Part shown: piece after piece, positions 1 through 64,000 of the stretch
How positions within the stretch are numbered: position 1 is the first letter of the stretch
Layout: each line of letters opens with the position of its first letter
NCBI GenBank assembly: GCA_040285825.1
Contig: JAUPSS010000011.1
Location: forward strand, 879,658-943,657
Direction: 5' to 3'
From: Eukaryota sp. TZLM1-RC
Taxonomy: Eukaryota > Protista > Metamonada: BaSk clade
DNA length: 64,000 bases
Made by a program: the position numbers and the translations under genes
Notes under the pieces: generated by a model
Databases searched by the model: none
Told to the model about the DNA's origin: nothing
What the model saw: the letters and a program-made list of their open reading frames with translations, nothing else

Positions 1-2053
1 AGGTTCATTGTATTTTTGAATTTAAAATTTTCAGCATTTGAAAGGGGATTATGAATTTCAGAATTAACAAGCCTTTCATTTGAGGCATTACAAGGATCAA
101 CAGACATTACATCCAATAAAATGAAGCTTCCATCTAATCCAGGTAATATGACATCACCTCTATTATTCTTATGAAAATCATTTTCAGCATCAAACAGATT
201 TGACAACAAAGGTTCCAAGAAGGATTCAATTCTATGAGATTTACACATACAATATAACTGGTCTCTCACAGCATCATGAACCTTGCTTCTAAAAGTAATA
301 AAATGTTTACAATTTAACAAATGAGTAGTTGTAATTTCTCGAGAACATTTACAAATTAAATTATGAGGTAAATTATCAGGCCAGATAAAGGAACGAAATC
401 TCATATTCAGAGTCCAAGCAGAATCGGATAAGAGAGTACCATAAACTTGTGGAATTGTTGTTACTAAGGCAGAAGAAGTACTGTCACACATATCTTGTAA
501 AAGATTTGCAAAAGCGGGATTCTTTTTCTTGGCCAAGCCAAGTCTAACATCAAAATCCAAGCTTTCAAAAATCTTTGACAATTTTGTTGAAGCTTTTTAC
601 AGCAAAACTGTAAATTAAATAGAGATCGGTTTGGAATTTCTTGAATTGATTGAGGAAAACATTTGGTCCAAATTTGTGGCGGTAATTTTTCAAGTTCACA
701 AGATAACTCATACAAATAGGGACTACAATTGGGGACTAACAGATGAGAATCATCAGGAAATCTACGAGAAAATTCATAAATAAAATTTTTGCCACCACCC
801 AAGAATGCTGATTGACACAAAATTGAAGATTTAGTAAAACCAATACCACCCAAATTTGCTGAAGAAAATAAATGGCTTTTCAACATTCCTGGTTCTACAT
901 CCAATAAATCAGCAAAAAATTCTGTTCTCAATGAATTAAAAGAACGACAAAAATCTAATGCTATGGAAGGAGCACAAGATCTCAAAATGTGGGTTATTCT
1001 CCCAGTGTAGCAAATTTTAAGCATGAAAAATTTAATATGCTTTTCTATATCTAAAGAAGAAATTGAATCAAGTTCAATTTTCATTTTTTCCAAAATACCT
1101 TGCAATTCATTCTGAATTTGAGGCACATTTCCTAACCAACAACCAAGGAACTTAAAAGCATCACTACTATAATTAGTAAAAGGGACAATAGAATCGTTTA
1201 TCACGAGGTCTTGAGCAGAAGAGCCAATCAGAAGGCATTTGCTGGCATTAAGATGAAGCCCAATATTTTCATATGAATCGGCAATTTCTTGAGCAACCAA
1301 TTCTAGTAAATCAAATGAACCAATCAAGGATATATCATCCATATAAGCAACTATTTTTATAGAAGGGTATTTTTGCTTAATGATATTTAAAGTTTTGTGA
1401 ATAGCTAAACAAAACAATAATGGGCCTAAAGGATCTCCCTGCTTCACTCCAGAAGATGATTTAAGACCAAATGAATTAAAAATTAAATCTGATTCTTTCC
1501 CATAAAAATGGTAGAAAAAAACTCGATAGCTCAGGAAAATCAGATTTAATAACTTCAAAAATTGCTTCTCGCTTTACAGAATTAAAAGCATTTTTAAAGT
1601 CGAGATTAAAAATAAAATTATTTTCCTCTGCATTAAAAAAGGTATCAGAGGCAATAGCAGCAACAGAAGCACCATCAATTGTTTTGATTCCAAATTGATG
1701 AGGATTCAAAAATGTATAAGCTTTGTCTTTGACACGATCGAAGACAATTGATGCTAGCAAACGAGAAAGAGATTCACCAACAGCAATTGGGCGTATTCCA
1801 TCAGGTTTGATTCCGTTTCCAGGCTTTACTAAAGCAATCAGACGTGCTGCGAGTAATTCAAATGGAGGATTAATTTTCAAAACAATCAATTGTTGAAAAT
1901 AGTGGGCTAGATCATCAGCAATTTCGGGAGCACTGCAACACGCTATTTTTAAGAGATCAAAAGAAATTCCAGATGGGGCTGCTGCTTTCCCCTTTGGCAA
2001 TTTTTGAATAGCTTTAAGAACTTCAATTGCAGTAATAGGATTTTCAATCCAAA
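1..2053 (-). mobile_element. Family A copy, 5'-truncated, 3' end outside window
   Basis: ORFs 464-1558 and 1476-2072 carry RT motifs QGDPLGP and YMDD; same 5' junction (aaaccatgaagaa) as at 12983 and 20877. Confidence 0.9.
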
Positions 2054-2209
2054 CCATGAAGAAGGACATCAAAAATACAATTACGTTTCACAGAATTGAA
2101 AGCATTTTTGAAATCCAAATTAAAAATATATTGATGCTGTTGACTATTGAAAAAAACATCTGAAGTCATTGAAGCAACAGAAGCACCTTTAACAGTTTTT
2201 ATACCAAAT
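2054..2209 (-). mobile_element. Family B RT fragment
   Basis: Reverse complement of about 21460-21615. Confidence 0.85.
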
Positions 2210-2637
2210 GTTGAAAAATTGAAATCCCTCCATCCAACTGAACATTTTTGCCCCAGTAAGCCTTCTATTTGTCAATATTGGCTCGAAAATCCATTTCAGG
2301 CTCAAGAAGTATTGAATGCCGTTGCTAAATTACCAAAAGGAAAAGCTGCTGGTCCTTCAGGCATTTCCTTTGATTTGTTAAAAACTGCCTGTAAAAATGC
2401 TCCTGAAATTGTTGAGGATCTTGCTTCCTATTTTCAAAATTTAATGTGTTTAAATTATGTTCCTCCGCCTGAATTGACTGCTGCCCGTTTAGTTGCTTTA
2501 GTTAAACCTGGTAAAGGTGACAAACCTGATGGAGTTAGACCAATTGCTATTGGAGAGTCATTAACCAGATTGCTTTCTTCGCTTATTTTTAACAGAATTT
2601 CTACTAAAGCAAGGGACTATTTGAAGCCTTTCCAATT
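2209..2637 (+). mobile_element. Family B RT N-terminal fragment
   Basis: Matches 21035-21463; encodes KGKAAGPSG and RPIAIGE. Confidence 0.9.
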
Positions 2638-3904
2638 TTTTTTATTATTTATTTTTATTCAACAACAAATATGAAATTCACAATTAAAACTCCCCATCCT
2701 CGAAACCTGCCTCCCCTGCATCAAAACAATTAATTGCTAAAGATTCAGAAAATTTCCCAAAAGAAGATAGTGAATCAGAAATTAGTTTTACCATTCCCTT
2801 AAAAATAGAAAATACAATCCTGTTTTGCCAGTAAACACGATTGAAAATTCTTCCAGTTCTTTCCTTTACAACTACAACAAAATCCTCGAGGAAAGCCATA
2901 GCAGCCTTACCTAGAGATCCAAGCAAAGAAAAAACAAATGGACATAAATTATATTGGGCATGAGAATTTTCATTAACCGAGGAAATGGGTTTCGCATATT
3001 TAGCAATTTTATATTTTTCGCCTGCAAGAAGAGGATTATTTACATCCGAGTTAATGAGATGTTCGTTAGAGGAATTACAAGGGTCAATAGACATGGCGTC
3101 CAAAATAGTAAAACTACCATTTAAACCAGGAACAACTAGATCACCTCTAGTCAGACCCATAGAAGCTCTCTTGTAACGCGTACTATCAATATTGGGATCA
3201 TCAAGAATTAATTTTGATAACAGCGGTTCTAAAAAGGAATCTACACGATATGATTTGCACATTACATAAATTTGGTCCCTGACGTTATTATGCACTTTGC
3301 TTCTAAACGTAGTGAAATGTTTGCAGTTCAAAAGATGAGTAAACAACAGAGGTTTACCACATTTACAAGTTAAATGATTGGGCAAATTGTTTGGTCACAG
3401 AAAATAACGAAAACGCATGTTTAGAAGCCATTCATTGTTTTTTCAACAAAAGTCCATAAACAGAGGCAACTTGAGTTACTAAAGCAGCAGCTGAACTATC
3501 ACGAATATCCTTTAAAAAATTACCGAAAGCGGGACTTTTAGTTTTGGCCAATCCAAGTCTTACTTCATAATCCAAGCCTTTATATAATTTAACCAGATGG
3601 TGCTGAAGCTTTTTCAAGCAAAAACGTAAATTTGGAAGTGATCGGGTGGGAATTTCTTGAACATTTTGAGGAAAACACTGAATCCAGATATCACTAGGCA
3701 AATTTTCTAATTCAAATTGCAGTTGATTCAAGTAAAAATTTGATTCACCATTGATCAGATGAACATCAAAAGGGAACCTTTGGAAAAAATCAAAAACAAA
3801 ATTTTTACCACCTCCCAAAAATGCTGCTTTACACAGAATCGAAGAACAAAATACATGACTTCGAATTAAAGATTCATTTACTTCTAATAAAGAAGAAAAA
3901 AATT
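2636..3904 (-). mobile_element. Family B 3' part (zinc finger + RLE + tail)
   Basis: ORF 2684-3385 ends GFEDGEF*; AATAAA and A-tail at 2636-2660; internal deletion of about 30 bp near 3845. Confidence 0.9.
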
Positions 3905-4073
3905 TGCTCTTTTCAGCAAAGCAAAGTGGAGTTTCATCTCTTTTAGCAAAGTCAATTGCTGAGTCTTTACAAACATCAACAGTGACAACATCAACAACTT
4001 TAATAACACCATCAGACGCAGGGGTAATTAAATCAGCACGGCGTTTCCCAAAAGTATTTTCATTTTCATTTTC

Positions 4074-7000
4074 TTTGTTTTTAAAATTTAATTTTATTCT
4101 AAACCTATAAATCAACATCTAAAAAATCCATCTCTCCCAAAACAAAAACACTAGATGCAACTCTCTCATAGTGAGATCCAAGAGAAAGCAAAGCATCAGA
4201 AACCATCTTCAACATTCCCTTAAAAATAGAAAACACAATTCTATTTTGCCAAAACAATCTGTTGAAATTTCTGCCAGTTCTTTTTTTTTTTTTTTAAAAT
4301 TTAATTTTATTCTAAACCTATAAATCAACATCTAAAAAATCCATCTCTCCCAAAACAAAAACACTAGATGCAACTCTCTCATAGTGAGATCCAAGAGAAA
4401 GCAAAGCATCAGAAACCATCTTCAACATCCCTTAAAAATTATAAAATTTAATTTTATTCTAAACCTATAAATCAACATCTAAAAAATCCATCTCTCCCAA
4501 AACAAAAACACTAGATGCAACTCTCTCATAGTGAGATCCAAGAGAAAGCAAAGCATCAGAAACCATCTTCAACATCCCCTTAAAAATAGAAAACACAATT
4601 CTATTTTGACAAAACAATCTGTTGAAATTTCTGCCAGTTCTTCTCTTTACAATCATTTCAAAATCATCCAAAAAACGTAAAGCAGTTGGTGCAAGTGAAC
4701 CAAAAAGGGAAAATACAAATGGATACAAATTGTATTTTGCATGCTGTAGACTGGCCAATTTGGACAAAGGTTCATTGTATTTTTGAATTTAAAATTTTCA
4801 GCATTTGAAAGGGGATTATGAATTTCAGAATTAACAAGCCTTTCATTTGAGGCATTACAAGGATCAACAGACATTACATCCAATAAAATGAAGCTTCCAT
4901 CTAATCCAGGTAATATGACATCACCTCTATTATTCTTATGAAAATCATTTTCAGCATCAAACAGATTTGACAACAAAGGTTCCAAGAAGGATTCAATTCT
5001 ATGAGATTTACACATACAATATAACTGGTCTCTTACAGCATCATGAACCTTGCTTCTAAAAGTAATAAAATGTTTACAATTTAACAAATGAGTAGTTGTA
5101 ATTTCTCGAGAACATTTACAAATTAAATTATGAGGTAAATTATCAGGCCAGATAAAGGAACGAAATCTCATATTCAGAGTCCAAGCAGAATCGGATAAGA
5201 GAGTACCATAAACTTGTGGAATTGTTGTTACTAAGGCAGAAGAAGTACTGTCACACATATCTTGTAAAAAGATTTGCAAAAGCGGGATTCTTTTTCTTGG
5301 CCAAGCCAAGTCTAACATCAAAATCCAAGCTTTCAAAAAATCTTTGACAATTTTTGTTGAAGCTTTTTACAGCAAAACTGTAAATTAAATAGAGATCGGT
5401 TTGGAATTTCTTGAATTGATTGAGGAAAACATTTGGTCCAAATTTGTGGCGGTAATTTTTCAAGTTCACAAGATAACTCATACAAATAGGGACTACAATT
5501 GGGGACTAACAGATGAGAATCATCAGGAAATCTACGAGAAAATTCATAAATAAAATTTTTGCCACCACCCAAGAATGCTGATTGACACAAAATTGAAGAT
5601 TTAGTAAATCCAATACCCCCCAAATTTGCTGAAGAAAATAAATGGCTTTTCAACATTCCTGGTTCTACATCCAATAAATCAGCAAAAATTCTGTTCTCAA
5701 TGAATTAAAAGAACGACAAAAATCTAATGCTATGGAAGGAGCACAAGATCTCAAAATGTGGGTTATTCTCCCAGTGTAGCAAATTTTAAGCATAAAAAAA
5801 TTTAATATGCTTTTCTATATCTAAAGAAGAAATTGAATCAAGTTCAATTTTCATTTTTCCAAAATAACTTGCAATTCATTCTGAATTTGAGGCACATTTC
5901 CTAACCAACAACCAAGGAACTTAAAAGCATCACTACTATAATTAGTAAAAGGGACAATAGAATCGTTTATCACGAGGTCTTGAGCAGAAGAGCCAATCAG
6001 AAGGCATTTGCTGGCATTAAGATGAAGCCCAATATTTTCATATGAATCGGCAATTTCTTGAGCAACCAATTCTAGTAAATCAAATGAACCAATCAAGGAT
6101 ATATCATCCATATAAGCAACTATTTTTATAGAAGGGTATTTTTGCTTAATGATATTTAAAGTTTTGTGAATAGCCAAACAAAACAATAATGGACCTAAAG
6201 GGTCACCTTGCTTCACACCAGAAGATGATTTAAGAGCAAATGAATTAAAAATTAAATCTGATTCTTTACCATAAAAATGGTAGAAAAAAACTCGATAGCT
6301 CAGGAAAATCAGATTTAATAACTTCAAAAATTGCTTCTCGCTTTACAGAATTAAAAGCATTTTTAAAGTCGAGATTAAAAATAAAATTATTTTCCTCTGC
6401 ATTAAAAAAGGTATCAGAGGCAATAGCAGCAACAGAAGCACCATCAATTGTTTTGATTCCAAATTGATGAGGATTCAAAAATGTAGAGGCTTTGTCTTTG
6501 ACACGATCGAAGACAATTGATGCCAGCAAACGAGAAAGAGATTCACCAACAGCAATTGGGCGTATTCCATCAGGTTTGATTCCGTTTCCAGGCTTTACTA
6601 AAGCAATCAGACGTGCTGCGAGCAATTCAAATGGAGGATTTATTTTCAAAACAATTAATTGTTGAAAATAGTGGGCTAGATCATCAGCAATTTCGGGAGC
6701 ACTGGAACACGCTATTTTTAAGAGATCAAAAGAAATTCCAGATGGGCCTGCTGCTTTCCCCTTAGGTAATTTTTGAATAGCTTTAAGAACCTCAATTGCA
6801 GTAATAGGATTTTCAATCCAAAAAGGACACACTTCAGGCTTGCTGCACTTGAAATTTTCTTGAGGATGCAACTTTTGGAGTTTTTCAAGGGTATCAGAGT
6901 TTACATCAGCCAAAGAAGAGGAAAACAAAGACTGCTTTGCGGCACCATAACGACCACGTAAGCACAATTTTCGGCAAATTTTTGATTTTACAATTTTTCT

Positions 7001-7889
7001 ATTTCCAAATTTTTTTCTTAAAACAATTTTTGTTTTTTCTAGCAAAATATTTCCAGAAGGATGAAATATTCCACTTATTATTTTTCAATTCAGAAGTAAA
7101 ATTTCTCATTTCCATTGAGAAGGGGATTGTGCTGGCGGGACTTATTTCTACTGGGATCCGGATCGGGGGTCTTACGGTATCAACGGCTTTACAATTCGTA
7201 CAAAACAGAAGTTTTCGACCATTTCGTGAATCTGCAACATCTTTTTTGCAAAATGGACAACAAAAATTACTGTTCTGCCAGTTCTTCTCTTTACAATCAT
7301 TTCAAAATCATCCAAAAAACGTAAAGCAGTTGGTGCAAGTGAACCAAAAAGGGAAAATACAAATGGATACAAATTGTATTTTGCATGCTGTAGACTGGCC
7401 AATTTGGACAAAGGTTCATTGTATTTTTTGAATTTAAAATTTTCAGCATTTGAAAGGGGATTATGAATTTCAGAATTAACAAGCCTTTCATTTGAGGCAT
7501 TACAAGGATCAACAGACATTACATCCAATAAAATGAAGCTTCCATCTAATCCAGGTAATATGACATCACCTCTATTATTCTTATGAAAATCATTTTCAGC
7601 ATCAAACAGATTTGACAACAAAGGTTCCAAGAAGGATTCAATTCTATGAGATTTACACATACAATATAACTGGTCTCTCACAGCATCATGAACCTTGCTT
7701 CTAAAAGTAATAAAATGTTTACAATTTAACAAATGAGTAGTTGTAATTTCTCGAGAACATTTACAAATTAAATTATGAGGTAAATTATCAGGCCAGATAA
7801 AGGAACGAAATCTCATATTCAGAGTCCAAGCAGAATCGGATAAGAGAGTACCATAAACTTGTGGAATTGTTGTTACTAAGGCAGAAGAA
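4074..7889 (-). mobile_element. Family A 3' 0.8 kb copy (4074-4282 + 7273-7889) inserted in F
   Basis: Uninterrupted paralog at 15007-15820. Confidence 0.85.
4283..7272 (-). mobile_element. Family A insertion (155 bp 3' stub + 2.8 kb copy) inside another A
   Basis: TSD ttctgccagttctt at 4269-4282 and 7273-7286; RT ORFs 5851-6327 and 6266-7045. Confidence 0.9.
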
Positions 7890-7978
7890 ATTTCATTTTC
7901 AGATGACAACCTTCGCACAAGTGGTTCAACAAAAGCCTCAATGTGATGGCTTTTGCACATAGCGTATAGTTGGTCTCT

Positions 7979-8377
7979 AACTTAAAAGCTTGTTGGTCAT
8001 AATTGATAAAAGGAATCTGAGCTCCACCAATCATCAAAGATTGTTTTTCTCTACCAATCAAGAGACATTTAGATGGGTTCAAAGCTAAACCAATTTCTTT
8101 GTATTTCGCCGCAATGTCTTCAGAAACCCTAGAAATGCTTTCAAAAGAACCAATAATAGAAATGTCATCCATATAGGCAACAATACGCAAATCAGGGAAA
8201 TCTTGTTGTGTCATTTTAATAATATTATGAATAGCCAAACAAAACAGCAAAGGGCCAAGAGGATCACCTTGTTTCACACCAGAAGAAGATTCAAGGGTAA
8301 ACGAGTCAAAAATTAAGTCTGATTTTTTTCCATAAAATAAATAAAAATATGCAGTAAGTTCAGGAAACCATGAAGAA
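7979..8377 (-). mobile_element. Family B RT core fragment
   Basis: KQGDPLGP...AYMDD in ORF 7876-8277; continues at 12983. Confidence 0.9.
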
Positions 8378-8410
8378 TTTTTTTTTTAAAAATTTAATTT
8401 TATTCTAAAC

Positions 8411-10273
8411 CTATAAATCAACATCTAAAAAATACATCTCTCCCAAAACAAAAACACTAGATGCAACTCTCTCATAGTGAGATCCAAGAGAAAGCAAAGC
8501 ATCAGAAACCATCTTCAACATCCCCTTAAAAATAGAAAACACAATTCTATTTTGCCAAAACAATCTGTTGAAATTTCTGCCAGTTCTTCTCTTTACAATC
8601 ATTTCAAAATCATCCAAATAACGTAAAAGCAGTTGGTGCAAGTGAACCAAAAGGGAAAATACAAATGGATACAAATTGTATTTTTGCATGCTGTAGACTG
8701 GCCAATTTGGACAAAGGTTCATTGTATTTTTGAATTTAAAATTTTCAGCATTTGAAAGGGGATTATGAATTTCAGAATTAACAAGCCTTTCATTTGAGGC
8801 ATTACAAGGATCAACAGACATTACATCCAATAAAATGAAGCTTCCATCTAATCCAGGTAATATGACATCACCTCTATTATTCTTATGAAAATCATTTTCA
8901 GCATCAAACAGATTTGACAACAAAGGTTCCAAGAAGGATTCAATTCTATGAGATTTACACATACAATATAACTGGTCTCTTACAGCATCATGAACCTTGC
9001 TTCTAAAAGTAATAAAATGTTTACAATTTAACAAATGAGTAGTTGTAATTTCTCGAGAACATTTACAAATTAAATTATGAGGTAAATTATCAGGCCAGAT
9101 AAAGGAAGGAAATCTCATATTCAGAGTCCAAGCAGAATCGGATAAGAGAGTACCATAAACTTGTGGAATTGTTGTTACTAAGGCAGAAGAAGTACTGTCA
9201 CACATATCTTGTAAAAGATTTGCAAAAGCGGGATTCTTTTTCTTGGCCAAGCCAAGTCTAACATCAAAATCCAAGCTTTCAAAAATCTTTGACAATTTTT
9301 GTTGAAGCTTTTTACAGCAAAACTGTAAATTAAATAGAGATCGGTTTGGAATTTCTTGAATTGATTGAGGAAAACATTTGGTCCAAATTTGTGGCGGTAA
9401 TTTTTCAAGTTCACAAGATAACTCATACAAATAGGGACTACAATTGGGGACTAACAGATGAGAATCATCAGGAAATCTACGAGAAAATTCATAAATAAAA
9501 TTTTTGCCACCACCCAAGAATGCTGATTGACACAAAATTGAAGATTTAGTAAAACCAATACCACCCAAATTTGCTGAAGAAAATAAATGGCTTTTCAACA
9601 TTCCTGGTTCTACATCCAATAAATCAGCAAAAAATTCTGTTCTCAATGAATTAAAAGAACGACAAAAATCTAATGCTATGGAAGGAGCACAAGATCTCAA
9701 AATGTGGGTTATTCTCCCAGTGTAGCAAATTTTAAGCATGAAAAATTTAATATGCTTTTCTATATCTAAAGAAGAAATTGAATCAAGTTCAATTTTCATT
9801 TTTTCCAAAATACCTTGCAATTCATTCTGAATTTGAGGCACATTTCCTAACCAACAACCAAGGAACTTAAAAGCATCACTACTATAATTAGTAAAAGGGA
9901 CAATAGAATCGTTTATCACGAGGTCTTGAGCAGAAGAGCCAATCAGAAGGCATTTGCTGGCATTAAGATGAAGCCCAATATTTTCATATGAATCGGCAAT
10001 TTCTTGAGCAACCAATTCTAGTAAATCAAATGAACCAATCAAGGATATATCATCCATATAAGCAACTATTTTTATAGAAGGGTATTTTTGCTTAATGATA
10101 TTTAAAGTTTTGTGAATAGCTAAACAAAACAATAATGGGCCTAAAGGATCTCCCTGCTTCACTCCAGAAGATGATTTAAGACCAAATGAATTAAAAATTA
10201 AATCTGATTCTTTCCCATAAAAATGGTAGAAAAAAACTCGATAGCTCAGGAAAATCAGATTTAATAACTTCAA
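8411..10273 (-). CDS. Family A polyprotein fragment: RT C-half, zinc finger, RLE
   Basis: 620 aa ORF with QGDPLGP, YMDD, CKC-x7-H-x3-C, HDAVRD, RGD..D. Confidence 0.85.
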   Translation of the reverse strand: MKLLNLIFLSYRVFFYHFYGKESDLIFNSFGLKSSSGVKQGDPLGPLLFCLAIHKTLNIIKQKYPSIKIVAYMDDISLIGSFDLLELVAQEIADSYENIGLHLNASKCLLIGSSAQDLVINDSIVPFTNYSSDAFKFLGCWLGNVPQIQNELQGILEKMKIELDSISSLDIEKHIKFFMLKICYTGRITHILRSCAPSIALDFCRSFNSLRTEFFADLLDVEPGMLKSHLFSSANLGGIGFTKSSILCQSAFLGGGKNFIYEFSRRFPDDSHLLVPNCSPYLYELSCELEKLPPQIWTKCFPQSIQEIPNRSLFNLQFCCKKLQQKLSKIFESLDFDVRLGLAKKKNPAFANLLQDMCDSTSSALVTTIPQVYGTLLSDSAWTLNMRFPSFIWPDNLPHNLICKCSREITTTHLLNCKHFITFRSKVHDAVRDQLYCMCKSHRIESFLEPLLSNLFDAENDFHKNNRGDVILPGLDGSFILLDVMSVDPCNASNERLVNSEIHNPLSNAENFKFKNTMNLCPNWPVYSMQKYNLYPFVFSLLVHLHQLLLRYLDDFEMIVKRRTGRNFNRLFWQNRIVFSIFKGMLKMVSDALLSLGSHYERVASSVFVLGEMYFLDVDL

Positions 10274-10616
10274 AAATTGCTTCTCGCTTTACAGAATTAA
10301 AAGCATTTTTAAAGTCGAGATTAAAAATAAAATTATTTTCCTCTGCATTAAAAAAGGTATCAGAGGCAATAGCAGCAACAGAAGCACCATCAATTGTTTT
10401 GATTCCAAATTGATGAGGATTCAAAAATGTATAAGCTTTGTCTTTGACACGATCGAAGACAATTGATGCTAGCAAACGAGAAAGAGATTCACCAACAGCA
10501 ATTGGGCGTATTCCATCAGGTTTGATTCCGTTTCCAGGCTTTACTAAAGCAATCAGACGTGCTGCGAGTAATTCAAATGGAGGATTAATTTTCAAAACAA
10601 TCAATTGTTGAAAATA

Positions 10617-12820
10617 TTTTAATTTATTATTAAACACAGTCTAAATTTTTTTTTTTTTTTTTAAAAAAATTAATTTTATTCTAAACCTATAAATCAACAT
10701 CTAAAAAAATCCATCTCTCCCAAAACAAAAACACTAGATGCAACTCTCTCATAGTGAGATCCAAGAGAAAGCAAAGCATCAGAAACCATCATCAACATCC
10801 CCTTAAAAATAGAAAACACAATTCTATTTTGCCAAAACAATCTGTTGAAATTTCTGCCAGTTCTTCTCTTTACAATCATTTCAAAATCATCCAAAAAACG
10901 TAAAGCAGTTGGTGCAAGTGAACCAAAAGGGAAAATACAAATGGATACAAATTGTATTTTGCATGCTGTAGACTGGCCAATTTGGACAAAGGTTCATTGT
11001 ATTTTTTTGAATTTAAAATTTTCAGCATTTGAAAGGGGATTATGAATTTCAGAATTAACAAGCCTTTCATTTGAGGCATTACAAGGATCAACAGACATTA
11101 CATCCAATAAAATAAAGCTTCCATCTAATCCAGGTAATATGACATCACCTCTATTATTCTTATGAAAATCATTTTCAGCATCAAACAGATTTGACAACAG
11201 AGGTTCCAAGAAGGATTCAATTCTATGAGATTTACACATACAATATAACTGGTCTCTTACAGCATCATGAACCTTGCTTCTAAAAGTAATAAAATGTTTA
11301 CAATTTAACAAATGAGTAGTTGTAATTTCTCGAGAACATTTACAAATTAAATTATGAGGTAAATTATCAGGCCAGATAAAGGAACGAAATCTCATATTCA
11401 GAGTCCAAGCAGAATCGGATAAGAGAGTACCATATACTTGCGGAATTGTTGTTACTAAGGCAGAAGAAGTACTGTCACACATATCTTGTAAAAAGATTTG
11501 CAAAAGCGGGATTCTTTTTTCTTGGCCAAGCCAAGTCTAACATCAAAATCCAAGCTTTCAAAAATCTTTGACAATTTTTGTTGAAGCTTTTTACAGCAAA
11601 ACTGTAAATTAAATAGAGATCGGTTTGGAATTTCTTGAATTGATTGAGGAAAGCATTTGGTCCAAATTTGTGGCGGTAATTTTTCAAGTTCACAAGATAA
11701 CTTATACAAATAGGGACTACAATTGGGGACTAACAGATGGGAATCATCAGGAAATCTACGAGAAAATTCATAAATAAAATTTTGCCACCACCCAAGAATG
11801 CTGATTGACACAAAATTGAAGATTTAGTAAATCCAATACCCCCCAAATTTGCTGAAGAAAATAAATGGCTTTTCAACATTCCTGGTTCTACATCCAATAA
11901 ATCAGCAAAAAAATTCTGTTCTCAATGAATTAAAAGAACGACAAAAATCTAATGCTATGGAAGGAGCAGAAGATCTCAAAATGTGGGTTATTCTCCCAGT
12001 GTAGCAAATTTTAAGCATAAAAAATTTAATATGCTTTTCTATATCTAAAGAAGAAATTGAATCAAGTTCAATTTTCATTTTTTCCAAAATAACTTGCAAT
12101 TCATTCTGAATTTGAGGCACATTTCCTAACCAACAACCAAGGAACTTAAAAGCATCACTACTATAATTAGTAAAAGGGACAATAGAATCGTTTATCACGA
12201 GGTCTTGAGCAGAAAAGCCAATCAGAAGGCATTTGCTGGCATTAAGATGAAGCCCAATATTTTCATATGAATCGGCAATTTCTTGAGCAACCAATTCTAG
12301 TAAATCAAATGAACCAATCAAGGATAAATCATCCATATAAGCAACTATTTTTATAGAAGGGTATTTTTGCTTAATGATATTTAAAGTTTTGTGAATAGCT
12401 AAACAAAACAATAATGGGCCTAAAGGGTCACCTTGCTTCACACCAGAAGATGATTTAAGAGCAAATGAATTAAAAATTAAATCTGATTCTTTACCATAAA
12501 AATGGTAGAAAAAACTCGATAGCTCAGGAAAATCAGATTTAATAACTTCAAAAATTGCTTCTCGCTTTACAGAATTAAAAGCATTTTTAAAGTCGAGATT
12601 AAAAATAAAATTATTTTCCTCTGCATTAAAAAAGGTATCAGAGGCAATAGCAGCAACAGAAGCACCATCAATTGTTTTGATTCCAAATTGATGAGGATTT
12701 AAAAAAGTAGAAGCTTTGTCTTTGACACGATCGAAGACAATTGATGCCAGCAAACGAGAAAGAGATTCAACAACAGCAATTGGGCGTATTCCATCAGGTT
12801 TGATTTCGTTTCCAGGCTTT
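10617..12820 (-). mobile_element. Family D tail stub (10617-10645) + family A copy (10646-12820) under one TSD
   Basis: TSD attgttgaaaata at 10604-10616 and 12821-12833. Confidence 0.85.
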
Positions 12821-12985
12821 ATTGTTGAAAATAGTGGGCTAGATCATCAGCAATTTCGGGAGCACTGGAACATGCTATTTTTAAGAGATCAAAAGAAATT
12901 CCAGATGGGCCTGCTGCTTTCCCCTTTGGCAATTTCTGAATAGCTTTAAGAACTTCAATTGCAGTAATAGGATTTTCAATCCAAA

Positions 12986-14836
12986 CCATGAAGAAGGACA
13001 TCAAAAATACAATTACGTTTCACAGAATTGAAAGCATTTTTGAAATCCAAATTAAAAATATATTGATGCTGTTGACTATTGAAAAAAACATCTGAAGTCA
13101 TTGAAGCAACAGAAGCACCTTCAACAGTTTTTATACCAAATGTTGAAAAATTGAAATCCCTCCATCCAACTGAACATTTTTGCCCCAGTAAGCCTTCTAT
13201 TTGTCAATATTGGCTCGAAAATCCATTTCAGGCTCAAGAAGTATTGAATGCCGTTGCTAAATTACCAAAAGGAAAAGCTGCTGGTCCTTCAGGCATTTCC
13301 TTTGATTTGTTAAAAACTGCCTGTAAAAATGCTCCTGAAATTGTTGAGGATCTTGCTTCCTATTTTCAAAATTTAATGTGTTTAAATTATGTTCCTCCGC
13401 CTGAATTGACTGCTGCCCGTTTAGTTGCTTTAGTTAAACCTGGTAAAGGTGACAAACCTGATGGAGTTAGACCAATTGCTATTGGAGAGTCATTAACCAG
13501 ATTGCTTTCTTCGCTTATTTTTAACAGAATTTCTACTAAAGCAAGGGACTATTTGAAGTCTTTCCAATTTTTTTTATTATTTATTTTTATTCAACAACAA
13601 ATATGAAATTCACAATTAAAACTCCCCATCCTCGAAACCTGCCTCCCCTGCATCAAAACAATTAATTGCTAAAGATTCAGAAAATTTCCCAAAAGAAGAT
13701 AGTGAATCAGAAATTAGTTTTACCATTCCCTTAAAAATAGAAAATACAATCCTGTTTTGCCAGTAAACACGATTGAAAATTCTTCCAGTTCTTTCCTTTA
13801 CAACTACAACAAAATCCTCGAGGAAAGCCATAGCAGCCTTACCTAGAGATCCAAGCAAAGAAAAAACAAATGGACATAAATTATATTGGGCATGAGAATT
13901 TTCATTAACCGAGGAAATGGGTTTCGCATATTTAGCAATTTTATATTTTTCGCCTGCAAGAAGAGGATTATTTACATCCGAGTTAATGAGATGTTCGTTA
14001 GAGGAATTACAAGGGTCAATAGACATGGCGTCCAAAATAGTAAAACTACCATTTAAACCAGGAACAACTAGATCACCTCTAGTCAGACCCATAGAAGCTC
14101 TCTTGTAACGCGTACTATCAATATTGGGATCATCAAGAATTAATTTTGATAACAGCGGTTCTAAAAAGGAATCTACACGATATGATTTGCACATTACATA
14201 AATTTGGTCCCTGACGTTATTATGCACTTTGCTTCTAAACGTAGTGAAATGTTTGCAGTTCAAAAGATGAGTAAACAACAGAGGTTTACCACATTTACAA
14301 GTTAAATGATTGGGCAAATTGTTTGGTCACAGAAAATAACGAAAACGCATGTTTAGAAGCCATTCATTGTTTTTTTCAACAAAAGTCCATAAACAGAGGC
14401 AACTTGAGTTACTAAAGCAGCAGCTGAACTATCACGAATATCCTTTAAAAAAATTACCGAAAGCGGGACTTTTAGTTTTGGCCAATCCAAGTCTTACTTC
14501 ATAATCCAAGCCTTTATATAATTTAACCAGATGGTGCTGAAGCTTTTCAAGCAAAAACGTAAATTTGGAAGTGATCGGGTGGGAATTTCTTGAACATTTT
14601 GAGGAAAACACTGAATCCAGATATCACTAGGCAAATTTTCTAATTCAAATTGCAGTTGATTCAAGTAAAAATTTGATTCACCATTGATCAGATGAACATC
14701 AAAAGGGAACCTTTGGAAAAAATCAAAAACAAAATTTTTACCACCTCCCAAAAATGCTGCTTTACACAGAATCGAAGAACAAAATACATGACTTCGAATT
14801 AAAGATTCATTTACTTCTAATAAAGAAGAAAAAAAT
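12986..14836. mobile_element. Family B block: B(-) 12986-13141, B(+) 13141-13569, B(-) 3' part 13568-14836
   Basis: Near-identical to 2054-3904. Confidence 0.9.
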
Positions 14837-15913
14837 TTGCTCTTTTCAGCAAAGCAAAGTGGAGTTTCATCTCTTTTAGCAAAGTCAATTGCTGAGTCTT
14901 TACAAACATCAACAGTGACAACATCAACAACTTTAATAACACCATCAGACGCAGGGGTAATTAAATCAGCACGGCGTTTCCCAAAAGTATTTTCATTTTC
15001 ATTTTCTTTGTTTTTAAAATTTAATTTTATTCTAAACCTATAAATCAACATCTAAAAAAATCCATCTCTCCCAAAACAAAAACACTAGATGCAACTCTCT
15101 CATAGTGAGATCCAAGAGAAAGCAAAGCATCAGAAACCATCTTCAACATTCCCTTAAAAATAGAAAACACAATTCTATTTTTGCCAAAACAATCTGTTGA
15201 AATTTCTGCCAGTTCTTCTCTTTACAATCATTTCAAAATCATCCAAAAAACGTAAAGCAGTTGGTGCAAGTGAACCAAAAGGGAAAATACAAATGGATAC
15301 AAATTGTATTTTTGCATGCTGTAGACTGGCCAATTTGGACAAAGGTTCATTGTATTTTTTGAATTTAAAATTTTCAGCATTTGAAAGGGGATTATGAATT
15401 TCAGAATTAACAAGCCTTTCATTTGAGGCATTACAAGGATCAACAGACATTACATCCAATAAAATGAAGCTTCCATCTAATCCAGGTAATATGACATCAC
15501 CTCTATTATTCTTATGAAAATCATTTTCAGCATCAAACAGATTTGACAACAAAGGTTCCAAGAAGGATTCAATTCTATGAGATTTACACATACAATATAA
15601 CTGGTCTCTTACAGCATCATGAACCTTGCTTCTAAAAGTAATAAAATGTTTACAATTTAACAAATGAGTAGTTGTAATTTCTCGAGAACATTTACAAATT
15701 AAATTATGAGGTAAATTATCAGGCCAGATAAAGGAACGAAATCTCATATTCAGAGTCCAAGCAGAATCGGATAAGAGAGTACCATAAACTTGTGGAATTG
15801 TTGTTACTAAGGCAGAAGAAATTTTCATTTTCAGATGACAACCTTCGCACAAGTGGTTCAACAAAAGCCTCAATGTGATGGCTTTTGCACATAGCGTATA
15901 GTTGGTCTCTAAC
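14837..15913 (-). mobile_element. Family F fragment with nested family A 3' copy (15007-15820)
   Basis: TSD attttcattttc on both sides of the A copy. Confidence 0.85.
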
Positions 15914-17096
15914 TTAAAAGCTTGTTGGTCATAATTGATAAAAAGGAATCTGAGCTCCACCAATCATCAAAGATTGTTTTTCTCTACCAATCAAGAGACA
16001 TTTAGATGGGTTCAAAGCTAAACCAATTTCTTTGTATTTCGCCGCAATGTCTTCAGAAACCCTAGAAATGCTTTCAAAAGAACCAATAATAGAAATGTCA
16101 TCCATATAGGCAACAATACGCAAATCAGGGAAATCTTGTTGTGTCATTTTAATAATATTATGAATAGCCAAACAAAACAGCAAAGGGCCAAGAGGATCAC
16201 CTTGTTTCACACCAGAAGAAGATTCAAGGGTAAAGGAGTCAAAAATTAAGTCTGATTTTTTTCCATAAAATAAATAAAAATATGCAGTAAGTTCAGGAAA
16301 ATCATGAAGAAGGACATCAAAAATACAATTACGTTTCACAGAATTATTAATTTATTGAATTTGCACACTTGATTAAGTTAAATCATAACTAATGGGACGA
16401 CTATCATTAAACCAAGATTTCCTCTACAAAATCTTGATTTGCTTGCTGTCTAGCTAAAGCTTCTCTAATTCGATTGAAAAACCGCGGTAATCTATTAATA
16501 ATGGCAAATTGAATCCGTGAACGCCATAAAAAAATATCAAATCTTTTCATTGTTTTTTCTTTCACCATTTTTTGGAAGTCATCCAAAAAAGTTTCTGCTT
16601 CAACTGATAATCTTCCATTTATCGAAAATGGAAAAGCAATAAAAACCAGCTGTGTATTTCTATCGATATTTGCATCTTCAATTTCTTTATCATATTTTCA
16701 CAGAATTGAAAGCATTTTTGAAATCCAAATTAAAAATATATTGATGCTGTTGACTATTGAAAAAAACATCTGAAGTCATTGAAGCAACAGAAGCACCTTC
16801 AACAGTTTTTATACCAAATTGGAAAGGCTTCAAATAGTGTCTTGCTTTAGTAGAAATTCTGTTAAAAATAAGCGAAGAAAGCAATCTGGTTAATGACTCT
16901 CCAATAGCAATTGGTCTAACTCCATCAGGTTTGTCACCTTTACCAGGTTTAACTAAAGCAACTAAACGGGCAGCAGTCAATTCAGGCGGAGGAACATAAT
17001 TTAAACACATTAAATTTTGAAAATAGGAAGCAAGATCCTCAACAATTTCAGGAGCATTTTTACAGGCAGTTTTTAACAAATCAAAGGAAATGCCTT
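15911..17096 (-). mobile_element. Family B RT segment (15911-16345 + 16696-17096)
   Basis: ORFs 15929-16339 and 16690-17079; collinear once E is removed. Confidence 0.9.
16346..16695 (-). mobile_element. Family E 3' 350 bp inserted in B
   Basis: TSD tttcacagaatt at 16334-16345 and 16696-16707; reverse complement of about 60087-60440. Confidence 0.9.
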
Positions 17097-17131
17097 TGAC
17101 TGTGGTTTTGAAAATAAATTAAAATTAAACT
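17097..17131 (+). mobile_element. 35 bp family D tail-only insertion
   Basis: gactgtggttttgaaaataaattaaaattaaa; TSD aaaggaaatgcctt at 17083-17096 and 17132-17145; empty site at about 27960-27973. Confidence 0.85.
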
Positions 17132-17190
17132 AAAGGAAATGCCTTCTGATTGGCTCTTCTGCTCAAGACCTCGTGATAAACGATTCTATT

Positions 17191-18488
17191 TTTTTTTAAA
17201 ATTTAATTTTATTCTAAACCTATTAATCAACATCTAAAAAATCCATCTCTCCCAAAACAAAAACACTAGATGCAACTCTCTCATAGTGAGATCCAAGAGA
17301 AAGCAAAGCATCAGAAACCATCTTCAACATTCCCTTAAAAATAGAAAACACAATTCTATTTTGCCAAAACAATCTGTTGAAATTTCTGCCAGTTCTTCTC
17401 TTTACAATCATTTCAAAATCATCCAAAAAACGTAAAGCAGTTGGTGCAAGTGAACCAAAAAGGGAAAATACAAATGGATACAAATTGTATTTTGCATGCT
17501 GTAGACTGGCCAATTTGGACAAAGGTTCATTGTATTTTTTGAATTTAAAATTTTCAGCATTTGAAAGGGGATTATGAATTTCAGAATTAACAAGCCTTTC
17601 ATTTGAGGCATTACAAGGATCAACAGACATTACATCCAATAAAATGAAGCTTCCATCTAATCCAGGTAATATGACATCACCTCTATTATTCTTATGAAAA
17701 TCATTTTCAGCATCAAACAGATTTGACAACAAAGGTTCCAAGAAGGATTCAATTCTATGAGATTTACACATACAATATAACTGGTCTCTCACAGCATCAT
17801 GAACCTTGCTTCTAAAAGTAATAAAATGTTTACAATTTAACAAATGAGTAGTTGTAATTTCTCGAGAACATTTACAAATTAAATTATGAGGTAAATTATC
17901 AGGCCAGATAAAGGAACGAAATCTCATATTCAGAGTCCAAGCAGAATCGGATAAGAGAGTACCATAAACTTGTGGAATTGTTGTTACTAAGGCAGAAGAA
18001 ATTTCATTTTCAGATGACAACCTTCGCACAAGTGGTTCAACAAAAGCCTCAATGTGATGGCTTTTGCACATAGCGTATAGTTGGTCTCTAACTTAAAAGC
18101 TTGTTGGTCATAATTGATAAAAGGAATCTGAGCTCCACCAATCATCAAAGATTGTTTTTCTCTACCAATCAAGAGACATTTAGATGGGTTCAAAGCTAAA
18201 CCAATTTCTTTGTATTTCGCCGCAATGTCTTCAGAAACCCTAGAAATGCTTTCAAAAGAACCAATAATAGAAATGTCATCCATATAGGCAACAATACGCA
18301 AATCAGGGAAATCTTGTTGTGTCATTTTAATAATATTATGAATAGCCAAACAAAACAGCAAAGGGCCAAGAGGATCACCTTGTTTCACACCAGAAGAAGA
18401 TTCAAGGGTAAACGAGTCAAAAATTAAGTCTGATTTTTTTCCATAAAATAAATAAAAATATGCAGTAAGTTCAGGAAACCATGAAGAA
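17191..18488 (-). mobile_element. A 3' copy (17191-18000), F piece (18001-18092), B RT piece (18090-18488)
   Basis: Paralog of 7273-8377 and 15007-16310. Confidence 0.9.
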
Positions 18489-20876
18489 TTTTTTTTTTTA
18501 AAATTTAATTTTATTCTAAACCTATAAATCAACATCTAAAAAATCCATCTCTCCCAAAACAAAAACACTAGATGCAACTCTCTCATAGTGAGATCCAAGA
18601 GAAAGCAAAGCATCAGAAACCATCTTCAACATCCCCTTAAAAATAGAAAACACAATTCTATTTTGCCAAAACAATCTGTTGAAATTTCTGCCAGTTCTTC
18701 TCTTTACAATCATTTCAAAATCATCCAAAAAACGTAAAGCAGTTGGTGCAAGTGAACCAAAAAGGGAAAATACAAATGGATACAAATTGTATTTTGCATG
18801 CTGTAGACTGGCCAATTTGGACAAAGGTTCATTGTATTTTTTGAATTTAAAATTTTCAGCATTTGAAAGGGGATTATGAATTTCAGAATTAACAAGCCTT
18901 TCATTTGAGGCATTACAAGGATCAACAGACATTACATCCAATAAAATGAAGCTTCCATCTAATCCAGGTAATATGACATCACCTCTATTATTCTTATGAA
19001 AATCATTTTCAGCATCAAACAGATTTGACAACAAAGGTTCCAAGAAGGATTCAATTCTATGAGATTTACACATACAATATAACTGGTCTCTTACAGCATC
19101 ATGAACCTTGCTTCTAAAAGTAATAAAATGTTTACAATTTAACAAATGAGTAGTTGTAATTTCTCGAGAACATTTACAAATTAAATTATGAGGTAAATTA
19201 TCAGGCCAGATAAAGGAAGGAAATCTCATATTCAGAGTCCAAGCAGAATCGGATAAGAGAGTACCATAAACTTGTGGAATTGTTGTTACTAAGGCAGAAG
19301 AAGTACTGTCACACATATCTTGTAAAAGATTTGCAAAAGCGGGATTCTTTTTCTTGGCCAAGCCAAGTCTAACATCAAAATCCAAGCTTTCAAAAATCTT
19401 TGACAATTTTTGTTGAAGCTTTTTACAGCAAAACTGTAAATTAAATAGAGATCGGTTTGGAATTTCTTGAATTGATTGAGGAAAACATTTGGTCCAAATT
19501 TGTGGCGGTAATTTTTCAAGTTCACAAGATAACTCATACAAATAGGGACTACAATTGGGGACTAACAGATGAGAATCATCAGGAAATCTACGAGAAAATT
19601 CATAAATAAAATTTTTGCCACCACCCAAGAATGCTGATTGACACAAAATTGAAGATTTAGTAAAACCAATACCACCCAAATTTGCTGAAGAAAATAAATG
19701 GCTTTTCAACATTCCTGGTTCTACATCCAATAAATCAGCAAAAATTCTGTTCTCAATGAATTAAAAGAACGACAAAAATCTAATGCTATGGAAGGAGCAC
19801 AAGATCTCAAAATGTGGGTTATTCTCCCAGTGTAGCAAATTTTAAGCATGAAAAATTTAATATGCTTTTCTATATCTAAAGAAGAAATTGAATCAAGTTC
19901 AATTTTCATTTTTTCCAAAATACCTTGCAATTCATTCTGAATTTGAGGCACATTTCCTAACCAACAACCAAGGAACTTAAAAGCATCACTACTATAATTA
20001 GTAAAAGGGACAATAGAATCGTTTATCACGAGGTCTTGAGCAGAAGAGCCAATCAGAAGGCATTTGCTGGCATTAAGATGAAGCCCAATATTTTCATATG
20101 AATCGGCAATTTCTTGAGCAACCAATTCTAGTAAATCAAATGAACCAATCAAGGATATATCATCCATATAAGCAACTATTTTTATAGAAGGGTATTTTTG
20201 CTTAATGATATTTAAAGTTTTGTGAATAGCTAAACAAAACAATAATGGGCCTAAAGGATCTCCCTGCTTCACTCCAGAAGATGATTTAAGACCAAATGAA
20301 TTAAAAATTAAATCTGATTCTTTCCCATAAAAATGGTAGAAAAAAACTCGATAGCTCAGGAAAATCAGATTTAATAACTTCAAAAATTGCTTCTCGCTTT
20401 ACAGAATTAAAAGCATTTTTAAAGTCGAGATTAAAAATAAAATTATTTTCCTCTGCATTAAAAAAAGGTATCAGAGGCAATAGCAGCAACAGAAGCACCA
20501 TCAATTGTTTTGATTCCAAATTGATGAGGATTCAAAAATGTATAAGCTTTGTCTTTGACACGATCGAAGACAATTGATGCTAGCAAACGAGAAAGAGATT
20601 CACCAACAGCAATTGGGCGTATTCCATCAGGTTTGATTCCGTTTCCAGGCTTTACTAAAGCAATCAGACGTGCTGCGAGTAATTCAAATGGAGGATTAAT
20701 TTTCAAAACAATCAATTGTTGAAAATAGTGGGCTAGATCATCAGCAATTTCGGGAGCACTGGAACATGCTATTTTTAAGAGATCAAAAGAAATTCCAGAT
20801 GGGCCTGCTGCTTTCCCCTTTGGCAATTTCTGAATAGCTTTAAGAACTTCAATTGCAGTAATAGGATTTTCAATCC
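18489..20876 (-). mobile_element. Family A 2.4 kb 5'-truncated copy in B
   Basis: TSD aaaccatgaagaa at 18476-18488 and 20877-20889; T-run at 18489. Confidence 0.92.
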
Positions 20877-22574
20877 AAACCATGAAGAAGGACATCAAAA
20901 ATACAATTACGTTTCACAGAATTGAAAGCATTTTTGAAATCCAAATTAAAAATATATTGATGCTGTTGACTATTGAAAAAAACATCTGAAGTCATTGAAG
21001 CAACAGAAGCACCTTCAACAGTTTTTATACCAAATGTTGAAAAATTGAAATCCCTCCATCCAACTGAACATTTTTGCCCCAGTAAGCCTTCTATTTGTCA
21101 ATATTGGCTCGAAAATCCATTTCAGGCTCAAGAAGTATTGAATGCCGTTGCTAAATTACCAAAAGGAAAAGCTGCTGGTCCTTCAGGCATTTCCTTTGAT
21201 TTGTTAAAAACTGCCTGTAAAAATGCTCCTGAAATTGTTGAGGATCTTGCTTCCTATTTTCAAAATTTAATGTGTTTAAATTATGTTCCTCCGCCTGAAT
21301 TGACTGCTGCCCGTTTAGTTGCTTTAGTTAAACCTGGTAAAGGTGACAAACCTGATGGAGTTAGACCAATTGCTATTGGAGAGTCATTAACCAGATTGCT
21401 TTCTTCGCTTATTTTTAACAGAATTTCTACTAAAGCAAGGGATTATTTGAAGCCTTTCCAATTTGGTATAAAAACTGTTGAAGGTGCTTCTGTTGCTTCA
21501 ATGACTTCAGATGTTTTTTTCAATAGTCAACAGCATCAATATATTTTCAATTTGGATTTCAAAAATGCTTTCAATTCTGTGAAACGTAATTGTATTTTTG
21601 ATGTCCTTCTTCATGATTTTCCTGAACTTACTGCATATTTCTATTTATTTTATGGAAAAAAATCAGACTTAATTTTTGACTCCTTTACCCTTGAATCTTC
21701 TTCTGGTGTGAAACAAGGTGATCCTCTTGGCCCTTTGCTGTTTTGTTTGGCTATTCATAATGTTATTAAAATGACACAACAAGATTTCCCTGATTTGCGT
21801 ATTGTTGCCTATATGGATGACATTTCTATTATTGGTTCTTTTGAAAGCATTTCTAGGGTTTCTGAAGACATTGCGGCGAAATACAAAGAAATTGGTTTAG
21901 CTTTGAACCCATCTAAATGTCTCTTGATTGGTAGAGAAAAACAATCTTTGATGATTGGTGGAGCTCAGATTCCTTTTATCAATTATGACCAACAAGCTTT
22001 TAAGTTTCTTGGATGTTGGCTTGGCAATTTGGATGAAATTTATTCCCAGTTAAACAATTTATTGGAGAAGTTTGACAAGGATCTTAGTTTTATTGCTGAA
22101 TGTGACATTGAGAAACACATCAAATTTTTTATTTTAAAAATTTGTTATTCTGGAAAATTCACTCATATTTTAAGGTCAACTCCATCTTCGGTATCTCTCA
22201 ATTTTTGCAGATCTTTTAACAAACTTCGAGTCAAATTTTTTTCTTCTTTATTAGAAGTAAATGAATCTTTAATTCGAAGTCATGTATTTTGTTCAGCAGA
22301 TTTGGGTGGAATTGGATTCACCAAATCTTCGATTCTGTGTAAAGCAGCATTTTTGGGAGGTGGTAAAAATTTTGTTTTTGAATTTTTCCAAAGGTTCCCT
22401 TTTGATGTTCATCTGATCAATGGTGAATCAAATTTTTACTTGAATCAACTTCAATGTGAATTAGAAAATTTGCCTAGTGATATCTGGATTTTTTTTTCTC
22501 CCTCCCTTAGTCAACCCTCTCATATTTTACTTTCTGTCAAGGCGTCAAAGTCGTACTGTTTCTCTGTCAAAACG

Positions 22575-25500
22575 ATGCCTTTGGCTGATAGTGACTCTGA
22601 TACTGATTGGAACGCTCAAGCAAAGATTCTACCAGTCAGATCAAGCTCATCCACTCTACTTCCCCATTCTCCCCACAATACAAGCTATGCTCGAAATTCA
22701 TCTCAAAAAAATTTTCATTCAAATACTGATCATTGCACCAGAAAAAACACAGAAAAACCACCATTACGTTCCTTACGTTCTGTTGCGCGTGCTATTAACA
22801 ACCCCGTTTCTCGAAATTTGTTTTCTCCAGCTGAAACTGCAAAAAGTCAAAAGTCTATTTCTACTTTTAACTCAAAAATTGACAAAATTGAAAGAACTGA
22901 AAAAATGAATCCACTGCCATTAAAAGGTTCTAAAAAATGTTCGATTTGTGGTATCAGTGGTCATAATTCGAGAACGTGCCCTGAGAAACAAAAAAGAGAA
23001 TTTGAATTAAACTCTGCTCAACAAATTCTCAAATGTTCTGTTCCAGCTGTTGCTGTTGTGAAAGGTGCTGAAAATAATGTTTCTGACGATCAACAGTTAA
23101 ATGCTTCTAGTGTTCCCTCTTCTTCCCCTTCTGAAAACAGTAATTTTTGTTGTCCATTTTGCAAAAAAGATGTTGCAGATTCACGAAATGGTCGAAAACT
23201 TCTGTTTTGTACGAATTGTAAAGCCGTTGATACCGTAAGACCCCCGATCCGGATCCCAGTAGAAATAAGTCCCGCCAGCACAATCCCCTTCTCAATGGAA
23301 ATGAGAAATTTTACTTCTGAATTGAAAAATAATAAGTGGAATATTTCATCCTTCTGGAAATATTTTGCTAGAAAAAACAAAAATTGTTTTAAGAAAAAAT
23401 TTGGAAATAGAAAAATTGTATAATCAAAAATTTGCCGTAAATTGTGCTTACGTGGTCGTTATGGTGCCGCAAAGCAGTCTTTGTTTTCCTCTTCTTTGGC
23501 TGATGCAAACTCTGATACCCTTGAAAAACTTCAAAAGTTGCATCCTCAAGAAAATTTCAAGTGCAGCAAGCCTGAAGTGTGTCCTTTTTGGATTGAAAAT
23601 CCTATTACTGCAATTGAAGTTCTTAAAGCTATTCAAAAATTGCCAAAGGGGAAAGCAGCAGGCCCATCTGGAATTTCTTTTGATCTGTTAAAAATAGCGT
23701 GTTCCAGTGCTCCCGAAATTGCTGACGATCTAGCCCACTATTTTCAACAATTAATTGTTTTGAAAATAAATCCTCCATTTGAATTGCTCGCAGCACGTCT
23801 GATTGCTTTAGTAAAGCCTGGAAACGGAATCAAACCTGATGGAATACGCCCAATTGCTGTTGGTGAATCTCTTTCTCGTTTGTTGGCATCAATTGTCTTC
23901 GATCGTGTCAAAGACAAAGCCTCTACATTTTTGAATCCTCATCAATTTGGAATCAAAACAATTGATGGTGCTTCTGTTGCTGCTATTGCCTCTGATACCT
24001 TTTGTAATGCAGAGGAAAATAATTTTATTTTTAATCTCGACTTTAAAAATGCTTTTAATTCTGTAAAGCGAGAAGCAATTTTTGAAGTTATTAAATCTGA
24101 TTTTCCTGAGCTATCGAGTTTTTTCTACCATTTTTATGGTAAAGAATCAGATTTAATTTTTAATTCATTTGCTCTTAAATCATCTTCTGGTGTGAAGCAA
24201 GGTGACCCTTTAGGTCCATTATTGTTTTGTTTAGCTATTCACAAAACTTTAAATATCATTAAGCAAAAATACCCTTCTATAAAAATAGTTGCTTATATGG
24301 ATGATATATCCTTGATTGGTTCATTTGATTTACTAGAATTGGTTGCTCAAGAAATTGCCGATTCATATGAAAATATTGGGCTTCATCTTAATGCCAGCAA
24401 ATGCCTTCTGATTGGCTCTTCTGCTCAAGACCTCGTGATAAACGATTCTATTGTCCCTTTTACTAATTATAGTAGTGATGCTTTTAAGTTCCTTGGTTGT
24501 TGGTTAGGAAATGTGCCTCAAATTCAGAATGAATTGCAAGTTATTTTGGAAAAAATGAAAATTGAACTTGATTCAATTTCTACTTTTTTTTTAATTTAAT
24601 TTTAATTTATTTTCAAAACCACAGTCTAAAAGTCAATTTCTTCAAAACAAGCTTCCACACCATCAAACCTTACAGCAGCAATGTTTTCATAATGTGCACT
24701 GACAGACATTAAAGCTTTCGAAATCATTTTAGGAATTGATTTATTCAATTTTAGGAATTTCTTTAGATATTGAAAAGCATATTAAATTTTTTATGCTTAA
24801 AATTTGCTACACTGGGAGAATAACCCACATTTTGAGATCTTGTGCTCCTTCCATAGCATTAGATTTTTGTCGTTCTTTTAATTCATTGAGAACAGAATTT
24901 TTTGCTGATTTATTGGATGTAGAACCAGGAATGTTGAAAAGCCATTTATTTTCTTCAGCAAATTTGGGGGGTATTGGATTTACTAAATCTTCAATTTTGT
25001 GTCAATCAGCATTCTTGGGTGGTGGCAAAAATTTTATTTATGAATTTTCTCGTAGATTTCCTGATGATTCTCATCTGTTAGTCCCCAATTGTAGTCCCTA
25101 TTTGTATGAGTTATCTTGTGAACTTGAAAAATTACCGCCACAAATTTGGACCAAATGTTTTCCTCAATCAATTCAAGAAATTCCAAACCGATCTGTATTT
25201 AATTTACAGTTTTGCTGTAAAAAGCTTCAACAAAAATTGTCAAAGATTTTTGAAAGCTTGGATTTTGATGTTACACTTGGCTTGGCCAAGAAAAAGAATC
25301 CCGCTTTTGCAAATCTTTTACAAGATATGTGTGACAGTACTTCTTCTGCCTTAGTAACAACAATTCCACAAGTTTATGGTACTCTCTTATCCGATTCTGC
25401 TTGGACTCTGAATATGAGATTTCGTTCCTTTATCTGGCCTGATAATTTACCTCATAATTTAATTTGTAAATGTTCTCGAGAAATTACAACTACTCATTTG

Positions 25501-26121
25501 TTAAATTGTAAACATTTTATTACTTTTAGAAGCAAGGTTCATGATGCTGTAAGAGACCAGTTATATTGTATGTGTAAATCTCATAGAATTGAATCCTTCT
25601 TGGAACCTCTGTTGTCAAATCTGTTTGATGCTGAAAATGATTTTCATAAGAATAATAGAGGTGATGTCATATTACCTGGATTAGATGGAAGCTTTGTTTT
25701 ATTGGATGTAATGTCTGTTGATTCTTGTAATGCCTCATATGAAAGGCTTGTTAATTCTGAAATTCATAATCCCCTTTCAAATGCTGAAAATTTTAAATTC
25801 AAAAAATACAATGAACCTTTGTCCAAATTGGCCAGTCTACAGCATGCAAAATACAATTTGTATCCATTTGTATTTTCCCTTTTTGGTTCACTTGCACCAA
25901 CTGCTTTACGTTTTTTGGATGATTTTGAAATGATTGTAAAGAGAAGAACTGGCAGAAATTTCAACAGGTTGTTTTGGCAAAATAGAATTGTGTTTTCTAT
26001 TTTTAAGGGGATGTTGAAGATGGTTTCTGATGCTTTGCTTTCTCTTGGATCTCACTATGAGAGAGTTGCATCTAGTGTTTTTGTTTTGGGAGAGATGGAT
26101 TTTTTAGATGTTGATTTATAG
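22575..26121 (+). pseudogene. Family A single ORF (about 1120 aa reconstructed): CCHC knuckle, C4 motif, RT, zinc finger, RLE; disrupted
   Basis: ATG of MPLADSD; premature TAA at 23421-23423 (AAA in other copies); D insertion at 24582. Confidence 0.88.
24582..24742 (-). mobile_element. Family D 3' 160 bp inserted antisense in A
   Basis: Matches about 60545-60690; partial TSD attcaattt. Confidence 0.88.
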
Positions 26122-26126
26122 GTTTA

Positions 26127-26133
26127 GAATAAA
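26127..26133 (+). promoter_or_regulatory. Putative AATAAA polyadenylation signal of family A
   Basis: AATAAA just after the stop and about 10 nt before the A-tail; equivalent motif in families B-E. Confidence 0.6.
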
Positions 26134-27010
26134 ATTAAATTTAAAAAAAAGTGATATCTGGATTCAGTGTTTTCCTCAAAAATGTTCAAGAAATTCCCAC
26201 TCGATCACTTCCAAATTTACGTTTTTGCTTGAAAAAGCTTCAGCACCATCTGGTTAAATTATATGAAGGCTTGAATTATGAAGTAAGACTTGGCTTGGCC
26301 AAAACTAAAAATCCCGCTTTCGGTAATTTTTTAAAGGATATTCGTGATAGTTCAGCTGCTGCTTTAGTAACTCAAGTTCCCTCTGTTTATGGACTTTTGT
26401 TAAAAGACAATGAATGGCTTCTAAACATGCGTTTTCGTTGTTTTCTGTGGCCAAACAATTTGCCCAATCATTTAACTTGTAAATGTGGTAAACCTCTTTT
26501 GTTTACTCATCTTTTGAACTGTAAACATTTCATTACGTTTAGAAGCAAAGTGCATAATAACGTCAGGGACCAAATTTATGTAATGTGCAAATCATATCGT
26601 GTAGATTCCTTTTTAGAACCGCTGTTATCAAAATTAATTCTTGATGATCCCAATATTGATAGTACGCGTTACAACAGAGCTTCTATGGGTCTGACTAGAG
26701 GTGATCTAGTTGTTCCTGGTTTAAATGGTAGTTTTACTATTTTGGACGCCATGTCTATTGACCCTTGTAATTCCTCTAACGAACATTTCATTAACTCGGA
26801 TGTAAATAATCCTCTTCTTGCAGGCGAAAAATATAAAATTGCTAAATATGCGAAACCCATTTCCTCGGTTAATGAAAATTCTCATGCCCAATATAATTTA
26901 TGTCCATTTGTTTTTTCTTTGCTTGGATCTCTAGGTAAGGCTGCTATGGCTTTCCTTGAGGATTTTGTTGTAGTTGTAAAGGAAAGAACTGGAAGAATTT
27001 TCAATCGTGT

Positions 27011-27494
27011 TTACCTGGATTAGATGGAAGCTTTATTTTATTGGATGTAATGTCTGTTGATCCTTGTAATGCCTCAAATGAAAGGCTTGTTAATTCTGAA
27101 ATTCATAATCCCCTTTCAAATGCTGAAAATTTTAAATTCAAAAAATACAATGAACCTTTGTCCAAATTGGCCAGTCTACAGCATGCAAAATACAATTTGT
27201 ATCCATTTGTATTTTCCCTTTTTGGTTCACTTGCACCAACTGCTTTACGTTTTTTGGATGATTTTGAAATGATTGTAAAGAGAAGAACTGGCAGAAATTT
27301 CAACAGATTGTTTTGGCAAAATAGAATTGTGTTTTCTATTTTTAAGGGGATGTTGATGATGGTTTCTGATGCTTTGCTTTCTCTTGGATCTCACTATGAG
27401 AGAGTTGCATCTAGTGTTTTTGTTTTGGGAGAGATGGATTTTTAGATGTTGATTTATAGGTTTAGAATAAAATTAATTTTTTTTAAAAAAAAAA
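27011..27494 (+). mobile_element. Family A 3' 480 bp inserted in B
   Basis: TSD gtttac at 27009-27014 and 27495-27500. Confidence 0.85.
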
Positions 27495-27964
27495 GTTTAC
27501 TGGCAAAACAGGATTGTATTTTCTATTTTTAAAGGAATGGTAACACTAATTTCTGATTCACTATCTTCTTTTGGGAAATTTTCTGAATCTTTAGCGATTA
27601 ATTGTTTTGATGTAGGGGAGGCAGGTTTTGAGGATGTGGAGTTTTAATTGTGTATTTCATATTTGTTGTTGAATAAAAATAAATAATAAAAAAAATTGGA
27701 AAGGCTTCAAATAGTGTCTTGCTTTAGTAGAAATTCTGTTAAAAATAAGCGAAGAAAGCAATCTGGTTAATGACTCTCCAATAGCAATTGGTCTAACTCC
27801 ATCAGGTTTGTCACCTTTACCAGGTTTAACTAAAGCAACTAAACGGGCAGCAGTCAATTCAGGCGGAGGAACATAATTTAAACACATTAAATTTTGAAAA
27901 TAGGAAGCAAGATCCTCAACAATTTCAGGAGCATTTTTACAGGCAGTTTTTAACAAATCAAAGG

Positions 27965-29538
27965 AAATGCCTTCTGATTGGCTCTTCTGCTCAAGACCTC
28001 GTGATAAACGATTCTATTGTCCCTTTTACTAATTATAGTAGTGATGCTTTTAAGTTCCTTGGTTGTTGGTTAGGAAATGTGCCTCAAATTCAGAATGAAT
28101 TGCAAGTTATTTTGGAAAAAATGAAAATTGAACTTGATTCAATTTCTTCTTTAGATATAGAAAAGCATATTAAATTTTTCATGCTTAAAATTTGCTACAC
28201 TGGGAAAATAACCCACATTTTGAGATCTTGTGCTCCTTCCATAGCATTAGATTTTTGTCGTTCTTTTAATTCATTGAGAACAGAATTTTTTGCTGATTTA
28301 TTGGATGTAGAACCAGGAATGTTGAAAAGCCATTTATTTTCTTCAGCAAATTTGGGGGGTATTGGATTTACTAAATCTTCAATTTTGTGTCAATCAGCAT
28401 TCTTGGGTGGTGGCAAAAATTTTATTTATGAATTTTCTCGTAGATTTCCTGATGATTCTCATCTGTTAGTCCCCAATTGTAGTCCCTATTTGTATGAGTT
28501 ATCTTGTGAACTTGAAAATTACCGCCACAAATTTGGACCAAATGTTTTCCTCAATCAATTCAAGAAATTCCAAACCGATCTCTATTTAATTTACAGTTTT
28601 GCTGTAAAAGCTTCAACAAAAATTGTCAAAGATTTTTGAAAGCTTGGATTTTGATGTTAGACTTGGCTTGGCCAAGAAAAAGAATCCGCTTTGCAAATCT
28701 TTTACAAGATATGTGTGACAGTACTTCTTCTGCCTTAGTAACAACAATTCCACAAGTTTATGGTACTCTCTTATCCGATTCTGCTTGGACTCTGAATATG
28801 AGATTTCGTTCCTTTATCTGGCCTGATAATTTACCTCATAATTTAATTTGTAAATGTTCTCGAGAAATTACAACTACTCATTTGTTAAATTGTAAACATT
28901 TTATTACTTTTTAGAAGCAAGGTTCATGATGCTGTAAGAGACCAGTTATATTGTATGTGTAAATCTCATAGAATTGAATCCTTCTTGGAACCTTTGTTGT
29001 CAAATCTGTTTGATGCTGAAAATGATTTTCATAAGAATAATAGAGGTGATGTCATATTACCTGGATTAGATGGAAGCTTCATTTTATTGGATGTAATGTC
29101 TGTTGATCCTTGTAATGCCTCAAATGAAAGGCTTGTTAATTCTGAAATTCATAATCCCCTTTCAAATGCTGAAAATTTTAAATTCAAAAAAATACAATGA
29201 ACCTTTGTCCAAATTGGCCAGTCTACAGCATGCAAAATACAATTTGTATCCATTTGTATTTTCCCTTTTTGGTTCACTTGCACCAACTGCTTTACGTTTT
29301 TTGGATGATTTTGAAATGATTGTAAAGAGAAGAACTGGCAGAAATTTCAACAGATTGTTTTGGCAAAATAGAATTGTGTTTTCTATTTTTAAGGGGATGT
29401 TGAAGATGGTTTCTGATGCTTTGCTTTCTCTTGGATCTCACTATGAGAGAGTTGCATCTAGTGTTTTTGTTTTGGGAGAGATGGATTTTTTAGATGTTGA
29501 TTTATAGGTTTAGAATAAAATTAAATTTTAAAAAAAAA
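27965..29538 (+). mobile_element. Family A 1.57 kb copy, antisense in B
   Basis: 5' microhomology aaatgcct; same junction as at about 17140; A-tail at 29530-29538. Confidence 0.9.
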
Positions 29539-29539
29539 T

Positions 29540-29580
29540 CAATCAAAAAATTGGCAAAAGCAGGATTTTCTTTCTTAGCC
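29540..29580 (-). mobile_element. Orphan 40 bp internal family D fragment
   Basis: Identical to about 61368-61408. Confidence 0.75.
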
Positions 29581-29581
29581 T

Positions 29582-32222
29582 AAAATAAAGCTTCCATCTA
29601 ATCCAGGTAATATGACATCACCTCTATTATTCTTATGAAAATCATTTTCAGCATCAAACAGATTTGACAACAAAGGTTCCAAGAAGGATTCAATTCTATG
29701 AGATTTACACATACAATATAACTGGTCTCTTACAGCATCATGAACCTTGCTTCTAAAAGTAATAAAATGTTTACAATTTAACAAATGAGTAGTTGTAATT
29801 TCTCGAGAACATTTACAAATTAAATTATGAGGTAAATTATCAGGCCAGATAAAGGAACGAAATTTCATATTCAGAGTCCAAGCAGAATCGGATAAGAGAG
29901 TACCATAAACTTGTGGAATTGTTGTTACTAAGGCAGAAGAAGAACTGTCACACATATCTTGTAAAAGATTTGCAAAAGCGGGATTATTTTTCTTGGCCAA
30001 GCCAAGTCTAACATCAAAATCCAAGCTTTCAAAAATCTTTGACAATTTTTGTTGAAGCTTTTTACAGCAAAACTGTAAATTAAATAGAGATCGGTTTGGA
30101 ATTTCTTGAATTAATTGAGGAAAACATTTGGTCCAAATTTGTGGCGGCAATATTTCAAGTTCAGAAGATAACTCATACAAATAGGGACTACAATTGGGGA
30201 CTAACAGATGAGAATCATCAGGAAATCTACGAGAAAATTCATAAATAAAATTTTTGCCACCACCCAAGAATGCTGATTGACACAAAATTGAAGATTTAGT
30301 AAAACCAATACCACCCAAATTTGCTGAAGAAAATAAATGGCTTTTCAACATTCCTGGTTCTACATCCAATAAATCAGCAAAAAATTCTGTTCTCAATGAA
30401 TTAAAAGAACGACAAAAATCTAATGCTATGGAAGGAGCACAAGATCTCAAAATGTGGGTTATTCTCCCAGTGTAGCAAATTTCAAGCATGAAAAATTTAA
30501 TATGCTTTTCTATATCTAAAGAAGAAATTGAATCAAGTTCAATTTTCATCGTTCCCAAAATAACTTGCAATTCATTCTGAATTTGAGGCACGTTTCCTAA
30601 CCAACAACCAAGGAACTTAAAAGCATCACTACTATAATTAGTAAAAGGGACAATAGAATCGTTTATCACGAGGTCTTGAGCAGAAGAGCCAATCAGAATA
30701 CATTTGCTGGCATTAAGATGAAGCCCAATATTTTCATATGAATCAGCAATTTCTTGAGCAACCAATTCTAGCAAATCAAATGAACCAATCAAGGATATAT
30801 CATCCATATAAGCAACTATTGTTATGGAAGGGAATTTTAGCTCAATGATATTTAAATTTTTGTGAATAGCTAAACAAAACAATAATGGACCTAAAGGATC
30901 TCCCTGCTTCACTCCAGAAGATGATTTAAGACCAAATGAATTAAAAATTAAATCTGATTCTTTACCATAAAAATGGTAGAAAAAACTCGATAGCTCAGGA
31001 AAATCAGATTTAATAACTTCAAAAAAATTGCTTCTCGCTTTACAGAATTAAAAGCATTTTTAAAGTCGAGATTAAAAATAAAATTATTTTCCTCTGCATT
31101 AAAAAAAGGTATCAGAGGCAATAGCAGCAACAGAAGCACCATCAATTGTTTTGATTCCAAATTGATGAGGATTTAAAAATGTAGAAGCTTTGTCTTTGAC
31201 ACGATCGAAGACAATTGATGCCAGCAAACGAGAAAGAGATTCACCAACAGCAATTGGGCGTATTCCATCAGGTTTGATTCCGTTTCCAGGCTTTACTAAA
31301 GCAATCAGACGTGCTGCGAGCAATTCAAATGGAGGATTTATTTTCAAAACAATTAATTGTTGAAAATAGTGGGCTAGATCATCAGCAATTTCGGGAGCAC
31401 TGGAACACGCTATTTTTAAGAGATCAAAGGAAATTCCAGATGGGCCTGCTGCTTTCCCCTTTGGCAATTTTTGAATAGCTTTAAGAACTTCAATTGCAGT
31501 AATAGGATTTTCAATCCAAAAAGGACACACTTCAGGCTTGCTGCACTTGAAATTTTCTTGAGGATGCAACTTTTGAAGTTTTTCAAGGGTATCAGAGTTT
31601 GCATCAGCCAAAGAAGAGGAAAACAAAGACTGCTTTGCGGCACAATTTTCGGCAAATTTTTGATTTTACAATTTTTCTATTTCCAAATTTTTTCTTAAAA
31701 CAATTTTTGTTTTTTCTAGCAAAATATTTCCAGAAGGATGAAATATTCCACTTATTATTTTTCAATTCAGAAGTAAAATTTCTCATTTCCATTGAGAAGG
31801 GGATTGTGCTGGCGGGACTTATTTCTACTGGGATCCGGATCGGGGGTCTTACGGTATCAACGGCTTTACAATTCGTACAAAACAGAAGTTTTCGACCATT
31901 TCGTGAATCTGCAACATCTTTTTTGCAAAATGGACAACAAAAATTACTGTTTTCAGAAGGGGAAGAAGAGGGAACACTAGAAGCATTTAACTGTTGATCG
32001 TCAGAAACATTATTTTCAGCACCTTTCACAACGGCAACAGCTGGAACAGCACATTTGAGAATTTGTTGAGCAGATTTTAATTCAAATTCTCTTTTTTGTT
32101 TCTCAGGGCACGTTCTCGAATTATGACCACTGATACCACAAATCGAACATTTTTTAGAACCTTTTAATGGCAGTGGTTTCCTTTTTTCAGTTCTTTCAAT
32201 TTTGTCAATTTTTGAGTTAAAA
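29582..32222 (-). mobile_element. Family A copy lacking both ends
   Basis: ORFs 29575-30912, 31099-31626 and 31604-32260; 20 bp deletion near 31640. Confidence 0.9.
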
Positions 32223-32227
32223 TAATA

Positions 32228-32416
32228 ATAATAATGGCAAATTGAATCCGAGAACGTCATACAAAAATATCAAATCTTTTCATTGTTTTTTCATGAAACA
32301 TTTTTTGGAAAGAAAATGGAAATACTATTTGACACATCAAAAAAGTTTCTGCTTCAACTGATAATCTTCCGTTTATCGAAAATGGGAAAGCAATAAAAAC
32401 TAGTTGTGTATTTCTA
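32228..32416 (-). mobile_element. Diverged family E fragment
   Basis: Similar to about 16495-16662 with substitutions and a short insert. Confidence 0.7.
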
Positions 32417-32422
32417 CCAGCA

Positions 32423-35400
32423 TTTTTTTTAACAAAATTTTAATTTTATTCAAAACCTATAAATCAACATCTAAAAAAACCATCTCTCCCAGAACAAAAA
32501 CACTAGATGCAACTCTCTGATAGTGAGATCCAAGAGAAAGCAAAGCATCAGAAACCATCTTCAACATCCCCTTAAAAATAGAAAACACAATTCTATTTTG
32601 CCAAAACAATCTGTTGAAATTTCTCCCAGTTCTTCTCTTGAGAATCAATTCAAAATCATCCAAACAACGTAAAGCAGTTGGTGCAAGAGAACCAAAAAGG
32701 GAAAACACAAATGGATACAAATTGTATTTTGCATGCTGTAGACTGGCCAATTTGGACAAAGGTTCATTGTATTTTTTGAGTTTGAAATTTTCAGCATTTG
32801 AAAGGGGATTATGAATTTCATAATTAACAAGCCTTTCATTTGAGGCATTACAAGGATCAACAGACATTACATCTACTAAAATGCAGATTCCATCTAATCC
32901 AGGTAATATAACATCACCTCTATTATTCTTATGAAAATCATCTTCAGCATCAAACAGATTTGACAACAGAGGTTCCAAGAAGGATTCAATTCTATGAGAT
33001 TTACACATACAATATAACTGGTCTCTCACAGCATCATGAATCTTGCTTCTAAAAGTAATAAAATGTTTACAATTTAACAAATGAGTAGTTGTAATTTCTC
33101 GAGAACATTTACAAATTAAATTATGAGGTAAATTATCAGGCCAGATAAAGGAACGAAATCTCATATTCAGAGTCCAAGCAGAATCGGATAAGAGAGTACC
33201 ATAATCTTGTGGAATTGTTGTTACTAAGGCAGAAGAAGTACTGTCACACATATCTTGTAAAAGATTTGCAAAAGCGGGATTCTTTTTCTTGGCCAAGCCA
33301 AGTCTAACATCAAAATCCAAGCTTTCAAAAATCTTTGACAATTTTTGTTGAAGCTTTTTACAGCAAAACTGTAAATTAAATAGAGATCGGTTTGGAATTT
33401 CTTGAATTGATTGAGGAAAACATTTGGTCCAAATTTGTGGCGGTAATTTTTCAAGTTCACAAGATAACTCATACAAATAGGGACTACAATTGGGGACTAA
33501 CAGATGAGAATCATCAGGAAATCTACGAGAAAATTCATAAATAAAATTTTTGCCACCACCCAAGAATGCTGAGTGACACAAAATTGAAGATTTAGTAAAT
33601 CCAATACCCCCCAAATTTGCTGAAGAAAATAAATGGCTTTTCAACATTCCTGGTTCTACATCCAATAAATCAGCAAAAAATTCTGTTCTCAATGAATTAA
33701 AAGAACGACAAAAATCTAATGCTATGGAAGGAGCACAAGATCTCAAAATGTGGGTTATTCTCCCAGTGTAGCAAATTTTAAGCATAAAAAATTTAATATG
33801 CTTTTTCTATATCTAAAGAAGAAAAAATTGAATCAAGTTCAATTTTCATTTTTTCCAAAATAACTTGCAATTCATTCTGAATTTGAGGCACATTTCCTAA
33901 CCAACAACCAAGGAACTTAAAAGCATCACTACTATAATTAGTAAAAGGGACAATAGAATCGTTTATCACGAGGTCTTGAGCAGAAGAGCCAATCAGAAGG
34001 CATTTGCTGGCATTAAGATGAAGCCCAATATTTTCATATGAATCGGCAATTTCTTGAGCAACCAATTCTAGTAAATCAAATGAACCAATCAAGGATATAT
34101 CATCCATATAAGCAACTATTTTTATAGAAGGGTATTTTTGCTTAATGATATTTAAAGTTTTGTGAATAGCCAAACAAAACAATAATGGACCTAAAGGGTC
34201 ACCTTGCTTCACACCAGAAGATGATTTAAGAGCAAATGAATTAAAAATTAAATCTGATTCTTTACCATAAAAATGGTAGAAAAAACTCGATAGCTCAGGA
34301 AAATCAGATTTAATAACTTCAAAAATTGCTTCTCGCTTTACATTAAAAGCATTTTTAAAGTCGAGATTAAAAATAAAATTATTTTCCTCTGCATTAAAAA
34401 AGGTATCAGAGGCAATAGCAGCAACAGAAGCACCATCAATTGTTTTCATTCCAAATTGATGAGGATTCAAAAATGTAGAGGCTTTGTCTTTGACACGATC
34501 GAAGACAATTGATGCCAACAAACGAGAAAGAGATTCACCAACAGCAATTGGGCGTATTCCATCAGGTTTGATTCCGTTTCCAGGCTTTACTAAAGCAATC
34601 AGACGTGCTGCGAGCAATTCAAATGGAGGATTTATTTTCAAAACAATTAATTGTTGAAAATAGTGGGCTAGATCGTCAGCAATTTCGGGAGCACTGGAAC
34701 ACGCTATTTTTAACAGATCAAAAGAAATTCCAGATGGGCCTGCTGCTTTCCCCTTTGGCAATTTTTGAATAGCTTTAAGAACTTCAATTGCAGTAATAGG
34801 ATTTTCAATCCAAAAAGGACACACTTCAGGCTTGCTGCACTTGAAATTTTCTTGAGGATGCAACTTTTGAAGTTTTTCAAGGGTATCAGAGTTTGCATCA
34901 GCCAAAGAAGAGGAAAACAAAGACTGCTTTGCGGTACAATTTTCGGCAAATTTTTGATTTTACAATTTTTCTATTTCCAAATTTTTTCTTAAAACAATTT
35001 TTGTTTTTTCTAGCAAAATATTTCCAGAAGGATGAAATATTTCACTTATTATTTTTCAATTCAGAAGTAAAATTTCTCATTTCCATTGAGAAGGGGATTG
35101 TGCTGGCGGGACTTATTTCTACTGGGATCCGGATCGGGGGTCTTACGGTATCAACGGCTTTACAATTCGTACAAAACAGAAGTTTTCGACCATTTCGTGA
35201 ATCTGCAACATCTTTTTTGCAAAATGGACAACAAAAATTACTGTTTTCAGAAGGGGAAGAAGAGGGAACACTAGAAGCATTTAACTGTTGATCGTCAGAA
35301 ACATTATTTTCAGCACCTTTCACAACGGCAACAGCTGGAACAGAACATTTGAGAATTTGTTGAGCAGATTTAAATTCAAATTCTCTTTTTTGTTTCTCAG

Positions 35401-35891
35401 GGCACGTTCTCGAATTATGACCACTGATACCACAAATCGAACATTTTTTTAGAACCTTTTAATGGCAGTGGTTTCATTTTTTTCAGTTCTTTCAATTTTG
35501 TCAATTTTTGAGTTAAAAGTAGAAATAGACTTTTTGACTTTTTGCAGTTTCAGCTGGAGAAAACAAATTTCGAGAAACGGAGTTGTTAATAGAACGCGCA
35601 ACAGAACGCAAGGAACGTAATGGTGGTTTTTCTGTGTTTTTTCTGGTACAATGATCAGTTTTTGAATGAAAATTTTTTTGAGATGAATTTCGAGCATAGC
35701 TTGTATTGTGGGGAGAGTGGGGAAGTGGAATGGATGAGCTTGATCTGACTGGTAGAATCTTTGCTTGGGCGTTCCAATCAGTATCAGAGTCACTATCAGC
35801 CAAAGGCATCGTTTTGACAGAGAAACAGTACGACTTTGACGCCTTGACAGAAAGTGAAATATGAAAGGGTTGACTAAGGGAGGGAGAAAAA
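32423..35891 (-). mobile_element. Full-length-sized family A element, probably recombinant
   Basis: 5' end at 35891, ATG at 35809, stop at 32457, tail at 32423; its flanks do not form a TSD, and the 5' flank pairs with 17178-17190 instead. Confidence 0.9.
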
Positions 35892-38330
35892 AAACGATTC
35901 TATTGTCCCTTTTACTAATTATAGTAGTGATGCTTTTAAGTTCCTTGGTTGTTGGTTAGGAAATGTGCCTCAAATTCAGAATGAATTGCAAGTTATTTTG
36001 GAAAAAATGAAAATTGAACTTGATTCAATTTCTTCTTTAGATATAGAAAAGCATATTAAATTTTTCATGCTTAAAATTTGCTACACTGGGAGAATAACCC
36101 ACATTTTGAGATCTTGTGCTCCTTCCATAGCATTAGATTTTTTTCGTTCTTTTAATTCATTGAGAACAGAATTTTTTGCTGATTTATTGGATGTAGAACC
36201 AGGAATGTTGAAAAGCCATTTATTTTCTTCCAGCAAATTTGGGTGGTATTGGTTTTACTAAATCTTCAATTTTGTGTCAATCAGCATTCTTGGGTGGTGG
36301 CAAAAATTTTATTTATGAATTTTCTCGTAGATTTCCTGATGATTCTCATCTGTTAGTCCCCAATTGTGTCCCTATTTGTATGAGTTATCTTGTGAACTTG
36401 AAAAATTACCGCCACAAATTTGGACCAAATGTTTTCCTCAATCAATTCAAGAAATTCCAAACCGATCTCTATTTAATTTACAGTTTTGCTGTAAAAAGCT
36501 TCAACAAAAATTGTCAAAGATTTTTGAAAGCTTGGATTTTGATGTTAGACTTGGCTTGGCCAAGAAAAAGAATCCCGCTTTTGCAAATCTTTTACAAGAT
36601 ATGTGTGACAGTACTTCTTCTGCCTTAGTAACAACAATTCCACAAGTTTATGGTACTCTCTTATCCGATTCTGCTTGGACTCTGAATATGAGATTTCGTT
36701 CCTTTATCTGGCCTGATAATTTACCTCATAATTTAATTTGTAAATGTTCTCGAGAAATTACAACTACTCATTTGTTAAATTGTAAACATTTTATTACTTT
36801 TAGAAGCAAGGTTCATGATGCTGTAAGAGACCAGTTATATTGTATGTGTAAATCTCATAGAATTGAATCCTTCTTGGAACCTTTGTTGTCAAATCTGTTT
36901 GATGCTGAAAATGATTTTCATAAGAATAATAGAGGTGATGTCATATTACCTGGATTAGATGGAAGCTTCATTTTATTGGATGTAATGTCTGTTGATCCTT
37001 GTAATGCCTCAAATGAAAGGCTTGTTAATTCTGAAATTCATAATCCCCTTTCAAATGCTGAAAATTTTAAATTCAAAAAATACAATGAACCTTTGTCCAA
37101 ATTGGCCAGTCTACAGCATGCAAAATACAATTTGTATCCATTTGTATTTTCCCTTTTTGGTTCACTTGCACCAACTGCTTTACGTTTTTTGGATGATTTT
37201 GAAATGATTGTAAAGAGAAGAACTGGCAGAAATTTCAACAGATTGTTTTGGCAAAATAGAATTGTGTTTTCTATTTTTAAGGGGATGTTGAAGATGGTTT
37301 CTGATGCTTTGCTTTCTCTTGGATCTCACTATGAGAGAGTTGCATCTAGTGTTTTTGTTTTGGGAGAGATGGATTTTTTAGATGTTGATTTATAGGTTTA
37401 GAATAAAATTTTGATCGGATTTTGATGTTAGGCTTGGCTTGGCCAAGAAAAAGAATCCCGCTTTTGCAAATCTTTTACAAGATATGTGTGACAGTACTTC
37501 TTCTGCCTTAGTAACAACAATTCCACAAGTTTATGGTACTCTCTTATCCGATTCTGCTTGGACTCTGAATATGAGATTTCGTTCCTTTATCTGGCCTGAT
37601 AATTTACCTCATAATTTAATTTGTAAATGTTCTCGAGAAATTACAACTACTCATTTGTTAAATTGTAAACATTTTATTACTTTTAGAAGCAAGGTTCATG
37701 ATGCTGTAAGAGACCAGTTATATTGTATGTGTAAATCTCATAGAATTGAATCCTTCTTGGAACCTCTGTTGTCAAATCTGTTTGATGCTGAAAATGATTT
37801 TCATAAGAATAATAGAGGTGATGTCATATTACCTGGATTAGATGGAAGCTTTATTTTATTGGATGTAATGTCTGTTGATCCTTGTAATGCCTCAAATGAA
37901 AGGCTTGTTAATTCTGAAATTCATAATCCCCTTTCAAATGCTGAAAATTTTAAATTCAAAAAATACAATGAACCTTTGTCCAAATTGGCCAGTCTACAGC
38001 ATGCAAAATACAATTTGTATCCATTTGTATTTTCCCTTTTTGGTTCACTTGCACCAACTGCTTTTCGTTTTTTGGATGATTTTGAAATGATTGTAAAGAG
38101 AAGAACTGGCAGAAATTTCAACAGATTGTTTTGGCAAAATAGAATAGTGTTTTCTATTTTTAAGGGGATGTTGAAGATGGTTTCTGATGCTTTGCTTTCT
38201 CTTGGATCTCACTATGAGAGAGTTGCATCTAGTGTTTTTGTTTTGGGAGAGATGGATTTTTTGGATGTTGATTTATAGGTTTAGAATAAAATTAAAAAAA
38301 AAGAATAAAATTAAATTTTTTTAAAAAAAA
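35892..38330 (+). mobile_element. Family A copy (17143-17190 + 35892-37410 + 38302-38330), antisense in B
   Basis: TSD aaatgcct at about 17137 and 38329; ORF 36364-37395. Confidence 0.85.
37411..38301 (+). mobile_element. Family A 0.89 kb copy inserted in the 3' UTR of another A
   Basis: TSD agaataaaatt at 37400-37410 and 38302-38312. Confidence 0.85.
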
Positions 38331-40409
38331 ATGCCTGAAGGACCAGCAGCTTTTCCTTTTGGTAATTTAGCAACGGCATTCAATACTTCTTGAGCCTGAA
38401 ATGGATTTTCGAGCCAATCTTGACAAATAGAAGGCTTACTGGGGCAAAAATGTTCAGTTGGATGAAGCAAAAATAAAAAAGTTGGATTCACCAAATCTTC
38501 GATTCTGTGTAAAGCAGCATTTTTGGGAGGTGGTAAAAATTTTGTTTTTGAATTTTTCCAAAGGTTCCCTTTTGATGTTCATCTGATCAATGGTGAATCA
38601 AATTTTTACTTGAATCAACTGCAATTTGAATTAGAAAATTTGCCTAGTGATATCTGGATTCAGTGTTTTCCTCAAAATGTTCAAGAAATTCCCACTCGAT
38701 CACTTCCAAATTTACGTTTTTGCTTGAAAAAGCTTCAGCACCATCTGGTTAAATTATATGAAGGCTTGGATTATGAAGTAAGACTTGGCTTGGCCAAAAC
38801 TAAAAATCCCGCTTTCGGTAATTTTTTTAAAGGATATTTGTGATAGTTCTGCTGCTGCTTTAGTAACTCAAGTTCCCTCTGTTTATGGACTTTTGTTAAA
38901 AAGACAATGAATGGCTTCTAAACATGCGTTTTCGTTGTTTTTGTGGCCAAACAATTTGCCCAATCATTTAACTTGTAAATGTGGTAAACCTCTTTTGTTT
39001 ACTCATCTTTTGAACTGTAAACATTTCATTACGTTTAGAAGCAAAGTGCATAATAACGTCAGGGACCAAATTTATGTAATGTGCAAATCATATCGTGTAG
39101 ATTCCTTTTTAGAACCGCTGTTATCAAAATTAATTCTTGATGATCCCAATATTGATAGTACGCGTTACAACAGAGCTTCTATGGGTCTGACTAGAGGTGA
39201 TCTAGTTGTTCCTGGTTTAAATGGTAGTTTTACTATTTTGGACGCCATGTCTATTGACCCTTGTAATTCCTCTAACGAACATTTCATTAACTCGGATGTA
39301 AATAATCCTCTTCTTGCAGGCGAAAAATATAAAATTGCTAAATATGCGAAACCCATTTCCTCGGTTAATGAAAATTCTCATGCCCAATATAATTTATGTC
39401 CATTTGTTTTTTCTTTGCTTGGATCTCTAGGTAAGGCTGCTATGGCTTTCCTTGAGGATTTTGTTGTAGTTGTAAAGGAAAGAACTGGAAGAATTTTCAA
39501 TAGTGTTTACTGGAAAAACTTTTTTAAAAAACTGGAATATTTATTGAGATAAAAATAACCATCTAGAATTCAATATCCTCCAAACAAGCGTCACTATTAC
39601 TGAACCTACTCAAGGCATTACGTTCATATTCTACACCAATAGCTAAAAGTGCCTTTGAAATCATTGTTGGAATGGACTTGAAAATGCAAAAAACAATTCT
39701 ATTTAACCAGAAAGTGGAGTTCATTGTTTTACCAGACCTATTCAGTAACACTTTTTTAAAATTTTCCAAAAAGTGCAAGCCTGAAGGTCCAATATTGCCA
39801 AAAAGAGAAATTGCAAACGGCACAAACTGATATTTCACATGTTCCACTCTACCTAACTGTGCCAAAGGTTCTTCATATTTTTTTATCTTCTTTTTTTCGG
39901 CGTTAGATAACGGCGAGTCAGCGGAATACACTAAACGAGCAGCAGAATTTTTGCAAACATCCACTGAGACAACGTCTACAACATTGAGAACACCATCGAT
40001 CCCTGGAGCTACTAAATCTGCCCTTCTTTTACCAAAGGAATCATCAGTTTGATCTGAAGACAGCTTACGTACTAGTGGCTCAATAAATGCCTCTATATTG
40101 AAACTTTTGCACATGGCATATAATTGATCACGAACTGAGTCATGAACAAGTGAGCGATAAGTTATGAAATACTTACAGTTTAAAATATGGGAAAGCGTAA
40201 CAACACTCTTGCAGCGTCAAATTAAATCATTTGGCAATGAACAAGGCCATAGAAAACATCTCAATCTCATTGCAGTGGTCCATTGGTGATCATTAAGTAG
40301 AACGCCGTAAATGTTGGGAATGTGGGAGATTAAGCAACTTGAGCAACTGTCTTCAAGATCAATCAAAAAGTTTGCAAAAACGTGATTTTTTTCCTTAGCC
40401 AAGCATTTT

Positions 40410-43343
40410 GTTCCAGCTGTTGCCGTTGTGAATGGTGCTGAAAATAATGTTTCTGACGATCAACAGTTAAATGCTTCTAGTGTTCCCTCTTCTTCCCCTT
40501 CTGAAAACAGTAATTTTTGTTGTCCATTTTGCAAAAAAGATGTTGCAGATTCACGAAATGGTCGAAAACTTCTGTTTTGTACGAATTGTAAAGCCGTTGA
40601 TACCGTAAGACCCCCGATCCGGATCCCAGTAGAAATAAGTCCCGCCAGCACAATCCCCTTCTCAATGGAAATGAGAAATTTTACTTCTGAATTGAAAAAT
40701 AATAAGTGGAATATTTCATCCTTCTGGAAATATTTTGCTAGAAAAACAAAAATTGTTTTAAGAAAAAATTTGGAAATAGAAAATTGTAAAATCAAAAATT
40801 TGCCGAAAATTGTGCTTACGTGGTCGTTATGGTGCCGCAAAGCAGTCTTTGTTTTCCTCTTCTTTGGCTGATGTAAACTCTGATACCCTTGAAAAACTCC
40901 AAAAGTTGCATCCTCAAGAAAATTTCAAGTGCAGCAAGCCTGAAGTGTGTCCTTTTTGGATTGAAAATCCTATTACTGCAATTGAGGTTCTTAAAGCTAT
41001 TCAAAAATTACCTAAGGGGAAAGCAGCAGGCCCATCTGGAATTTCTTTTGATCTCTTAAAAATAGCGTGTTCCAGTGCTCCCGAAATTGCTGATGATCTA
41101 GCCCACTATTTTCAACAATTAATTGTTTTGAAAATAAATCCTCCTTTGAATTGCTCGCAGCACGTCTGATTGCTTTAGTAAAGCCTGGAAACGGAATCAA
41201 ACCTGATGGAATACGCCCAATTGCTGTTGGTGAATCTCTTTCTCGTTTGCTGGCATCAATTGTCTTCGATCGTGTCAAAGACAAAGCTTCTACATTTTTA
41301 AATCCTCATCAATTTGGAATCAAAACAATTGATGGTGCTTCTGTTGCTGCTATTGCCTCTGATACCTTTTTTAATGCAGAGGAAAATAATTTTATTTTTA
41401 ATCTCGACTTTAAAAATGCTTTTAATTCTGTAAAGCGAGAAGCAATTTTTGAAGTTATTAAATCTGATTTTCCTGAGCTATCGAGTTTTTTTCTACCATT
41501 TTTATGGTAAAGAATCAGATTTAATTTTTAATTCATTTGGTCTTAAATCATCTTCTGGTGTGAAGCAAGGTGATCCTTTAGGTCCATTATTGTTTTGTTT
41601 AGCTATTCACAAAACTTTAAATATCATTAAGCAAAAATACCCTTCCATAAAAATAGTTGCTTATATGGATGATATATCCTTGATTGGTTCATTTGATTTA
41701 CTAGAATTGGTTGCTCAAGAAATTGCCGATTTATATGAAAATATTGGGCTTCATCTTAATGCCAGCAAATGCCTTCTGATTGGCTCTTCTGCTCAAGACC
41801 TCGTGATAAACGATTCTATTGTCCCTTTTACTAATTATAGTAGTGATGCTTTTTAAGTTCCTTGGTTGTTGGTTAGGAAATGTGCCTCAAATTCAGAATG
41901 AATTGCAAGTTATTTTGGAAAAAATGAAAATTGAACTTGATTCAATTTCTTCTTTAGATATAGAAAAGCATATTAAATTTTTTTATGCTTAAAATTTGCT
42001 ACACTGGGAGAATAACCCACATTTTGAGATCTTGTGCTCCTTCCATAGCATTAGATTTTTGTCGTTCTTTTAATTCATTGAGAACAGAATTTTTTGCTGA
42101 TTTATTGGATGTAGAACCAGGAATGTTGAAAAGCCATTTATTTTCTTCAGCAAATTTGGGGGTATTGGATTTACTAAATCTTCAATTTTGTGTCAATCAG
42201 CATTCTTGGGTGGTGGCAAAATTTTATTTATGAATTTTCTCGTAGATTTCCTGATGATTCTCATCTGTTAGTCCCCAATTGTAGTCCCTATTTGTATGAG
42301 TTATCTTGTGAACTTGAAAAATTACCGCCACAAATTTGGACCAAATGCTTTCCTCAATCAATTCAAGAAATTCCAAACCGATCTCTATTTAATTTACAGT
42401 TTTGCTGTAAAAGCTTCAACAAAAATTGTCAAAGATTTTTGAAAGCTTGGATTTTGATGTTAGACTTGGCTTGGCCAAGAAAAAGAATCCCGCTTTTGCA
42501 AATCTTTTTACAAGATATGTGTGACAGTACTTCTTCTGCCTTAGTAACAACAATTCCACAAGTATATGGTACTCTCTTATCCGATTCTGCTTGGACTCTG
42601 AATATGAGATTTCGTTCCTTTATCTGGCCTGATAATTTACCTCATAATTTAATTTGTAAATGTTCTCGAGAAATTACAACTACTCATTTGTTAAATTGTA
42701 AACATTTTATTACTTTTAGAAGCAAGGTTCATGATGCTGTAAGAGACCAGTTATATTGTATGTGTAAATCTCATAGAATTGAATCCTTCTTGGAACCTTT
42801 GTTGTCAAATCTGTTTGATGCTGAAAATGATTTTCATAAGAATAATAGAGGTGATGTCATATTACCTGGATTAGATGGAAGCTTCATTTTTATTGGATGT
42901 AATGTCTGTTGATCCTGGTAATGCCTCAAATGAAAGGCTTGTTAATTCTGAAATTCATAATCCCCTTTCAAATGCTGAAAATTTTAAATTCAAAAAATAC
43001 AATGAACCTTTGTCCAAATTGGCCAGTCTACAGCATGCAAAATACAATTTGTATCCATTTGTATTTTCCCTTTTTGGTTCACTTGCACCAACTGCTTTAC
43101 GTTTTTTGGATGATTTTGAAATGATTGTAAAGAGAAGAACTGGCAGAAATTTCAACAGATTGTTTTGGCAAAATAGAATTGTGTTTTCTATTTTTAAGGG
43201 GATGTTGAAGATGGTTTCTGATGCTTTGCTTTCTCTTGGATCTCACTATGAGAGAGTTGCATCTAGTGTTTTTGTTTTGGGAGAGATGGACTTTTTAGAT
43301 GTTGATTTATAGGTTTAGAATAAAATTAAATTTTAAAAAAAAA
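40410..43343 (+). mobile_element. Family A 2.9 kb copy, antisense in C
   Basis: TSD ttagccaagc at 40395-40404 and 43344-43353. Confidence 0.92.
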
Positions 43344-46300
43344 TTAGCCAAGCTAAGACGTACAATATAATCCAAGTTTTCTAATACTTTCAAAATTTTT
43401 TTCTGCAATTTTGCAAAAGTCAATGGTAAGGAGAGCAAGCTTCTTGAAGGAATTTCCACAATATCAGAGGGGAAACATTTAGCCCAAATATTGGGTGAAA
43501 GAGTTTCAATTTCCTGTTGCAAAGAAATAAGATAGGAGCTGCCACAATTTTCAATGAGATGAATTTTTTCAGGAAAACGATTCACAAATTCATAAATAAA
43601 ATTCTTTCCACCTCCAATAAAAGCAGCTTTACAAAGGTAGCTTGATTCATGAAAATCAACACCACCAAAATTTGTACCACAAAAAATGTGGCTTCGTAAC
43701 TGAGATGCATCAATTTCCAATAATTTTGCTAAAAAATTAGTTCTTTGTTCATTAAAAATGCGACAGAACTCCAAGGAAATTGATGGTGATGTTGATCTCA
43801 AAATATGAGTAAATTTTCCAGAATAACAGATTTTGAGGAAAAGAATTTCAAATGTTTCTCAATATTTAAATTTTCTATTGATTCTAATTCATTTCCAAAT
43901 TGAGTCAACAGAGTCGAATGAATTGCAAGTCATTTTGGAAAAAATGAAAATTGAACTTGATTCAATTTCTTCTTTAGATATAGAAAAGCATATTAAATTT
44001 TTTTATGCTTAAAATTTGCTACACTGGGAGAATAACCCACATTTTGAGATCTTGTGCTCCTTCCATAGCATTAGATTTTTGTCGTTCTTTTTAATTCATT
44101 GAGAACAGAATTTTTTTGCTGATTTATTGGATGTAGAACCAGGAATGTTGAAAAGCCATTTATTTTCTTCAGCAAATTTGGGGGGGTATTGGATTTACTA
44201 AATCTTCAATTTTGTGTCAATCAGCATTCTTGGGTGGTGGCAAAAATTTTATTTATGAATTTTCTCGTAGATTTCCTGATGATTCTCATCTGTTAGTCCC
44301 CAATTGTAGTCCCTATTTGTATGAGTTATCTTGTGAACTTGAAAAATTACCGCCACAAATTTGGACCAAATGCTTTCCTCAATCAATTCAAGAAATTCCA
44401 AACCGATCTCTATTTAATTTACAGTTTTGCTGTAAAAAGCTTCAACAAAAATTGTCAAAGATTTTTGAAAGCTTGGATTTTGATGTTAGACTTGGCTTGG
44501 CCAAGAAAAAGAATCCCGCTTTTGCAAATCTTTTTACAAGATATGTGTGACAGTACTTCTTCTGCCTTAGTAACAACAATTCCACAAGTATATGGTACTC
44601 TCTTATCCGATTCTGCTTGGACTCTGAATATGAGATTTCGTTCCTTTATCTGGCCTGATAATTTACCTCATAATTTAATTTGTAAATGTTCTCGAGAAAT
44701 TACAACTACTCATTTGTTAAATTGTAAACATTTTATTACTTTTTAGAAGCAAGGTTCATGATGCTGTAAGAGACCAGTTATATTGTATGTGTAAATCTCA
44801 TAGAATTGAATCCTTCTTGGAACCTTTGTTGTCAAATCTGTTTGATGCTGAAAATGATTTTCATAAGAATAATAGAGGTGATGTCATATTACCTGGATTA
44901 GATGGAAGCTTCATTTTATTGGATGTAATGTCTGTTGATCCTGGTAATGCCTCAAATGAAAGGCTTGTTAATTCTGAAATTCATAATCCCCTTTCAAATG
45001 CTGAAAATTTTAAATTCAAAAAATACAATGAACCTTTGTCCAAATTGGCCAGTCTACAGCATGCAAAATACAATTTGTATCCATTTGTATTTTCCCTTTT
45101 GGTTCACTTGCACCAACTGCTTTACGTTTTTGGATGATTTTGAAATGATTGTAAAGAGAAGAACTGGCAGAAATTTCAACAGATTGTTTTGGCAAAATAG
45201 AATTGTGTTTTCTATTTTTAAGGGGATGTTGAAGATGGTTTCTGATGCTTTGCTTTCTCTTGGATCTCACTATGAGAGAGTTGCATCTAGTGTTTTTGTT
45301 TTGGGAGAGATGGACTTTTTAGATGTTGATTTATAGGTTTAGAATAAAATTAAATTTTAAAAAAAAATTAGCCAAGCTAAGACGTACAATATAATCCAAG
45401 TTTTCTAATACTTTCAAAATTTTTTCTGCAATTTTGCAAAAGTCAATGGTAAGGAGAGCAAGCTTCTTGAAGGAATTTCCACAATATCAGAGGGAAACAT
45501 TTAGCCCAAATATTGGGTGAAAGAGTTTCAATTTCCTGTTGCAAAGAAATAAGATAGGAGCTGCCACAATTTTCAATGAGATGAATTTTTTCAGGAAAAC
45601 GATTCACAAATTCATAAATAAAATTCTTTCCACCTCCAATAAAAGCAGCTTTACAAAGGTAGCTTGATTCATGAAAATCAACACCACCAAAATTTGTACC
45701 ACAAAAAATGTGGCTTCGTAACTGAGATGCATCAATTTCCAATAATTTTGCTAAAAAATTAGTTCTTTGTTCATTAAAAATGCGACAGAACTCCAAGGAA
45801 ATTGATGGTGATGTTGATCTCAAAATATGAGTAAATTTTCCAGAATAACAGATTTTGAGGAAAAAGAATTTCAAATGTTTCTCAATATTTAAATTTTCTA
45901 TTGATTCTAATTCATTTCCAAATTGAGTCAACAGAGTCGAATGAATTGCAAGTCATTTTGGAAAAAATGAAAATTGAACTTGATTCAATTTCTTCTTTAG
46001 ATATAGAAAAGCATATTAAATTTTTTATGCTTAAAATTTGCTACACTGGGAGAATAACCCACATTTTGAGATCTTGTGCTCCTTCCATAGCATTAGATTT
46101 TTGTCGTTCTTTTAATTCATTGAGAACAGAATTTTTTGCTGATTTATTGGATGTAGAACCAGGAATGTTGAAAAGCCATTTATTTTCTTCAGCAAATTTG
46201 GGGGGTATTGGATTTACTAAATCTTCAATTTTGTGTCAATCAGCATTCTTGGGTGGTGGCAAAAATTTTATTTATGAATTTTCTCGTAGATTTCCTGATG

Positions 46301-47388
46301 ATTCTCATCTGTTAGTCCCCAATTGTAGTCCCTATTTGTATGAGTTATCTTGTGAACTTGAAAAATTACCGCCACAAATTTGGACCAAATGCTTTCCTCA
46401 ATCAATTCAAGAAATTCCAAACCGATCTCTATTTAATTTACAGTTTTGCTGTAAAAAGCTTCAACAAAAATTGTCAAAGATTTTTGAAAGCTTGGATTTT
46501 GATGTTAGACTTGGCTTGGCCAAGAAAAAGAATCCCGCTTTTTGCAAATCTTTTACAAGATATGTGTGACAGTACTTCTTCTGCCTTAGTAACAACAATT
46601 CCACAAGTATATGGTACTCTCTTATCCGATTCTGCTTGGACTCTGAATATGAGATTTCGTTCCTTTATCTGGCCTGATAATTTACCTCATAATTTAATTT
46701 GTAAATGTTCTCGAGAAATTACAACTACTCATTTGTTAAATTGTAAACATTTTATTACTTTTAGAAGCAAGGTTCATGATGCTGTAAGAGACCAGTTATA
46801 TTGTATGTGTAAATCTCATAGAATTGAATCCTTCTTGGAACCTTTGTTGTCAAATCTGTTTGATGCTGAAAATGATTTTCATAAGAATAATAGAGGTGAT
46901 GTCATATTACCTGGATTAGATGGAAGCTTCATTTTATTGGATGTAATGTCTGTTGATCCTGGTAATGCCTCAAATGAAAGGCTTGTTAATTCTGAAATTC
47001 ATAATCCCCTTTCAAATGCTGAAAATTTTAAATTCAAAAAATACAATGAACCTTTGTCCAAATTGGCCAGTCTACAGCATGCAAAAATACAATTTGTATC
47101 CATTTGTATTTTCCCTTTTTGGTTCACTTGCACCAACTGCTTTACGTTTTTTGGATGATTTTGAAATGATTGTAAAGAGAAGAACTGGCAGAAATTTCAA
47201 CAGATTGTTTTGGCAAAATAGAATTGTGTTTTCTATTTTTAAGGGGATGTTGAAGATGGTTTCTGATGCTTTGCTTTCTCTTGGATCTCACTATGAGAGA
47301 GTTGCATCTAGTGTTTTTGTTTTGGGAGAGATGGACTTTTTAGATGTTGATTTATAGGTTTAGAATAAAATTAAATTTTAAAAAAAAA
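43344..47388. repeat. Tandem duplication of about 2,024 bp (C 575 bp + A 1.45 kb)
   Basis: 43344-45367 matches 45368-47388; TSD aacagagtcgaa at 45930-45941 and 47387-47398. Confidence 0.9.
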
Positions 47389-48399
47389 CAGAGTCGAAAG
47401 TTGGCTTTTGACTTCATCAATATTTCCGAGATAACAACCCAAAAAACGAAAACCAGACTGATCATAATTGATAAAGGGGACATTGACATCATTAATGAAA
47501 AAATCAATTGGTTCATGGCCAATAATCAAACATTTGGAGATATTCAATGAGAGACCAATATCTTCATAACGCTGTTGAATAAAAGTTGCTATTTGTTTCA
47601 GAATTGTAATAGGAGCAATTACAGAAATGTCATCCATATATGCTACAATATCTATTTCTGGGAACTTTTCTTTCAATTCGCACATTAATGGATGAATTGC
47701 CAGACAAAAGAAGAAAGGACCAAGTGGATCACCTTGTTTAACACCTGAAGACGAAAGCAGGTCAAAATTTTCATAGACCAATGTGGATGATTTTCCATAA
47801 AATGAATAGAAAAAAGGCTCAACTTCAGGAAAATGCTTTTGCAGCAAAGGTAAAATGGAAGAACGAGATACAGAATTGACAGCATTCTTAAAATCTAAAT
47901 TGAAGATGTAATTAGAATCACTAGAATTAAAAAACACATCCGACGAAAGAGCAGCAGAAGAAGCACCATCAATTGTCTTGATTCCAAATTGAAACGGACT
48001 GAAAAATTCCTTAGCTTTTTTTCCAATTCTATTGAAAACAAGAGACGCAAGAATTCTTGAAAAAGATTCTCCAATTGCAATTGGACGGATTTTGGATTGA
48101 CTTTTTTTAAGGGCAATTAAGCGAGCACTGGTCATCTCAAAAGGGACTTTAATTTTTAACGTAAGAAGATTGTTGAAAAAAAGAACAAGATCGTCAGCAA
48201 TTTCAGGACACTGTCCAACAGCTGATTTGATCATGTCAAAATTCAACAAAGATGGCCCAGGAGCTTTTCCAGTAGGCATTTGCTGAATCAGTTTCAATAC
48301 CTCAGAAGCATTGACAGGATTTTGCAGCCAATAATCAACTGAGTCTGGTTTAGTACAATGAAAATTTTCTTCCGGATGAAGATGATTCAATTGGAACAA
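47371..48399 (-). CDS. Family C reverse transcriptase domain (fragment)
   Basis: RPIAIGE, DFKNAVNS, KQGDPLGP, AYMDD, FLG. Confidence 0.85.
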   Translation of the reverse strand: MFQLNHLHPEENFHCTKPDSVDYWLQNPVNASEVLKLIQQMPTGKAPGPSLLNFDMIKSAVGQCPEIADDLVLFFNNLLTLKIKVPFEMTSARLIALKKSQSKIRPIAIGESFSRILASLVFNRIGKKAKEFFSPFQFGIKTIDGASSAALSSDVFFNSSDSNYIFNLDFKNAVNSVSRSSILPLLQKHFPEVEPFFYSFYGKSSTLVYENFDLLSSSGVKQGDPLGPFFFCLAIHPLMCELKEKFPEIDIVAYMDDISVIAPITILKQIATFIQQRYEDIGLSLNISKCLIIGHEPIDFFINDVNVPFINYDQSGFRFLGCYLGNIDEVKSQLSTLFFFKI

Positions 48400-50477
48400 T
48401 ATGCTTTCATTACATTCAGCTAAATCAGAAGAAAATAAACATTGTTTTGCAGATCCAAAACGTCCTTTTAAACAGGATTGTATTTTCTATTTTTAAGGGA
48501 ATGGTAACACTAATTTCTGATTCACTATCTTCTTTTGGGAAATTTTCTGAATCTTTAGCGATTAATTGTTTTGATGTAGGGGAGGCAGGTTTTGAGGATG
48601 TGGAGTTTTAATTGTGTATTTCATATTTGTTGTGGAATAAAAATAAATATCTTATGTTGGATGAAGGGATTTCAATTTTTCAACAGTTTCGAGATTGGTA
48701 TCAGCCAGTTTCCCGAAAAAATATTTTTTAATCCGCTTCCATATCTACCTCTCAAAAACAATTTTCTTGCTTGAAAAGATGAATTAGCTTTTCTCTGTTT
48801 TGGTTTGTAATTAATTTTCTTCTTATTCTTTTTGGCAAAGAATTTCCAAAATCTTGTTATGTTCCATTTGTTTAATTTCAATTGCGAAGAAAAAGAACGC
48901 ATTTCCATTGACAAAGGAACAGAACTGGCAGGACTCACCTCTACAGGAATTTTAACAGGTGTACGAAAAGAATCACTTGTTTGACAGTCAAAACAAAACA
49001 ATAGAGGGCGACCATTAGAAGAATTAGAGAGGAACTTTTTGCAAAAAGGACAACTATGTTTCAAGACATTATCCGTAGGATAAGGAGCAACAGTTTTTGG
49101 TAAATGAGTTTGATCAATATTTAAATTATATATTGAGAAGAAATTCGAGCATAGCTTGAAGGGTGGGGAGAGTGGAGAAGTGAAGGGGATGAGCTTGATC
49201 TGATGGGTAGAATCTTTGCTTGGGCGTTCCAATCAGTATCAGAGTCACTGTCAGTCACTGGCATCGTTTTGGCAAAGACACAGTACAACTTTGACGCCGT
49301 CACAGAAAGTGAAATATGAGAGGGATGACTAAGGGAGGGAGAAAAAAACAAAACAATCTGTTGAAATTTCTGCCAGTTCTTCTCTTTACAATCATTTCAA
49401 AATCATCCAAAAAACGTAAAGCAGTTGGTGCAAGTGAACCAAAAAGGGAAAATACAAATGGATACAAATTGTATTTTGCAAAAAGTTCCTCTCTAATTCT
49501 TCTAATGGTCGCCCTCTATTGTTTTGTTATGACTGTCAAACAAGTGATTCTCTTCGTACACCTGTTAAAATTCCTGTAGAGGTGAGTCCTGCCAGTTCTG
49601 TTCCTTTGTCAATGGAAATGCGTTCTTTTTCTTCGCAATTGAAATTAAACAAATGGAACATAACAAGATTTTGGAAATTCTTTGCCAAAAAAAATAAGAA
49701 GAAAATTAATTACAAACCAAAACAGGGAAAAGCTAATTCATCTTTTCAGGCAAGAAAATTGTTTTTGAGAGGTAGATATGGAAGCGGATTAAAAAATATT
49801 TTTTCGGGAAAACTGGCTGATACCAATCTCGAAACTGTTGAAAAATTGAAATCCCTCCATCCAACTGAACATTTTTGCCCCAGTAAGCCTTCTATTTGTC
49901 AATATTGGCTCGAAAATCCATTTCAGGCTCAAGAAGTATTGAATGCCGTTGCTAAATTACCAAAAGGAAAAGCTGCTGGTCCTTCAGGCATTTCCTTTGA
50001 TTTGTTAAAAACTGCCTGTAAAAAATGCTTCTGAAATTGTTGAGGATCTTGCTTCCTATTTTCAAAATTTAATGTGTTTAAATTATGTTCCTCCGCCTGA
50101 ATTGACTGCTGCCCGTTTAGTTGCTTTAGTTGAACCTGGTAAAGGTGACAAACCTGATGGAGTTAGACCAATTGCCATTGGAGAGTCATTAACCAGATTG
50201 CTCTCTTCGCTTATTTTTAACAGAATTTCTACTAAAGCAAGGGACTATTTGAAGCCTTTCCAATTTGGTATAAAAACTGTTGAAGGTGCTTCTATTGCTT
50301 CAATGACTTCAGATGTTTTTTTCAATAGTCAACATCATCAATATATTTTCAATTTGGATTTCAAAAATGCTTTCAATTCTGTGAAACGTGATTGTATTTT
50401 TGATGTGCTTCTTCATGATTTTCCTGAACTTTCTGCATATTTTTATTTATTTTATGGAAAAAAATCAGACTTAGTTT

Positions 50478-50613
50478 GAAAAATTTTAATTTATTATTAA
50501 ACTACAGTCTAAAAGTCAATATCTTCAAAACAAGCTTCCACACCATCAAACCTCACAACAGCAATTTCTTCGTAATGTGCACTGACAGACATCAAAGCTT
50601 TCGAAATCATTTT
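50478..50613 (-). mobile_element. Family D variant (D2) 3' 135 bp in B
   Basis: TSD agacttagttt at 50467-50477 and 50614-50624. Confidence 0.88.
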
Positions 50614-50656
50614 AGACTTAGTTTTTGACTCCTTTACCCTTGAATCTTCTTCTGGT

Positions 50657-52432
50657 GTGAAACAAGGTGATCCTCTTGGCCCTTTGCTGTTTTGTTTGGC
50701 TATTCATAATATTATTAAAATGACACAACAAGATTTCCCTGATTTGCGTATTGTTGCCTATATGGATGACATTTCTATTATTGGTTCTTTTGAAAGCATT
50801 TCTAGGGTTTCTGAAGACATTGCGGCGAAATACAAAGAAATTGGTTTAGCTTTGAACCCATCTAAATGTCTCTTGATTGGTAGAGAAAAACAATATTTGA
50901 TGATTGGTGGAGCTCAGATTCCTTTTATCAATTATGACCAACAAGCTTTTAAGTTTCTTGGATGTTGGCTTGGCAATTTGGATGAAATTTATTCCCAATT
51001 AAACAATTTATTGGAGAAGTTTGACAAGGATCTTAGTTTTATTGCTGAATGTGACATTGAGAAACACATCAAATTTTTTATTTTAAAAATTTGTTATTCT
51101 GGAAAATTCACTCATATTTTAAGGTCAACTCCCCCTTCGGTATCTCTCAATTTTTGCAGATCTTTTAACAAACTTCGAGTCAAATTTTTTTCTTCTTTAT
51201 TAGAAGTAAATGAATCTTTAATTCGAAGTCATGTATTTTGTTCAGCAGATTTGGGTGGAATTGGATTCACCAAATCTTCGATTCTGTGTAAAGCAGCATT
51301 TTTGGGAGGTAAAAATTTTGTTTTTGAATTTTTCCAAAGGTTCCCTTTTGATGTTCATCTGATCAATGGTGAATCAAATTTTTACTTGAATCAACTGCAA
51401 TGTGAATTAGAAAATTTGCCTAGTGATATCTGGATTCAGTGTTTTCCTCAAAATGTTCAAGAAATTCCCACTCGATCACTTCCAAATTTACGTTTTTGCT
51501 TGAAAAAGCTTCAGCACCATCTGGTTAAATTATATGAAGGCTTGGATTATGAAGTAAGACTTGGCTTGGCCAAAACTAAAAATCCCGCTTTCGGTAATTT
51601 TTTAAAGGATATTCGTGATAGTTCTGCTGCTGCTTTAGTAACTCAAGTTCCCTCTGTTTATGGACTTTTGTTAAAAGACAATGAATGGCTTCTAAACATG
51701 CGTTTTCGTTGTTTTCTGTGGCCAAACAATTTGCCCAATCATTTAACTTGTAAATGTGGTAAACCTCTTTTGTTTACTCATCTTTTGAACTGTAAACATT
51801 TCATTACGTTTAGAAGCAAAGTGCATAATAACGTCGGGGACCAAATTTATGTAATGTGCGAATCATATCGTGTAGATTCCTTTTTAGAACCGCTGTTATC
51901 AAAATTAATTCTTGATGATCCCAATATTGATAGTACGCGTTACAACAGAGCTTCTATGGGTCTGACTAGAGGTGATCTAGTTGTTCCTGGTTTAAATGGT
52001 AGTTTTACTATTTTGGACGCCATGTCTATTGACCCTTGTAATTCCTCTAACGAACATTTCATTAACTCGGATGTAAATAATCCTCTTCTTGCAGGCGAAA
52101 AATATAAAATTGCTAAATATGCGAAACCCATTTCCTCGGTTAATGAAAATTCTCATGCCCAATATAATTTATGTCCATTTGTTTTTTCTTTGCTTGGATC
52201 TCTAGGTAAGGCTGCTATGGCTTTCCTTGAGGATTTTGTTGTAGTTGTAAAGGAAAGAACTGGAAGAATTTTCAATCGTGTTTACTGGCAAAACAGGATT
52301 GTATTTTCTATTTTTAAGGGAATGGTAACACTAATTTCTGATTCACTATCTTCTGTTGGGAAATTTTCTGAATCTTTAGCGATTAATTGTTTTGATGTAG
52401 GGGAGGCAGGTTTTGAGGATGTGGAGTTTTAA
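50657..52432 (+). CDS. Family B polyprotein fragment: RT C-half, zinc finger, RLE
   Basis: 591 aa; QGDPLGP, YMDD, CKCGKPLLFTHLLNC, RGDLVV..D, KIAKY. Confidence 0.88.
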   Translation: MKQGDPLGPLLFCLAIHNIIKMTQQDFPDLRIVAYMDDISIIGSFESISRVSEDIAAKYKEIGLALNPSKCLLIGREKQYLMIGGAQIPFINYDQQAFKFLGCWLGNLDEIYSQLNNLLEKFDKDLSFIAECDIEKHIKFFILKICYSGKFTHILRSTPPSVSLNFCRSFNKLRVKFFSSLLEVNESLIRSHVFCSADLGGIGFTKSSILCKAAFLGGKNFVFEFFQRFPFDVHLINGESNFYLNQLQCELENLPSDIWIQCFPQNVQEIPTRSLPNLRFCLKKLQHHLVKLYEGLDYEVRLGLAKTKNPAFGNFLKDIRDSSAAALVTQVPSVYGLLLKDNEWLLNMRFRCFLWPNNLPNHLTCKCGKPLLFTHLLNCKHFITFRSKVHNNVGDQIYVMCESYRVDSFLEPLLSKLILDDPNIDSTRYNRASMGLTRGDLVVPGLNGSFTILDAMSIDPCNSSNEHFINSDVNNPLLAGEKYKIAKYAKPISSVNENSHAQYNLCPFVFSLLGSLGKAAMAFLEDFVVVVKERTGRIFNRVYWQNRIVFSIFKGMVTLISDSLSSVGKFSESLAINCFDVGEAGFEDVEF

Positions 52433-52452
52433 TTGTGTATTTCATATTTGTT

Positions 52453-53083
52453 TTTTTTTGAATTAATTTATTTTTATTTTTTTTAAAATTTAATTTTATT
52501 CTAAACCTATAAATCAACATCTAAAAATCCATCTCTCCCAAAACAAAAACACTAGATGCAACTCTCTCATAGTGAGATCCAAGAGAAAGCAAAGCATCAG
52601 AAACCATCTTCAACATTCCTTTAAAAATAGAAAACACAATTCTATTGCCAAAACAATCTGTTGAAATTTCTGCCAGTTCTTCTCTTTACAATCATTTCAA
52701 AATCATCCAAAAAACGTAAAGCAGTTGGTGCAAGTGAACCAAAAAGGGAAAATACAAATGGATACAAATTGTATTTTGCATGCTGTAGAGTGGCCAATTT
52801 GGACAAAGGTTCATTGTATTTTTTGAATTTAAAATTTTCAGCATTTGAAAGGGGATTATGAATTTCAGAATTAACAAGCCTTTCATTTGAGGCATTACAA
52901 GGATCAACAGACATTACATCCAATAAAGTGAAGGTTCCATCTAATCCAGGTAATATGACATCACCTCTATTATTCTTATGAAAATCATTTTCAGCATCAA
53001 ACATATTTGACAACAAAGGTTCCAAGAAGGATTCAATTCTATGAGATTTACACATACAATATAACTGGTCTCTTACAGCATCA
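52453..53083 (-). mobile_element. Family A 3' copy in the 3' UTR of B
   Basis: TSD atttcatatttgtt at 52439-52452 and 53085-53098. Confidence 0.9.
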
Positions 53084-53282
53084 AATTTCATATTTGTTGT
53101 TGAATAAAAATAAACAATATTTAAAAAAAAGGATTCAATTCTATGAGATTTACACATACAATATAACTGGTCTCTTACAGCATCATGAACCTTGCTTCTA
53201 AAAATAATAAAATGTTTACAATTTAACAAAATTCAATAAATTATATATTTTCTTCAATGATTCAAAATTCAATAAATTAAAT

Positions 53283-54665
53283 AATTTGCACACTTGATTA
53301 AATTAAATCATAACTAATGGGACGACTATCATTAAACCAAGATTTCCTCTACAAAATCTTGATTTGCTTGCTGTCTAGCTAAAGCTTCTCTAATTCGATT
53401 GAAAAACCGCGGTACTCTATTAATAATGGCAAATTGAATCCGTGAACGCCATAAAAAAATATCAAATCTTTTCATTGTTTTTTCTTTCACCATTTTTTGG
53501 AAGTCATCCAATTTCCTGATGATTCTCATCTGTTAGTCCCCAATTGTAGTCCCTATTTGTATGAGTTATCTTGTGAACTTGAAAAATTACCGCCACAAAT
53601 TTGGACCAAATGTTTTCCTCAATCAATTCAAGAAATTCCAAACCGATCTCTATTTAATTTACAGTTTTGCTGTAAAAAGCTTCAACAAAAATTGTCAAAG
53701 ATTTTTGAAAGCTTGGATTTTGATGTTAGACTTGGCTTGGCCAAGAAAAAGAATCCCGCTTTTGCAAATCTTTTACAAGATATGTGTGACAGTACTTCCT
53801 CTGCCTTAGTAACAACAATTCCACAAGTTTATGGTACTCTCTTATCCGATTCTGCTTGGACTCTGAATATGAGATTTCGTTCCTTTATCTGGCCTGATAA
53901 TTTACCTCATAATTTAATTTGTAAATGTTCTCGAGAAATTACAACTACTCATTTGTTAAATTGTAAACATTTTATTACTTTTAGAAGCAAGGTTCATGAT
54001 GCTGTAAGAGACCAGTTATATTGTATGTGTAAATCTCATAGAATTGAATCCTTCTTGGAACCTTTGTTGTCAAATCTGTTTGATGCTGAAAATGATTTTC
54101 ATAAGAATAATAGAGGTGATGTCATATTACCTGGATTAGATGGAAGCTTCATTTTATTGGATGTAATGTCTGTTGATCCTTGTAATGCCTCAAATGAAAG
54201 GCTTGTTAATTCTGAAATTCATAATCCCCTTTCAAATGCTGAAAATTTTAAATTCAAAAATATAATGAACCTTTGTCCAAATTGGCCAGTCTACAGCATG
54301 CAAAATACAATTTGTATCCATTTGTATTTTCCCTTTTGGTTCACTTGCACCAACTGCTTTACCTTTTTTGGATGATTTTGAAATGATTGTAAAGAGAAGA
54401 ACTGGCAGAAATTTCAACAGATTGTTTTGGCAAAATAGAATTGTGTTTTCTATTTTTAAGGGGATGTTGAAGATGGTTTCTGATGCTTTGCTTTCTCTTG
54501 GATCTCACTATGAGAGAGTTGCATCTAGTGTTTTTGTTTTGGGAGAGATGGATTTTTTTAGATGTTGATTTATAGGTTTAGAATAAAATTAAATTTTTTT
54601 TTAAAAAAAAAGTCATCCAAAAAAGTTTCTGCTTCAACTGATAATCTTCCATTTATCGAAAATGG
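53283..54665 (-). mobile_element. Family E 3' piece (53283-53511 + 54610-54665)
   Basis: ORF ends QDFVEEILV*. Confidence 0.88.
53511..54609 (+). mobile_element. Family A 1.1 kb copy, antisense in E
   Basis: TSD aagtcatccaa at 53501-53511 and 54610-54620. Confidence 0.92.
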
Positions 54666-54961
54666 GCCAAGAAAAAAAATCCCGCTTTTGCAAATCTTTT
54701 ACAAGATATGTGTGACAGTACTTCTTCTGCCTTAGTAACAACAATTCCACAAGTTTATGGTACTCTCTTATCCGATTCTGCTTGGACTCTGAATATGAGA
54801 TTTCGTTCCTTTATCTGGCCTGATAATTTACCTCATAATTTAATTTGTAAATGTTCTCGAGAAATTACAACTACTCATTTGTTAAATTGTAAACATTTTA
54901 TTATTTTTAGAAGCAAGGTTCATGATGCTGTAAGAGACCAGTGATATTGTATGTGTAAATC
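54665..54961 (+). mobile_element. Family A internal fragment
   Basis: ORF 54708-54944; joins D at tgtaaatc. Confidence 0.8.
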
Positions 54962-55334
54962 GCTTGATACATTACGGCCTCCATGTAAGATTGCGAATGT
55001 TCTCAGTCCCAAGGCTTCCATTCCCTTTTCTGTTGCGTTTAGAACATTCAGTCTTGCTTTGAAAAAAGGAGAATGGGATATATTTTCTATTTGGAAATTC
55101 TTCCTTGAACAAAAATCAGGTTCTCGTCCCCAAAAGGTTTTCACTCCAAAGAAACAACCCAAGAATAAGACTGTACGAAAACTTTTGCTACGTGGGAGAT
55201 ATGGTTCAGGGAAAAACGCTCTGTTCTCATCTGATCTTGCTCCTGTGACTGATGAAACTGTAAATCAATTAGTGGATCTGCATCCAGCTGAATTTCTTAA
55301 TTTGGATAAACCATCTGCTTCACAATTTTGGAAA

Positions 55335-56140
55335 ATTCCCAACATTTACGGCCTTCTACTTAATGATCACCAATGGACCACTGCAATGAGATTGAGATGT
55401 TTTCTATGGCCTTGCTCATTGCCAAATGATTTAATTTGTCGCTGCAAGAGTGTTGTTACGCTTTCCCATATTTTAAACTGTAAGTATTTCATAACTTATC
55501 GCTCACTTGTTCATGACTCAGTTCGTGATCAATTATATGCCATGTGCAAAAGTTTCAATATAGAGGCATTTATTGAGCCACTAGTACGTAAGCTGTCTTC
55601 AGATCAAACTGATGATTCCTTTGGTAAAAGAAGGGCAGATTTAGTAGCTCCAGGGATCGATGGTGTTCTCAATGTTGTAGACGTTGTCTCAGTGGATGTT
55701 TGCAAAAATTCTGCTGCTCGTTTAGTGTATTCCGCTGACTCGCCGTTATCTAACGCCGAAAAAAAGAAGATAAAAAATATGAAGAACCTTTGGCACAGTT
55801 AGGTAGAGTGGAACATGTGAAATATCAGTTTGTGCCGTTTGCAATTTCTCTTTTTGGCAATATTGGACCTTCAGGCTTGCACTTTTTGGAAAATTTTAAA
55901 AAAGTGTTACTGAATAGGTCTGGTAAAACAATGAACTCCACTTTCTGGTTAAATAGAATTGTTTTTTTGCATTTTCAAGTCTATTCCAACAATGATTTCA
56001 AAGGCACTTTTAGCTATTGGTGTAGAATATGAACGTAATGCTGTGAGTAGGTTCAGTAATAGTGACGCTTGTTTGGAGGATATTGAATTCTAGATGGTTA
56101 TTTTTATCTCAATAAATATTCCAGTTTTTAAAAAAAAAAA
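55335..56140 (+). mobile_element. Family C 3' 0.8 kb in D
   Basis: TSD aattt(t)ggaaa at 55324-55334 and 56141-56150; stop at 56091-56093; A-tail. Confidence 0.9.
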
Positions 56141-57532
56141 AATTTGGAAACAAAATCCACTTTCTGAAAAAGAAGTTGAAACTGCCATTTTCCGTCTTCC
56201 ATCTGGAAAAGCTCCAGGTCCATCTGGAATTACTTTTGATATGCTGAAATCTATGTGCCGCCAAAATGCCTTTATTATTAAAGATTTATGTTCCTTTTTT
56301 CAAGATGTTTTGACAATGAAAATTGTTCCCCCCAAAGAATTAAGTGCATCACGGTTAGTGGCTTTAACTAAACCTAATGGAAAAGTTCGCCCAATTGCCA
56401 TTGGTGAAGCCATTTATCGCCTGATGTCTTCAGTAATTTTTAATCGAGTTTCAACAAAAGCTAAAGAATACTTTTCACCATTCCAATATGGAATCAAAAC
56501 CATAGATGGACCTTCAGTTGCAGCTTTGACATCTGATCTGTTTTTCAATTGTCACGAAAATAGTTGCATTTTTAATCTTGATTTCAAAAATGCTTTCAAT
56601 TCAGTGAAAAGAGATTCAATTTGGAAAAATCAAATCAAATTTTCCTGAACTCGAAACCTTTTTTTATAGGTTTTAAGGTAATTCATCTGATTTAATTTTT
56701 AATTCTTTTAATCTGGATTCTTTATCAGGAGTTAAACAAGGAGACCCTTTAGGTCCTTTCTTTTTTTGTCTTGCAATTCACCCAATTTTGAAAAAATTAA
56801 AAGAAGAAAATTCTGACCTTCAAGTGGTAGCTTACATGGATGACATTTCTTGTATTGGTCCTGAAAGTACAATTAATAGAGTTGCTAATGAAGCTGCTAC
56901 AATATACCAATCCATAGGTCTTGATTTGAATGTTCAAAAATGTTTTTGTATTTCTAGAAAAAATGTTAAGTTAATAATTAATTCCCTCGAAGTTCCATAT
57001 ATTGATTATACTTCAACTAGTTTCTGCTTTCTGGGTTGCTATTTAGGTTCCGCCGAAAAGACACTTGACAGCCTTGAAAATTATTTAAATTCAATTAAAA
57101 AAGAGCTAGAAGTCATAAAGACTCTTGAATTGGAAAAACATCTTTTTATTACCCTTTCAATATGGTATAAATACTACAGATGGAGTCTCTTCAGCGATTT
57201 TTGCTACTGATGTCTTATTTCGTCAAAATGAATCCAATGTTTGCATGTCATTGGATTTTAGTAATGCTTTCAATTCGCTAAGTCGTCGCAGTATCCATGG
57301 TGCTCTATTGCAATATATGCCAGAATTAATACCATATTTTCAATCAACATATTGCACATATTCTAATTTACATTTTGGTAACAACATTTTGATTTCATCA
57401 AGTGGCGTAAAGCAAGGAGATCCGTTAGGACCTCTTTTGTTTTGTTTGGCCATTCATCCTATTCTACTGCAAATTCAAGAGATGTTTCCTTCACTAAAAA
57501 TGATTGCATATATAGATGATGTTGTGCTTATT

Positions 57533-57866
57533 TTTTTTTTAAAAAATTTAATTTTATTCTAAACCTATAAATCAACATCTAAAAAATCCATCTCTCCCAA
57601 AACAAAAACACTAGATGCAACTCTCTCATAGTGAGATCCAAGAGAAAGCAAAGCATCAGAAACCATCTTCAACATCCCCTTAAAAATAGAAAACACAATT
57701 CTATTTTGCCAAAACAATCTGTTGAAATTTCTGCCAGTTCTTCTCTTTACAATCATTTCAAAATCATCCAAAAAACGTAAAGCAGTTGGTGCAAGTGAAC
57801 CAAAAAGGGAAAATACAAATGGATACAAATTGTATTTTGCATGCTGTAGACTGGCTGTAGACTGAC
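57533..57866 (-). mobile_element. Family A 3' 330 bp, antisense in E
   Basis: TSD tgttgtgcttatt at 57520-57532 and 57867-57879. Confidence 0.92.
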
Positions 57867-58130
57867 TGTTGTGCTTATTGGTGAATTAAATATTGTGAAA
57901 AAAGCAACTGTATGATTTAAAGAATTATTTACCAAAATTGGTCTCCGACTTAATTTACTTAAATGTGTTTTGTTATCGAATTCTCCAGTTTCCACAATAA
58001 TTGATGATATTGAAATTCAAGCCAAATTATATTCAATTGATGCTATTCGTCATTTGGGTTCGTTTTTAGGAAATAATGATGAAATTACCAAAAAATTGTT
58101 TGAAAAGTTGAACTCAATTTCTGACAAATT

Positions 58131-58253
58131 TTTTTTTAAAATTTAATTTTATTCTAAACCTATAAATCAACATCTAAAAAATCCATCTCTCCCAAAACAA
58201 AAACACTAGATGCAACTCTCTCATAGTGAGATCCAAGAGAAAGCAAAGCATCA
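58131..58253 (-). mobile_element. Family A 3' 120 bp, antisense in E
   Basis: TSD gacaa(a)att. Confidence 0.85.
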
Positions 58254-58659
58254 AGACAAAATTGACAAAATTGACCGAATGATGAATTTAGATATAAAAA
58301 AACACATCAAATTTACCATTATAAGACTGTGTTTTAGTTCCAATTTTAATCATATATTTCGATCTACAAATCCTCTCGTCACTAGACCTTTGGCTCAAAA
58401 GTTTAATGAGTTACGTGCAAAAGTTCTGTCTCAATTACTGGGATGTAAAATGTTTCAAATTCCAGATCATGCTTACCTTAGTCCACAATATGGTGGTTTA
58501 GGGTGGACGAAGGCTTCTATTCTTACCTCGTGTGCTTTTGTTGGTGGATGCAGAAATGCAATCTTTGAGTTCTCCGAAAGATTTGCAGATTGGGAAGATT
58601 TATTGATGACAACGCAAAGTTCCACTGTTTTTGCATTAAATGAAGAAATTTCAAGAATT

Positions 58660-59384
58660 TTTTTCTTAAAATTTAATTTTATTCTAATCCTATAAATCAA
58701 CATCTAAAAAATCCATCTCTCCCAAAACAAAAACACTAGATGCAACTCTCTCATAGTGAGATCCAAGAGAAAGCAAAGCATCAGAAACCATCTTCAACAT
58801 CCCCTTAAAAATAGAAAACACAATTCTATTTTGCCAAAACAATCTGTTGAAATTTCTGCCAGTTCTTCTCTTTACAATCATTTCGAAATCATCCAAAAAA
58901 CGTAAAGCAGTTGGTGCAAGTGAACCAAAAAGGGAAAATACAAATGGATACAAATTGTATTTTGCATGCTGTAGACTGGCCAATTTGGACAAAGGTTCAT
59001 TGTATTTTTTGAATTTAAAATTTTCAGCATTTGAAAGGGGATTATGAATTTCAGAATTAACAAGCCTTTCATTTGAGGCATTACAAGGATCAACAGACAT
59101 TACATCCAATAAAATAAAGCTTCCATCTAATCCAGGTAATATGACATCACCTCTATTATTCTTATGAAAATCATTTTCAGCATCAAACAGATTTGACAAC
59201 AGAGGTTCCAAGAAGGATTCAATTCTATGAGATTTACACATACAATATAACTGGTCTCTTACAGCATCATGAACCTTGCTTCTAAAAGTAATAAAATGTT
59301 TACAATTTAACAAATGAGTAGTTGTAATTTCTCGAGAACATTTACAAATTAAATTATGAGGTAAATTATCAGGCCAGATAAAGG
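58660..59384 (-). mobile_element. Family A 3' 725 bp, antisense in E
   Basis: TSD aatttcaagaatt at 58647-58659 and 59385-59397. Confidence 0.92.
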
Positions 59385-60532
59385 AATTTCAAGAATTGAT
59401 GTAGAAAAATGGGGTCGATGTTTTCCCCAATCATTCAATGGCAATATTCCAGAAAAAAATGTTTTAAATTTGAAGTACACTCTTCGAACATTACAGAACA
59501 GATTGACTGGAATGTATGAAAAAGATCTTTATAATAATATTTGCAGCTCGGCTGTTTTAAATCAAGATCTTCACTCATTGTTATTGGAAAAGGGTGTTTG
59601 TGAAAACAAGGTGTCAGATTCTTCACTTTTTGTAACCATTGTACCACGAAGATTTGGATTGTGTGCTACTAATGAAGCATTTGTAACAAAGATGAGATTA
59701 TATTTGAACATCCCCATTAACCAATTATTATCAAAAGAAAAATGTATTTGTTCGAATTCACCTCAACTCACTTTGCGCCATGCTCTAAATTGCTCTAAAT
59801 TGATAACTTATCGTTCTTCATTACATGATGCTGTTAGAGACACTGTTTTCAATATGGCACAAACTGCAAGGATATCGTGTATCAAAGAGCCCCTGCTGAA
59901 AGAAACACTTTCTCTGAATAATTTTGGTTCTGATGATAGAGGTGATGTATACTGTGATTGGATTGATAATTCTGAAGCTATTGTTGACTTTGTCTCATGT
60001 AATGTTGCAAACGATACTTTGGTTCACAGAAGAAAACTTAATCCTGTGGCTGCTCTGGATTTTAAAGCAAAAGAAAAACATAGAAAATATGATAAAGAAA
60101 TTGAAGATGCAAATATCGATAGAAATACACAGCTGGTTTTTATTGCTTTTCCATTTTCGATAAATGGAAGATTATCAGTTGAAGCAGAAACTTTTTTTGG
60201 ATGACTTCCAAAAAATGGTGAAAGAAAAAAACAATGAAAAGATTTGATATTTTTTTATGGCGTTCACGGATTCAATTTGCCATTATTAATAGATTACCGC
60301 GGTTTTTCAATCGAATTAGAGAAGCTTTAGCTAGACAGCAAGCAAATCAAGATTTTGTAGAGGAAATCTTGGTTTAATGATAGTCGTCCCATTAGTTATG
60401 ATTTAATTTAATCAAGTGTGCAAATTCAATAAATTAATAATAATTTAAAAACATCTTAAGTTTTTTCTTTTGAAAATTTGTTATGCTGGAAAAATTACTC
60501 ATTTACTGCGATCATTACCTCCATCCCTAACT

Positions 60533-61932
60533 TTTTTTTAACATACTTTTAATTTATTTTCAAAACCACAGTCTAAAAGTCAATATCTTCAAAACAAGCT
60601 TCCACACCATCAAACCTTACAGCAGCAATGTTTTCATAATGTGCACTGACAGACATTAAAGCTTTCGAAATCATTTTAGGAATTGATTTGAAAATAGTAA
60701 AAACAATACGATTTAGCCACAAGCGACGATCAAAACGCTTATTCATTCTTTTTTTCACAAGATTTTCAAAATCATCAATAAAATTCAAAGCAGTTTTTCC
60801 AAGACGACCATGCAACGATATAGCAAATGGGCAAATTTGGTAATCTACATGGCGAACATGTTTCAATTCTTTTAAAGGATTTGCATACTTTTTCCGTTTG
60901 TACAATTCGGAGTCATCAAGGGGGGATACTTCGGATTGAGCATTTTTCAAGGCATTTTTCTTGCAAACATCCACTGTTACGACATCAACAACATTCATGA
61001 CATCATCAAACGAGGGCACAACAACATCAGCACGTCGTTGTCCATATTCTTACGCTTTCATTTATATCAAGAGACCTCAACAAAGGTTCTACAAAAGATT
61101 CAATATGATAGGAATTACACATTGCATGGATTTGATCTCTGACTGCATCATGCAACGTAGAACGATAGGAAATATATCTATTACAATTAAATAAATGTGA
61201 TAATGTCAAACCAGCTCCACATTTACAAAACTAATCATTGGGCAAATTACAAGGCCATAAATAACAACGCATTCTCATAGCAGTGGTCCATTGGTCGTCA
61301 TTCAAAAATAGACCATAAATCTGGGGAATTTGATTTATCAAAACTGCAGATGAACTGTCCTTCAAACCAATCAAAAAATTGGCAAAAGCAGGATTTTCTT
61401 TCTTAGCCGTGCTAAGTCGAACAATAAAATCCTTGTTTTCAAAATTTTTCAAAAGATGTCGTTGGAGCTTTTTCAACGCAAATTTTAATGAATATAAACT
61501 TCTGTCTGGAATTTCCTGAATGGATATGGGGAAACATGATTGCCATAAGTCGGGAGATAAACTGGATATTTCTTCTCTTAAGTTATCCAGGAATATGCTA
61601 TTTGTATTTTCAAGAAGATTTTCGGCAAAAGGATATCTTCTAGAGAATTCAAATACAAAATTTTTCCACCACCAATAAATGCAGCTTTGGTCAAATATTT
61701 TGATGAATTGAATCCAACACCGCCAAGTTGAACATCAGAAAAAATATGATTTTTCAAAATTGATGGATCAACAGACATTAAATAAGCCAAAAATTGGGTA
61801 CGTATTTTTGTTAAATTGTCTACAAAAATTGTAAGTTAGGGATGGAGGTAATGATCGCAGTAAATGAGTAATTTTTCCAGCATAACAAATTTTCAAAAGA
61901 AAAAACTTAAGATGTTTTTCCAATTCAAGAGT
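60533..61932 (-). mobile_element. Family D 3' 1.4 kb, antisense to the adjacent D
   Basis: ORF 60573-61019 ends CFEDIDF*; HDAVRD, RRAD; tail at 60533. Confidence 0.9.
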
Positions 61933-62378
61933 AAAATTGTATTTTCCATGCTGTAGACTGGCCAATTTGGACAAAGGTTCATTGTATTTTTGAATTTAAA
62001 ATTTTCAGCATTTGAAAGGGGATTATGAATTTCAGAATTAACAAGCCTTTCATTTGAGGCATTACAAGGATCAACAGACATTACATCCAATAAAATAAAG
62101 CTTCCATCTCATCCAGGTAATATGACATCACCTCTATTATTCTTATGAAAATCATTTTCAGCATCAAACAGATTTGACAACAGAGGTTCCAAGAAGGATT
62201 CAATTCTATGAGATTTACACATACAATATAACTGGTCTCTTACAGCATCATGAACCTTGCTTCTAAAAAGTAATAAAATGTTTACAATTTAACAAATGAG
62301 TAGTTGTAATTTCTCGAGAACATTTACAAATTAAATTATGAGGTAAATTATCAGGCCAGATAAAGGAATTTCAAGAAT
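61933..62378 (-). repeat. Duplicate of about 58953-59397 (A piece with its E-derived TSD)
   Basis: Shares junction taaaggaatttcaagaatt. Confidence 0.8.
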
Positions 62379-63387
62379 TTTTTTAAATTAATTTTATTTT
62401 ATTGTTAAACCACAGTCTAAAAGTCAATATCTTCAAAACAAGCTTCCACACCATCAAACCTTACAGCAGCAATGTTTTCATAATGTGCACTGACAGACAT
62501 TAAAGCTTTCGAAATCATTTTAGGAATTGATTTGAAAATAGTAAAAACAATACGATTTAGCCACAAGCGACGATCAAAACGCTTATTCATTCTTTTTTTC
62601 ACAAGATTTTCAAAATCATCAATAAAATTCAAAGCAGTTTTTCCAAGACGACCATACAACGATATAGCAAATGGGCAAATTTGGTAATCTACATGGCGAA
62701 CATGTTTCAATTCTTTTAAAGGATTTGCATACTTTTTCCGTTTGTACAATTCGGAGTCATCAAGGGAAGATACTTCGGATTGAGCATTTTTCTTTTTTTT
62801 TTAATTTAATTTTAATTTATTTTCAAAACCACAGTCTAAAAGTCAATATCTTCAAAACAAGCTTCCACACCATCAAACCTTACAGCAGCAATGTTTTCAT
62901 AATGTGCACTGACAGACATTAAAGCTTTCGAAATCATTTTAGGAATTGATTTGAAAATAGTAAAAACAATACGATTTAGCCACAAGCGACGATCAAAACG
63001 CTTATTCATTCTTTTTTTCACAAGATTTTCAAAATCATCAATAAAATTCAAAGCAGTTTTTCCAAGACGACCATACAACGATATAGCAAATGGGCAAATT
63101 TGGTAATCTACATGGCGAACATGCTTTAATTTATTGAATTTGCACACTTGATTAAATTAAATCATAACTAATGGGACGACTATCATTAAACCAAGATTTC
63201 CTCTACAAAATCTTGATTTGCTTGCTGTCTAGCTAAAGCTTCTCTAATTCGATTGAAAAACCGCGGTAATCTATTAATAATGGCAAATTGAATCCGTGAA
63301 CGCCATAAAAAAATATCAAATCTTTTCATTGTTTTTTCTTTCACCATTTTTTGGAAGTCATCCAAAAAAGTTTCTGCTTCAACTGAT
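62379..63387 (-). mobile_element. Stack of 3' ends: D2 (62379-62791), D (62792-63124), E (63126-63387)
   Basis: ORFs 62417-62749, 62836-63147 and 63186-63404, each with a tail. Confidence 0.88.
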
Positions 63388-64000
63388 CTTCCTCCTGTTC
63401 CCAATGTTTCTGCTGATGATGTTAATTATGATTTAAATATTGATCAAACTCATTTACCAAAAACTGTTGCTCCTGATCCTACGGATAATGTCTTGAAACA
63501 TAGTTGTCCTTTTTGCAAAAAGTTCCTCTCTAATTCTTCTAATGGTCGCCCTCTCTTGTTTTGTTTTGACTGTCAAACAAGTGATTCTCTTCGTACACCT
63601 GTTAAAATTCCTGTAGAGGTGAGTCCTGCGAGTTCTGTTCCTTTGTCAATGGAAATGCGTTCTTTTTCTTCGCAATTGAAATTAAACAAATGGAACATAA
63701 CAAGATTTTGGAAATTCTTTGCCAAAAAGAATAAGAAGAAAATTAATTACAAACCAAAACAGAGAAAAGCTAATTCATCTTTTCAAGCAAGAAAATTGTT
63801 TTTGAGAGGTAGATATGGAAGCGGATTAAAAAATATTTTTTCGGGAAAACTGGCTGATACCAATCTCGAAACTGTTGAAAAATTGAAATCCCTCCATCCA
63901 ACTGAACATTTTTGCCCCAGTAAGCCTTCTATTTGTCAATATTGGCTCGAAAATCCATTTCAGGCTCAAGAAGTATTGAATGCCGTTGCTAAATTACCAA
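63388..64000 (+). mobile_element. Family B N-terminal region, runs out of window
   Basis: Encodes HSCPFCKK..LLFCFDC and RGRYGS; matches 49475-49960. Confidence 0.9.

Follow-up and report, generated by a model that had tools for sequence, protein, structure and literature searches.

A gene-free island of mutually nested non-LTR retrotransposons with restriction-like endonucleases in the metamonad Skoliomonas litria

The 64-kb stretch of DNA analysed here as a whole (the window; approximately positions 879,658-943,657 of contig JAUPSS010000011.1, 1,207,797 bp, from Skoliomonas litria TZLM1-RC) forms the core of a transposon island devoid of genes inside a 1.2-Mb contig, and is made up almost entirely of five young families of non-LTR retrotransposons with a restriction-like endonuclease (RLE), which have inserted into one another. 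The explanation that we favour, with moderate confidence, is a recent genome-wide burst of these families, accumulation of copies where insertion was harmless, and subsequent recombination; region-specific targeting is not required. The five families appear to be undescribed so far: the genome is 55.4% repetitive, and the genome paper gives only this repeat fraction (PMC11316075).

The reference for family A was taken from locus L001 (9916-13405) and that for family C from L004, and the references for B, F and H were assembled out of L001, L003, L006 and the window. At an identity of at least 85% they tile 97.9% of the window, with family A accounting for 60% of the base pairs, B for 21%, F and C for 6% each and H for 4.5%, and self-comparison reveals that 91% of the sequence is repeated inside the window. 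The untiled remainder consists of H-like pieces (32223-32422 and 57145-57280), A/T runs at junctions, and pieces of a sixth family. The sixth-family fragment (3910-4082, minus strand) is RLE-coding according to tblastx, with 50-80% amino acid similarity to C and F; it occurs a second time at 14843-15015, a further piece of it is found at 7891-7978, 15823-15910 and 18002-18089, and its sequence is also repeated in loci L001, L003 and L008. A division of C into "D" and "E" and of F into "F" and "G" did not stand up to comparison with full-length references, and a family-A subfamily truncated at reference position 2759 was dropped as an artefact of the query end position. In the 64-kb window we found no host genes, no tRNA, no Rfam family at the gathering threshold (and no rRNA), no TTAGGG telomere array and no satellite (TRF), and neither LTR elements nor DNA transposons were seen in the window or in locus L012. 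The elements total 35.2 kb on the minus and 27.6 kb on the plus strand, and the original prediction of a region free of host DNA and populated in both orientations is borne out.

Each family is ~3.3-3.5 kb long and probably encodes a single protein of ~1,040 aa, in which an N-terminal CCHC knuckle is followed by a reverse transcriptase (RT), a C-terminal CCHC and a PD-(D/E)xK RLE. Pfam RVT_1 matched eight of ten ORFs (E = 1e-24 to 1e-10); apart from this, Pfam found just one weak zinc knuckle and no APE endonuclease (Exo_endo_phos), and the precomputed Pfam annotation of the homologues is likewise RVT_1 only. A profile extending from the RT through the RLE matched R2 proteins with E = 1e-40 (the RT of L1 ORF2p was also matched), and an RLE-only profile matched the R2 RLE with E = 8e-5; single-sequence PDB searches with the C-terminal ORF of B and the RLE region of A gave no match, R2 being reached through profiles only. 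For the predicted fold, the top seven PDB matches are all R2, followed by PD-(D/E)xK cap-snatching nucleases. Seven RLE columns are invariant in the family alignment (C62, H72, C76, H87, D142, E169 and K172), and a regular expression for the published REL motif finds 16 uninterrupted copies in the window vs 0 in 20 shuffles; an intact example at 25465-25707 (plus strand) reads C-x-C-x7-H-x3-C ... HD ... E ... RGD-x13-D. The RVT_1 matches, the invariant columns and the profile and fold matches to R2 confirm the elements as non-LTR retrotransposons of the RLE type, and these also display poly(A) ends, 5' truncation, variable target-site duplications and no terminal repeats. The N-terminus of families A, B and C comprises a CX2CX4HX4C knuckle and a CPFC...FC..C motif; C2H2-like motifs occur only in relatives from outside the genus, not in these three families.

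Element 5' ends are marked by a T-run and 3' ends by an A-run, the poly(A) tails being short, and nearly all copies are 5'-truncated, full-length copies owning just 2 of the 40 poly(A) termini in the window (22 of A, 6 of B, 2 of C, 6 of F and 4 of H). Not every 3' end represents an independent insertion, because the 40 termini have 35 distinct 3' junctions and the array contains large composite duplications. For 14 insertions the host element continues collinearly on either side, and these nestings are cleanly resolved. The target-site duplications of these and of events in other loci span 6-20 bp, mostly 9-15 bp, and are characteristic of target-primed reverse transcription that follows a staggered double nick. 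Among ~19 target-site duplications compared no shared motif was found, nor did we find a recurrent host position or hot spot, the insertion sites being scattered across the host elements. With respect to the host element five of the resolved nestings are sense and nine antisense, i.e. without bias, and nesting is reciprocal among all five families. The original prediction had counted about 40 3' ends from five families plus a sixth fragment, and had proposed that every resolvable target lies inside another element and that target choice is relaxed with respect to sequence; the count is exact with the proviso on junctions, all 14 resolved targets are indeed inside other elements, and the missing motif and scattered positions agree with relaxed choice.

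Several insertions illustrate the depth of the nesting. A full-length A copy (reference 1-3477; 22490-26142, plus strand), with a T-run start and a poly(A) end, sits in B(+) with a target-site duplication of 13-15 bp (GTGATATCTGGAT), and carries at A reference position 2093-2098 an antisense 146-bp F 3' fragment (24597-24742, minus). The B(+) element at 21032-27684, host to two A insertions, and an A(-) copy at 18500-20879 (10-13 bp duplication, TTCTTCATGG) both lie in an old B(-) fragment (reference 699-1520; 18090-27972, minus). The second full-length A copy (reference 1-3490; 32423-35894, minus) has its ORF in at least two pieces. A C copy (reference 961-3483; 39522-48472, minus) is interrupted by A(+) elements, which inserted at C 2601-2610 with a target-site duplication of 10 bp and at C 2035-2046 with one of 12 bp. 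The F(+) copy at 54960-60533 hosts C(+) (55333-56133; 11-bp target-site duplication) and H(+) (57145-60434), the latter in turn being host to three antisense A tails (57532-57855, 58138-58253 and 58668-59386), and an H(-) tail (53287-54686) hosts A(+) at 53511-54610 (11-bp target-site duplication, AGTCATCCA). The 3' half of a B element (50614-52452, plus) retains a 591-aa ORF, comprising the RT C-terminus and the RLE; in front of it lies an F tail (50484-50615), whose insertion site in B is at reference position 1179-1189. Stacked tails were detected by TRF as tandem repeats, namely two short A tails adjoining a long A copy (4083-4446, minus; 147 bp) and two F tails (62389-63131, minus; 419 bp). 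The assembly is long-read based, and single-base homopolymer indels make up many of the differences between copies and may be assembly errors, so that ages and ORF states are approximate.

Apart from insertion, recombination contributed to the array: segments were duplicated, an unequal crossover took place once, and so did an inversion between B copies of opposite orientation. The old B(-) fragment has a duplicate at 15911-17095 (minus), in which the sites of the A and B insertions are unoccupied and which carries H(-) at 16350-16699 with a 12-bp target-site duplication; the two B(-) copies are a filled/empty site pair after segmental duplication. A composite A/B/B block at 1-2638 (minus) is duplicated at 18825-21464 (99.5%), 1889-4282 at 12821-15217 (99.5%), and 7273-10616 at 17384-20727 (99.7%). 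At 41896-47388 (plus) a unit composed of an A tail and C 2035-2610 is tandemly duplicated with a period of ~2,020 bp; the middle A copy shares its 5' junction with the third copy and its 3' junction with the first, and carries a chimeric set of variants, a pattern that fits an unequal crossover between two A copies. An inverted derivative of the B-in-B junction is found at 2051-3909, with a duplicate at 12983-14842, and 27495-27972 aligns reversed to 2359-2836 (98.1%), unbroken across the poly(A) junction. A second insertion of B into B at the same site was considered and rejected, inversion explaining the arrangement better.

The window lies in the contig interior, no less than 264 kb away from the end, and the island continues past it, locus L012 (975.9-996.4 kb of the record) consisting to 98.4% of RLE elements. 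Flanking host genes at ~839 kb and ~1,047 kb of the contig (L7Ae at the latter) bound the gene-free island to at most ~208 kb, of which ~117 kb were examined. According to annotated locus tags, copies of the window families are present on at least 15 of 16 contigs, and several concentrations of elements per large contig are suggested. The outside loci were reached via annotated element ORFs, so they are a non-random sample of the genome and do not give true densities; they include two full-length copies with target-site duplications, one of C between host genes (10 bp; L004) and one of A in non-family DNA (L007), as well as an A copy beside CNOT1 and a 6.5-kb mini-nest in an intergenic gap amid KBP_C, PRA1 and RCC1 genes (L010). 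A nest comparable to the window (93%) is situated in the middle of a different contig (L002, 858-880 kb of 1.86 Mb), and other dense nests are found in L011 (78%) and in the right half of L003. Ty3-like and hAT elements are present in four of ten other loci examined. A tree of A tails is a star with branches mostly below 0.6%, in which window copies and copies from other contigs are intermixed and form no local clade. The region-specific accumulation suggested originally is not supported, given this distribution over nearly all contigs and the solitary copies beside host genes.

The scenario of burst, harmless accumulation and recombination comprises three steps. Five concurrently active families insert genome-wide, including beside genes, as the copies on other contigs show; insertions would persist inside earlier copies, where they are harmless, and the island would become an ever larger neutral target; the homology-driven events between copies seen in the window enlarged and scrambled it further. 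The purity of the island speaks against this scenario, as a neutral sink might also collect Ty3-like and hAT elements, and leaves room for some preference of the five families for their own chromatin.

The same purity, given the Ty3-like and hAT elements elsewhere, favours directed integration, in which heterochromatin or resident copies would anchor the proteins (e.g. by their N-terminal knuckle region) and new insertions would be steered into the island, and which could also account for the reciprocal nesting of five families and for small intergenic clusters such as that in L010. We nevertheless regard it as unlikely, although worth entertaining, since solitary full-length copies with target-site duplications reside in unique DNA (L004, L007), the insertions show no recurrent position, orientation bias or motif, and the density of the island is partly due to local duplication.

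Whether by tolerance or by targeting, the island could also have formed as the regional centromere of its chromosome. An internal gene-free tract of this extent would suit such a role, as would the comparable mid-contig nest in L002; yet further dense nests exist in L011 and L003, the locus tags suggest several concentrations per large contig, there is no satellite, and the GC content of 33% is not distinct from the 33-37% of other loci, so that we find the proposal doubtful, and consider it improbable that a centromere here was built exclusively by RLE-type LINEs preferring centromeric chromatin. By analogy with dual-strand piRNA clusters, the locus might generate small RNAs that silence the five families, and its layout, which combines both orientations and fragments of each active family, would be appropriate; the same layout is, however, expected of any random nest, and we hold this to be quite improbable. 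Finally, the long-read assembly of highly repetitive DNA with near-identical duplicated blocks could raise the suspicion of a subtelomeric array, one of the options originally offered, or of collapsed or misjoined repeats, but both are scarcely credible, the former in view of the distance from the contig end, the host genes further out (L7Ae) and the lack of telomere repeats in the window, the latter in view of the distinct junctions with matching target-site duplications and consistent nesting, which misassembly would not yield.

According to PMC4640811, RLE-bearing LINEs are usually described as site-specific, with targets in telomeres, microsatellites, rDNA or spliced-leader genes. We describe five very young families of relaxed specificity that form gene-free islands in a free-living metamonad, which offers a natural system for studying how an RLE endonuclease comes to lack target specificity, whether by loss or from the outset, how a transposon island grows by insertion and recombination, and where the centromeres of this lineage lie. 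Should the island prove to be a centromere, it would be the first described for barthelonid and skoliomonad metamonads and the first made of RLE retrotransposons.

Searches of the phmmer/hmmsearch type and with a non-Skoliomonas profile returned no named CRE, SLACS, CZAR, NeSL, R4 or HERO protein, and the nearest proteins from outside the genus are unnamed metagenomic, Cafeteria and dinoflagellate sequences with 25-33% identity. By sequence profile and predicted fold, the closest named relatives are R2 structures (9nl3, 9dou, 8gh6, 8ibw), with which the families share the order of RT, linker, CCHC and PD-(D/E)xK, as well as integration by target-primed reverse transcription. R2 is, however, specific for 28S, whereas the window families have scattered sites and no 28S target in the window; R2 has an N-terminus of C2H2 and Myb instead of the knuckle and C4 motif found here; and, compared with R2, the window families show mostly 9-15 bp target-site duplications and poly(A) tails. 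The label "CRE-like", used in the original prediction, is unproven. Members of the CRE clade (CRE1/2, SLACS, CZAR; MoTeR, Cnl1, FoTeR) are also single-ORF RLE elements of ~3.5 kb, and the published SLACS/CRE REL motif C..C..H..C..(R)HD/N..E..R/K-x-D..D/E is present with small substitutions, but it is common to all RLE clades and therefore no proof of CRE membership. One or more N-terminal C2H2 zinc fingers are a feature of the CRE clade and are absent from families A, B and C; the window elements also differ in residing outside spliced-leader genes and telomere repeats, with relaxed targets.

The EhLINEs of Entamoeba bear an RLE and have little target specificity. HERO elements combine the same two properties (PMC4640811). 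Both resemble the families described here as RLE LINEs of high copy number without a strict target sequence, which does not imply kinship, and differ in that here five co-active families build pure nested islands. Clustering of RLE-type non-LTR elements in a metamonad has a parallel in the GilM/GilT/Genie arrays of Giardia, which Arkhipova and Morrison in 2001 and Burke and co-workers in 2002 are said to have described. The Skoliomonas lineage is sister to Fornicata (PMC11316075). The Giardia arrays run head-to-tail in a single direction and are associated with telomeres, whereas the window island, nested and bidirectional, has an internal position and shows target-site duplications. Tcn in Cryptococcus, DIRS-1 in Dictyostelium and CoLT in Phytophthora form gene-free islands or centromeres rich in retrotransposons. 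These tracts, too, are nests of retroelements that lie inside chromosomes and extend over tens to hundreds of kb, but they consist of LTR or DIRS elements and are bound by CenH3, whereas the island in S. litria consists of RLE LINEs and is at most a putative centromere.

Tiling with references for the five non-LTR retrotransposon families (A, B, C, F and H; at least 85% identity) covers 97.9% of the window, with shares of 60% for A, 21% for B, 6% each for F and C, and 4.5% for H, and a self-comparison reveals that 91% of the window is repeated elsewhere within it. The references for A (L001:9916-13405, 3.49 kb; L001-L012 denote other loci of the same genome) and C (L004, ~9910-13190, 3.28 kb) are full-length copies, those for B, F and H were pieced together from L003, L001, L006 and the window, and 5' ends were established for A and C only. 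The untiled remainder comprises H-like pieces, A/T runs at junctions and part of a sixth family, located at 3910-4082 and 7891-7978 plus duplicates, for which tblastx shows similarity to the endonuclease-coding part of C and F. No tRNA, Rfam family or telomere repeat was found in the 64-kb window. The original prediction of a tract free of host DNA, with about 40 element 3' ends from five families plus a sixth fragment, in both orientations, is borne out by these data: the element tiling and the absence of tRNA, Rfam and telomere matches agree with it, the minus strand carries 35.2 kb of elements and the plus strand 27.6 kb, and exactly 40 segments reach the poly(A) terminus of their family (A 22, B 6, C 2, F 6, H 4), their downstream flanks falling into 35 distinct junctions. 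The GC content of the window is 33%; the genome of Skoliomonas litria (31.9 Mb, 16 contigs) has 35.8% GC and 55.4% repeats (PMC11316075). The "island", i.e. the gene-free tract of nested elements that contains the window, does not stand out in GC content (33%, versus 33-37% in other loci).

Only two full-length A copies are present in the window (22490-26142 and 32423-35894). Both begin at the same T-run (at 22490 and 35894), as do the full-length A copies in L001 (L001:9916) and L007 (L007:9917), and the full-length C copy likewise starts with a T-run at L004:~9910. The full-length copies open with 8-9 T, after which A reads CTCCCTCC and C reads CTCACTTAC, and the 3' ends of all families are A6-A17; thus the element ends are a T-run and an A-run. 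Directly upstream of a B copy, L003:9560-10014 is 93% identical to positions 240-694 of the A reference, which suggests that A and B may have a 5' module in common. Short tails of the same family are stacked head-to-tail at 4083-4446 (A, 147-bp period) and 62389-63131 (F, 419-bp period); local slippage, or recurrent insertion at or close to a tail already in place, could account for them.

Pfam identified RVT_1 as the sole enzymatic domain in the long ORFs of the window. When A, B and C are aligned with one copy from a sister strain and with eight remote relatives, the reverse transcriptase (RT) motifs are followed by invariant or near-invariant C-x-C, H, C, H, R/K-x-D, D and E..K..KY. When compared with the PDB, the profile of this alignment matches R2 proteins across both the RT and the C-terminal endonuclease (9nl3_A, E = 1e-40), and L1 ORF2p in the RT alone; the R2 endonuclease region is also recovered when the profile is restricted to the last 280 residues (E = 8e-5). 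An AlphaFold model of the C-terminal region (pLDDT 73, pTM 0.73) retrieved R2 structures as its best seven PDB matches, followed by PD-(D/E)xK cap-snatching nucleases. CRE1 and CRE2 are elements of Crithidia fasciculata, and CZAR is an element of Trypanosoma cruzi. PMC12857005 gives Drosophila and Tetrahymena, and we used it solely for the REL motif, published there for SLACS, CRE and MoTeR. With small substitutions allowed, this motif occurs in 16 uninterrupted window copies, versus none in 20 shuffles. Together, the RT and endonuclease motifs, the R2 profile and fold matches and the REL motif identify the window elements as non-LTR retrotransposons with a restriction-like endonuclease (RLE), as had been proposed. 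At their N-terminus, A, B and C have a Gag-type CX2CX4HX4C knuckle together with a CPFC...FC..C motif of C4-like type (window 22938-23219 in family A); C2H2 fingers were not seen there in the alignment, whereas C2H2-like motifs are present in its more distant members. In A, B, C and F alike, the ORF terminates in a short acidic-hydrophobic peptide right before the stop codon (such as D-V-D-L, D-V-E-F, D-I-E-F or D-I-D-F; e.g. at window 26092-26121).

Collapsing the tiling automatically, we scored an insertion wherever the sequences on its two sides are collinear parts of a single host element. Each of the 14 resolved in this way lies inside another element, 5 in sense and 9 in antisense orientation relative to the host, with flank overlaps of 6-20 bp, and the junction sequences are real target-site duplications (e.g. 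GTGATATCTGGAT, TTAGCCAAGC, AGTCATCCA). The ~19 duplications available when other loci are included are mostly 9-15 bp long and share no motif except a mild tendency toward A as the first base, and no host position recurs among the 14 insertions. Both the nested target sites and the relaxed sequence specificity had been anticipated. A copies host F, C, H and B; B copies host A, F, H and B; F copies host A, C and H; and C and H copies each host A. From this reciprocal nesting it follows that the five families were active during the same period. Two A copies on different contigs (window 4443-7274 and L002:10596-12894) have their 3' junctions at the same A-tail spot (poly(A) followed by TTTTAAGGG, A reference ~3327-3344) and differ on their 5' sides; a small hot spot would explain this, as would a single event copied between the contigs at a later time.

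The predicted confinement to one region failed. Locus tags of homologues fall on at least 15 of the 16 contigs, dispersed along every large contig and denser in places, and RLE coverage in ten loci outside the island, a non-random sample reached via annotated element ORFs, ranges from 15-20% up to 93%. These loci include a full-length C copy that stands alone between host genes and is flanked by a 10-bp target-site duplication (L004), a full-length A copy in non-family DNA (L007, duplication GATTTCCAA), A within F adjoining CNOT1 (L001), a 6.5-kb mini-nest between KBP_C, PRA1 and RCC1 genes (L010), and large nests in L002 (93% RLE, mid-contig on a different contig) and L011 (78% RLE).

In order to assess age, we calculated a tree from a 0.7-kb A-tail alignment of 22 copies from the window and four other loci. 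It is star-shaped, with window copies mixed among the others, which points to a probable recent genome-wide burst and not to the multiplication of a single copy on the spot; most terminal branches measure 0-0.6%, and many inter-copy differences are single-base homopolymer indels, possibly assembly errors, so that ORF integrity and fine dating are uncertain. Several large composite blocks are duplicated in the window at 99.3-99.7% identity. The B(-) fragments at 15911-17095 and 18090-27972 have both neighbours in common, and the former holds H and the latter A and B; thus insertion went on after the duplication. At 41896-47388 the middle A copy shares its 5' junction with the third copy and its 3' junction with the first, and its variants change from third-like to first-like between alignment columns 535 and 625, a pattern expected from unequal crossover involving two A copies. 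At 27495-27972 a B tail, its poly(A) and antisense B adjoin, and this junction recurs inverted at 2359-2836 (98.1% over 478 bp, the alignment crossing the poly(A)) with the same left flank, which fits an inversion between 434-bp inverted B repeats made by a B-into-B insertion. The simplest account of the island would be a recent genome-wide burst of RLE elements of relaxed specificity, whose copies may have been kept where insertion was harmless, i.e. inside older copies, with recombination among near-identical copies enlarging and scrambling the tract.

The island is bounded by an LRR gene at ~839 kb (L009) and a ribosomal L7Ae gene at ~1,047 kb (L008), around which RLE coverage drops to 38-43%; it is internal and spans at least ~117 kb across the examined parts and at most ~208 kb. 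These parts amount to 84 kb, comprising the window and, 32 kb further on, L012 (record 975,885-996,373, 98.4% RLE elements). No LTR element or DNA transposon was seen in these 84 kb, although four of the ten loci outside the island contain such elements, namely Ty3-like LTR retrotransposons (RVT_1, RNase H, integrase) and a hAT transposase (L001:2359-6583, L009:18553-21159, L011:7467-9716, L006:1708-2653). Because of this absence we retain directed integration, i.e. some preference of the RLE families for the island, as an unlikely alternative, and a centromere role of the island as a slightly less likely one. Locus L005 (JAUPSS010000011.1:919,729-942,089) has the same sequence as window 40,072-62,432, which places the window at record 879,658-943,657. 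The subtelomeric location also proposed is contradicted by this position of the window, 264 kb from the nearer end of its 1,207,797-bp contig.

Two sister strains, Skoliomonas sp. GEM-RC1 and TZLM3-RCL, likewise harbour an abundance of related RLE families (40-57% identity), which indicates that the group predates the split of these strains. The closest relatives outside the genus (25-33% identity) are unnamed proteins on element-sized metagenome and Logan contigs, as well as sequences from Cafeteria, Symbiodinium and Polarella; searches with the element proteins returned no named CRE, SLACS or CZAR sequence among the matches. For the window elements, a CRE-like identity is a candidate assignment, and the window shows no insertion into spliced-leader genes or telomeres, which is what defines CRE elements.
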